Shown piece by piece: positions 1-64,000 of a DNA stretch of 64,000 bases. Source of the DNA: Ruditapes philippinarum. Lineage: Eukaryota. The position numbers and the translations under genes are program-made. The stretch's first letter is position 1; each line of letters opens with the position of its first letter. The notes beneath the pieces are model-generated. The model saw nothing but the letters and a program-made list of their open reading frames with translations, was not told the origin of the DNA and made no database searches. The stretch spans positions 1 through 64,000 of the forward strand of contig NW_026865001.1 of the NCBI RefSeq assembly GCF_026571515.1. Reading direction: 5' to 3'.

Positions 1-100
1 CCTAAAAAAGTAAAATAACAAGTTTATAAACTTATCCTTTATTAGTAGCATCCCCAAAGATCTAAGCTTTAATTTCTATGAAAATTTTGAAAATATATTT

Positions 101-325
101 GAGCCCCGTCACGACAAAACCAACATAGTGCGTTTGCAACTGGAATGGATCCAGACCAGCCTGCTCGTCCGCTCAGTCTGATCAGGATCCATGCTGTTCC
201 CTATCAATTTCTTTACTTGTAATAGGGTTTGTAAGCGATCCTGATCAGACTGCGTGGATGCGCAGGCTGGTCTGGATCCATGCTGGTCGCAAACGCACCA
301 TGTTGGTTTTGTCGTGACGCGCCTC
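101..325. mobile_element. Foldback MITE (~225 bp) in a BNIP3 intron
   Basis: Long imperfect TIRs: GAGCCCCGTCACGACAAAACCAACATAGTGCGTTTGC...GCAAACGCACCATGTTGGTTTTGTCGTGACGCGCCTC; the inner arms (GGATCCAGACCAGCCTG, CAGTCTGATCAGGATC) are also inverted. Confidence 0.85.
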
Positions 326-1965
326 TTTTGAGTACATGTTTAATAGTGTAAATGTATCCAGCTCAATTGATGCATACTTGTAAAAATATTCAAAAATGTG
401 TTTAATACACGAAAACATATTTCAATTATGATTTTTTTGTTTCCAACTTAATAAATGCAGCCTATAGACCATGTAGGCCATGAATTATTTTGCACTCCTT
501 TTATAATTTTGCACTATCATAACAACGATAAAGGCAATGCCATTCAAGAAACAGTTACTTAAGATCATATTTTTTTAAAAATATGAAAATTTATTCAATA
601 TGAAGCAAACAATACATAGACAATATATGTTTATTGCCTAATAATAAGCCTAAACAAATTTATTGTGTAAAGTGTGATGAAGAAAAATTGAACAAACAAA
701 CAAACAAACAATTTTTACAGTCAAATTATCAATCTTAATCAATATACATCCCGTAATAAGCAGGAAAACACTTAAAATTTCCGTGTATACAAGATTTTCC
801 TGCTAATTTAAGACGGACATGTAATTTTGTAAAAATTCCTGCTTTACAAAATTCCTGCTAAGCAAAATCATATTCCGCCTAAGGCTTAGGCGGAAAATAT
901 GTGATGAACAATAATTTAGACGGGATTTAGGACTTAGAATTTTGTCAATAATTGAATAAGAAATATAAAATATAAAGCTGTTTCACATAATTATGACAAA
1001 GGTTTTCATTTAAGTTCATGACCCAGTTGACCATTATTACCATTACATTATACATATAATTATACAACAGATTACAATGCTTTATTGTAAATAGGACAAA
1101 GGGAAAACTGTGAAGTACAATCATTTATTCAGGTTTGTGACCTCATTTCAAAATTCACTGATCAATATCAATATCAATTTGGGAGAAGCTGTTTTGACCT
1201 TTTGATGACCAAAAGCCATTTTTGAAAAATGTCACTCTATTTTATTTTATTTATGCATATAGACTTTGACTATTTTGTTCAGCGAAAATCTTTAAACTTC
1301 AATTATTTTTAACTTAAACCTGCCAAGATACAGATCTGTGACATTATGTCGAGTGATTGGTACACAATCATGTACTTTGCACTTTTGTTTGAAAAATTAA
1401 GACATATTTTAAACAGCTTAAAATGTGTTAGTATTTATTACACAGATTTGAAACATTGATGTTTCTATACCTATGTTTTACCTACTAATTTCTATAATAT
1501 TCTCTTATATGAGAAATTACACAAACTAAATTAACTTCATGAATGCACTGACATTAAATGTGTTTGCCATCAGTTTTAAGGCAAGCTACCTATCACTATC
1601 AAACAATGTTTGACTTAAAATTTACAATCTTTCAAAATCAGCTGTAAAAATAAGTTTCTAAATTGATGAAAATACAATGTAATGAAAATTGACCACTTTA
1701 AATTGCAGCTGTTGTAAAGGTTGATATCATTTTTTTTAATTATCTGTAATATGAGTTTATCTATAATAACTATAATTAACATGAGTGTCAGTCAGATGAA
1801 TGAATGAAAATATCTAATCTTTACATAAAAGAATATACTTGTTTTTTGTTTTTAATTTTTTTGTTTGTTTGTCCAAAATGATTTCAAATTTTGTATATAG
1901 TCCAGAGTGCTTTCTCAAATATTTGAGCTAGAAATGAACAGATTTTCAAATGAAATGTTCCTAAC

Positions 1966-2005
1966 CTGTGTTACTTCTCCCTCGGTTGGTGTCCTTATTT
2001 TCGGG
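1966..2005 (-). CDS. BNIP3: BNIP3/NIX-like, coding exon 3 (40-nt exon)
   Basis: ttttattttcag acceptor and gttag donor. Phase matches exon 2 (AG|C = Ser) and it reads (S)PKIRTPTEGEVTQ, resembling the SPPRSQTP segment of vertebrate BNIP3. A further acceptor-like tract (ttttacttttttag) ends at base 2, so the next exon may start at the window edge. Confidence 0.75.
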
Positions 2006-3191
2006 CTGAAAATAAAAAAAGTCAATGGATTAAACATACACGCATTTAACATAGACTCTCAGTACATGTAACTATGTAAACTTAAATAAGCATTATTGCT
2101 ATCATCTACTTTCATTACCCCAAAAGCAAAGTGCTGTCACCTGAATTTCTATTTTTGGAATTGTCTATTATCAAATTTTAGGGATATATCAAGATAAAAC
2201 AACAGTATATAAATTATCATGGTCAGACTACACATGTGTGACCCACCCCTGGGCCCCAACACCCCTGCCCCCATGACTCTAAATATGCCTCCCATTTTTA
2301 AAATTATATACCACCAAGATAGATGCATGTATTTGAAATTTTGAGTAAAGTTGGCCCATGCAATGACTATATTTTTTTTATTTCGATACAATCTTAAGAC
2401 TGGACAGCTAATCTTTTATCCAAATTTAGCAGCCGGCAGGTAATTAAACACTCCATACAGACTATCTGTCATCCTTTACAATTATTGGCCAGATAAAAAA
2501 AATGACCCTACTTTGAACCTGTATTAACCTGTCACTGACAGATACATATATACATAAATATACATAAAAACAAAAAAAGCTGAATGCCTCACATACCATA
2601 GATGTACATTTCATACTTTGATATCAATCAAAGTAATTTTCTTCATTTACATTCAGAGCAAAAATATTTTTTGTTATTTTTCTTTTACGAAGAATTTTCA
2701 AGATATATAAAATATAGCCTGGATTGAAGAGATTAAATACAACACACTAGTTCACTATTGGTCAATATGAGTTATTATAACAATTATTAAACAACTGAAA
2801 TTTAAAGACCTTAGATGCCATATAATTTATAGCTTGGCAGGTTTACAGATGTAACCCTTTACCCCATATATACGCGAAACAACGCACTTTCGACCCCCCC
2901 CCTTTTTTTAGGCCTCAAAGAGTGAAAAAATGTCCTATTTGGGCCCAAAACACATGTTTTCATTTGAGAAATGTTGCTAAAAAAATTGAGCACTTTTTCG
3001 GCGCCGCCCCCCATCCAAAAGATACATCAGGGGGTTGCCAGAAGGGGGATGTGCCCCCTTCTGTTAGGGAGGTTTGAAGGGGGGCGGAGTCCCCCTCATC
3101 GCCAAGAAAATTTTGGACTTGTGAGAGGCTAAAAATGACCCCAGGTCGATCATAATGTAACGTGTAACCAACGCTGAAAAGCCTTTCACTC

Positions 3192-3540
3192 TATCTCAAT
3201 CCCTTGAGAAGTTGCAGCACTTTGAAATAAATTTTGATGGAAAAAATCGAGGCAAAATAGTGAATTTGGGCAATTTTGAGATGCCCCCTCGTTGCCATGG
3301 TAACAGGAAATTTAAGACTGAGCATGTCGTTACAAAGGCAATGGTCCAGTCAACATTTGTGCCAAGTTTGATTAGTATTGAAGCATTTTTCATAGTTTCA
3401 TAGCAGTTTGAACTTGTAACAGGAGGCTTTTCAGTGAAAACGGCCATTTTCCACAATATGCTCATGGGGGAAAGGGTTAAAATATTATGTATAGAAAACA
3501 ACAATTAACATCTGAGATGCTACTTCTCATGAATTAAATA
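3192..3540. mobile_element. Probable non-autonomous DNA element
   Basis: Imperfect terminal inverted match TATCTCAATCCCTTGAGAAGTTGCAGC / GATGCTACTTCTCATGAATTAAATA; internal GTTGCCATGGTAAC motif. Confidence 0.45.
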
Positions 3541-3714
3541 ATCTTATAATAATCAAATCTAGAGAGAGGTTGTAAGTAAAACAAATTTATACTGCTGAGA
3601 CAACGCTCAACTTTTTAATTTTTCTTAAAGCAAAAAAAAGGGTTTAAATAAATCTTTAAAAAAAGATTAAAAAAAAATCAAAATAAGGTTTTCCTTTTTT
3701 TATTTTTATAGGTC

Positions 3715-4527
3715 CGTCTAGTCACACTTGTTGTTTTGTCCAAGTATAAATCCTTTCCAAAAGTAAATAACAAAGTTAAGAAAATATAATCAAATTTCAA
3801 GCATTTGACGGTCATATATACATGCAAGGCCATTGAAAAGGTCAGTCATATCTAAATTATTCCACATGTCTGTTTGGTCGCAAGATTTGTTTTGTCCACA
3901 TATGAATTAAATCAGTGCATAAATAACCAAATTACGACAATTTAACTAAAATTCAATAATTTGACCTTGACGGTCAATGTCATTTAATGCTCAAGGTTTA
4001 GGTCAGTTCAACCTTTTAGAAGGTCTTGTTCAAATTGTTGTTTTGTCAAAGTATGAAAATAATCCATTGATTAATTACTAAGTTACATGTGCAGTCAATT
4101 ACAGCAAAAGTCAGTGAAAAATCAATAATTTAACCTTCAGGGTCAAGGTCAAGAAAGAGCCAAGGTTGATTTGGGTTTAATATATACATAAAGGTCTTAT
4201 CCTAAAGAATATTCTGTTATTATATGAAGTCAATCCATTCAATAAGTACATTAAGTTATAGCTAAAAAAAATCAAAAATCAGCCAAAAACAAGCAAAATC
4301 AAGACCATTTGACCTTGAAGGTCAAGGTCATTCATGTATGAAGGTCAATATTAGTCTGGTCTTCTTGAAGGTCTTGTCCAAAGGGTTGTTGTGGCCAAGT
4401 ATGAAAACAATGCACCAAGAACTAAAAAAGTTATGATCCAGGTACAAGTTTGCGGAGGGCAATGGCAAACGCCGCCAGGATTATAACAATACCTCTACTG
4501 TTTTTTTTTAAAAAAGTCAAGCTAACA
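3715..4527. repeat. Helentron/HINE-like element with degenerate internal tandem units
   Basis: Recurring TGACCTTGAAGGTCAAGGTCA and TTGTTGTTTTGTCCAAGTAT units; terminus ATAACAATACCTC...AAAAAAGTCAAGCTAA. Confidence 0.55.
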
Positions 4528-5019
4528 AGAGATTGGCACAATAATTTGTGTTGAAATACTGCCATCATAAACATAAAATACTTGTCTGACAACAATGAAT
4601 ATTCACAAGGGTTGTGATCAATACCATAATTTTCATTTTCTTACATGTATCTGACTACAAATCTCTGCATGGCAATCGTGTCCTTGAGGACGTTTATTAT
4701 ATCTCATAACACAATTAATGCCTGATAATACTGAACATTTGTGCCTCACAGCAATCCCTATACAAATGTAGAAGTTTCAATCTCTAAGTATGACCTTAAC
4801 CTTTGACCTAATGTTGATTACATACATGTCAAGTAGTACTTAGATCCAATCTTGAATAAAGTCTATACATTCTGTTATCTGTGTAGATTGAGAGCGTAAA
4901 GATAAAAGTCAAAATAATTTTACATTTTGCCATGCTTGTTTGTAATTTTATATTTTCATATGTATGCAAAAGTTTTGATGCAATTATTTAAGGATTAATC
5001 AAGATGATAATACTGTTAA

Positions 5020-5449
5020 AGATCCCGTATATTTTGTGATTGATATTGTTACTGTGTGTGTTTCAGTTTGTTTACCCACGCCACCGGAAAGAGACCATGT
5101 ATGTATGTTGAAAGAGACCATCACACTTGCAAAAATTATATATGTATATAATTATGCAAATAAAACAATTTTCGAACATATTGAAGAATATGTAAAATGT
5201 GTACTGCAAATATTTGTGCACATTATATTTAACCAATAAATTACATGCATTCATTTCTTATTGGAAAATTTTGACTTAGAATTTATAGAAAACAAATTTC
5301 TAATTACCTCCCTTTATTTACATTAAGTGTTAAATTGGGTAATATCTTTATAAATAATGTTTATTATACTTACAATATTTACAAATCTTTATTTGAGCAT
5401 CATATTAATAATGAAATAAAAACCATGAAAAAATTGGGTTACAGGATCT
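5020..5449. mobile_element. Non-autonomous TTAA-targeting (Kolobok-like) element; second copy at 53858-54220
   Basis: TTAA|AGATCCCGTA...TACAGGATCT|TTAA; the internal sequence TTAGAATTTATAGA...TCTAATTACCTCCCTTTATT is shared with the copy at 53.9-54.2 kb. Confidence 0.75.
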
Positions 5450-5471
5450 TTAATAACTGTCAACAACATAC

Positions 5472-5661
5472 CTTGTCCTTGTGGAGGTTTCTCTACTATT
5501 TTGTTCACTTTCTCGTTGCGCGTCTTGCAGTAATTTTTCTATATTCAGTGGTGTGTACAGCCCTGATTGTTGGAAATTCTCATTCTTGGGAGACCCTGCT
5601 CCATTACTGGAGTTCTCACTACTCTCATTTTTGTAAACATCCACCCATGACTCTGCAAACT
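5472..5661 (-). CDS. BNIP3: BNIP3/NIX-like, coding exon 2 (LIR and EKLLQDAQRES motif)
   Basis: Reads (E)FAESWVDVYKNESSENSSNGAGSPKNENFQQSGLYTPLNIEKLLQDAQRESEQNSRETSTRT. SWVDV matches the SWVEL LIR and IEKLLQDAQRES matches MEKILLDAQHES of BNIP3/BNIP3L. gtttttcag acceptor and AG|gtatgt donor; alternative in-frame exon start at 5652. Confidence 0.9.
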
Positions 5662-5954
5662 CTGAAAAACATACAGCAACACTGGTAAAACATTTGTATA
5701 CTACAGTAAACTACTACATAGGCACTTGACACACCTAAAAAGCAAATAATTCAGTAATAAAATCAAAGCACAGAAGGCGCTGAACTTGTTTGGGTCTCAG
5801 AATTTAAGAAAGGTACAGGTTGTGAGATTATATGTATAGTGCCACCAATGCTTTCCAGCGTTTTAACGGTAGTAAATTGGCTATAAGACTAATTGCAACA
5901 CTGATATTCAATCCAATGTTTATTTGACTTAAACAATTTGAAAAAAAAATTAGT

Positions 5955-6025
5955 TGCCTTTACTGGGATTTGAACTCCAGACCTCTTGCTTCCTAAGCGA
6001 GCGCGAAAACCCTTCAGCCACGGTG
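5955..6025 (-). repeat. tRNA-derived repeat fragment (related copy at ~14570-14635)
   Basis: Minus strand has A-box-like CGTGGCTGAAGGG and B-box-like GTTCAAATCC, but no convincing cloverleaf. Confidence 0.5.
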
Positions 6026-6605
6026 AATTTATATGTGAACGGCCTGAAGAAAGATTTTGACTACCTATATATGCATACAATGTATATCATATATTTAATT
6101 ATACTATAAATAAAGAATATATAGTGTATATGCGTATATAGATGTCTAGTGCATGTGATTCCAATCTGCTAATTATAAATAGCTGAATCAGGGTCAGCTC
6201 GGCCCTAAAACGCACTCGGTCATCAAATCAGCTCGGCCCTAATTTCCAACTCGGCACGGGTCAACTCGGCTCATATTTATATATTACTGGTATAATGATT
6301 ACTTTTATTACTTTTGATATGTTTTAATCATAACTTTCTTATTTTAACATTTACACAGTAACAGACCTCTACTCAATGATATTGAAAAGTTTCATTGATG
6401 AAAGTACCAATTTGTATGTGAATTTGTAGAGAAAGAAGGACTTTACAATTTATATGCATATTTTGCTACTCCAGATTGTTTGTCAAAAATATCATTAAAA
6501 CAGCATTGGTCGTATTAAAGAACAAATAGCATTAAATACAATTACATTTATTGTCACAAAAATTCAATCTAAAACCTCTATTTATTTATCAATATTTAAC
6601 ATAAT

Positions 6606-7335
6606 CACGGTGCATATCCATATCGGTACCCTCTTTGCGAAATCTGCTGAAACGGTACCCTCTTTGTACATGCACAGGTCATTCTCTGCTCAAAACAAAC
6701 CAGCGATGGATAACAAGCCAGTAAAAATTCATTGTAATAAGGAAAGGAGGTATGACACGTGGAAAAGATGTATACCACGGAACACTAGAATGTTTTATCT
6801 ATGTGCTGATTTGGCATGTGCCCGTTTTTCATGTACTACAACTTCACAATAAGCTACAAAAAATCGACATGTCTTGCTTCGCCCATCACCTCGACATACT
6901 TTTCGGGCTGAAATGAACCTGTGGCTTGATTATATATGCATCATACATATCTAATATATTCATTTACATATCATCTTCGGACAAATGGCAGTATATTGTT
7001 GAAAATAAATGTAAAATTCATAAAAACACCCTACTTTCGGTTTTGCAGCGGCACGGGCTACCTCTCTTCATTTGATTTTTTATATCACAGGTACCCTCTC
7101 ATTTTTTTACACATAGGTACCCTCAAGGCACGACATATGCTTTTATTTGCGTTAATCGTTAAGTTAAGTATGTAATATTTACATAAAAGTAAGAAATATT
7201 ACATACTTAACGATTAACGCAAATAAAAGCATATGTCGTGGTTTGTTTTTAGCAGAGAGTGGCCTGTGCATGTGCAAAGAGTGTACCGTTTCAGCAAATT
7301 TCGCAAAGAGGGTACCGATATGGATATGCACCGTG
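6606..7335. mobile_element. Non-autonomous element with ~100-bp TIRs, CAC...GTG ends and 5-bp TSD (Transib-like)
   Basis: ATAAT|CACGGTGCATATCCATATCGGTACCCTCTTTGCGAAAT...ATTTCGCAAAGAGGGTACCGATATGGATATGCACCGTG|ATAAT. Confidence 0.8.
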
Positions 7336-7498
7336 ATAATTATATTGTCTTGATATCTCTTGTTAACAAAGATAATTTCAAACAATACATACAGGTACAC
7401 TGCCAACTTTTTCAATTTCTGTTTGTAAGTGATCATACTTCTGAATAACTTTATAGTAATTTTCTCCTTAAAATTTTTATTAACTAAACAATTTATAA

Positions 7499-8045
7499 TA
7501 GGGCTGTGCATTGCCATTTTTTTCTGTCACGATACATATCGCGATATTTGTTTTTCAAAACGATGCGATTCACCATATGTATTGCATACTTTGAAGAAAT
7601 GCGATGCATATTGCGATTCTTATGTTGCGATGCGATACGTATCACGATACTGACTTTTATACTAAGCTAGTATATAAAAAATTGGCCATTTGTTTACAGC
7701 ATAATTACGAATATAATATAAAACTATTACAATTACAAAAAAATAAACTCTTAACTTGTTGTTATAACTTGGTTTCCGATTTTGATCTTTTAACAATTTA
7801 CTTTTCTGATTACTTGAGGATTAAAGGTATTTTTAATTAAACCATAACAGCAAATTGAAAGTCAACTGCTGTAAATATGGCAGTTTAACAATTTCAGTCT
7901 TACAATACACCACTAAAGATACATCGGGAGGTGAAATATGTATTGCATCGCAATATATTGGAATTTGTAATTTCATTACGATGCATACATCGGGGACAAG
8001 ACAGATCGCGATGCATCGATGCATCGATGAATCGTTACACCTCTA
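7499..8045. mobile_element. hAT-like MITE with CGAT-rich subterminal motifs
   Basis: TAGGGCTGT...ACACCTCTA ends and clustered CGATAC/CGATGC motifs near both ends; TSD not clean. Confidence 0.6.
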
Positions 8046-8166
8046 TAAACAATCAATATCTTAATAGAGGGCTGAGTTGACCTGTGCCGAGTTGACCCGT
8101 GCCGAGTTGGTATAGGGCCGAGTTGACCCTTTACCTAAATAGCTTTGAATTAAATCAAAACATATC

Positions 8167-8335
8167 CAGTGTCTATTCTAGGAGTGAGGATGTTTTTTTT
8201 TTTGAGAATTCAACCTCTTTTTTCCAGAGGCGGTGGGGGGGGGGGGGTTACAAGAAGGGGAAAAAAATCAACAACTGTAATAAATTCTCAGTTTTCGATA
8301 ACCCCCACAATTTTTGAATCCTAGATAAGACACTG
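8167..8335. mobile_element. Small CAG-ended MITE with 6-bp TSD
   Basis: CATATC|CAGTGTCTATTCTAGGA...TCCTAGATAAGACACTG|CATATC. Confidence 0.7.
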
Positions 8336-8518
8336 CATATCTATCTTCAAATCATTTTAATATATGCCAATAAAATGTCATTAAATGAAAAAAAATCCAT
8401 ATTTTAAAGTGATGGTTAACATCCGGGCGTTTCTTTCACCAATTAAGATCAGATAAGTGTATATATACGGCATGCAGTCATTTCTCCACAAATATATTGG
8501 TTCAAATTTGATGCTTAC

Positions 8519-8558
8519 CGTTTAGGCCCCCTAATTCGTCCTTATTCAACACATTCAT
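8519..8558 (-). CDS. BNIP3: BNIP3/NIX-like, coding exon 1
   Basis: Kozak-like CCACCATG, then MNVLNKDELGGLN and a G|gtaagc phase-1 donor joining exon 2 in frame. A phase-1 intron just before SWVxx also occurs in vertebrate BNIP3 (from memory). Confidence 0.85.
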
Positions 8559-8584
8559 GGTGGATTCAGGAATATACGTCGCAA

Positions 8585-8775
8585 TTTACTGACGTGCTCA
8601 GTGTCTTGTAGTTTGTTATTGTTTTTTATGTTTACATGTAAACGTCACACCCACGTGATGCGTAAAGTCAATAATGATTGGACAGCATAAATTAACGACG
8701 GTTAAATCGTAACTCTTCGCAATTGTCCGCTAATTGGATACTGTCCAAGATATTCCAAATATTGTTTACAGGTTG
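8585..8775 (-). promoter_or_regulatory. BNIP3 proximal promoter/5'UTR motif cluster
   Basis: ACGTG at 8592-8596 (within TGACGTG), palindrome GTTTACATGTAAAC 8630-8643, CACGTG 8652-8657, CCAAT (minus) 8677-8681, TTGTTTAC 8762-8769; locally CpG-rich. Confidence 0.6.
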
Positions 8776-8829
8776 TATACAACTAAATACTTTTCAAGCT
8801 TCAACATTACTAAATTTATCCATTATGTC

Positions 8830-9304
8830 TAGTGATGTTCCGATTGTCGCAAGTCGTCGATAATCAGTTACTGTTATGTAAAACGACAATAATCGATTCA
8901 CAAAAATTTGTTCTGCGAGTCGAAAATGTTCAAAGTATCAAAGGGAATTAATTCTGACGGTAATTTTCTTTTAAGAACACTTCCCGATCGCAAAAAATCA
9001 CTCAGAGACAATTTTGAGTTGAATAGGATCAATAAGTTATGTAAACAATAGTTATATAATGTGATGTGAATGGTATTTTTTGACATCCCTTAAAATTAAA
9101 AAACATTTCGTAAAATTATGACTTTATAAGGTTAAAACTGTGTTGAAAAGTGTTCATGTTACTAAATATAATCATGTGCCTTGGTAATAAAATGTTACTT
9201 CCCTATTTTTTTCTAACGCGACTTTATTCGAAAGTTATCGATTATGTCCCGTCCGACTGAACCGATGATCGATTGGGACAAATTTCATCCGATTTCCATC
9301 ACTA
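8830..9304. mobile_element. hAT-family MITE
   Basis: Perfect 8-bp TSD ATTATGTC (8822-8829, 9305-9312); TAGTGATG...CATCACTA ends; subterminal CGAT motifs. Confidence 0.85.
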
Positions 9305-10315
9305 ATTATGTCTCCGTTTGGTCTGATAAAGGTATCATAGTATTCAACCATATATATTTAACGAATGCTTTTATGACTATGTAAGAATATTTTGAGTGTT
9401 TGACGATTGTTTTTGACAAATATACAGAAAATTACAAGACAGAAAATAGCTTAAGGTCTTCAGCGTACCCATTTATATACTATGACATGCCGCATCAGAT
9501 GAAAAACAAAAATGTTAAAGAGCGGCTTATAAAGTTTTGGAAGCCAGAACTAGACAGAAAATTTCTATGGAGGGTGCAATATTAAAATATTATTTTTACT
9601 GTTAAATTGTAGATCTATAACAAAATAACAGTAATTTTTTTCAATAAATGGATATTTTATTGCATAAATAACAAGGTTTTAAACACATTTTAGGTCAAAT
9701 CAATGCCACTAGCACATTTGGAAGGGTGCAGAGTCAGTTTAGTTTTCCGATAGCGATACATGTCTTCATTTGGAAGACAATAGCAGGCAAGGACAGGACC
9801 TGAACTTGTTGTGTTCTTGGTTCAAGCTTAGTAAATTGCTGCAAATTTGACAAAATGGCGTCAGATCTGGGACGATAATTTCGTCCCATGTCGGAGTCAT
9901 GAAAATTTAAAACACCCACCAGTATTTTCTCCAGGTAGTTAAGTGTTTTTTGTAGGCCTAGATGCTATTTTGATTTTTTAAACTGGTTTGAGAATGCTAA
10001 GAATACTGTAACATATTCACAGGAAATATAATGTCACATGAATTATTTAAATTTGTTATCCATCTATGCATGTGTGTGAATATTCGCAAAATATATACAT
10101 ACATGTATATTTATATTTTATATACATTGTATATGTACTGACTAGCCTATGCAAGAAACATTAAAGCAACAGCTTATCAGCTATATCTTTGGATTATATA
10201 AAATGTTTTCAACACCACATTGCGCTTTCGTTACCCATTTCAAAACTGTATGCTATGACACAATGATAACTTTTCCTAGCCGTGATGCAGTTTCGAACAA
10301 GAGCAAAAGAAGGAA

Positions 10316-10640
10316 GAGCAGTGGCATAGTGGTTAAGGTTTCTGCCTCTCAACCCGTGGGTCACTTATTCGAGCCCTATTCGTGTCACGACCATGTTTCT
10401 TCATGTGACACCAGGGTCCAAGGTTATAAAAAATTATCTAAGCTCAAACTCAGATCTCAGGTATCTGATTGGTCAAAAAACGCCACAGAATGTACACTGA
10501 CCAATGGAAATCATGAGATTTGAGACAGAACTCAGAAAAAAGTTTTATAACCTTGAGGCCAGTACTGGTTCGTTCCAAGAAGCAGACTCGAAAGTGGTAA
10601 CTTTAAGTTCCAAGAACTTGTATCGCAATAGAGCTTAATT
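10316..10640 (+). mobile_element. tRNA-derived SINE, interrupted by a MITE; uninterrupted paralog at ~23397-23575
   Basis: A-box TGGCATAGTGG and B-box-like TTCGAGCCC, followed by a non-tRNA body. Confidence 0.75.
10415..10559. mobile_element. PIF/Harbinger-like MITE, 3-bp TSD
   Basis: CAG|GGTCCAAGGTTATAAAA...TTTTATAACCTTGAGGC|CAG; empty site GACACCAGCACTGG at ~23490. Confidence 0.85.
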
Positions 10641-12385
10641 AAATGAATGCTCTTAAACCAAGAGCAAAAGAAAACACTTGACTAATAAAATACTTGAAAT
10701 ATCATTATGTATAGTTTTCTTTATAAATATTGTAAACGTATGTCAGGATGTGGAAAATAAACACAATTCTTATACAGTTTTCTAAGTTAATAACAAGTAT
10801 TTCGGCAACAATAGTGTCTAGTGAGTTACTAATATTGGATTTAAATACATACAAACTTACAAGTTTGGATAACAATGTCGTTTGTAAGATGTTTACTGTA
10901 TTTGAACTTGGGCGGTTTTAAAACTTTATTTAAATTACATGGAGGTCGAGACCGAAGTGATAACATTGGTTGGATTCCGACTTTTATAAGGTTCGATGTT
11001 TGAAATCCACCAATGAAACAACAGAAATCTGGAAATCCTCAGATGGACAGACGGGCGGATTTCTGAATCTGAAATCTTGGATTTCAATGGCGGCCATATT
11101 GAAATCTCATATAAAATACGAAAATCATGAATATAAAAAAAACATGTAGTGAATACTTAACGATTTCTGACCTTAATCAATCATAAACTTTACATAAATT
11201 ACGTTCTTGAATTGAATTTGACTGAAATTGATATTAACAATAAGAAATCATCAATATAAAATATGAAGTGACAGATTTCAAAGATGTCTGTCATTGGACG
11301 TCTGCTACACAGAAAATGTAAAGAGAAAATCAGTTTTCTGCTATACAATAAGATATAAGTTTAACATTTCTATCACCTAAATTGCAAAGTCAATATGTGT
11401 CAATACAGTGTTCCTTTAGATCAATCAGGTAAGTGAATCTTGTTCTTGGAGAAGTCAACAAATTATGAAGCTATAGGATTTCACAATGTCACTTGGATTT
11501 CATTATAAGTACTGTTGTAAGTACATTTCAGAATTATGCTAGAATGTCAGATCCTTACAATATGAAAACTATTCTGAAATGTCCAACTATTGCATCAATT
11601 AGGGATCGGTAGACATGTTGTGATGGAACAGTCATCTTAAAATCATCAGAGTAGGTGAAGATTTTAAAAGAATGACGGAGGTTATTTATGATATTCGGGG
11701 GTCTGAGCTATAAACCTTGCCATTTATTAAATAGGCGGTGATAAGTAAAACTAGAGTCTGTACTGATTTCAAGATATAATAAGAAATTACCAAATTCTAT
11801 CGAAATCTAAATTTAGATATCAGAGTTATTAACCTTGTTATATATGATGTTGTATTCATAATCATCAAAACTTTAAATAAAAGTAGTTACAATACATTAT
11901 TTAGAAAGGCAAAAGATTGGACATGGTACTTTCAGGTAATGAGCTGAACATTTTTTCTTATGTTATATCAATATTCTTATGTGTCGCCGATATCAATGTA
12001 CAAATAGTAAGATCCGTGTAAGTGACTGAACATTGTCTTTATCGTTATCTTTTTAAAGATATCCTGCACAAGTTTATTTTTATTACTATGTCATACGATC
12101 ACCCTAATAACGGAAATGAGGTGGTGTGTTTTAATGTTATCTTCATAATCAAGGTCGGAATTGAGATGTTTCATACTATTTTTTAGCAATGGTAACAAGA
12201 GCTGTCTCGGGGGACATCACACTTGAATAGTTTTATACTGAAAAAAAAACAACAAAAAACATCAGTTGTATAACTTTATATAGATATATATAATTATATT
12301 CCAAAATGGTAAACTATTGCATCGAATTGCAAGTGAAACACAGAATATAAAAATCGCCATGTTGTAAAGGAAAAAAACTTCTTAA

Positions 12386-15300
12386 AGGGGCTACACTGAG
12401 GTCTGACAGGTAATTTGGTGTCCAAAAAAATGTAAACAAATTTCCTCACAAATCACAATATTATAACTAAAATAACAATAACTTACACTTTAACCAACCC
12501 TCTAACAACAAGTATGCTAGAAAATGCATTTTCACATTAGCTTTTGATGCAAAAATGAAAGTTGGTTTTCCCAGGCATGTACAGAAGTTACCCACAATTC
12601 ATCGGGTATGACTAAAATACGCAACGGACATTTTTGGAACAACAGAGTAAACGGGGGTAAAAAATTCTATTGATTTTTTTCTCAACACTGTAACCTATCA
12701 TGTTTATATAACTTGAGTATAACGAAGAAAAACTGTATAAAAGATAATCAAGGTAGCAATTTCGTTGTCTTGAAAAATCAAACGCCAGCGAAGCGGACAT
12801 TTTCTAGACAAAACGGAAAGATATGATATACATGTACAATTATTTTCATTGACATTTCAGTTTCAATTTCAATATTCTAAGGCAAACATAATGCATCGGT
12901 AATATTTATACTATAACGAGCACAGTGTAATCACACTTATAAATGTATTTAACGCTATCTATTTAAATCAAATACAGTTAATGACATGTCTCATTTGATT
13001 TGATTGTTTTTGGAATTAAGTGGGGTTACGTAACACAAAACTGTGTAGGTCATTTTGGCGACTCTTCAGTTTTACTGGTGGAGTAAGAACTCATGTGCGC
13101 CCTTTGCAAAATTGTTTCTGGCACAAACGGGCATCTGTGTATGTAATGAGTGACGTTTCGTAGGCTATCTTGATAGGATCGTACATACACGTTCCACACA
13201 CAATTACATCTTATTCATACCATAGGCCAAATTGAATGCACGTTCCCTGTTGTAACAATATGAAACCCCAGAAAAAACCTATGAACCAGCTTCTGAATGT
13301 GGCATTTCTATCCTTATTCCACAAAAAGCACCCCCCCCCCTAAAAAAGGAATGAGTACATCAATGGACATGCTCTGGAGTGTTGGGAACTTTTACCTGCA
13401 CTCCAGTTACGCACTGTGCATGTATATGAATTCGATTTAACTCTGACACGTTTTCAACAGAAATGTCTTCAAACAATGATACAATAAATGTTTATGATTC
13501 TATTAGAAACTTGTTTAGAATTTGATAATTTTTCGGTGAAAACGATATAGTTTTCTTGTACTACATATAAGATCAAAGTGCTGAAGGCACTGAAGACAAA
13601 ACCTGATAAACTAACACATTTTCACTCCAGTTTCACAGGTAAATAAATTTTATATGTCGCGGTTTACATTTTGATATCAGCTAACCTTTGCTTTTTGAGA
13701 CTTTGTTCTTGAAAATAACCTAAACGAGTAAAATAAACCCTCTTTTATGGGCAAATAATTTTATAAGTGGCATCCCAGATTTCTCTTTCATAAATTGGCT
13801 TTAGCAAATTGTTTTCTATTCAAATATTAAGAACATTCTGTCAGTGACGTGTCTTCTACTTGAAATCTTCCTTGTGTGTATTTTTCGGTAACATGTTAAA
13901 AATGACAGTCTGTTCGTATCTTTCGGTAACAGGAAGAAAATGACAGTCTGTTCATTTGATCATGACTGTGAAAAATCATGTTTTGTGAACCAATTTTTCC
14001 TGCCGATAAAGATTTTGCAAGCAATCTTGTGGTTTATGTTCTAGTGCTTACACTTAGTATTTAATTCCAAAGAATATTTCTTAGGAGACCTTTAACGTTT
14101 GATTACGGTATAATCACTATAACCGAAATACTTACTGTGAAATTTTTCGTTCATGGGTTTTAAATACTTTAGTAGCTCTATAAATTTTCAAAACGATATC
14201 CAGTATTTCCGAAACAATTTACAAAAGCTTTTAATACACAATCTTATAAATCTTAAAGTATTACGAGAACAACCCACCTAATCTCCAGAACATACATACG
14301 ACAAACAAGATAAATCAAAAGGCTGTAAGCTCTGTGGTATTTTCTGATCTTTGCAATCTAAATCGCACTGTATAACTGTATTATTTTCCTGTATAAGTTT
14401 ATATTTATGTACTATAATTCTTCTTGCTTGGTACCAGAGTTTGATACATATGGAATTTTGCATGACTAGAGTTGCATCAAAAAATCATTTATGTTCATTT
14501 TTATGACAGCCACACTTTACCCTTGCATATCGTGGCTATTTCCTTAACAAAGAAACTTTATAAAAAATAATTGCCTTGAATTTTATTTGAACCCCAGACA
14601 CACTAAACGAGCGCGTTACCCTCGCACCACGGAGAAGATATAGGAACAATGCCTGAATAAAATCAAGTAATACTAAATTTAGATTTTTCATTGCATTTCG
14701 GGTTTGTAATCCTTATTAATTTTGAGGTTTTTTGTTCAAGATAAACCTGTTGTTTAACATTGATGTAAATAATTTAACAAAAATCTTCTCGCCAAAACAG
14801 TCCGACATGTATATATTCCACTACTCGACAGTCAGATTTATTTGTGAAATACGCTCTCGACATCGCTTAAAATAGCATTTTCATTGATTAAAATGATATT
14901 CATCCGCGTAATTTGTGAATGTGCATTCATTGACAATTCTATAACCCAAAGCTACTTTTAAACTTTGAATGCGTTGTAATTTGTTGGATTCTTATAACAA
15001 AATGAAAATATTTCTTTCTTTTAAATCGCTAGTTTTCAGCTGTTTTAAGACATGCTTGTTGTTAGGGATGTCGTGAAACCGCTGTGTCAGAGATTGACTG
15101 TTAGCTTTGTATTTCCTGGTCTTCGATCAGAAATACAAAAAGGAATGATAACATTCAATGAATGCAACACCCACACGACCAAGCAACACAGGACCACAGC
15201 TAAATTATCAATGAAAAAATTAATTTCAGGCTTCCAAGTGGTAAATAAAGAGACTAAACAAAAAATGAGAAACAGGAAGAAAGAAGAGACAAAAGTAGAG

Positions 15301-17174
15301 AAAAGTAAAGGTTTTAGTGCTATAAAGGAAGAAAAGCAGGGTTCTCTTCCTAACTTATTTATGCAATGAAATGCACCCGATCAATATTTAACCATTGCAG
15401 TTTTTGAAACCAGTCACTCGTGTTTTCCAAAATAGTCGGGAAATGAACCTGACCTTTTTTATCAAAATATTTACAAAACTATTAACAATGAGTATGCCAT
15501 GATAAACAGGCTATAAGGAGTAAAACAATGGTTAAGATATGCATTGCCCTTTCCCAGGTTTGTATACCGTCTAGGAGTTCGAAGTATTATAAAACATAGT
15601 TTAAGTAATGGTTGTTGTTTGAGGTGAGGTTAATAATATCTTACTGAATTCTTAAAGTTACCTTTACTTACCTACCCTTCACATTTGTCTTGCAAGTATC
15701 ATGATTTTGTTTGTTTCTTTTAATTTGAAAGAATGTTAGGGTTTAAAGAACAACAACTATATAATCAGTTTTAAGTTTATTTCACTAGTCACGGCAATAA
15801 CCCTGCTGTGGAAGCTTGACTGTGTCGGGGGCTGCGTCCTGTGAACGTTGCCGTCGCCTTGTTTGTCTTTATTCCAGTTTTCCTTTTTTACTATTATAAC
15901 GCTCTACATTTCTTTTCCACCGGGAAGCTTCAATATATTGGTAACATTATAGCACAGCTCAATTGACCCATCACTAGAACAAAGGCCTTCCAATAAATAA
16001 GAAATCTATCATGGTATCTGCTAAATCAATAATGATAATAATAATAATATTAATAGAGCCAGATTGTAACTCTTTTCCGACCTTCTTGATAATGTTTACC
16101 ATGTGCATGAAACAGGTATCAATTACCTATAGTTTTGAATGTCTAGATCAAAACGTAGTAAACTTCTCATCAACAAAGTTTACATCCAATCCGGATAAAT
16201 ATGCAGGTATGTATGTAAAATGATAAGTATTAAATTTCAGATCTCTCTAGCAAAGGAGATCGATTTTTTCTTATAGAATTTTAATTATATGCACTAGACA
16301 TACATTAGAAATATAAACATATAAAATATAATGAGGCCGTATTCATTCTCTATTTAGCCAGTGCTTTCAGTGCTTTGATCAGAGTTAAACAGAAATCTCT
16401 AGAATAACATTCTGAGTGTGCGTGTGATTTTTTATGCTTACAATACTCAAGTTCATGTTCGTTGTATAAAAGGTATTACGAAGTTTTTTTTTCCAGAACG
16501 AGTATCAGATAAACCAAAGTGACCTTTGAAATAGGACCCATTACACTGATTGACAAAGTAAATGTTCTTAGCCTAGATATCATGATATTTTAACCATTAC
16601 AAAGTTAATACACAATATCTAAGAATTACACGAAAGCTCTCAAATTAACATAGAATATTTGTAAAATTTGTGTATGTCAGTTTCCAACTCCGTACGTTTA
16701 GCTAAATTCATCATTGTAATGGAGAAAAAAAACATGATTACAACAATGCAATGCTTTAAATATATTGAAATTGCTTTTGAAAGATTTTTCTCACAAGAAC
16801 ATATGTGAACAACAAGAAATTTAACAAACAAACCCATAATTTGCTTTTAAATTTATGGATTGTTGGTATATTCCACTTTCGCACTTTCGTTGCTGTCGAT
16901 ACACAAAAATTCTCCGCTTCGCTTTTTAGTCATCCCGAGAATCATCACGTGACCGTTGTTTTTATTCAGATTTGCAAACTGAAAGGTGTTTAAACGCTTT
17001 TCCCACAAAATTGGAGAAAATGTGTATTTCAAACGATTTGCCAATCCAAAGGACACATATCAATGTATCACTGATTCTGTTTCAATGTCCCTAACACGCA
17101 GGTAACAAAAAATTATCGGTTTGTGAAATTTTACTTTTTTTTGTGACATTCGGCCGTACCTCAGTGGAGTACCT
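12386..17174. mobile_element. ~4.8-kb degenerate TTAA-targeting (Kolobok-like) DNA transposon
   Basis: TTAA|AGGGGCTACACTGAGGT...ACCTCAGTGGAGTACCT|TTAA. The paralogous unit has CTTAAGTCTA at ~25431 without the insert. No intact transposase recognised. Confidence 0.65.
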
Positions 17175-17838
17175 TTAAAGTCTAAAACAATGGATGAATT
17201 CTGAATATAGCCAGGAGTCTTAGTAAAAATATTTGGCATTGTATTTAGATAATTGAATCTACAAAATAATTCTCTAAAGCCTGAACTCATCCATCATAAC
17301 TTGAACAATAGAGATGATATAAAAACAATAGGGTGAAGATAATAATTTATTATTCATAGTTAAGATATAATCTGCTTGGAAATTACAACGACAGGGCTAA
17401 ACACGACAATATCTATAGACAACATAAAATATCTATAATTCTAAATATGCGTGTACTTCAAAATAGCGATAAACTTGTCAAACGTGCTTTTACTTTGAAA
17501 CCAACCTTGTAGATTATAAAGAAGATCAGGTAAAATAGTTTTATAATATGAATTATGATATCCAATTATGTAAACGCTCATTCGTTGTTTTGAAATTTTG
17601 CAGAATTTACGAAAATACATCAAAGAAAATGTAAGAATAAAAGTGCAAAATACCTTCAATACAATTTCATTTTACATATATCATAATAAAAAAAGTTACC
17701 ACAGGGTTCATTTGGCAATTTGGTTTTTATAAATCCTTATACTATTAACTTTATGTAAAATGCAGCGAAGAGGCTTGATTTCTTAAGACTTCAACTGCAG
17801 TGATTCTTTTTCAGCATATGCATGTACACTCCATTTGT

Positions 17839-18594
17839 TTACACTTTGACTGTAATATTAGATAGACAACCGCCATCTACAACATGCATCTGACCTGTGA
17901 CCATAGCTGAATGTTCACTAAGGATGTATAAAATCGGGCCAACAATTTCTTCTACTGTCGGAATTCTTCCCATCGGCGACCTAGATGAAAAGGTTTCCAC
18001 TGAACATTTTCCTTTTTCGATAAGGCTCTGTACCAATGGCGTGTTGACAAGTCCGGGATTCACTGAATTTACTCGTATTTTGTGAGGCCCTAGCTCCAGT
18101 GCGAACTGTTTTGTTACCATATCCATACCAGCTTTTGAAACAGCATATGGAAGACCCATTGGGAAAGCAGCTATGCCAGAAATGCTTGAACAATTTACGA
18201 TCGATCCTTTCACCTTTGCTTCAATCATTTTCTTTGCAACAACCTGTGAGCAATTTATTGCACTAAGTAAATTGTTGTCCAGTACGTGGTTTATGTATTC
18301 TTTAGGGCAATTAACAGCAGCGTAGTCATGACCTCCTATACCAGCATTGTTTACAAGCCCGTCCAAAACTTCCAGCTGTTCTAGTTTTTCTCTCGTACCC
18401 TCCCAGTCACTAAGGTCAGCAACAATCGGTATAATATCAGGACATTCTTCCACTAGACTATCAAGTGTAGATTTAGTCCTACTTAGAGCGTACACTTTGC
18501 AGCCAGCCTTATTTAATGCAACGGCAACTCCACGTCCTATTCCTTTTCCTGCTCCGGTAACCAGTACTTTCTTTCCTTTAAAATCGAACGGCAT
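17839..18594 (-). CDS. SDR1: DCXR/L-xylulose reductase-like classical SDR, 251 aa, no intron in CDS
   Basis: TGAGKGIG Rossmann motif, SRT basic residue (NADP(H) type), NNAG, catalytic S and YAVSK, ELGPHKIRVNSVNPG, TGQ..VDGG. Confidence 0.95.
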   Translation of the reverse strand: MPFDFKGKKVLVTGAGKGIGRGVAVALNKAGCKVYALSRTKSTLDSLVEECPDIIPIVADLSDWEGTREKLEQLEVLDGLVNNAGIGGHDYAAVNCPKEYINHVLDNNLLSAINCSQVVAKKMIEAKVKGSIVNCSSISGIAAFPMGLPYAVSKAGMDMVTKQFALELGPHKIRVNSVNPGLVNTPLVQSLIEKGKCSVETFSSRSPMGRIPTVEEIVGPILYILSEHSAMVTGQMHVVDGGCLSNITVKV

Positions 18595-18670
18595 ATTTGA
18601 TTTTCTCTCTCTATCTGTTTACGAATGAAAAATACGCCGCTATAGATGTACAATAAAATCACCATGTAAT

Positions 18671-18681
18671 GTGACTATGCA
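18671..18681 (+). promoter_or_regulatory. ARE-like element upstream of SDR1 (also 26515-26525, 34260-34270, 41467-41477)
   Basis: GTGACTATGCA / GTGACTGTGCA / GTGACTGTGCA / GTGATTGTGCA fit RTGAYnnnGCR, inside a conserved TGTGAYTRTGCATGCAGTCTAA block. Confidence 0.5.
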
Positions 18682-18753
18682 TGCAGTCTAACCATTATCT
18701 TTCAAATTCAGATATCAAAATAACTAAATATCTAGGTCAGAAATCGACTGTAT

Positions 18754-19165
18754 TAATAATATCTGTCATATTTTGCGGTTCGGATCGGAATATCCGTCCC
18801 GAGGTGACCCGCCCATTGGGCGGTAACGAGGCTTGCCGAGTTACCGCCCATGGGCGGGTGACCGAGGGACGGATATTCCGATTCGAACCGCAAACATATG
18901 TCAGATATTTTTTCTTGCATATTCTACCATATTCCATTATATTTTAAATTCTTTATCTTCATTTTCAATGAAAATTTATATCATTACAACCGTAACTACT
19001 TTCATTCAACAGCGTATGAATTACAAAATCATTCATAACGGTAAAATGACGTCATGTTTATCGTGCCATTGTACAGCACGCGACTCATCTGGAACCCCCC
19101 CATGCCAGATGAAATTTCCGGCATGGGTAAAACTAACGGAAACGCCAGTCTGATATGCAAGAAAA
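18754..19165. mobile_element. Copy-specific ~410-bp insertion starting with a ~150-nt hairpin
   Basis: Absent from SDR2/SDR3 upstream regions (CGACTGTATCATTTGTTCTG). Arms span 18758-18909 around loop GAGGCTTGCCGA; second inverted pair TTTTCTTGCATAT / ATATGCAAGAAAA. Confidence 0.8.
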
Positions 19166-20828
19166 TTTGTTCTGTTCATACTATATTTGAGGATGATAAT
19201 TTATTGATTGGTTTGATTATATGCCACATTGGCACTGTCAACGTCATATTGCAACTTACTTTAAGCTTTTCTGGTACCTCTTCTTTGATAATTTTAGGCA
19301 AGAATGAAAATTTGAGAAGAACAACCATCGTTCCTTTTGCTATCTAAATATCTACATCACATCAAAGCGTATTTAGCAATCTCATATGTCATATTTCGTA
19401 TTAAATTATGTCGTTTCAATTATCTTATTGTCTGTTCGAAAAAAAAGTTGTAACAAAGAATGTCCATGAATATTGTACATAAGCAGAATAAGATTTTCTA
19501 TTCAAGGAAATATGCGGCAATGTTAACCTGGATTGTTTAACATCTAGCAATTAGTTCGTAAATATGCCATTATCTCTTCAGAAAATACTGTTTTTGCTGC
19601 GACTATATAAAGACCTGGTTTTAATGAAGGATCGATCTTTATAGCTGACATTTTCTTCTCTCTTTTTTAACAACTTCTGGACCGAATAACATGTAAAACA
19701 TGCTCGATTGGCGTTCGATGTGTACGACGGTCACAGGGGCTTAAGCTGTAACCAGTAATACTGCCACCTGGGTATGGAGTTTTAGTTTTGAACATTAGGC
19801 AAGACACATTAGGCAATGGGTAGTTTGAAAGATGCCGTAGGCAGTTGCTAGTACGCGATAATTATGGTGCTGTCGTATATGGAATTCCGTACGTAACAGT
19901 TTTAATATGTACGTTGGCTGAATGGTTTTACTTTCACTTGCCTTTAGATATAGTTTGTTATTAACTTTAAATAGCCCGTAACCTCTCGAGTCTTTTTGAC
20001 ACCCACTACAGTTCGAAAATAATCCCAAAAGAATGCCTCAGTCATTTGCCACACATAAATATTGTACGTAAACAGAATAACATGTTCCTGAATAATTTAA
20101 TAGTTTCTTGCTACCATTTTAAGCTGAACATTTCACCATCAAGCAATTATTTCGTGCATACGCCATTAGGCTTTAAATATATACAAATGTGTCATATATT
20201 TTCATTTTGTTTACTTTCAAACAAAAATTTTAGAAACTACAGACCAGATTTACAGCTTTAAACACATCCCTTGTAATTTAAATTCGACCAAACAATGTTG
20301 AAAATGTAAAAAACCCATAAAAGCCCCCAAAACGAAATGGAGAACCTAAAACAAACCCTGCCTCATAATTCAGATATAATATCACAATCACTATCCACAA
20401 TCAAAGGTGAAGTGTTTTTTAATTTATGCATTATGTATGCTATGTCCATCCTCAAACCTATAAAAGTTAACATTGAACTCCCAATTTTTTGTGTTCTTTT
20501 AACCATATTATCTAAAAAAGACAAAAACTCAACCTTATAAGTTATAATACAATGATAATTCTACTGTTTTAAAAGGGATCAGTGAAGCACATTTACAAAA
20601 ACTTCTTATTTTTTTCCTGTTCTTAGGGCCCATTACAAAACAAGGATTAGACATCCTTTTTCTTAAAAGGGAAACTGTATTTTTAAATGAGCAAACTTTA
20701 AATTTTAAAACCCAAATTTAAAAAAAATTTTATTAATCTAACTGAGGGATAATAAAGAAGTTTTGTGTACAATGTACATCTTAGTAAAAAAATTTACATT
20801 GTCTATATAAAAGAGAATTTGTCAAACT

Positions 20829-20910
20829 TGTTATATCACATGGTGATGAGTATTTTGAAGGATTGAGATAATTATTTTGACTCAGCTGCATTCATATTTG
20901 AACACCCGTA
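20829..20910 (+). mobile_element. Right-end remnant of the mariner element (also 29917-30003, and split at 36087-36157 / 37377-37397)
   Basis: TCACATGGTGRTGAGTATTTTGAAGGA...ATATTTGAACACCC matches the 3' end of the 43425-44747 element. Confidence 0.8.
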
Positions 20911-22268
20911 GTCACCCCTTTTCCTTGACTTTATATGTATTAGATATGTTATCGGCACATTTGCAGAATATGCTTCAATACATGTATACAACCAAATATA
21001 TAAATAACATAAATTAAAAATAATTATGACAAAATTTAAAACCACTTTTTTTCAAACATAATACAATTAGGTTGCAACAGATTTCTTTCATTTACTTTAC
21101 AGTCATGTATTATAATATACATAATTTAGCATACCTCTTAACATACCTAAATACTTAAATATACCGTCGTTATGATGTTGCCCATTTGACATATATTCAG
21201 GACTGATTTTGAGAACTTGGCTCCCTATAAGATGCTAGAGGCATTTTGTAGTACAAGTGGTATCTTGGTATATTTTACCTATTTAAGGTATGCTGAATCC
21301 GATAAAGGTGGATACCAAATTGAAAAACTTGATCTTGACCATTGAAATGGCCATTTAAAATGACCACTAAAATGGCCGCCAAATTTCTTTATCATAAATG
21401 GATGATATATCAAATAAAAAATTTAAGGAAAGGAAAAGTCACAAAGCATGTTTAGGTAAAAACAAATTGGACACACAAACAGAATTAAAAAAAATATGGC
21501 CGAAAAATCCAAGATGGCAGACATTTTTCTATAGTAATATAGTAATATAATATATTAAAGATAGTACTGAAAATTTTAAGGCATTTAAACATATTTAGGG
21601 TTTACGCAGCTATCTGCTAGATTTTATCTGGCATTTATCATAACCTTATGCATATTATATGCCTTGGTTTTGAATAAATCTTGAAATCTTGAATCTTGAA
21701 ACTTTCCTGGTTTGGTCTGATAAAGGTACCATAGTATTCTACCAAATATATTTAACGAATGCTTTCATGTAAGAATATTTTGAGTGTATGACGATTATTT
21801 TTGACAAATATACAGAAAATTACAATACAGAAAATTACTATGGAGAGTGCAATATTAAAAAAAAATACTGTTACATTGTATAACAAAATAACAGTATTTT
21901 TTTTAAATAAATGGATATATTATTGCATAAATAACAAGGTTAAACACATTTTAGGTCAAATCATTGCCACTAGCACCTTAATTTGGGATGGTGCAGAGTC
22001 AGATTTAGTTTTCCGATAGCGATACATGTCTTCATTTGAAAGACAATACCGGGCAAGGACAGGACCTGAACTTGTTGTGTGCAAATTTGACAAAATGGCG
22101 TCAGATCTGGGACGATTATTTTGTCCCAGGTCGGAGTCATGAAAATTTAAAACACCCACCAGTATTTTCTCCAGGTAGTTAAGTGTGTTTTGTAGGCCTA
22201 GATGTTATTTTGATTTTTTTAACTGGTTTGAGAATGCTAAGAATACTGTAACATATTCACAGAAAATA

Positions 22269-23108
22269 TTTTATTACCCCCTCACTTTTTTCGTAATGTT
22301 AATTTCCCATAGGCCTCTGGGAGTTATTCTTACTGTTAATGCAAGTGTACAACGTGACTAAGAATTTTGTACTGTTACATAGGAACAGTATTTTTTAACA
22401 GTATAAAATCTGGTCACTAAATAAAATGAAATAAAATGGCCGTCATTTTTTTCTCTATTCTTTCTTATTTTCGACGATAGGGCATCGACTCTCATAAAAG
22501 TTAGTCCTTTGCACCCTAGATCGAGTTCTTTTCGCGTATAAAATATCTTTTTGTTGAATAGTCAAAAAATAAACAACCGTTTTCAACGGAAGTACGTAAT
22601 TTGTAATGTAAAATTTTTGTCAAACAAAAACAGCAACGATTAAACAGCAACAAAGGGATTTTTTAAAAATTTTTAAAAGTAAACTTCAGATAATTTGGAC
22701 AACATCTAGGATTCATCGTTATTTTTTAAATGAAACTTTTCCCAAAAACCATGCAAAAGAATATTCTGGTCAGGAGATCAATTTCACAGATATAACCTTA
22801 AATGGTTTTTTTGTTTTCTAAAAAATCGCTTTTTATTTTATGATGGTAGATATATCACTTTTTTCCCTAAAGAATAAAAAAAACACCCTTCTCTAAACCC
22901 CTACAGTCATTAAAATTTTCAAGGAAGGGAAGGTTTTTATAAAAATAGTTATTCCTTTGGTTTATTTTTGTTACATTTGGGATTTATTTAAAAATTCAGA
23001 TAACAGTATTGTCCGGTAATAAAATAAATAAAACATGTTTGTGGGCGTAAACAGTATTTATACGAGGGATATATTTTTACTTTACCCACAAATGTACCCA
23101 TGTTTATT
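22269..23108. mobile_element. Copy-specific ~840-bp insertion, class unresolved
   Basis: Absent at the paralogous position ~10028 (CAGGAAATATAATGTCACATG). Confidence 0.6.
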
Positions 23109-24171
23109 ATATAATTCACATGAATTAATTAATTTTTATTCCATCTATGCATGTGTGTGAATATTCGCAAAATATATACATACATGTATATTTATATTTT
23201 ATATACATTGTATATGTACTGACTAGCCTATGCAAGAAACATTAAAGCAACAGCTTATCAGCTATATCTTTGGATTATATAGAAATGTTTTCAACACCAC
23301 ATTGCGCTTTCGTTACCCATTTCAAAACTGTATGCTATGACACAATGATAACTTTTCCTAGCCGTGATGCAGTTTCGAACAAGAGCAAAAGAATGAGAAG
23401 CAGTGGCCTAGTGGTTAAGGTGTCTGCCTCTCAACCCGTGGGTCACGTATTTGAGCCCTATTCGTGTCACGACCATGTTTCTTCATGTGACACCAGCACT
23501 GGTTCGTTCCAAGAAGCAGACTCGAAAGTGGTAACTTTAAGTTCCAAGAACTTGTATCGCAATAGAGCTTAATTAAATGAATGCTCTGAAACCAAGAGCA
23601 AAAGAAAACACTTGACTAATAAAATACTTGAAATATCATTATGTATAGTTTTCTTTATAAATATGAAAACTATTCTGAAATGTCCAACTATTGCATCAAT
23701 TATGGATCGGTAGAAATGTTGTGATGGAACAGTCGTCTTAAAGTCATCAGAGTAGGTGAAGATTTTAAAAGAATGACGGAGGTTATTTATGATATTCGGG
23801 GGTCTGAGCTATAAACCTTGTCATTTATTAAATAGGCGGTGATAAATAAAACTAGAGTCTGTACTGATTTCAAGATATAATTAGATATTACCAAATTCTA
23901 TCGAAATCTAAATTTAGATATCAGAGTTATTAACCTTGTTATATATAAGATGTAATATTCATAATTATCCAAACTTTCAAGTAGTTACAATACATTATTT
24001 AGAAAGGCAAAATATTGGACATGGTACTTTCAGGTAATGAGCTGAACATTTTTTCTTATGTTATATCAATATTCTTATGTGTCCGCCGATATCAATGTAC
24101 AAATAGTAACATCCGTATAAGTGACTGAACATTGTCTTTATCGTTATCTTTTTAAAGATATCCTGCACAAG

Positions 24172-25158
24172 TAGTTTATTGGCTTGCAGCCACGGCTGCA
24201 AGCCATTTCATCTGGAAAACTTGTTCCGGTAAGGTGGTTTCCTGCTTACATCTGTTGGTGCATGATTGAACGGGAAACCAGCTGCGATCGTGCCAATCGC
24301 AACTTTTCGGCCTTTTCCGTCAGTCTTCGGATTAATGATAATAGCCGATGTAGTTCCGATTGCAATCGTGACAATTCGGGCGATTCCGTCATACTGCGGA
24401 ATAATATTACGGAAATCTAAGCTATTTTAGTTACTTCGGTAATCCCAGTTTGTGTATATAAATAGGATTTCTAATTTTACTTGATTTATCTTGTTCCGTT
24501 TCATTTGTTTTTCAAGACGCAAAAGTTAGTTTCTTTTATAATTGTTTTTTTTGTCTGTATTAGTTTTATACAATAGAGAATGGTGACTGTAGTATTATTC
24601 CGTCTTCAAAGGGTGGTCCTGCTTACCAAATCACGCATGATCGAGTTATATTTAGATCTACTGACCGCAATTCAACTTCTTGGTGAGGTAATCTAAAAAT
24701 AGCCCATGCATATCATTAGCCTTGCCATGTGCTGATCTATGTATCATAGTTGATAAATGCTTATTAATTGGTACCACGTAACGAAGTATTTTAGTGCATC
24801 TACTTGTCTAAAAAGCAAAGGAATGATTTCGCTGCGAAAAAGGGGAAATGAGATGTGCACACTTGTTTTCCTTCAGTATCACGTTAATATTTTTACGATT
24901 GATCATTTTCTTTATTAGTTTTATACAATAGAGAATAGATCTAAATCGTTTTGACAAAAAAATATTCGGTTTTCCAAAAAAAAAAAAAAAAAAAAAAAAC
25001 AAAAAAAACAACTAAATAAACCCTTTATGATATACAAATACCGTAATTCAAAAAAAAATAATGTGATAATAAATTGACCCCCCCCCCAAAAAAGAACAAT
25101 TTTAAAGGGTTGGGATGAAGGCACAACTGTGCAAGCCTTTCCTTTTAAAAGGAAACTT
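24172..25158 (-). mobile_element. Helentron/HINE-like insertion (~1 kb)
   Basis: Absent at paralog ~12072. Terminal hairpin TGGCTTGCAGCC-AC-GGCTGCAAGCCA with a matching subterminal TGCAAGCC near the other end (~25130); T-rich target; no clear TSD. Confidence 0.65.
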
Positions 25159-25672
25159 TATTTTTATTACTATGTCATACGATTACCCTAATAACGGAAA
25201 TGAGGTGGTGTGTATTAATGTTATCAAGGTCGGAATTGAGATGATTCATACTATTTTATAGCAATGGTAAATGCAGTTATAACAAAAGCTGTCTCGGGGG
25301 ACATCACATTTGAATAGTTTTATACTGGAAAAAATAACAAAAATCAGTTGCATATATATATTCCAAAATGGTAAACTATTGCATCGAATTGCAAGTGAAA
25401 CACATAATATAAAAATCTCCATATTGTATTCTTAAGTCTATACATTCAAGAAAATGAAATACTAGTAATAAAAGAGCAAAATACCGTTATAAAATTCATT
25501 TTACATCTAGATCTATCATGTTAAAAATAGTAACCACAGTGTTCATTTGGCAATTTGGTTTTTATAAATCCTTATACTATTAACTTTATGTAAAAGGCAG
25601 CGAAGAAGCTTGATTTCTTAAGACTCCAACTGCAGTGATACTTCCTCAGCATACGCATGTACACTCCTTTTT

Positions 25673-26428
25673 TTACACTTTGACTGTAATATTAGATAGA
25701 CAACCGCCATCTACAACATGCATCTGACCTGTGACCATAGTTGAATGTTCACTAAGGAGGTATAAAATCGGGCCAACAATTTCTTCTACTGTCGGAATTC
25801 TTCCCATCGGCGACCTTGATGAAAAGGTTTCCACTGAACATCTTCCTTTTTCGATAAGGCTCTGTACCAATGGCGTGTTGACAAGACCGGGATCCACTGA
25901 ATTTACTCGTATTTTGTGAGGCCCTAGCTCCAGTGCGAACTGTTTTGTTACCATATCCATACCAGCTTTTGAAACAGCATATGGAAGACACATTGGGAAA
26001 GCAGCCATGCCAGAAATGCTTGAACAATTTACGATCGATCCTTTCACACCAGCTTCAATCATTTTCTTAGCAACAACCTGCGAGCAATTTATTGCACTCA
26101 GAAGATTGTTGTCCAGTAAATGGTTTATGTATTCTTTAGGGCAATTAACAGCAGCGTAGTCATGACCTGCTATACCAGCAATATTTGCAAGCCCGTCCAA
26201 AACTTCCAGCTGTTCTAGTTTTTCTCTCGTACCCTCCCAGTCACTCAGGTCAGCAACAATCTGTATAATATCAGGACATTCTTCCACTAGACTATCCAAT
26301 GTAGATTTAGTCCTACTAAGAGCATACACTTTGCAGCCAGCCTTTTTTAATGCGATAGCAACTCCACGTCCTATCCCTTTTCCTGCTCCGGTAACCAGTA
26401 CTTTCTTTCCTTTAAAATCGAACGGCAT
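25673..26428 (-). CDS. SDR2: DCXR-like SDR, 251 aa (start at MPFDF)
   Basis: Intact ORF with the same motifs; NNAG changed to NIAG and VNPG to VDPG. Start assigned by alignment with the paralogs. Confidence 0.92.
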   Translation of the reverse strand: MPFDFKGKKVLVTGAGKGIGRGVAIALKKAGCKVYALSRTKSTLDSLVEECPDIIQIVADLSDWEGTREKLEQLEVLDGLANIAGIAGHDYAAVNCPKEYINHLLDNNLLSAINCSQVVAKKMIEAGVKGSIVNCSSISGMAAFPMCLPYAVSKAGMDMVTKQFALELGPHKIRVNSVDPGLVNTPLVQSLIEKGRCSVETFSSRSPMGRIPTVEEIVGPILYLLSEHSTMVTGQMHVVDGGCLSNITVKV

Positions 26429-27033
26429 ATTTGATTCTCTCTCTCTCTGTTTCTCTTTCTGTTTACGAATGAAAAAGACGCCGTTATATATGTGCAACAA
26501 AATCACCATATAATGTGACTGTGCATGCAGTCTAACCATTATCTTTTCAAATGCAGATGTCAAAATAACTAAATAACTAGGTCAGACATCGACTGTATCA
26601 TTTGTTCTGTTCATACTACATGTATATTTGAGGATGATAATTTATTGATTAGTTTGATTATAATTCATTGGCACTGTCAACGTCATATTGCAACTTACTT
26701 TAAGGTTTTCTCGTACCTCTCCTTTGATTATTTTAAGCAAGAATGGAAATTTGAGAAGAACAACCAACGTTCCGTTGGCTATCTAAATATCTACATCACA
26801 TCAAAGCGTGTTTAGCAATTTCGTATCAAAGTATGTCGTTTCAATTATCTTATTGTCTATTCGGAAAAAAATTGTCACAAGGAATGCCCATGAATAGTGT
26901 ACATAAGCAGAAAAAATTTTCTAATCAAAGTAATATGCTGCAATGTTAACCTGGATTGTTTAACATCTAGAAATTAGTTCGTACATACGCCATTATCTCT
27001 TAAGAAAATACTGTTTTCGCTGCGACTATATAA

Positions 27034-28540
27034 GGGGGCAGGGGACCTAAAAACGAACTGTTTTGTATTTCAGTGTGGCCAGAAACACAAATCCAAATAT
27101 TTCAAAATCTGTTTCACAGGCAGATAACCAGTTGCACAGCATTATTCAATGATATATGACATACATTGAAGAAAATAATAGTTTGCATGCATTGCCCCTT
27201 AAAGAAATGACTGACAGCAATTTATATTTACCCCCACCCACAGGGAAATCTGTCATTATTTTATTAAATCTATATATATAATGTTATATTATATATATAG
27301 TGGGAAAGGAAAAAAAATATGACAGAATCCCCTGTGCCCCGGCCCTGCCAAAATCACACCTAAATATACCAATATGGGCAATCTTCATGAAGGTGCAGCA
27401 TACTCCAGAATCCGCCCGATTCCTTTAGAAATATCACTAACACGCAGTGCAAGCTATGACATTTTCAAAAATGACCAATAAAGTGTCTGTCATACGTTTA
27501 GATTTTTGCACAAAATTTATCCGAAATTTCTTACTTGTTTGGCGCTAACTGTCAAAGCTTGATTTTTAACCTTTTCACCTCCATTCGTTCGGAGAGTCAC
27601 AAATACATACAAAGCTACCAAAATGCTTAGTTTCGGGTAAAAACCCCAAAATACTGCTCATTTCCTACACACAAACAAGAAAGAATAACAATGACAGAGA
27701 AATATCAGTAGGTTCCAGTACCTTCAAAACTTCATGTCTGAGTTAATATGAAAAAGGCAAAGCCTCAAAGCGAGCTCGATTTTCGTTTACCGTAAAATAG
27801 TTTAAAATAATCATTCATTTTTATTTTACATTTTCCGTTTTTAAAATTGTCATTCGGTATTTTATACACTGCTTCCGTTTATTCTGGTTCCTCCTTTCTA
27901 TTATGGTTCCTTTAAAAGTGCGCAGGACACCAGTGTTCGCTTCCGTTTTCAATCAGAGTACATCGGCTTTTATCCTTAACTTGTAATTCGAAAAGTTGCG
28001 ATGTGTTCAATTCGGCATTCGGACGAAAGTTTTCAAAACCATCACTTAGCAGGTACTCGCGTTACCGTAAAGCTCGCTTTGCGAGCAGGCCCTTCGGGCC
28101 AGCTCGTCGAGCTCGCTAATATGAAAAAGGCAAAGCCGCCTCAAAGCGAGCTCGATTTTCTTATACCGTAAAATAGTTTAAAATAATCATTCATTTTTAT
28201 TTTACATTTTCCGTTTTAAAATTGTCATTCGGTATTTTATACACTGCTTTCGTTTATTCTGGTCCCCCTTTCTATTATGGTTCCCATATAAGTGTGCAGG
28301 ACACCAGTCTACCCTTCCGTTTTCAATCAGAGTACATCGGCTTTTATCGTTATCTTGTAATTCGAAAAGTTGCGATGTGTCCAGTTCGGTACTTCGGACG
28401 AAAGTTCTCAAAACCATCACCTAGCAGGTACTCGCGTTACCGTAAAGCTCGCTTTGCGAGCAGGCCCTTCGGGCCAGCTTGTCGAGCTCGCTATTAAAAA
28501 ATTTGACCGGGGCCATAATTCGAATATGTCCCCTGCCCCC
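27034..28540. mobile_element. PIF/Harbinger-like non-autonomous element, TAA TSD
   Basis: TAA|GGGGGCAGGGGAC...GTCCCCTGCCCCC|TAA; empty site GCGACTATATAAAGAC in paralogs (~19600, ~34795). Confidence 0.88.
27744..28491 (+). repeat. Head-to-tail dimer of a ~373-bp unit (Helentron/HINE-like)
   Basis: Units start TAATATGAAAAAGGCAAAG at 27744 and 28117. Each has subterminal inverted GCGAGCTCGA / TCGAGCTCGC and a GGCCCTTCGGGCC hairpin. Confidence 0.85.
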
Positions 28541-30984
28541 TAAAGACTTGGTTTTAATGAAGGATCGATCTTTATAGCTGAAATTTTCTTCTTGTTTTTT
28601 AACTACTTCTGGACCGGATAACATGTAAAACATGCTCGATTTCGAAACTTTAACTTCACTACAGTATTGGCGATCGATGTGTACGACGGTCACAGGGGCT
28701 TAAGCTGTAACCAGTAATACTGCCACCTTGGCATGAAGTTTTAGTTTTGGACATTAAGAAAGACATATTATTTAGGCAATGGGTAGTTTGAAAGATGCCG
28801 TAGACAGTTGGCAGTTGGTACTAGGCAGTACGCGATAAGTATGGTGCTGTCGTATATGGAATTCCGTACATATCAGTTTCAATATGTACTTTGGCTAAAT
28901 GGTTTTATATTTTTCTGTTCCTTCGGGATCATGGATGCCAGCACTATTGTGTTAAGAATTGAGTACCGATCAGCCGGTGCTAGGGGGCGTGAGGGATGTT
29001 GCACGTATTCCTTATCCCTTATGTACAGACTCACTCAAACCGAGTCTGCACTTGTCTTGTAATTTTGTTGTGATTGATGTTTCCGAGGGATCACTTTGTT
29101 TACAGATTTTTTTTTACTTTCACTTGCCTTTAGATATAGTTTGTTATTACCCTTCAATAGCCCGTAACCTCTCGAGTCTTTATGGCACCCAATACAGTTC
29201 GAAAAAAAACCCTAAAGAATGCACACATAAATATTATACGTAAAAAGAATAACATTTTCCGAAGCAATGTAATAGCTCCTTTGCTGCCATTTTAAGCTGG
29301 ATATTTCACCATCAAGCAATTATTTCGTGCATACGCCATTAGCTTTAAAAATATACAAACGTGTCTTTACAAAAAAAAAATTTACAGATAGTTTCGATTT
29401 TGTTTTAATCAAACAATAATTTAGTAAACTACAGACAGGAGATTTACAGCTTTTAAAACATGTCTTATGATTCAGATATCGATATATCACAATCACTATG
29501 CCACAATCATAGGTGAAGTGTTTTGTTAAGTGTATGCATAATGTATGCACATGTCCATGTCTCTAACCTATGAAAGTTTAACATTGAAACTCAAATGTGA
29601 CGATTTTACCAGTTATCCAGAATTAGAAAAAATACTCATAAGTTTATAACACATGATACTTCTTACTGTTTTAAAAGGGATCAGTGAATCACATTCTACG
29701 AAGGTTCTTATATCCTACACAACAGTAATTAGACATTCCACTTTATTCAAAGGAAACTCGTATGTTTAAGAGGAGTAGTAATGACCTAAAATATTGATTA
29801 ACGAACAGAAATGATAGTATAACATCGCAACTGAGAGATAATCAGTAGATTTCCGTGTACAATGAACATTTTAATAAAAATTATTACGTTGTCTATATAA
29901 AAGAGAATTTTTCAAACTTGTTATATCACATGGTGGTGAGTATTTTGAAGGATTGAGAAAGTTATTTTGATCCAGTTGCATTCATATCTGAACACCCTTC
30001 GTACGCACTTAAACATAAGCCTACAGTAAATGATTAAACAATTCATGCAACATATAATTTATACCACGATACCTTGTCAGGAGCTCTTTTCCTCGACACT
30101 TTATATGTATTAGATATATTATCATCATATTTGCAGAAAAAGTTTCAGTACATGTATATAGCCAAATATATGAATAAAATAAGACAAAATTTAAAAACAC
30201 TTTTTTCAAACATTATACAACAGATTTCTTTCATGTACTTCACAGTCATGTATTATACTACACATAAATTACTATACTTCTTAACGCACCGAGATACTTG
30301 ATATACTGTCGCTAAGAAGGTGCCCGTTTGACATAGTTAACGTACACAATCCATTTGTAAAAAAAGATAGTGAATATTAAAACAGATTATTCATATAAAA
30401 CATGTAAATTGTACATTGATCGGCGGAAACTTATCTTGCATATTGAAAAAGGTAGTAACGAAATTGAAAAAAAAAAACGATTGAATTTAGAAGAAGAAAA
30501 AAATTCTAGATAAGACAATGTCGTAGATATACAATTATACATGTATTAAATCAGACTGGATACAAAAATGACGCCTTCAGTTCGATTAGATTTACGCTGC
30601 AAACGTTTGTTTGTTGGTTTGTTACGACACACTAACACAATATCTAAGTCATATGGCGCCAAAACAGAAAAGATAATTTTGGCTTACCTCTGTTGTTACA
30701 AATGTCAAAGCAACATCAGGGGTTAAAACACCTCACCTGCTGGAGCGGAGAGATGCATAGACACCAGTTATTTAACCGATTAAGTTGCCTCTAAGGATCA
30801 CGCAGGGATAAAACGGTGGCTTCAATATTTATGGCTCCACTAAGGCACCCAATCAACCCCAAGGGTGTGGTTGGTTCCAATGTACACGTATCTTATTTTG
30901 TGGATATATTTGTAAATTTTGTTTCTGTAATTATTATCATAACTTAGCTTGCCTGGGCACAAAGTGCTGATTGTTATTATGCTG

Positions 30985-33416
30985 GTTCAATATGTAATGC
31001 AATACAATACGGTCAATAAATTAAACAAAAGAGCAAATTTTTTACAATTTTTTATTTCAATAAAGAAAAACGGAATCCTTAAAGGACGCCATAAACGAAA
31101 CTATTGGAAATGTTGCATGCTCGGGTTGATTAAGACTGTTCATGTACTATAGTACTGTAAGGAAAGTGAAAGTTACCACCACATCCCTACCACAGGGTTC
31201 GAAATTATTACTTCCTAAAAAGTTTGAGACGTTGAATCCAATCTCTAAATGTTTTACTGTAGTCCTTTCTTTACGCCCGAAAACATTCGACATATAAAAT
31301 TATGCACCTGGTCGTGGTCGTCTATCCGGCGTCTGTTAGCAGTTTTAGTGTCCGATCGGTATCTTTTGAACCGGTGAAAGATATTGAAACTACTTGGCAG
31401 TAGTTAGCTATTATGAAAACATGTTTGACCTTTCGCAGGTCAAGGTCACAGTCAGGGGTAACTTGATGTATATAGACTTATATAGGGAAAGCTCATCTGA
31501 GACTGATTGCGTGAACTTACAGAGCTTAGATATTAGGTATGTAACATCAATTTTTCGACCACAAAATAACTCGTATATTAATCATGCCCCTTGGAATAAC
31601 AATCTATGAAAACCGTCAACAAATTTGTATTAAAAGATGTTAAAAAATGTAAAAATCGTGTCACCTGTCTGCATTTCGATGAACAGCTTGAAATTATATA
31701 GGTGAACAACAGATCTGCAAATCTTACTTATTAAGTTGGTATCAATCTCTGAAAAAATTGCAACTAATGTTTATGAATACCTCACGGATTTGTTAGACAA
31801 TTCAGGATATTGAAAGATTAAATTGAAAAGCCGTCTTAGTAAGAAAAAATACAAACATAAATACATTCACTAAAATAAAGTCAACACCGTACCTTTATCT
31901 GAATGGGAACACGATACTAAAGCGAATGTGTCAGCTTTTGCAATTGTTTAACTGTTATTGAAATGATCTAAACATATAGCAACTTTATATGCAAGCCCCG
32001 GTTGGTTTTGTACATAATGGACTCAATGTCAAAGTAACTGTTACTAAAAATTGAAAAATGGTTTTCATATAAATACTAGAGTAAGGGATGAGATGTTACA
32101 ATAAAACCGGGTATATTGCAAGCTTATATGAAAACACCGGTTGGTTTTGCATTTGACCCTGGGGTCAAAGTCACTGTCACTTAAAAGAGAAAAAAAATGG
32201 TTTCCATACAATAACTAGAGTTAGAAAGAGGTATTGTAATAATACTTGTTATAAAGCAGGCCTATATGAATACCCCGGTTGGTATTGCATTTGGACACCA
32301 TGGAATAAAAGTCAAGGTCACCGTTTTATTTTTGGACAATTACAAGTTATTATAAGCAAACTTGGTATATTGCAAACTTGTGTGAAAACCCTGGTTAAAA
32401 TTGTTATTGGAACCCCTGGAGTCATTGTCACTGTAACTGAAAATAGAAAAATAATTTCCAGATTCTAATTAGATTTAGATATTGATTGAAATATTATAAT
32501 CAAACTTATTATTTAGCAAGATTGTTTTTGTACTGGAAATAAAAAAGAAAATGGTTTCTAGAAGATAGGCAATCAATAGTAATAATTATTTTCATAGATG
32601 AAACATCATTAAATTAAGGTGAGTCAAATCACTTATTTCACAAAAAGTCAAAGTTGCTGGTGTTGGGGAGGGTATATGAATCACGTTAAGTGATATAGAT
32701 CTAGTTGTTATTTAAGCAGCAGTCTTTATTAGCTTTATTTTAAGATGCAACTGTTCTGAACATATTTGCTCTTTCTAGAGATTTGGACGAGCTATAAACA
32801 TGTCTGTAGTTAGGTAGATGGAGATTAGTAAAACTAAGGTCTGCTCTGGTTTCTTATCGGAACAGGGTGATACAGTAAGAAATTAATAACTTGCATCGAA
32901 TTTTAAAGTGGAGGATATTTTCAGATTTTAATATCAGAGTTTAGAACCCTTTCATATATGATGTTGTTTTCATAATTATTACAAGTTTGAAGTAATTATT
33001 AACAGCAATAGATTAGACATTTTACTCAAAGGTAAATGTCTGAACAATTTTTTTAGTAGGTTTAATATAAGTTTGCCAATATCAGTGTACAAGATATAAC
33101 ATGACAAAGAAAGGTTAATATAACTGATTGAATATTTTCTTTATCGTTATCATTTTAAAAATAACCAGTTTTAATTTCCATAGTTTTATGTCACAATTTA
33201 CGAATATAGACATACGTTCAAGAAAATAATTAATGTGCGAAATACCTTCATTACAATTTCAATTTACATGTTTCATATTAAAAATATTTCCCATATTATT
33301 CATTTGTCATTTTTGTTCATATAAATCATAATACTAGTAATTTTGTGAAAAATGTGGTACAGAGTCTAGATTTCATCATCAGTGTTACTTATTCAGAACA
33401 TGTATAAACCATTTGT
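30985..33416 (+). repeat. Segmental duplication: SDR3 3' flank, paralogous to 37797-40612 (SDR4 3' flank); includes a degenerate HINE-type array
   Basis: Colinear from AATATGTAATGCA..ACAATACGGTCAATAAATTAAAC to the stop codon. Confidence 0.9.
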
Positions 33417-34177
33417 TTACACTTTGACAGTAATATTAGACAGACAACCGCCATCTACAACATGCATCTGACTTGTGACCATAGATGAATGTGAACTGAG
33501 GAGGTATAAAATCGGGACAACAATTTCTTCTACTGTCGAAATTCTTCCAATTGGCGACCTGGATGTAAAGGTATCCACTGTATATTTCCCTTTTTCGATA
33601 AGGCTCTGTACTAATGGCGTGTTGACAAGACCGAGATTCACTGAGTTCACTCTGATTTCATGAGGTCCTAGTTCCAGTGCGAACTGTTTTGTAACCATAT
33701 CCATACCAGCTTTTGAAACAGCATATGGAAGACACATTGGGAAACCAGACATGCCAGAAATGCTTGAACTATTTACGATCGATCCTTTCACACCAGCTTC
33801 AATCATTTTCTTAGCAACAACCTGCGAGCAATTTATTGCACTCAGAAGATTGTTGTCCAGTAAATGGTTTATGTATTCTTTAGGGCAATTTACAGCAGCG
33901 TAGTCATGACCATGACCTGCTATACCAGCAATATTTGCCAGCTTATACAAAACTTCAAGCTGTTCTAGTTTTTCTCTCGTCCCGTCCCAGTCACAAAGGT
34001 CAGCAACAATAGGTATAATGTCCAGACATTCTTCCACTAAACTATCCAATGTGGATTTAGTCCTACTAAGAGCATACACTTTGCAGCCAGCCTTTTTTAT
34101 GCAATAGCAACTCCACGTCCTATCCCTTTTCCTGCTCCGGTAACCAGTACTTTTTTTCCTTTAAAATCGAACGGCAT
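33417..34177 (-). pseudogene. SDR3: frameshifted DCXR-like SDR
   Basis: ATG at 34177. A 1-bp deletion at ~34099 gives GCA TAA early. Also a 6-bp duplication (GHGH) and DGL>YKL, NPG>NLG, TGQ>TSQ. Confidence 0.8.
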
Positions 34178-36157
34178 ATTTGATTCTCTCCCTCTCTTTC
34201 TTTTTGTTTACGAATGAAAAATAGGCCGTTATAGATGTGCAACAAAATCACCATATGATGTGACTGTGCATGCAGTCTAACCTTTATCTTTTCAAATGCA
34301 GATGTCAAAATAACTAAATAACTAGGTCAGACATCGACTGTATCATTTGTTCTGTTCATACTACATGTATATTTGAGGATGATAATTTATTGATTGGTTT
34401 GATTATAATTCATTTAATTCATTGGCACTGTCAACGTCATATTGAACTTACTTTAAGCTTTTCTGGTACCTCTCCTTTGATTATTTTATGTAAGAATGGA
34501 AATTTGAGAAGAAGAACAATGAACGTTCCTTTGGCTATCTAAATATCTACATCACATCAAAGCGTGTATAGCAATCTCATATGTCATATTTCGTATTAAA
34601 TTATGTCGTTTTAATTATGTTATTGTCAATTCGAAAAAAAAAGTTGTAACAAGAATGCCTCACATGTATATTGTAAATAAGCAGAATGAAATCTAATCAA
34701 AGTAATATGCTTCAATGTTAACCTGGATTGTTTAACATCTAGCAATTAGTTTGTACATACGCCATTATCTCTTAAGAAAATACTGTTTACGCTGCGACTA
34801 TATAAAGACCTTGTTTTAATGAAGGATCGATCTTTATAGCTGGCCTTTTCTTCTTTTTTAACTACTTCTGGACCGAATAACATGTAAAACATGCTCGATT
34901 TCGAAACTTTAACTTCACTACAGCATTGGCGATCGATGTGTACGGCGGCCACAGGGCATTAAGCGGTAACCAGTTATACTGCCACCTGGGCATGGACTTT
35001 TAGTTTTGGACATTAAGCAAGACACATAGGCAATGGGTAGTTTGAAAGATGCCGTAGGCAGTTGGTAGTTGGTACTAGGTAGTATGCGGTAAGAATGGCA
35101 CTGTCGTATATGGAATACCGTACATAACAGTTTCAATATGTCCGGCTAAATGGTTTTACTTTCACTTTCCTTTAGATATAGTTTGTTATTACTCTTAATA
35201 TCCCGTAACCTTTCGAGTCTTTATGGCACCCAATACAGTTCGAAAAAAAAAACAACAAAAGAATGCCTCACATAGATATTGTACGTAAATAGAATAACAT
35301 GTTCCTTAATAATTTAATAGTTTCTTGCTACCATTTTGAGCTGAACATTTCACCATCAAGCAATTATTTCGTGCATACGCCATTAGCTTTCAAGATATAT
35401 AAACGTGTCTTTACAAACATTGTTTACAGATAGTTTCGATTTTGTTTTATTCAAACAATAATTTAGTAAACTACAGACCGGAGATTTACAGCTTTAAACA
35501 CTAGTCCCTTGTAATTAAGATTCGAATCCACAATGTTGAAAATGTAAAATGACCATAAAAGCCGCAAACGAATGGAGATACCTAAAACAAACCTGCCTCA
35601 TAATTCAGATAGTGATATATCACAATCACTATGCCACAATCAAAGGTGAAGTGTTTTGTTAATTGTATGCATTATGTATGCATATGTCCATGCCTCAAAC
35701 CTATAAAAGTTTAACATTGAAACTCAATGTGACGATTTTACCAGTTATCTGAAAGAAGACAAAATACTCACAAGTTATAAGTTTTTAACACATGATAATA
35801 CTTACTGTTTTAAAAGGGATCAGTGAAGCACATTCTACGAAGGTTCTTATATCTATCATGTTCTTGATACGGCCAGTTTCTACACAACAGTAATTAGACA
35901 TTCCTCGTTATACAAAGGAAACTCGTGTGTTTTGGAGGTGTAGCAATGTCTTAAAATATTGATTAACGAACTTACAGAAATGATATTACAACATCGCAAC
36001 TGAGAGTTAATCAGTAGATTTCCGTGTACAACGAACATTTTAATAAAAATTATGACGTTGTCTATATAAAACAGAATTTTTCAAACTTGTTATATTACAT
36101 GGTTTTGAGTATTTTGAAGGATAGAGATAATTATTTTGACCCAGTTGCATTCATATC

Positions 36158-37376
36158 TAAGGTGTTCCGTTTGGACAGTCGTGAATTTTAATTGAGTCTG
36201 TTACAGCGATGCACGATGGTACGATGGTAAAAACGCGATGGCAAGATGGTACGATGGTGAAAACACAATGGTACGATGATGATAACGCGATGGTACGATG
36301 GTGAAATCGCGATGGCGCGATAGAACGATGGTGAAAGCGCGATGTTACATCGCGTTTTCACCATCGAACCATCGTGATTTCACCATCGTACCATCGCGTT
36401 TTCACCACCGTACCATCGCACTATCGCACCATCGTGTTTTTACCATCGTACCATCAGGTTTTCACCATCGTGCAATCGCGTTTTCAGCAACGTACTATCG
36501 CGCTTTCACCATCGTACCATCGCGTTTTCACCATCGAACCATCGTGCTTTCACCATCGTACCATCACGTTTTCACCATCGTGCCATCGCGCTTTTACCAT
36601 CGTGCCATCGCGTTTTCATCATCATGCCAGCGCGTTTTCACTATCGTGCAATCTCGTTTTCACCATCGTACCATCGCGTTTTCACCATCGTGCCATCGTA
36701 CCATTGCCTTTCGGTCAGTATTATTAGTACACAAACAGAAAGATGTCAGATTCTGTTAAGGTAGATAATAAAAACATGTTTAGAATACTTAATATTTAAT
36801 TTGAGTTATAAATAATAAAACCTGTTATCTTTACATTAAATTTTCCATTTATGTCGTGATACTGTATATGGATCAACGACTATTTAATATATGGTTATAT
36901 ATGATCTATAGATGTTTACATTTTTCTCTTGCTTTATTTAATATATCAACTTGAAACTTTATATGTACAGTGCACTAGGATGAAAACTTTTTTTTTTAAT
37001 TTTTGAGTGATTGCCTTTTGTTAATTTCATGTTCCAAATACTAAGATCTAAAAGAAACACAAATAGAAAGGGTGCGGGGTTCAATAATGAGAGACATTGT
37101 TGATAAAAATATAACATTGCGCATGACCACCGGAAGACGATGGCACGATGGTGAAAATGCGATAGTACGATGGTGCGATGGTGAAAATGCGATGGTACGA
37201 TGGTGAAAACGCGATGTAACATCGCGTTTTCACCTTCGTACTATCGCGCCATCGCGATTTCACCATCGTACCATCGCGTTTTCATCATCGTACCATCGCG
37301 TTTTCACCATCGTACCATCGTGCATCGCAGGTACAGACTAAATAAAAAGTCACGATTGTCCTAACGGAACACCGTA
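36158..37376. mobile_element. IS3EU-like non-autonomous element with long minisatellite-filled TIRs
   Basis: CATATC|TAAGGTGTTCCGTT...AACGGAACACCGTA|CATATC (6-bp TSD; empty site TTCATATCTGAACACC at ~29981). TIRs exceed 200 bp and are built of CACCATCGTACCATCGCGTTTT units. Confidence 0.85.
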
Positions 37377-38737
37377 CATATCTGAACACCCCTCGTACGC
37401 ACTTAAACATAAGCCTACAGTAAATGATTTTACAATTCATGCAACATATAATATATACCACGATACCTTGTCAGGAGCTCTTTTCCTCGACACTTTATAT
37501 GTATTAGATATATTATCGTCACATTTGCAGAAAAAATGTCAGTACATGTATATAACTAAATATATGAATAAAATAAGACAAAATTTAAAAACACTTTTTT
37601 TCAAACATTATACCATTTACTTTACAGTCATGTATAATACTACACATAAATTAGTATACTTCTTAACGCACCGAGATACTTAATATACTGTCGCTAAGAA
37701 GGTGCCCGTTTGACATAGTTAACGTACACAATCTATTTGTAAAAACAGATAATGAATATTAAGTCAGATTTTTCATATAAAACATGTCAATTGTTTAATA
37801 TGTAATGCAGTACAATACGGTCAATAAATTAAACAAAAGAGCACATTTTTCACAATTTTTTATTTCAATAAAGAAAAAAACGAATCCCTAAAGGACGCCA
37901 AAAACGAAACTATTGAAAATGTTGCAGGCTCGGTTATTGAGCATGTTCATGGACTGTGAGGAAAGTGCAAGTTAACGTCCACATCTCTCCTAGGGTTCGA
38001 AAAAATCACTTTCTACAAAAGTTTGAGACGTTTAATCCAACTTTTAAATGTTTCAATATACTCCATTCTTTAAGCCCGAAAACATTTCGGCGTATAAGAA
38101 TATTATGCACCTGGTCGTGGTCGTCCATCCGTACGTCTGTTCGCAGTTGTAGTGTCCGATCTGTATCTTTTGAACCGGTGAAGGAGATTGAAACTACTTG
38201 GCAGAAATGTTAGCCATTATGAAAACATGTGCAGAACACATGTTTGACCTTTATCAGGTCAAGGTCACAGTCAGAGGTAACTTGATATAATATTGACTTA
38301 TATAGGGAAAACACACCTGAGACTGATTGTGTGAACTGACTATGCCCAGAGTTTAGATATTAGGTATGTAACATCACTTATAACTGGTATATTAATAATT
38401 TTGATGAACAGCTTGAAATTATATACACCGCGTACATATATATGAACAACAGATCTGCAAATCTTACTTATTAAGTTGGTATCAATCTATGAAAAAATTG
38501 CAACCAATGTTTATAAATACCTCGAGGAACTGTAAGACAGAATATTGAAAGATTAAATTGAAAAGCTGTCTAAGTAGGAAAAAATACAAACATAAATACA
38601 TTCACTAAAATAAAGTCAACATCGTACTTTTACCTAAATGGGAACACGATGCTTAAAGCGAATGTGTCAGCTTTTGCAATTGTCAAACTGCTACTATAAA
38701 AGATCTATACATATTGCAACTTTATGTTGAAGCCCCG

Positions 38738-39173
38738 GCCCCGTGTTCACGAAGATTGAAGGATCAGGATCAAGATCAGGATCATTTAAAACTCTAATAT
38801 TCTTCATTGTTTATCCTCATAGATTAAATATCTAATATTAATTTGATAAAACTGGACTTAAAATAGCAAGTTTATTAAATTGTAGAATAAATTTATTGTT
38901 ATTTTTGCAAGATACGGGCATTTTACAGTTAATCAAAATATTGATCCTGATCATAAAATTCATGGTTATTTTGATCCGAATATTTTTGTATTTGTTTTGT
39001 TATTTGTTGATTTTATCCCAAAATAGTTTCTTTGCAAATCAGCATTTTTTTACATTTTGAATATTTACAATTTAATTCAACAAAACACTATTAATTTTAA
39101 TTACATAATACAATTGCAATAAAAAAAGGACCACTTGACCCTGATCCTGATCTTTTCTTAGTGAACACGGGGC
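38738..39173. mobile_element. PIF/Harbinger-like MITE, 3-bp TSD
   Basis: CCG|GCCCCGTGTTCAC...GTGAACACGGGGC|CCG; empty site AAGCCCCGGTTGG at ~31993. Confidence 0.85.
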
Positions 39174-40612
39174 CCGGTTGGTATTGCTTTTGTACCTAGT
39201 GGGCTCAAGGTCAAAGTTACTGTTCCTAAAAAATGAAAAATGGTTTTCAGATAATTACCAGAGTAAGGGATGAGATGTTATAATAAAACCTGGTATATAG
39301 CAAGCTTATATGAAAACACCGGTTGGTTTTGTATTTGACCATGGGGTCAAAGTCACCATCACTTAAAAGAAAAAAAAGTTTCCGTACAATAACTATAGAG
39401 TTTTGAAGAGGTATTGTAATCAAACTTGTTATATAGCAGGCCTACATAAATACCCCGGTTGGTATTGCATTTGAACACCATGGAATTCAGGTCAAGGTCA
39501 CCGTTTTATTTCGGAGAATAAAAAGAGTTAGAAACACGTCATTATAATCAAAGTTGGTATAATGCAAACTTTTGTGAAAACCCTGATTAGAATTGTTATT
39601 AGAACCCCTGGAGTCATTGTCACTGTTACTAAAAATAGAAAAATAGTTTTCAGATAATAATTAGATTAAGATATTGATTGAGATATTAAAATCAAACTTG
39701 ATATTAAGAAAGCTTGTTTTTACCGGAAATAAAAAGGAAAATGGTTTCTAGAAGATAGGCAATAATAATAATTATTGGTACATAGATGAAACATCATTAA
39801 ATATAGGTGAGTCAAATCACTTATTTTACAAAATGGCAAAGTTGCTGGTGTGGGGGAGGTTATGAATCACGTTAAGTGATATAGATCTAGTTGTTATTTA
39901 AGCAGTAGCCTTTATCTGTTTTATATTAAGATGCAAAAACTGTTCTGAACATATTTGCTCATTTTAGACATTCGGACGAGCTATAAACTTGTCTTTAATT
40001 AAGTAGGTGGCGATCGATAAGTAAAACTAAAGTCTGAACTGGTTTCTTATCGAAACAGGGTGATACAGTTAGAAATTAATAACTTGCATCATATTCTAAA
40101 GTGGAGTATATTTTCAGATTTTAATATCAAATTTTAGAACCCTTTCATATATGATGTTGTATTCATAATTATTAAAAGTTTTAAGTAATTATTAACGGCA
40201 ATAGATTGGACATGGTACTCAAAGGTAAATGTCTGAACATTTTTTCTTCAGTAGGTTTAATATATGTTTGCCGATATCAGTGTACAAGATATAACATGAC
40301 AAAGAAAGGTCAATATAACTGATTGAATATTTTCTACATCGTTATCATTTAAAAGTTACCCAGTTTTAATTTCCATAGTTTTATGACAGAATTTACGAAT
40401 ATATACATACATTCAAGAACATAATTAATATACGAAATACCTTCATTACAATTTCAATTTACATGTTTCATATTAAAAATATTTCCCATATAATTCATTT
40501 GTCATTTTTGTTTATATAAATTATAATACTAGCAACTTTGTGTAAAATGTGGTACAGAGTCTAGATTTCAACATCAGTGATACTTATTCAACACAATGTA
40601 GAGTCCATTTGT

Positions 40613-41368
40613 TTACACTTTGACAGTAATATTAGATAGACAACCGCCATCGACAACATGCATCTGACCTGTGACCATAGCTGAATGTTCACTAAGGAGG
40701 TATAAAGTCGGGTCGACAATTTCGTCTACAGTCTGAATTCTTCCCATTGGCGACCTAGATATAAAGAAATCAACTGAAACCTTCCCTTCTTCGATAAGGC
40801 TCTGCACTAATGGCGTATTAACAAATCCAGGATTCACTGAATTCACCCGTATTCCATGAGGTCCGAGTTCCAATGCGAACTGCTTTGTTACCATATCCAT
40901 ACCTGCTTTTGAAACAGCATATGGAAGACCCATTGGAAATGCAGCTAAGCTTACAATGCTTGAACAATTTACGATCGACCCTTTCACCTTTGCTTCAATC
41001 ATTTTCTTTGCAACAACCTGTGAGCAATTTATTGCGCTAAGTAAATTGTTGTCCAGTACATGGTTTATGTATTCTTTAGGGCAATTTAAAGCATCGTAGT
41101 CGTGACCTCCTATTCCAGCATTGTTTACAAGCCCGTCCAAAACCTCAATCTTTTCTAGTTTTTCTCTCGTATCCTCCCAGTCACAAAGGTCAGCAACAAT
41201 CGGTATAATGTCCGGACATTCTTCCACTAGACTATCAAGTGTAGGTTTAGTCCTACTTAGAGCGTATACTTTGCAGCCAGATTTATTTAATGCAATAGCA
41301 ACTCCACGTCCTATTCCTTTTCCTGCTCCAGTAACCAGCACTTTCTTTCCTCTAAAATCAAACGGCAT
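40613..41368 (-). CDS. SDR4: DCXR-like SDR, 251 aa
   Basis: Intact ORF; TGAGKGIG, NNAG, YAVSK, IRVNSVNPG. Confidence 0.95.
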   Translation of the reverse strand: MPFDFRGKKVLVTGAGKGIGRGVAIALNKSGCKVYALSRTKPTLDSLVEECPDIIPIVADLCDWEDTREKLEKIEVLDGLVNNAGIGGHDYDALNCPKEYINHVLDNNLLSAINCSQVVAKKMIEAKVKGSIVNCSSIVSLAAFPMGLPYAVSKAGMDMVTKQFALELGPHGIRVNSVNPGFVNTPLVQSLIEEGKVSVDFFISRSPMGRIQTVDEIVDPTLYLLSEHSAMVTGQMHVVDGGCLSNITVKV

Positions 41369-43424
41369 ATTTAATTCACTTTTTCTCTATATAAGCATGC
41401 ATGTAACTTGAGATATAAATACGCTGTTATCAATGTGCAGTTAACGGTCCAACAAAAAAAATTAATGTGATTGTGCATGCAGTCTAAGCGTAATCTTTGC
41501 ATAACTATGTCAAGCGATCAATTGCAAACATGCACGTAAATACCGGTATTGTATTGCATTTTTGGTTAGTCAAAACTATTTACGGAATGATATTGTATTG
41601 AATAGTTTGATTATGTGTCACAATGACACATTGCAACTTACGTTCTATTATTATAGACAGGAGCGGCAATTTGTGTTTAACAACTGGCTTTCCTTCAGTC
41701 AACTTGTTATTTACATCAAATTCAATTATATAACTCTCGTTACTCGATATCCAAGGGACTGGGCATTTCACTTCGAGAGAAACGGAATTCGAGTAACGTG
41801 GAACTACCACCATTACATGTATATACATGTGCCTGATTGAATGTGCAAAGGAGTAGGTTTGTTATTGTTGTTAGCGGAAATGCTGCAATATTTAACCATT
41901 GAAATGACGGTAAATCACTTACAACTACAAATTATAAATGAACAAAAATATATCATTCAAAATTTAATACATATATATTAATAGTGAAACAGAAACACAC
42001 AATTACATTTGATTTATTTCATCATCGGACGAAAACGAAATTAGCAACTATCGTGAACCGGAAGTACAAATATGACATATAATTTATTAAACAAATGTCC
42101 TTTACGTTCATAACACACATCAATACCTAGGATATTATTTGACTAACACCCGTCAGACTGGCACAAGTCAACTTTCTTTAAGAAATGTAATTAAATTTTA
42201 ATTTAGTTATCTAACTGTTAAAACCAATTAAGTCCTGGAACGGATTAAAGCCACTTTTACGACGTGTCAATAATACATGATGACCGGCATTTGAAAATTA
42301 CTATGAAACGTGTAAATCATGAGTGACAGCATCTCACCTTGATGTCGCCGACCTTTGATCAGTCGGTTGTTTTCACACTTCGACTTATTGATATGTAAAT
42401 ATGTTGGAATTTAATTGAGGGACCAATTTTTTTTCGACTAAACAGGAGTCTCGGTAAGTCAAAATTTGACCTAAGCGGAGTTAAAATACAAAGATAAAGA
42501 AGGAAATTTGACGGGATTTTAGAAATTATTCGACTAAGGCAGAATTTTGAGTAAATCGATTTTCACTTATTGAGAGTCAACTTATATATGTATATCTTTA
42601 TATTTTTATCTATATTTGTTTGAATATATATCGTTTCCATTATCTTATGGACTGTTCTAAAAAGAAACCAAGCAAAGATTTCGACTGTCATTTACCACAC
42701 ATAAAATTGTACGTAAACAGTATAACATGTTCTGGAACAACGTAATATAGTGGTCTTTGCTGCCATATTAAGCTTGGTTTTACACCATCTAGCAATTATT
42801 TCGTGCATACGCCATTAGCTCTTAACGATATACAAACATATCTTTACAAACATGTTTTCAGATAGTTAGGATTTTGTTTTATTCAAACAATAATTTTAAT
42901 AATAAATAATAAACTACAGACAGGATATTTACAGTTTTATACAATTTATAGAATCCAAAGTCCAGTGTAAAATTCGAATCCACAATGTCGAAAATTGCCA
43001 CAAACAAAGTTGATGTGTTTTGTTAATTAAAAGCAGCGGTAAGTGTCAATGTTTATAACCTATGTAAGTTTTTCATTGACATTCAAATTTGACGATTTTA
43101 CCAGTTATCCGAAATTAAAAAAAACAAACTTTAAAGTTAAAACATGTGATGCATACTTTCTGTTTTAAAAGCGATCAGTTAAACACATTCTACGAAGTTT
43201 CTCAGTTTACCCTGTTCTTGATACGGCCAGTTACTACACAACAGTGATAAGACATTATTCTTTCTTCAAATAAAACTGTTTAAGAAGAGTAACAATGACT
43301 TAAAAACTTGATTAACTAACTTACAGAAATGATATTATTAGATCCGTGTACATCTTCATAAATTCTTACGTTTCCTATATAAAAGATAATTTATCAAATG
43401 TTGAAGCATTGGAAGCAAAGCATA

Positions 43425-44747
43425 CGAGAGGTGTTCAAATATGAAGGCAGCAAGGCCAATATCGCGCTTTTTTACCACGTTTTGCACGAGCTAAGTACAT
43501 GTATCGCAAAGATAGTTGTCTGAGCTCTCAATGGATACAATACATGTTTAAATCATTTTAGTCTAGCTTTGATACTAGTAATAGCTCGATTAACGCTATA
43601 TACTCGTGTATACTTAAGCTAAAATGGTTGGGAAAAGGTCTCCTTTCACTGGCTAAACACGATCCTATATCACGAACCGCTGTATGCCAAAGCCATATTT
43701 AATGAAACATGTCGTATTTATGGGAACATTGAACGTTCTTTTTCATCTATCACAGGGTTTTGTAAGAAATTTGAAAGTGGTGTGGATTCAGTAAAAGTAC
43801 CTCATGCATGCCGTCCGAAACCTGCAACTTCGTCAAAAGTGGTTGAAAAAGTAAAGGATTTGATTGCAACTAATGCAGGATTTACAAATAGGTATATAGT
43901 TAAATGCGTTGGTATTTATGTAGAAGCCGCTCATACAATTCTCAGACGTGATTACAGAAGGATAAGTGCCAGATTGATACCCCATGTCCTTACAAAAAAA
44001 GCAAAAACTTGCTCGGGTAAGAATTTCCAAACAATATTGTTGAAACAGTTCTCTAAATACAACAATCGATCTTTCGCAAGTATCATCACTTGCGATGAGA
44101 CGTGGGTTCACTTTTATGAGCCGAAGCGAAAGATACATAACAAAATATGAGCAACCAAAGGAAGTCAAAGACTTTGCATAGCAAAACGCACCATGAGCGT
44201 CAGATAGGTCATGTATGTAGTTTTCTTTACCAATCAAGGTCTTGCTATTCAAATTGCCGTACCAAAGGGTATATCGGTAAATGCCAAGTTTTACAGAGGC
44301 AATTTAAGGACCTTCATAAATTAAAGAAATATTTCAAAAACCGTCGACCAGCAACTGTTCTCCGTGGTGTCAGGATGTTCATCACAATGCTTCGTCACAC
44401 AAAGCGGCCATTGTACGAGAATATCTGAAACAGGAAAAGGTTGTCGAGCTTCCTCACCCTCCTCATTCGCCCCCTGTGACTTTTTCCTATTTCCGATGCT
44501 AAAAAAACACCTTGTTGGAAGAAAATATCAAACGCGAAAAAATCTCGGTTCGGCGATTATCCAGTGTCTGAACAGTTTACCTCGAAATGATTATGAAAAC
44601 GCATTTAAAAACTGTTTTAAAATACTAAAACATTGTATTTCACATGGTGGTGAGTATTTTGAAGGAATGAGATAATAATTTAGCCACTGTTTGTTAAGCA
44701 CTTCTGAAAAAATTGACCCAGTTGTATTTATATTTGAACACCCCTCG
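43425..44747 (+). mobile_element. Full-length but dead Tc1/mariner element (~1.3 kb)
   Basis: TA|CGAGAGGTGTTCAAATAT...ATATTTGAACACCCCTCG|TA; contains a transposase pseudogene. Confidence 0.92.
43624..44675 (+). pseudogene. Mariner (DD34D-type) transposase pseudogene
   Basis: Fragments in several frames: ISARLIPHVL (WVPHxL-like), IITCDETWVHFYEP, HHNASSH (second catalytic D changed to H), APCDFFLFPMLK with YSPDL lost, CISHGGEYFE. Confidence 0.9.
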
Positions 44748-46681
44748 TACGCACATAAACATAAGCCTACAGTAAATGATTTTACAATTCATGCAACATA
44801 TAATTTCAACCGCAGTACCTTGTCAGGAGGAGCTCTTTTCCTCGATACTTTATATGTCTCGACATTTTATATGTATCAGATGACAGATAAAATATACACA
44901 TTTACGTTATCGGCACATTTGCAGAATAAATTTCAGTACATGTATATAATAAAAAAATATGACTATCATAAATCATTTGTGTAAATTGAAATAATTACAC
45001 AATTGAACAACAATTTATTCAAACATTATACAGTTAGGTAGCACCAGATTCCTTTCATTTACTTCACAGTCATGTATAATACTACACATAGATTAGCATA
45101 ATTCTTAACGCACCTAAATACTTAATATACTGTCGCTATGAGAAGGTGCCCGTTTGACATAGTCAAAGTACACAATCTATTTGGAAAAAAATAATGATTG
45201 TTAAGCCAGATACATTGACCTGAATTTTTCATATAAAACAAATAATAATGATAATAATAATAATGAAAATATTTCGTGGTCGTCCGTCCGTACGTCTGTT
45301 AGCAGTTTAGTGTCTGGTCTGTATTTATTGAACCGGTGAAAAAGATTGAAACTACTTGGCAGAAATGTTAGCCCAATGATCCGATGTGCAGAATACAGAT
45401 TTGACCTTTCTCAATCTTAGTCATTTTGTATCAGTTTCAAAATGTCCTGTCCGCTCATTATCTTTTGAACCAATAGAAAGAAATTAAAAATTTTGGCATA
45501 AATATTACTTATAACAAGATGATGAGCAGAACCTGAGATCAAAATTGTACCCGCTTCGGAAATTATATTCATGAAGACTTGTATATGAAAACACATTTAA
45601 GTTTCATTATGCGGAACTACAATATCTACAGATTAGATTTTAAGCATGCAGCATCTACAAAACTCATATGAATCATGTGCCTTGGTTCGATATTAGCCCC
45701 GCCCCAGGGGTCACTTGATTTATATAGACTTATATAGGGTAAACACATCTAAAACGTAATGCGTGAATCTACGATGTCCAGAGCGTAGCTATTTGGCATG
45801 GATCACCATTTTTTTTATCAAAAATAACTGGTATTAATCATGCCCCTTGCGTCAATATTGGCTCGCCTAGTGGGTCATTTATTTAATATATAATTGTGAA
45901 GGAAAACACATTTGAGTCTTATTTTGGTGAAACTAAAATGCCTAGTTGTAGCATTGCCTTGTTGGTCTTTACAAAACTAGCATTACTCATGCCGTTGACC
46001 ACGCCCCTGGGGTCAATTTGATTAAATAGTTTTGTATGAGAAAAGGCGTTTCGGTCTTATATTGTGAGACTACAATGCCAATAGCTTAGATATTAAGCAT
46101 GAAGCATTAACTTGTGAACGTCTGCAAAATTATAAATAATCTTACTCCTGGGACCAAAACTAGCCTGCCCCGGGGTCATTAGATTATAGGAAAACATATT
46201 TAGGTATTATAATATAATATTTGTTTTGAAACTACAGAGCACAAATCTAAGATATTTGGCATTTGGCATTAATTTGTAGTTTTCTACAAAAGTTCTATCA
46301 ATCATGACCTAAACATCAAAATAAGCCCTGTCTTGCAAGTCACATAACTTTATCTAGTCTAAGGTATATGAAACAGATCTTCTCTTATTGTGGATAAATT
46401 CTTCGCCTCTATATTTGACATAAAGCATTATCTAGTGGACCTTTATCAATATTTATGCACTTAGGGTAAAAATGTCTCAGCCTTGGAGCCTATATAGTAT
46501 TAAGATAAAATATTTTTCAGACAAGTTTCTTAATTGGGTCTCTACCCTAATTGAAAGATTATTACTGTAGAGCGTATATTGTCCCGCCTTTACGGTGCTC
46601 TTTTTAGGTATACCTTCCAAGGGCCGAACGATGGCCGACCAAAGTCCATATTTACTCTTTTGGCAATCACCTGCAATATGT

Positions 46682-47560
46682 TTTTTATGCTCCACGAAGG
46701 GTGAGCATATAGTCTCCGCTTTGTCCGTCCGTCCGTTTCTCTTGTCCGGAAAATAACTTTGAAACAACACGAGGTATCAACATGAAACTTTGTATGTAGA
46801 TCGATCTCAATGAGTAGGTGTGCACTGCACAAGAACCGTAACTTTGCCTTGCCTAATACTTGAATTATTCCCCTTTGGTTTTTTTTTACACTTTGAACTT
46901 TTCTGGGACATTACTTTAAAACTATAAGAGTTATCAACATGAAACTTTGCAGAAAGATAGATCTCATCGAGTAGATTTGCAGTGCACAAGAACCATAATT
47001 ATGTCTTGCCTAATTTCGGAGTTATTGCCCTTGTTCATTTTGACACTTTGAACTTTGTCCAGAACATTACTCTAAAATTATAAGAGATATCAACATGAAA
47101 TTTTGTAGGTAGCTGGTCTCATTTGGTAGAAGTGCATCGCTAAAGAACCATAACTCTGCCTTGTCTTATAATGAAGTTATAGCCCTTTGTTAATTTTTAC
47201 TTTTTGACTTTTGTCCGGGACATAACTCTTAATCTATTAGAGATATCAACATGAAACTTTGACGGTACATATATCTCATTGGATAGAACTGCAATGCTAA
47301 AGAACCTAAACACAGTCTTTTCTAATTTTGGAGTTATTGCCCATTGTTCACTTTTACACTTTGAATTTTACCCGGGACATAACTCTGAAACTATAAGAGA
47401 TATCATCACGCAACTTTTTAGATAGATAGATCTCATTAAATAGAAGTGCAGTGCAAAAAACAATAACTCTACCTTGCCTAAGTTGGGAGTTTTTGCACTT
47501 TGCTCATTTTTTTAAAACTTTCCTGTGTTCAAAACCTTCTCGGAGAGCATCACCCGGTTC
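46682..47560 (+). repeat. HINE/Helentron-type element with (GTCC)n microsatellite and ~5 tandem ~156-bp units
   Basis: TTTTTATGCTCCACGAAGGGTGAGCATATAG start, GTCCGTCCGTCCG, and TATCAACATGAAACTTTG-like motif recurring at ~46775, 46932, 47088, 47244, 47401. Confidence 0.8.
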
Positions 47561-48267
47561 AACCGGTTCATGAATAGGTTAGGAAAGAGGAAAAGTCATA
47601 TGGTGCCAGGTCTGGATGATTCGGTGGAGAAAAGCAACAATTGCTCCTTATGCAGAAAATAAAGGCTGTCATACCAGGACGAACTTAATTAAATGTTTTT
47701 ATACAACACTAATATTATACTTGGATAAGACAGATAAAACGATCTCTAGAAACAGGAAATTGGAGAACAGTTCCATGGGTATTGCAAAAACTAACGTACA
47801 TAACTTTCTTGACACTTGTCAATTGCTAGGCAATGCATGGTTGATGAGCATTTTTGGTGACCAAAAACACAACATAACACGGGATTTTATCTTAAAGTAT
47901 TTTGAACAGTACATGACATATAGTGGTTTAACACTTGTTTCAACGATTTAAGCAATCTAAGTATAAAACGTTCTTTAAAGACAGGCGATATATCTCATTA
48001 GGTAAGCGGTTTTCTATGCTATTTCTTTGTCCAAGAATGAATAGAATGTCTGAAGATGGAAATAGCTCATTATAATACTAAGTTATTGAAGAAAATAGAT
48101 ATTGTTTGAAATTTGACACGTGATGATTTGATGATAATACGCTAGTGCCTCGTCCCTTATTTATACATATGAATTTCCATAGTAGGCCAATAATTTATAC
48201 TTAATACAAACTCAATAGAAACAATAAATCCGTACTTGCACTAAGGTGACAATATGAAGATTTATCC

Positions 48268-48950
48268 TTTTTGTCCTCCGCCTTTTCGAAGAAAATGAGG
48301 GGGGGGGGTATGGAAATAGGCTCACTACACCTTCGTGTCCGGTCCATGACTAAGTCATTTATCAAAAGGAATTTGAAATAGCTTGGTACAAATATTTGCT
48401 ATAACAAGACGATATGTCTTGCGCAAAACCCGGAACCCTACCTCCATGGTCAAGGTCACCCTTGGTGATGAAAGGTCAACATTGTCTTTTTGAGGGTAAA
48501 TGTCGTGTTCAGTTCAAAACTTTCTTATCCGTGAAAGCATAAAGGGAATTTGTAATGACTTGGCAGTATTGTTCACAAAAATAAGACAAAGTGTCAGGCG
48601 CAACAATTGCCAACCTCCAACGTCAATGTCACACTTGGAGGCCAAAGATTAACAGGGTCTATTATAGGACATATTTTATGTCCGGTATAGATCAAGGTAT
48701 TTTGAAATAACTTGGCACAAATGGTTACACAATAAGACGGTGTGTTGTGCGCAACACCCAGACTTTTACCTTCAAAGTCAAGGTCACACTTGGAAGTCAG
48801 CGCTGAATATGGTCTTTTATACGGTATACGTTTTTTGTGTTCGGTAAATAACTTTTGTATCAAACAATTGGTTTTGAAATAACGATGGGTTATGCTCTAA
48901 ACCCAGAAACTAAGCTCACACTTTGAGGTCAAAGCCCGAAAGGGTCTATT
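48268..48950 (+). repeat. Second degenerate HINE-type element with ~165-180-bp units
   Basis: TTTTTGTCCTCCGCCTTTTCGAAGAAAA start; repeated TTTGAAATAACTTGGCACAAAT and GTCAAGGTCACACTTGGAGG motifs. Confidence 0.6.
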
Positions 48951-50570
48951 ACAGGGTATAATGCCAAGTCAGGCCTATGCAAATAAAATGTCATTAGTGA
49001 ATCGCCCACATACCTTGATAGATAAAAAAGTTATGGTCTGGGCACTAAATATAACCTGCAACAGACCAATAACCGTTAATGATTTTGTATTTGTGTCTTT
49101 TGTGGTCTTAAAATAGAAATAACAACTATTCAAATGTATGTCTGTTTACATATACAGGGAAGTTATTACATTATATTTCTTTAATGAATTTATTGCTACT
49201 TGCACGTGCAGATCTAGCACTGATTAAGATTTGGCACTGAAAATCTATGCCTCTTTTGAAAAAGCTCAAATTTGTGCTTCATGTAAAACTTCCCTTAGGC
49301 AGGGGATATTGATAACCATTTCTGAAGCAACATCGTTTACAGTGTGTTTGTTTTCTGTTAGGTTTTATTATGCCAATGATGCAATGAACAAATGACTCCC
49401 TCGGCGATTCACATAGTCATATTCCCAAATGTGATATTGGCGTAACATATATTCTAAGTTTAGCCATTGTTCTGTAACAAAAATTCTGATGATGTATTCA
49501 CTAATACATATTAGATGAGAGATAAATGTATTGTAATGAAAAACAAATGCAATTTGAATAAGTGAAGAAACGTAATTCTGGAAATAGGGGTCTTTGTTGT
49601 TAACCATTTAAAATTTTCGCATGACATTAGTAAGTATTAAGAAATTCTTAAATCATAGAGAATGGCAATACTTCATGTTTGCGATAAATAAGATACTCCT
49701 AAACTATTAACATTTTTGTATAAAGACAAAGTAAAAGAAACAACATTCTGGCTGTATGCAGAAATAATATTTGAGATTTTGAACTTGTTATATGTAATGT
49801 GATTGATGGCATGAACCTTTGAATTGTATTGTTTTAGCCTTAGGTTTTCCATTTCTTATTCATGTATATTAAATGATTTAAGTAATAGTGATTGTAGATT
49901 AAATATGATATTCGAAGGCCAAATGCGAGACCACTCGTGGGGAATATACGGTATATGTGAATGTGTTATGAAATTTGTCAATTATGATGGGGATGCATAT
50001 AACGACGAACGAGTAAACCAGGGCAATCTTTCTATACACAATTAAAAGTTCTAATTGGAAATAATTATTACAATATATATACTAGAGTTCTGAAACATGC
50101 TTAGCATTGGAGATGCTATGGAACAAAAATTTAAAGACTAAAATCTCTTTTTTGTTACAAAGAATACATAGTTTTAGAGAATACTCTTTTACAGTGAAAT
50201 CAAATTTTTATCAGAAATCTTGACGCAGGCGAGGACTCCGGTTTTGGTGTCGGGTTGAGTAGTATATCTCTCCATACAATTTGTATAATCGAACTGTCAT
50301 GAATTGTTTGGTATCAATAATAACAAAGTAAGTCTTATTAAGATATATATTTAATACGAATATGCGCATATAATCAAGTAAATACGAAAATGCGAAAACC
50401 TTCATAACAATTTGATTATAACATAATTTGAATATATGTATACTTTCCCATGTTACTCACTTATGTTTGTTATATAAACAATTGTTGCTTTCTAGAAAAT
50501 GTAGCAAAGATCACTTCTACACTTCTAATAAATACATCAACAGTACTAAAATGTGAAGTATTCATTTGTT

Positions 50571-51326
50571 TTACACTTTGACAGTAATATTAGACATGCA
50601 ACCGCCATCTACAACATGCATCTGACCTGTGACCATAGCTGAATGTTCACTAAGGAGGTACAAAATCGGGTCAACAATTTCTTCCAGGGTCAGAATTCTT
50701 CCCATTGGCATCCTAGAGGAGAAAGTATTTTCTGACAATGTGCCCCTTTCAATAAGACTTTGAACTAATGGCGTACTAACAAGGGCGGCATTAACTGAAT
50801 TGACACGAATTTCGTAAGGTCCGAGCTCCAGTGCGAACTGCTTTGTTACCATATCCATACCAGCTTTTGAAACATTATACGGAAGGCCTTTTGGGAAAGC
50901 AGCCAAACTTCCTGTGCTTGAGCAATTAACTATTGCCCCTTTCACCTTTGCTTCAATCATTTTCTTTGCAACAACCTGCGAGCAATTTATTGCACTAAGT
51001 AGATTGTTGTCCAGTATATGTTTTATGTATTCTTTAGGACAATCAACAGCATCGTAGTCGTGACCTCCTATACCAGCATTGTTAACCAGCCCGTCCAAAA
51101 CCTCAATCTTTTCTAGTTTTTCTCTCGTATCCTCCCAGCCACAAAGGTCAGCAACAATCGGTATAATATCCGGACATTCATCCACTAAACTATCAAGAGT
51201 AGATTTTGTCCTACTGAGAGCATACACTTTGCTGCCAGCTTTATTTAATGCAATAGCAACTCCACGTCCTATTCCTTTTCCTGCTCCAGTTACCAACACT
51301 TTCTTTCCTCTAAAATCGAAAGGCAT
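50571..51326 (-). CDS. SDR5: DCXR-like SDR, 251 aa
   Basis: Intact ORF; YNVSK active site; VNAALVST in place of VNPG. Confidence 0.95.
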   Translation of the reverse strand: MPFDFRGKKVLVTGAGKGIGRGVAIALNKAGSKVYALSRTKSTLDSLVDECPDIIPIVADLCGWEDTREKLEKIEVLDGLVNNAGIGGHDYDAVDCPKEYIKHILDNNLLSAINCSQVVAKKMIEAKVKGAIVNCSSTGSLAAFPKGLPYNVSKAGMDMVTKQFALELGPYEIRVNSVNAALVSTPLVQSLIERGTLSENTFSSRMPMGRILTLEEIVDPILYLLSEHSAMVTGQMHVVDGGCMSNITVKV

Positions 51327-51850
51327 ATTTGATTTTGCTTTTAGGACAATTTAAGATAAAAATCCGTCATATAGTGTGCATTAACATGAATGACACCTAA
51401 AGATCTTTATTATCTGTATCGAAGCATTTTATCTAATCGTTAACTTTTCAAATTCGGGTTATACCAGTTATATGGATATTCATATCATGAATTTTATAAT
51501 AAATAAAATCATAGCATCTACTCGTCCAATATAGTTGTTTTGTACAAGAATTGTTTAATTGATATTGCTACCAAGTTTGTTTTAGTTTTGTTTATGGCGA
51601 CTTCAGGGTATGCTTTATAATAGAATGCGTTAAATTCCATAAAACGTGACCCACATCTTTCGTTATTTTGTTTACTATCTTACAACGGTAACGGTAACCT
51701 TCACAATCTATTTTGACAATGATAATGGAATGCGAAAATGTCAGTCAGTAATATCCCGTATTGACCTTTCTGTGCCACGATATTTATTGTGCTTCTCTTT
51801 CTGTGGGTGTTTATTCAAACTTTGTAAATGCTAGTGACAACATTGAAAAA
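51327..51850. promoter_or_regulatory. Putative bidirectional promoter (524 bp between the divergent SDR5 and SDR6 ATGs)
   Basis: Head-to-head geometry; no recognisable TE in the interval. Confidence 0.55.
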
Positions 51851-52606
51851 ATGCCTTTCGATTTTAGAGGAAAGAAAGTGTTGGTAACCGGAGCAGGAAA
51901 AGGAATAGGACGTGGAGTTGCTATTGCATTAAATAAAGCTGGCAGTAAAGTGTATGCTCTCAGTAGGACTAAATCAACATTAGATAGTTTAGTGGAAGAA
52001 TGTCCGGATATTATACCGATTGTTGCTGACCTTTGTGACTGGGAGGATACGAGAGAAAAACTAGAACAGCTGGAAGTTTTGGACGGGCTTGTTAACAATG
52101 CTGGTATAGGAGGTCACGACTACGATGCTGTTGATTGTCCTAAAGAATACATAAAACATATACTGGACAACAATCTACTTAGTGCAATAAATTGCTCGCA
52201 GGTTGTTGCAAAGAAAATGATTGAATCAAAGGTCAAAGGATCAATTATAAATTGTTCAAGCGTTGGAAGCTTAGCTGCTTATCCAAGGGCTCTTCCATAC
52301 TCTGTTTCGAAAGCTGGTATGGATATGGTAACAAAGCAGTTTGCTCTTGAACTTGGACCAAACGGAATACGTGTGAATTCAGTGAATCCCGCTGTTGTTT
52401 ACACACCTCTAGTTCAAAATCTGGTAGAAAACGGAACATTGTCATTAGAGACAGTTATTAATAACATACCAATGGGAAGAATTTTAACAATGGAAGATAT
52501 TGTTGATCCAATCATGTACCTTTTGAGTGATCATTCAGCTATGGTAACCGGTCAGATGCATGTGGTAGACGGTGGCTGTATGTCAAGTCTTATTGTTAAA
52601 GTATAA
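51851..52606 (+). CDS. SDR6: DCXR-like SDR, 251 aa (start at MPFDF), inverted relative to the other copies
   Basis: Intact ORF; YSVSK; VNPAVVYT resembles DCXR VNPTVVMT most closely of the six. Confidence 0.95.
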   Translation: MPFDFRGKKVLVTGAGKGIGRGVAIALNKAGSKVYALSRTKSTLDSLVEECPDIIPIVADLCDWEDTREKLEQLEVLDGLVNNAGIGGHDYDAVDCPKEYIKHILDNNLLSAINCSQVVAKKMIESKVKGSIINCSSVGSLAAYPRALPYSVSKAGMDMVTKQFALELGPNGIRVNSVNPAVVYTPLVQNLVENGTLSLETVINNIPMGRILTMEDIVDPIMYLLSDHSAMVTGQMHVVDGGCMSSLIVKV

Positions 52607-53857
52607 AATCCGAACGGATCACAATCATTGTAATTTTTACAGATCAAACGAAATAGTATTGAACAAATGACAAATGTTTGATTTCGAAAAAATGATTGTT
52701 TCAATATATAAAAAGAAATAAAAACTAAAAACAAATGAAACCATTTAAGTGGATTGATTCGCCTATGCCGGCATCTCTGCACGTGGTATACTATTATGAG
52801 TGTCGGTTCTCTGACGATGAGGCATATGATCTCAAGGTCGTTTAATAGATATGTTCAAGGAGCTCCAATGAGGTCAATAACCCTAACAGAAATAAAACAT
52901 AGATAAGCTGGTGCATCTAAAAATATACAAGGACTCGATAGTTTGTGCAATTATAAGCCCCAATTGAGTTCAAAGCGTAAACGCCTTTCTTTTGAGGTTC
53001 ATTACACAATAAAACCATAATTCTTGAATATCGGACTGAGGAATGATATCAATTTTTGCACATATGTGGTTTGTAAAGATTTACATCCAGTCATGTAATA
53101 AAACCTCAGTTGAGTACCTTTATTGTAATGTGTACGACATGCCAGAAATAAAACATTTTGTACTTTGTATAAAATCAAAATTTATATTATTTAGACACTC
53201 ACTAATTTATTTTACATGTATGATTAAGAGTTTATTCTCATTGACGGGTAGTACATACCAAAAGCAAACAAACTAGATTCTAAAATATTATAGATTCTAC
53301 ATGTCTAACCCTATTTATTCATTTATTTATATGCATTCAACAAAAAAGGTGAATTATTGTATTGCATACATCAAGATTTTGTTTGAAAGCCCCTATAAAT
53401 AGTTAAACATTAAATTATACCTAACCAATTATAGCGATTTTGTTTTAAGTCTAATTTCAATAAAAGGAATTTAAAGTAGCTAATTTATAGATAATTTAAG
53501 ATAAAACTGCCTAAATGTAGATTTATTTTTCTTTGCCTAAAATATTTAGCATTTTAGACGATTCTTCTTTACTACGCTTCCTTCAGATAACAACAATTTG
53601 TCATCAGTCATATGCGTTTGCCCAGTTACTATTGTAGAAAGTTTGTAAAAGGTCATATGTGACAGCCGACCTATTGATGATCCAGAGGTCATTATGATAT
53701 CCCATTGATACGTTCTCCAACCATCGGCGTCATACACGGTATCATGTGAACCTAGCTAAAACACAGATTTAGAGACAATATCTAGTACAACCTTTGATTA
53801 GTAAACTTTTATAATGGTTTGCGGTAACTGTAACCCTTCCCACACAAAATGTCTTTA

Positions 53858-54220
53858 AGATCCTGTATGTTGTAATTAAGGTTGTTACCACACTTAAGTA
53901 AAGTCTTATATATATAAAAGTATATTTTAAGTATATTGTTATACTTTTAAAACAAATTTTCAAACATCGAAAAATATGTAAAATTTGAACTGTAAATATT
54001 TGTCCATATTATATGTAATCATTAAAATATACGCATTCATTCCCTATTGAAAAAAAAAATGAATTAGAATTTATAGATTTTTTTTTCTAATTACCTCCCT
54101 TTATTAACATGAAATGTAAATTTGGTAATATCTTTACAAATTATGCTTTTTGAAACTTACAATATTAATACATCTTCATTTGAGAGTAACAAAACACATA
54201 AAAATAGTGTTACAGGATCT
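53858..54220. mobile_element. Kolobok-like non-autonomous element (same family as 5020-5449)
   Basis: AGATCCTGTA...TACAGGATCT|TTAA and shared internal sequence. Confidence 0.7.
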
Positions 54221-54233
54221 TTAATGACATACT

Positions 54234-54758
54234 TAGGGATGTCAAGTTTATCCGTTTGATGGGGCCGGGTCGGTTTATAGCTTAAAACTGATAAGAAATT
54301 GAAGAAACCGGTAACGAGGTTAGCTGAAAACGTTAGAATTTTTAGATTGATTTTAAAAATACATTTGTTTATAATCTTTTGCTTTTAAATCTTTTGCTAT
54401 CTTATCTTGTACGGTACGGTTCTTACGGACAACAATTATCTATAATGGAATGTGTATTGTAATTGTTTTTGAGTACAACACACAATTAAAATTAATGTGC
54501 TATTTTTTATGGTGGCATATTTCTGCCACCAGATAACCATATAACTTACTAGTTAATTAAGAGGTTAACTAGTTACGTAACTAGTTAACCTCTTAATTAA
54601 CTAGATAGGTATCAGGTTATCTGGTGGCAGAAATATGCCACCATAATTTTTATATCAATACTAGTGAAAAAAGATAATGTTTTTAAAATCAGTACTGTCT
54701 GTAAAATGTTTAACACGGTTAATAAGTCACCGTTTAAATGCTGACCGTGACACCCATA
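54234..54758. mobile_element. Degenerate hAT-like MITE hosting the palindromic element
   Basis: TAGGGATGTCA start and TGACACCCATA end; TSD unclear. Confidence 0.4.
54508..54645. mobile_element. 138-bp palindromic IS3EU-like MITE
   Basis: ATTTTT|TATGGTGGCATATTTCTGCCACCAGATAACC...GGTTATCTGGTGGCAGAAATATGCCACCATA|ATTTTT; spacerless central palindrome. Confidence 0.85.
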
Positions 54759-55677
54759 TACTAAAATAAGTAAATCAGGCTTAACAAATTTTATTAAACA
54801 TGTAGACACACCATGAGTAGTTAATATGTGACCTACTGTCAGAGTCAAAGGGTAGCAATGTCAGTCAAATGTGTCTCAAGATTGATAAAGACTTTTTGAT
54901 AAAGTAACCAATTCGGATCTTAAAAATGGCCACATCTTAAGAAAAGATAAACAATTAAAATCAGATGAAAGTCGGAAAAGATTCAAACACATTATCAATA
55001 TTATTTGCTGAAATAAAACAGAAAAAAATAGTTCATAAAAAAACCAAATGTGTGGCGTATTAAAACAAATTATCGTACACTATCATTTATACATGTATAA
55101 CTATTGGGAGCAATGTTTGGACATAAATATCTTTGTTTCACAACAAGTTTTTACGCAACAATAAAATAAAGCAATCGAATTTAAAGCTACATGCCTCCAG
55201 ATGAGTCAAATATTTCAATAAAATCAAACTTGAGATAAAAATGAGCTAAGATGTAAGGAAAAGTAAATATTTTACATATCATGTGCGATGAATGACTATT
55301 TTTCAGTATTTACAAATATGTTTCTACTGCGTTACAAACTCAGTAAAGGCTATTTATGCATATTTTGACCACTTTTTGGTAATTTATGTGGTTTGTAAGT
55401 GGCATTGATAAGATGTAAATTGTTTCCTTTTGGTAAAACTTTGGTAAAACTTTTGGTAAAACTTTGGTAAAATTTTCATGAAAATAATTTATTAGCATGA
55501 ATCTGGATGCGTGCTGCTTTAAGCTGACACAGGAGAGCATGTTGTTGATGCTGGAGCACGAACGAGGCGTAATTTTCGTGACAATAGATTCCGGACATTG
55601 CATCTTTTGATTATTAAATTTTCCTCTCACTGCTGAATCAGAAATACGTTGAATTAGTAATCAGTTTCTTGCGGTAG

Positions 55678-55818
55678 AGTGCCTCCGTGGCCAAAGGACA
55701 AAGGTCGCTGAGGTCCAACCACTTGTAACTCTCCGCTTTGGGTCCGAATCTCGCTAGTGACATTGGATTCTTTAATGCGATGAAGCTACCCAGCTAGCGT
55801 AAGGAACCTCGGTGGATA
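55678..55818 (+). mobile_element. Truncated tRNA-derived SINE
   Basis: GCCTCCGTGGCC A-box-like start, GGTCCGAATC B-box-like motif, then a non-tRNA body GGATTCTTT..GAAGCTACCCAGCTAGCGTAAGGAACCTCGGTGG. Confidence 0.6.
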
Positions 55819-57433
55819 GTTTCGTTGTGACTTAAAACCCACAAAAAAGAACAAACAAACAAATAAGTTGTAAGTTGTCCAGGATATCACTTTTGGGGAT
55901 CGACCACCGAGATATATAGATAGATAAAACTATATTTATTAATTCGGCGTTAAACCCAGAAAAGTAAACAAACAAACAATGCACTTTGTTACCCCATTTG
56001 CAGCGATTATTACAACACATGTAACATTAAATATGCACAGCATTCACATATAATATATACATTATTACGTAACATGAAACATGTATTCTGTACAAAAACG
56101 TATCAGTTAAAATACACCAAAACAACACATATTTTTTAAAAAAAACGTATGAAATTTTTACACTATAAGCATGAAAAATGTACAATATTAGTATGAAATA
56201 TGCACAACATTGATCTGAAATAAGTACAATAACAAAATGTAATGAGTTCACTATTAACATGAAATACGTTCAATGTATCAGCATTAAAAATATAGAACTG
56301 TCTAACACAATCTGCATTTTTTATACATAAATATATTGTTTTAAAAAACATGTAGAACATTCAATTTAAGTTAAAAAATTATCAGTCAGCATGCTTATAA
56401 TTATAGGATTTGTGCAATAATTTGTTTTTCAAACACCTGGATGCAAAGTATCTTAATTCGGTTAACAGAGAGCTACCATCCCACACAATGTAGTGTGAGC
56501 GTTTTTGTTTTAAATAATGACATAAAAGGATAAAAAAAATCACCACAGGCTGGTCCATGTATATGGAACTAGATGATTATTATATGTCTTGTCAGACAAA
56601 GAAAAAACACAAAAATAGACATCAAAGTATTTGCAATGTTTATCCTACTGTGATTTTTAATCGCTGTAACGTTTTATTTCATAAATATTGATTTAAATAA
56701 GTAGGGTAGAACAATTGTGCGCTTGGTAAGATTTTTAACCTGCAATCGCTTGCTTCACAGTATATGATATTTATAAATTTATGTCTCTAAAAAGTGACAA
56801 AAAGAGTAGAATATGTCTTGATAATCCGGTTTAAAACTGACACTTATATAATGAATGTAGTCAGTTTTACCTGCAGCAAACTGTTCTACTCGTTACATAT
56901 TAACGGGTGTGATAATAGGGGTGTTTAAATATCTGTGTCAAGTGAAAATATATGTGTCAATTAAAGCATATCAACTGTGAGGTCACAGTTATCTCACGGA
57001 AACTGAAACTTTTACTTACATGTATATACATATCTTATAACTGCAAATAAATATGTTGATGTTTTAGACCCATATGTATGTGAGCTGGGAGCATAGCTTT
57101 AAGCAAATTTGTATTCATCTGTAATATTCATTTTCAAAAGATCTCAATTTAATCACCGTATCAATTTATAAAAAGAAAAAAAAATCCTGTCTAAAGAAAA
57201 AACGTGTATCTTTTTGAAACAAGCAGTTGTACATTATGAAGGCTCAAACAAATTCTGCGCTTTTGAACAACATCAACAACAACAACAACAACAATAATAA
57301 TAATAAAAATAATAAAACCTGTTTATACGTCGTCCCATGATAGGGCAAGGATGACAATGTAATAAAAAGTGAGAAAAAAATGTTTAAATAATAATATTTT
57401 TTTAAATCTTGCCATATATTATATGATCAGTTT

Positions 57434-60400
57434 CAGGGGCGGATACAGAACAGGGCTGACTTGGGGGGGCTGACATGAAGTGTGAAAACCCCATTGGGTG
57501 GGTACGGGAGGTTGTCCCCTCCCGTAGTGGGGGTTACGGGGCCTCCCCCGGGGAAAAATTTTTGAAAAATGAAGGTTTCTTAAATGGTGCATTCTGGTGC
57601 ATTTTTTGGCCTTTTGTTGCATTCATTATAGCACAGATTAAAAACAAACAGGACAACAAGATGATATACAAAACCTTTATCAATATTTTTAATACATCGG
57701 ATATAAATGCTAAAAGAAACAAGATAACATCTATGAAGAACTACAAAATGATAAACAATCCCTATTGAAAATTTCAACATAAAATATTTGCTTTTATTCA
57801 AGTTTTGAAAATTCATAATTCATCAAAACATGGAGTTTAGCAACAAAAAATAAAACCATGTTATAAAGTATTTGAATAAAAAATGGAACAAGTTCAATTA
57901 AAATTTTACATTTAGTTCAGTAATTTTTGGTTTGTTTTAATGTATGACATGAAGGTTAAGAAAGTATATACACAACTGTAATTTAAAGATAGATATATCA
58001 TGCTCTCAAGTAAGTTAATATTCTTATTCTTAAGAAAACTTGTTAAAAATTTAATGTAAAAATAGATAGTAATGCAAATAATACTGTATGAAAATAAATT
58101 CATATTTATCTTTCCAAAATATATTTTAAATAGAAATGAAGTACCTACTTATATATACATTTATATACACTTAACCATAGCACTAACATTTATATACATT
58201 TTATCAAAGACATATAACATAAGTTAACACATTTTATCAAGCACATGTACAAGATCACAGTACACTTTTCATACAGTGTAACCTGAGCATGATGTTCTTA
58301 TCCTGTTGTTCCTATCATATAAACCACCGCACACAACAGTCTTACTCTAATTGGTTCACAGTACTACACTTCTAATCTGTATTTTAAAAAGGGCCATAAA
58401 TTTTCCCTTTTTTAAGCCCCCTTCTAGGGGTTTCCCTTTTCCCCAAAAAGACCCCAACCCCTGGCAACATCTAGTTTATTCTCTAAAGAATTTCTTATCA
58501 AAAAAGTGAAAACCCGCTGTCTTGGGCCCATTTTAATCTTTAATCTTTTTCACCCAAAACCAAAAGCATTTTCAAATCCTTTCACATTCACTAAAGTTTA
58601 AAAGGAAAAAAACTTTAAAATTGAAGGGCCTGTGGGATATTTGGGGGATAGTTTCTTTTGGGGCCCCTTTTTAGGGTTTTTTGGGTTGGCTGGTGGGGTT
58701 GAATGTCTTTCCATTTTTGTTTTCCCTACGTTAGTTCAGAGTTTAAGGGGTGAGGGGAAAGTAAACTTCGGGGAAAAACCCTTTTAGGTTAGTGGCATCA
58801 AAAGAGTCTGGGGATTTTCACACATATAGGAAGGAATCAAAGCTAGTCCCATAGCAGCCTTCCTCTGTAGCTCACCAAAAACGTTCATTCAATCTGCAAT
58901 AGCAGAGTGTCAAGAAATCCAATGGTCAAGTTCCTCCTGTAATAATCCTGTGGGGTAGAGGCCTCTGCATTTCCTCTCATAGTTGTCGTCCACAGGTTTC
59001 TAAAGTTTAGAAGGTAACAGTCCCTAAATTGTCGGCTATCAAACACTGCTTCTTGGTACCATCTCTGATGAAAAAGTCATTGATGTTAGTGCGGGACGTC
59101 CTGGAGAGTCTCAGTGACAACCTTGACCTCGGCCATAGCTTTTGACAAACATCAACTGCCCCCTGCCTTGAAATAAAAAGCATAAGAAAATAATTCAGAT
59201 TGGATTTACAATAAGTTATCATCTATCTATCTAATGCTTAAGTCAATAACTATCTCAGTAAATGAAGGAAAATGATTCTGAAAAACAATGATTTCTTAGA
59301 GTATTTAATATAAAAATATATCAACAAAGATTAACAAGGGAAAAGCAAAACAGACAAAAAGGAGATAGCACAAGGCTTTATTGCCCTTAATTCAATAAAA
59401 GTAAAGCTATTGGTAGATTTGACAGTCAGATTAGCAACAGCTGATCTTACCTTTGTAAAGGAAACTGTTAGAGGTTTGATGTAACTGAGGACACCGTTTC
59501 ACAACAACCAATACTACGATAAACTGGAATGAGGTTATCGCCAGCAGAAATCCTGATATATCTGCGGGATGTAGTTTGATCTGGTCTCAACAAGACATAA
59601 ATTGAGACATAGCTTCTACCATTGCTGGGGAGAAATCAATGAAGATTCTCTAGTGCATCGTGCCTTTCTACCCAACGTGTTCGACATAACTCCTGAAAAT
59701 TTACATTTTATTAAAATAAGAATTGTTATAGATTAAAATTTAAAAAAAATTAAAAAATTTAGCTAATGATGTAAAAGCAAAATATAAAATTTTAAAAAAG
59801 TGTTCTATTTAAGGGAAAAAAACCCCCGAGAAACTTTGTTTCCCCCTTTTCTTTCTCACCTTTAAACCTGGTCTTTTTTGACTTTACTTTAATTTTTTTC
59901 TTTGGGTTTAATCCTTTTATGCCCAAAAATTTTTCAAAAGTTTTGTATAAAAGGGAAACTTACCTTAATTTTTATTTCCCGAAATTTTCTTACCTTCTTT
60001 TCTTCCCTACCCCCTAAAGGTATTTCTTTCTTTTTTTAAAAGGGTTTAAAAAACAACAACCGGAATAAAAAACAAAAAATAAATTTTAAAAATTCTCCTA
60101 AAAATATCTTGTTTGGGATGAAAAAAATTTAATTTAAAATGAAATTTTAAATGGAACCCATATGTTAATATTTTTTAAACTATAACCTTCCAGAGTCAAA
60201 AATTTCAATAAAAATCAAACTTTAAAAAAATTGTAACATAAAATTTTTTAAATGAATGGCCTTTGACAAGAAAACGTAAATGGCTTCCCTATTGCGTTTA
60301 CTTTAACTATATAAACATTCAGAAGAAATTTTTCACAAAAATTTTCCATTGCAAAAATAAGCATAACTTTTTCTTTTTGATTCATGTTTTAGTTTTCAGT

Positions 60401-63304
60401 AAAGAAAATTGATATCCCAGATTCTTCACCTAATTGCCTTTGATGTTTTTTTTAAAATCACCAACATAAATGTTATACCCTTAATTTCCACTGTGCCCAT
60501 TCATGTTTCTGACCAATGCGTTGTTCACAGGCATGCACCAACATCTTATTTCAGATATGGGCTGACAACCCCCAAAATGGAACGCCGAGGATATTGACGT
60601 TGAATCCTTTTGGTCCAACTCCTTTCACTTTTCCTGTTCATGTTTTCCTGAAATATAAATTAAGTCACAAGTTGGGAGACTTGAAATTCATTTCCAATAA
60701 ATACAAATAAATTTTAATATTTCAATATGTTTTAAAAGCCAATCTCGTAAAATTTAGCATACTTAAAGGGCAAGCAATGACAATTGGGTTTGGCCTGACT
60801 AATCCTAAAATAAATTGCCAGACAAGTCATTAATTGTATCAATAAGTTTATTTCCCTCTTGGTTAATGATACCAGTGAATAACCATCTTTGCATTTATGA
60901 ACAAAATATAATTTTTCAAATTGAAATAAAAACTAACCTGCCCACCGTCAATAGCACTGGCCCCTCATCTGACGTTTTGTCCAAGTCTACACTGTCTAGC
61001 ACACCAATTTATCTCCTCAGACAAAAACCTTTCACCACTTGTGTGCAGAACTGACGTCGACAAATGTCCAAGAACTCCTCTCTTATCTACCTAAAAAAAG
61101 AAAGTAAATTTAAAATCATTAAATGTAAAGTCACTGGGACTTGATGGCAATAAAAGTGATATGAATATAATATGGGCAATTTCTCTCAAGAATATGAGTC
61201 CAAGGTTCAAACCCCAACAACGACAATTGATTGCACAAAAGTTAATGTAATATTACATATCAGCATGCTGAATTTTTTGTATGATTTCTCTATAAATAAT
61301 TTTCTGCTCATGACATTCTTTCTCTCATATATATAAATATATATGGAAGCTTATTTCTATAATGGATGAGTAAGTGTATTATGTATTTACATATCTCAAT
61401 TATAAACAAATATTTTCTTACCAGATTTGTCAGGGAATCTGATGCAGACTGCCAGCTGTTCTTTGTTTGAAACGTCACGTACTTCATCAGCTGAAATGGC
61501 ATAGCAAATAGCCACCATCCTTTACATCTCCCACTATTTTTCTCTTTCACGAATGTCACCCATAATATTCAATCAGATTCATTTTGTGTAGTCTTTGACC
61601 TATATGTTGCGTTTTTAGGGGCTGTATCAAAGTGTTCTTTCAAAAGTGAATCACCAGCGTCAAGTCTGAAACCTCAAGCAGTGTGCTTGGAAAATTTCCA
61701 CAATTCTGATCTTCATGTAAATACTTGGAATCATCACGATGACCACGTAAGGCAATATTCTGTCTAGCACATAACAAACAGTTTTTTAGTGATGGACTGT
61801 AAAACTTTGAAGTTTTTCTCTTCTCTGGCCTTCAGGGCAGTGTTGATCATCTTGGTCACTGCGGCATGTTTGACAACATAGACGCTGTGAACTGTTCAGC
61901 ATGCACTTTGCTGTCCATGTGAGCATGGTATCCATTTCCGCCATCTTTACGTTTCTTTTTCTGTTCTTTGAAAATGGCCATTTGAAAACCTCCAAAGCGC
62001 GCGCTTCCAATTTCTGAAGGGCTCTGATGCTAAACTGACCACGCTTACGGTTGACTCCTGGAAATGTCACACAATAAACACAGTATGCAGCATCTTCACT
62101 AGCACTATAAACCAGTCCTGGAAACTTTGTGAGCCAAGCTCTCTGAAAGGACCGGTTGAATTGGCCACATTGACTCCTTGGAAATTCAAATTTGAGTGGA
62201 GGAGTCCAGTCTTTCTCTAATATGTGCATTTTTTCAGCATCAGTCAGGGACCCTTGTCGTTTCACATATGCACTTATATCGTATGTAGTTCCGACCCTGG
62301 AGTCTGACCTGCAATAATTGTAGAATATTTTGTAGCCAAGTTATTTTAAGGGCCGAGCTGACCCTTGTAAGAACTAAGAAGGGAGAAGATAATGCATTTA
62401 GTAGATTTTTTTAAATATGAAGTGAAATATAATTGAGACATGACAAGACAAAAAAAATTAAGTATGTTCACGAGGTATAATTGTAATTTCCCTGTAAGCA
62501 CTGAAGAACATCAATATGACAAAATTAAAAAAAGCTGATATAATTGATATCTTATTACAATCCAGACAAATCTGTCCAATCAGTTAAATTTCAACTGTTT
62601 GAAAACTTTGTTTGTTGAAGGGGTCAAGTTAAACATTCAAGTACTGCCGCACACAGTCACTGCTACTGTAGGCCTTTAAATTCAGCCCATGGTATAACAT
62701 AAAACATTTTATTCCATTGGCAAACAAACCATGTAACTTACTTTTTTGTATCACCTAGACATTTGGTTGTATCAAGTTTTTGTTGTTTTCTAATTTGACC
62801 CCAGCAGGAATCCAATGTTGCTTGAGAGCGTTTCATTTTGGAATGAATCAATTCAGATCATTTTTGCTTCATTAACAGATTTTTTAATTAAGTGATAAGT
62901 AGCTACAAACTTACCTTTTGATAATAGCCGCAATCTGGCCAGAAACTAACAGTTTTTAAAGAAAATTGCAACTCCATTTTCACATGTAAACAAACTGCCA
63001 AACTTCGCCGCTTTATGTAACTGTTATTTTCATTAGATGATTGTAAATTGATCAGCCAATCAAATACACCGTTTCAACGGTCATGTCAATCAAGCGTGTA
63101 TAACTTGTTGATCGATAATTACACTCTCAACCAAGCCCCCAGGCAAGAGATTAACAATTAGATAATGGTAATCAACTGCTTTGATAACGGAATACACTAC
63201 GGACCATAAAATGCATTAAAATATACCAGCCCAGCTGGAAAACGTATCTTTGGGCCGAGATGGGGGGGCTGCAGCCCTGAAGCCCGGGGCTGAATCCGCG
63301 GCTG
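57434..63304 (-). mobile_element. ~5.9-kb hAT-superfamily transposon (ZMYM1/THAP12(P52rIPK)-type transposase)
   Basis: AGTTT|CAGGGGCGGATACAG...CTGAATCCGCGGCTG|AGTTT; GGGGGGGCTG subterminal motifs at both ends; internal transposase remnants. Confidence 0.85.
58250..62836 (-). pseudogene. Intron-containing hAT transposase, frameshifted in this assembly; 3' end approximate
   Basis: Probable start MKRSQATLDS at 62836; TTF-type Zn finger RSFQRAWLTKFPGLVYSASEDAAYCVYC; ARQNIALRGHRDD; NATYRSKTTQNE; AISADEVRDVSNKEQLAVCIRF (catalytic D); ELCRTRWVERHDAL. GT-AG introns lie between the blocks. Confidence 0.85.
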
Positions 63305-64000
63305 AGTTTACATCTGCATTTTCCGCCGCCATATAATTTATGATCTTGTTATTATATTTTCCATACAAAGGAACGGAATTGTACTTACAATTTCTTTAAT
63401 TTAAAAAAGTCCTTTGCTTACGGTTACTTTTAAGCATGTTTTCTTGTTGGTACACTTTGTATGTCGACGTGTTTGAGATGTGAGATCAAATTATTTAAAA
63501 AATGACGTTCATATATTTTCAATTAATATGACAATATTCATTAATATAAAATTTTCCAGTAACTTTATTAATTGTTCAGTCATGTTGTTTCTTTTTTTCA
63601 TTCTAGATATTAAATCATTAGAAAAATGCTCTCGAACGGGCTTACAATTTTCAATACACAAAGATTAAACATACTCTGGCATTGCAGTTTCTCTAAATAT
63701 GATAGTTGCAGAAGAATTCGTTGTTTAGCCCTTTATCAAACAAAAAAAATAATAATACAATAGCGAATATTCTTATGGGGTTAAATATTTGAAAAAAAAA
63801 GTTGATGCGATAATCTATGTTATCTTATCCCCTACGTGTTTATAATCCTCTTCAGGTGACTGCAAGGATCAAATGGATGACACATACAGGCTATGTCCAA
63901 GGACATAAAGTATTTGAAAAAAAAAGCAGCAACAAACATTTCGCATAAAAGTATTAGACAGATGGGGGGGGGGGGTAGAATGCTGAAATAATATTGTAAG

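What the first reader, a model, noticed from the sequence alone, without database searches (positions are those of the whole stretch)
17839..52606. Six-gene DCXR-like carbonyl reductase array with diversifying substrate pocket
The cofactor-binding N-terminus and catalytic S/Y/K are nearly invariant. Variation concentrates after the catalytic Ser (ISGIAAFPMG, ISGMAAFPMC, IVSLAAFPMG, TGSLAAFPKG, VGSLAAYPRA) and in the lid after VNP (GLVNT..GKCSVETFSSRS, GFVNT..GKVSVDFFISRS, ALVST..GTLSENTFSSRM, AVVYT..GTLSLETVINNI). The Gln/His/Trp pocket residues of vertebrate DCXR (SSQ, NH, WSD) are absent, so xylulose is unlikely to be the substrate. Inference: a lineage-specific NADPH-dependent reductase panel for hydrophobic or reactive carbonyls (lipid-peroxidation products, dietary/algal compounds, quinones). 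Best candidate for an undescribed system here.
Basis: partly seen in the sequence, partly recalled or inferred. Interest (0 to 1): 0.7.

Follow-up and report, generated by a model that had tools for sequence, protein, structure and literature searches.

The report
Clam carbonyl-reductase array with guarded pockets
A clam carries five intact and one broken intron-free copy of an enzyme gene related to xylulose reductase; the copies have likely swapped much of their DNA while keeping different predicted substrate pockets, which likely makes them a small set of carbonyl-clearing enzymes, a fairly ordinary kind of gene expansion.

Summary
The array is real, but it holds five intact 251-aa single-exon SDR genes and one frameshifted copy (C); copy B is altered at conserved NNAG/NP positions. 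All quoted motifs are present. The nearest solved relatives are human DCXR and mouse CBR2 (TM 0.93/0.92). The His and Trp of canonical DCXR are lost, and an F/Y-P pair as in CBR2 is present. The genome also has intron-containing DCXR-like genes that keep His (3 of 3 examined) and Trp-Ser-Asp (2 of 3), so this is a derived side branch. It is not peculiar to this locus: 14 more single-exon relatives lie elsewhere in the genome, and the branch spans Mercenaria, Mya, Mactra and a unionid mussel. Pocket changes are in excess (24/42 sites vary vs 43/209), but dN/dS there is 0.23 and site models find no positive selection. The conserved N-terminus is partly explained by gene conversion. Silent divergence peaks over codons 166-202 (p=0.009), as expected if selection shields different lids from conversion. 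Substrates are untested. The scan had not noted this before. Verdict: an apparently unreported bivalve subfamily, of a known kind.

The parts
17839..18594 (-). Copy A, intact single-exon DCXR/CBR2-like SDR, 251 aa (pocket ISGIAAFPMG)
   Evidence: no departure from family-conserved columns
25673..26428 (-). Copy B, intact ORF; mosaic with a C-like 5' part and an A-like 3' part; V81A, N83I and N179D at columns conserved in 62-63 of 65 relatives, so possibly impaired
   Evidence: (49 consecutive silent sites identical to A, codons 128-251, p=0.0003)
33417..34177 (-). Copy C, frameshifted at codon 27 (1-nt deletion near 34099), with a 2-codon insertion and changes at 6 conserved columns (D78Y, G79K, V81A, N83I, P180L, G234S); probable pseudogene
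   Evidence: not confirmed or refuted in other runs
40613..41368 (-). Copy D, intact (IVSLAAFPMG), covered by contigs of 4 of 4 RNA or likely-RNA runs
   Evidence: 6 of 6 listed variants synonymous
50571..51326 (-). Copy E, intact (TGSLAAFPKG; NAAL lid shared with Mercenaria P0005/P0006), covered by contigs of 3 of 4 runs
51327..51850 (.). 524-bp spacer between head-to-head copies E and F (possible shared promoter, inferred)
51851..52606 (+). Copy F, intact, inverted; 5' part (about 160 codons) homogenised with the other copies, 3' part the most divergent (VGSLAAYPRA)
   Evidence: E-F silent differences 12/122 vs 27/51, p=0.0005
17601..45211 (-). Tandem segmental units of about 7-8 kb carrying A-D with shared flanking DNA (about 70-92% identical blocks)
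   Evidence: self-BLAST

Best explanation
This is a tandem array of five intact and one broken single-exon short-chain dehydrogenase genes from a bivalve side branch of DCXR, likely born by retroposition and likely working as NADPH-dependent reductases of non-sugar carbonyls, with partly different predicted substrate pockets. Shown: gene anatomy; 7-8 kb duplicated units; kept catalytic N108-S137-Y150-K154 and basic K17/R39; loss of the His and Trp of canonical DCXR; separate intron-containing DCXR-like genes in the same genome; patchwork silent-site identity between copies. Inferred: (1) an ancient retrocopy, freed from the xylulose role, radiated in heteroconch bivalves; (2) unequal crossing-over made A-D and an inversion made the E/F pair; (3) gene conversion keeps homogenising the cofactor-binding half and the tail, while the segment around the lid (about codons 160-205) escapes, most likely because mixing lids is selected against; (4) each intact enzyme would pass hydride from NADPH to a carbonyl held by Ser/Tyr, in a pocket lined by I/T/V138, F/Y144, P145, L191 and I/V192 that is more hydrophobic and CBR2-like, so it would favour dicarbonyls, aldehydes, ketones or quinones over pentoses; (5) B and C are decaying, as expected under birth-and-death evolution.
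For: Fold: TM 0.93 to human DCXR 1pr9 and 0.92 to mouse carbonyl reductase 1cyd, the top 2 of at least 500 matches; same top two by sequence. 20 full-length single-frame relatives in the genome, 14 outside the window on 11 contigs. Exon-split DCXR-like genes with H-x-x-Y in 3 of 3 loci fetched and WSD in 2 of 3; GT/AG junction contexts are visible. The clam branch plus Potamilus forms a clade at 100/99, apart from canonical DCXR of scallops and Sinanodonta. Conversion: all 5 pairs of F with A-E have a silent-site breakpoint at codons 159-163 (p 0.0005-0.0015 among 21 pairs); B matches A over 49 consecutive silent sites. The N-half tree makes the window copies one clade (99/99), whereas in the C-half E, F, A-D and two Mercenaria proteins form a polytomy, and E is closer to Mercenaria P0006 (99/116) than to its neighbours (87-94/116). 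Silent divergence among A, D and E: pocket 13/24, N-half 30/115, tail 6/33; best window codons 166-202, p=0.009. The other clusters show no such pocket peak (e.g. L013-L015 2/35, L016-L018 1/36) and GC3 is flat. Pocket omega 0.23 vs 0.11 (p=0.008). Six Mercenaria sister-paralog pairs repeat the pocket excess (65/249 vs 41/442). Versions from other samples keep the pocket: E vs P0003 differs at 1 of 42 pocket sites and 9 of 209 others; 18 of 21 listed RNA variants in D and E are synonymous, and the 3 that are not lie in the N-half.
Against: No enzyme assay exists. Site models find no class with omega>1 (own implementation, 5-7 sequences, 116 codons, low power). With the 5 intact copies only, the pocket-vs-rest omega difference is not significant (p=0.07). 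Putative orthologs also show a pocket excess (59/209 vs 62/365), and the paralog-vs-ortholog contrast is marginal (p=0.06; p=0.03 with the 3 single-copy pairs only; p=0.16 for window pairs). The silent peak rests on non-independent pairs (D-E alone p=0.065), starts about 15 codons upstream of the lid, and could arise because diverged DNA itself blocks conversion. The AU test does not reject monophyly of the window copies in the C-half (p=0.45). Expression of A, B and F is not shown copy by copy. The single-exon state outside this genome was not tested. The role of residues 137/143/146/190/191 in DCXR sugar binding is recalled, not read (one search found no such paper).
Confidence: 0.6

Rival explanations
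1. Neutral birth-and-death array: the copies are largely redundant carbonyl reductases; pocket changes reflect the normal tolerance of SDR surface loops, and the divergence island is a mechanical by-product of where conversion tracts happened to fall.
For: Pocket omega is far below 1 and there is no positively selected class. Orthologs also vary more in the pocket. One of 6 copies is broken and another altered at conserved columns. A second sample holds an A/B recombinant (P0089).
Against: The silent peak has homogenised DNA on both sides in A, D and E. The pocket is kept among versions from other samples while the N-half varies. The E-type pocket is shared with Mercenaria.
Confidence: 0.3
2. 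The enzymes act on a dedicated endogenous substrate class (steroids, retinoids, pigment or osmolyte intermediates) or have a non-catalytic gamete/adhesion role, as described for mammalian DCXR/CBR2 in sperm, rather than clearing reactive carbonyls.
For: Some subfamily members are conserved 1:1 across clams with a fixed pocket (L019 vs Mercenaria P0074: 3/41 pocket changes). DCXR and Cbr2 are described as moonlighting sperm/epididymal proteins (PMC4376396, passages).
Against: Nothing positive points to it; tissue of expression is unknown because run metadata are coded. The catalytic tetrad is fully kept.
Confidence: 0.07
3. Part of the array is an assembly artefact: B/C or A/B are mis-joined haplotypes, or the frameshift in C is a sequencing error.
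For: The deletion in C adjoins an A-run. No C-specific contig was listed for the 2 large runs laid. L011/L012 elsewhere look like haplotigs.
Against: The copies differ at 9-43% of synonymous sites and sit in distinct flanking units. The E/F pair recurs in an independent metagenome record set (P0003 and P0091, each with a longest contig of 3951 bp). A B-type 5' contig occurs in 2 other runs.
Confidence: 0.03

Closest known systems
Dicarbonyl/L-xylulose reductase (DCXR; human 1pr9)
   Same: Fold (TM 0.93, 43% identity), TGAGKGIG motif, K17/R39, N-S-Y-K tetrad, ELGPHKIRVN segment.
   Different: His146 becomes G/C/A and Trp191 becomes I/V; Gln137 becomes I/T/V; the CDS has no introns; several copies; the genome has separate intron-containing DCXR-like genes.
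Mammalian tetrameric lung carbonyl reductase CBR2 (mouse 1cyd)
   Same: A DCXR offshoot that lost Q/H/W and carries F-P at 143-144, as these copies do; TM 0.92.
   Different: Independent origin: bovine CBR2 is sister to bovine DCXR, far from the clam branch; the resemblance is convergent and its functional meaning is inferred.
Duplicates under gene conversion with a selected peak of divergence (red/green opsins, RHD/RHCE)
   Same: Homogenised flanks around a divergent functional segment (PMC3924837, passages; here).
   Different: Here the peak lies inside one intronless CDS, the functional difference is untested and no population data were analysed.
Bivalve retroposition-plus-tandem-duplication expansions (nAChRs)
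   Same: Intronless copies in tandem arrays beside intron-rich parents (PMC6896357, passages).
   Different: A metabolic enzyme family of about 20 members, not 99-217 receptors.

Membership tests
Classical SDR superfamily | Rossmann fold with TGxxxGxG and adh_short/adh_short_C2 match above cut-off | tested here: met
   PF13561 157-167 bits vs cut-off 27 in 3 of 3 copies scanned; model pLDDT 94.5
Classical SDR superfamily | Catalytic N-S-Y-K tetrad | tested here: met
   N108, S137, Y150, K154 invariant in all six copies
Classical SDR superfamily | NNAG motif | tested here: inconclusive
   Kept in A, D, E, F; NIAG in B and C, where Asn is kept in 63 of 65 relatives
DCXR/CBR2 family (broad) | Closest solved relatives and placement on the tree among DCXR homologs | tested here: met
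   Top two hits by sequence and by fold are 1pr9 and 1cyd; the tree held DCXR homologs only
DCXR/CBR2 family (broad) | Basic K17 and R39 for NADPH (role recalled) | tested here: met
   Both align with 1pr9/1cyd and are invariant; cofactor use itself not measured
Canonical L-xylulose reductase (DCXR ortholog) | His146 and Trp191 in the pocket (role recalled) | tested here: not met
   G/C/A147 and I/V192 in the window copies; His and Trp are kept in canonical bivalve, insect and vertebrate DCXRs
Canonical L-xylulose reductase (DCXR ortholog) | Orthology and multi-exon gene | tested here: not met
   Separate clade from canonical bivalve DCXR; single exon, while split genes exist elsewhere in the genome
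Canonical L-xylulose reductase (DCXR ortholog) | L-xylulose and alpha-dicarbonyl reduction | not testable with these tools
   needs an enzyme assay
Mammalian CBR2 | Orthology to the mammalian DCXR duplicate | tested here: not met
   Bovine CBR2 groups with bovine DCXR at 99/94
DCXR/CBR2 family (broad) | Homotetramer | not tested
   No complex prediction was run
Positively selected (diversifying) gene array | Site class with omega>1 | tested here: not met
   M1a=M2a; M8 vs M8a 2dlnL about 0.2; pocket omega 0.23-0.24; low power
Conversion-with-selected-peak duplicates | Conversion tracts plus a local peak of silent divergence at the functional segment | tested here: met
   scan p=0.009 for A/D/E, pairs not independent
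Conversion-with-selected-peak duplicates | Fixed paralog differences in the peak and shared polymorphism outside it | tested here: inconclusive
   Only three proteins from other samples and a cut variant table; these agree

The most novel reading that the evidence does not exclude
An unnamed, retrogene-derived DCXR subfamily of heteroconch bivalves (about 20 genes in this clam) has converged on the mammalian CBR2 pocket and forms a carbonyl-detoxification panel. Selection guards each copy's substrate lid against ongoing gene conversion, so the DNA itself marks the specificity segment (codons about 160-205), an opsin-like divergence peak inside a single-exon enzyme gene.
Probability: 0.3. Interest if true: 0.5.

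Novelty: new member of a known kind. Interest (0 to 1): 0.32.

Why it matters
If the pockets differ in function, sediment-dwelling clams have an overlooked phase-I carbonyl-reducing family, relevant to ecotoxicology and as a source of ketoreductases. The genes are auto-labelled 'L-xylulose reductase-like' although the His and Trp of that enzyme are gone. The natural lid variants on a near-identical scaffold allow a clean swap experiment on SDR specificity. The evolutionary pattern (retrocopy, tandem array, conversion, decay) is well known, which caps the surprise.

Tried and rejected
Positive selection: rejected on present data. Mutation hot spot as the cause of high 3' silent divergence: not favoured, because other clusters show no pocket peak, GC3 is flat (0.31-0.36), and the excess appears in all three degeneracy classes, on small counts; E vs the outgroup L007 does show a 3' excess (p=0.0015), so rate differences are not excluded. 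Testing the frameshift in C with other runs was inconclusive: the contig with the extra base has a B-type signature, the contig over the 3' half is mostly D-type, and contigs cannot show absence. RNA support for C was rejected as cross-mapping (loose end of A/E/F type). RNA depth on F (one bin in one run) may be cross-mapping from E's converted 5' half. Literature: 10 searches. The three pairing 'xylulose reductase' with mytilus, ruditapes or bivalve each returned one paper with a single mention (PMC6754070, listing only); none described a bivalve DCXR expansion. Subscription papers and supplements were not seen and may mention these genes. One DCXR structure paper sought by a recalled id was not held. 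Earlier scan notes: one unrelated hit by sequence, none by words. No complex prediction was run.
Full report
Observation. Six loci with the start MPFDF and the motif TGAGKGIG lie in the stated span: A 18594-17839, B 26428-25673, C 34177-33417, D 41368-40613 and E 51326-50571 on the minus strand, and F 51851-52606 on the plus strand, head-to-head with E across 524 bp. A, B, D, E and F are uninterrupted 251-codon frames. C loses one base at codon 27 and stops at once; the rest continues in another frame and carries a two-codon insertion. Self-BLAST shows that A-D sit in duplicated units of about 7-8 kb. Among the five intact proteins 67 of 251 positions vary: 24 of 42 in the post-Ser loop (138-149) plus lid (180-209), 25 of 135 in the N-half and 18 of 74 in the remaining C-half.

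Identity. Pfam gives adh_short_C2/adh_short for the 3 copies scanned. The best PDB sequence matches are human L-xylulose reductase 1pr9 (E 1e-53) and mouse carbonyl reductase 1cyd (E 1e-50), far ahead of the rest. A model built on a 73-sequence alignment (pLDDT 94.5) matches the same two at TM 0.93 and 0.92. N108, S137, Y150, K154, K17 and R39 are invariant. Aligned to human DCXR, Q137 reads I/T/V, H146 reads G/C/A and W191 reads I/V, while F/Y144-P145 matches the F-P of mouse CBR2. That these positions govern sugar binding, and that K17/R39 set NADPH preference, is recalled; a search for the mutagenesis work found nothing. The SDR catalytic scheme is taken by analogy from passages of PMC2741203. 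A database model of copy C is labelled Ruditapes philippinarum on a 203,792-bp contig, the length of the window's contig, so the window is inferred to be Manila clam.

Family context. The genome holds 20 near-full-length single-frame matches, 6 in the window and 14 on 11 other contigs, plus broken remnants; some may be haplotigs. It also holds exon-split DCXR-like genes. The 3 fetched keep H-x-x-Y, and 2 of 3 keep WSD. Among 87 homologs at E<=1e-60, the named single-domain ones are from Ruditapes, Mercenaria, Mya and Mactra; 10 Mercenaria proteins share one 86-Mb record (whether they are adjacent was not shown). A second search added Potamilus and more Mactra copies. In a 54-protein tree the clam branch plus Potamilus is one clade (100/99), joined by one scallop and one ark-shell protein (99/96), apart from canonical DCXR of scallops and Sinanodonta; bovine CBR2 is sister to bovine DCXR. 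The genome's own split genes were not placed on the tree. Canonical bivalve DCXRs also lack the Gln, so only His and Trp are diagnostic. Retroposition is inferred from the single-exon CDS beside multi-exon parents; no poly-A remnant is left, and exon structure in other species was not tested. The same route is reported for bivalve nAChRs (PMC6896357, passages).

Gene conversion. On codons whose amino acid is invariant, every pair of F with A-E has a breakpoint at codons 159-163 (E-F 12/122 vs 27/51; p 0.0005-0.0015, 21 pairs tested). B is identical to A over 49 consecutive silent sites (codons 128-251, p=0.0003) but C-like in its 5' part. N-half proteins of the window form one clade (99/99). 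In the C-half, F, E, A-D and Mercenaria P0005/P0006 are unresolved, and E is closer to P0006 (99/116) than to any neighbour (87-94/116), though monophyly is not rejected (AU p=0.45). In proteins from other samples, Ser32, shared by E and F here, is Cys in both counterparts, and one protein is an A/B recombinant. So the 'invariant N-terminus' is partly homogenisation.

Selection. With my own GY94/F3x4 implementation on codons 136-251 (7 and 5 sequences; C read with an unknown codon at its break), M2a does not improve on M1a, nor M8 on M8a. Pocket omega is 0.23-0.24 against 0.11-0.13 for the rest of the C-half (p=0.008 with 7 sequences, p=0.07 with 5), and omega=1 is rejected. Pocket excess also occurs in 6 Mercenaria sister-paralog pairs (65/249 vs 41/442) and, more weakly, in 5 putative ortholog pairs (59/209 vs 62/365); the contrast between them is marginal (p=0.06). 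The most suggestive result is silent: among A, D and E, 13 of 24 pocket codons differ against 30 of 115 in the N-half and 6 of 33 in the tail. The best 25-codon window is 166-202 (permutation p=0.009; D-E alone p=0.065). The 8 pairs from other clusters show no comparable pocket-specific peak. Such a peak is the described signature of selection holding a difference against conversion (PMC3924837, passages), but divergence can also block conversion mechanically.

Decay and expression. Against 65 relatives, A and D depart from no conserved column, E from two and F from one; B has V81A, N83I and N179D, and C has six changes besides the frameshift. Contigs from 4 RNA or likely-RNA runs cover D (4 of 4) and E (3 of 4), while the stretches 34328-35655 and 49600-50263 have no depth in any. 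Of 21 listed variants in D and E, 18 are synonymous and the other 3 lie in the N-half; the table was cut. F, A and B are not shown copy by copy, and C could not be confirmed in two large runs.

How it most likely works. Each intact copy would bind NADPH through the Rossmann half and reduce a carbonyl held by Ser137/Tyr150, under a lid that has lost the His/Trp of canonical DCXR and resembles CBR2. Non-sugar dicarbonyls, aldehydes, ketones or quinones are therefore likelier than xylulose, which the split DCXR genes would still handle (all inferred). The array turns over by unequal crossing-over and conversion; A, D, E and F likely keep distinct lids, while B and C decay. I give this 0.6, redundancy with neutral loop drift 0.3.

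Novelty. Ten literature searches found no description of a bivalve DCXR expansion; subscription papers and supplements were not seen. The scan's earlier notes held nothing relevant. The genes are already auto-annotated, and every ingredient (DCXR offshoot with an altered pocket, retrocopy arrays, conversion) is known, so this is a new member of a known kind; interest 0.32.

Noticed in passing
L025:11-877 (-), just past the window end (contig 64011-64877): A 289-aa open frame matching ligand-gated ion channel LBD and transmembrane domains without introns, like the intron-poor nAChRs of bivalves.
   Followed up: partly
L026 (contig 74001-84000), minus strand: A homeodomain exon (RTSFSRLQIMELEKRF...WFQNRRTKW), Tlx-like by recall.
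   Followed up: no
window 46742-47511: 157-bp tandem repeat, 4.9 copies, with by far the highest contig depth in all 4 RNA or likely-RNA runs; probably a high-copy transcribed repeat.
   Followed up: no
window 43623-44675 (+): Broken mariner-like transposase (TCDETWVH, SFAPCDFFLFP; family recalled), no Pfam match.
   Followed up: partly
window 36206-37320: Inverted arrays of 22/30-bp CATCGC/ACCATCG repeats, foldback-element-like.
   Followed up: no
window 61786-62340 (-): 184-aa frame resembling hAT/ZMYM-type transposase N-termini by recall; no Pfam match.
   Followed up: partly
G000 C13332, C2263, C2902, C15069, C3234: Intron-containing DCXR-like genes are themselves multi-copy, with repeated exon sets on C13332 and C2263; L022 has an altered pocket (SSIAAIRTTAYH, WGD).
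   Followed up: partly
L019 (G000 C8315:56601-57347): Most conserved single-exon subfamily member (INGLNPMRECMAY), nearly unchanged in the pocket in Mercenaria and Mya; a candidate for a dedicated endogenous substrate.
   Followed up: partly
L024 (G000 C11765:146000-149500): Decayed copy of the L007 gene about 36 kb from it.
   Followed up: partly
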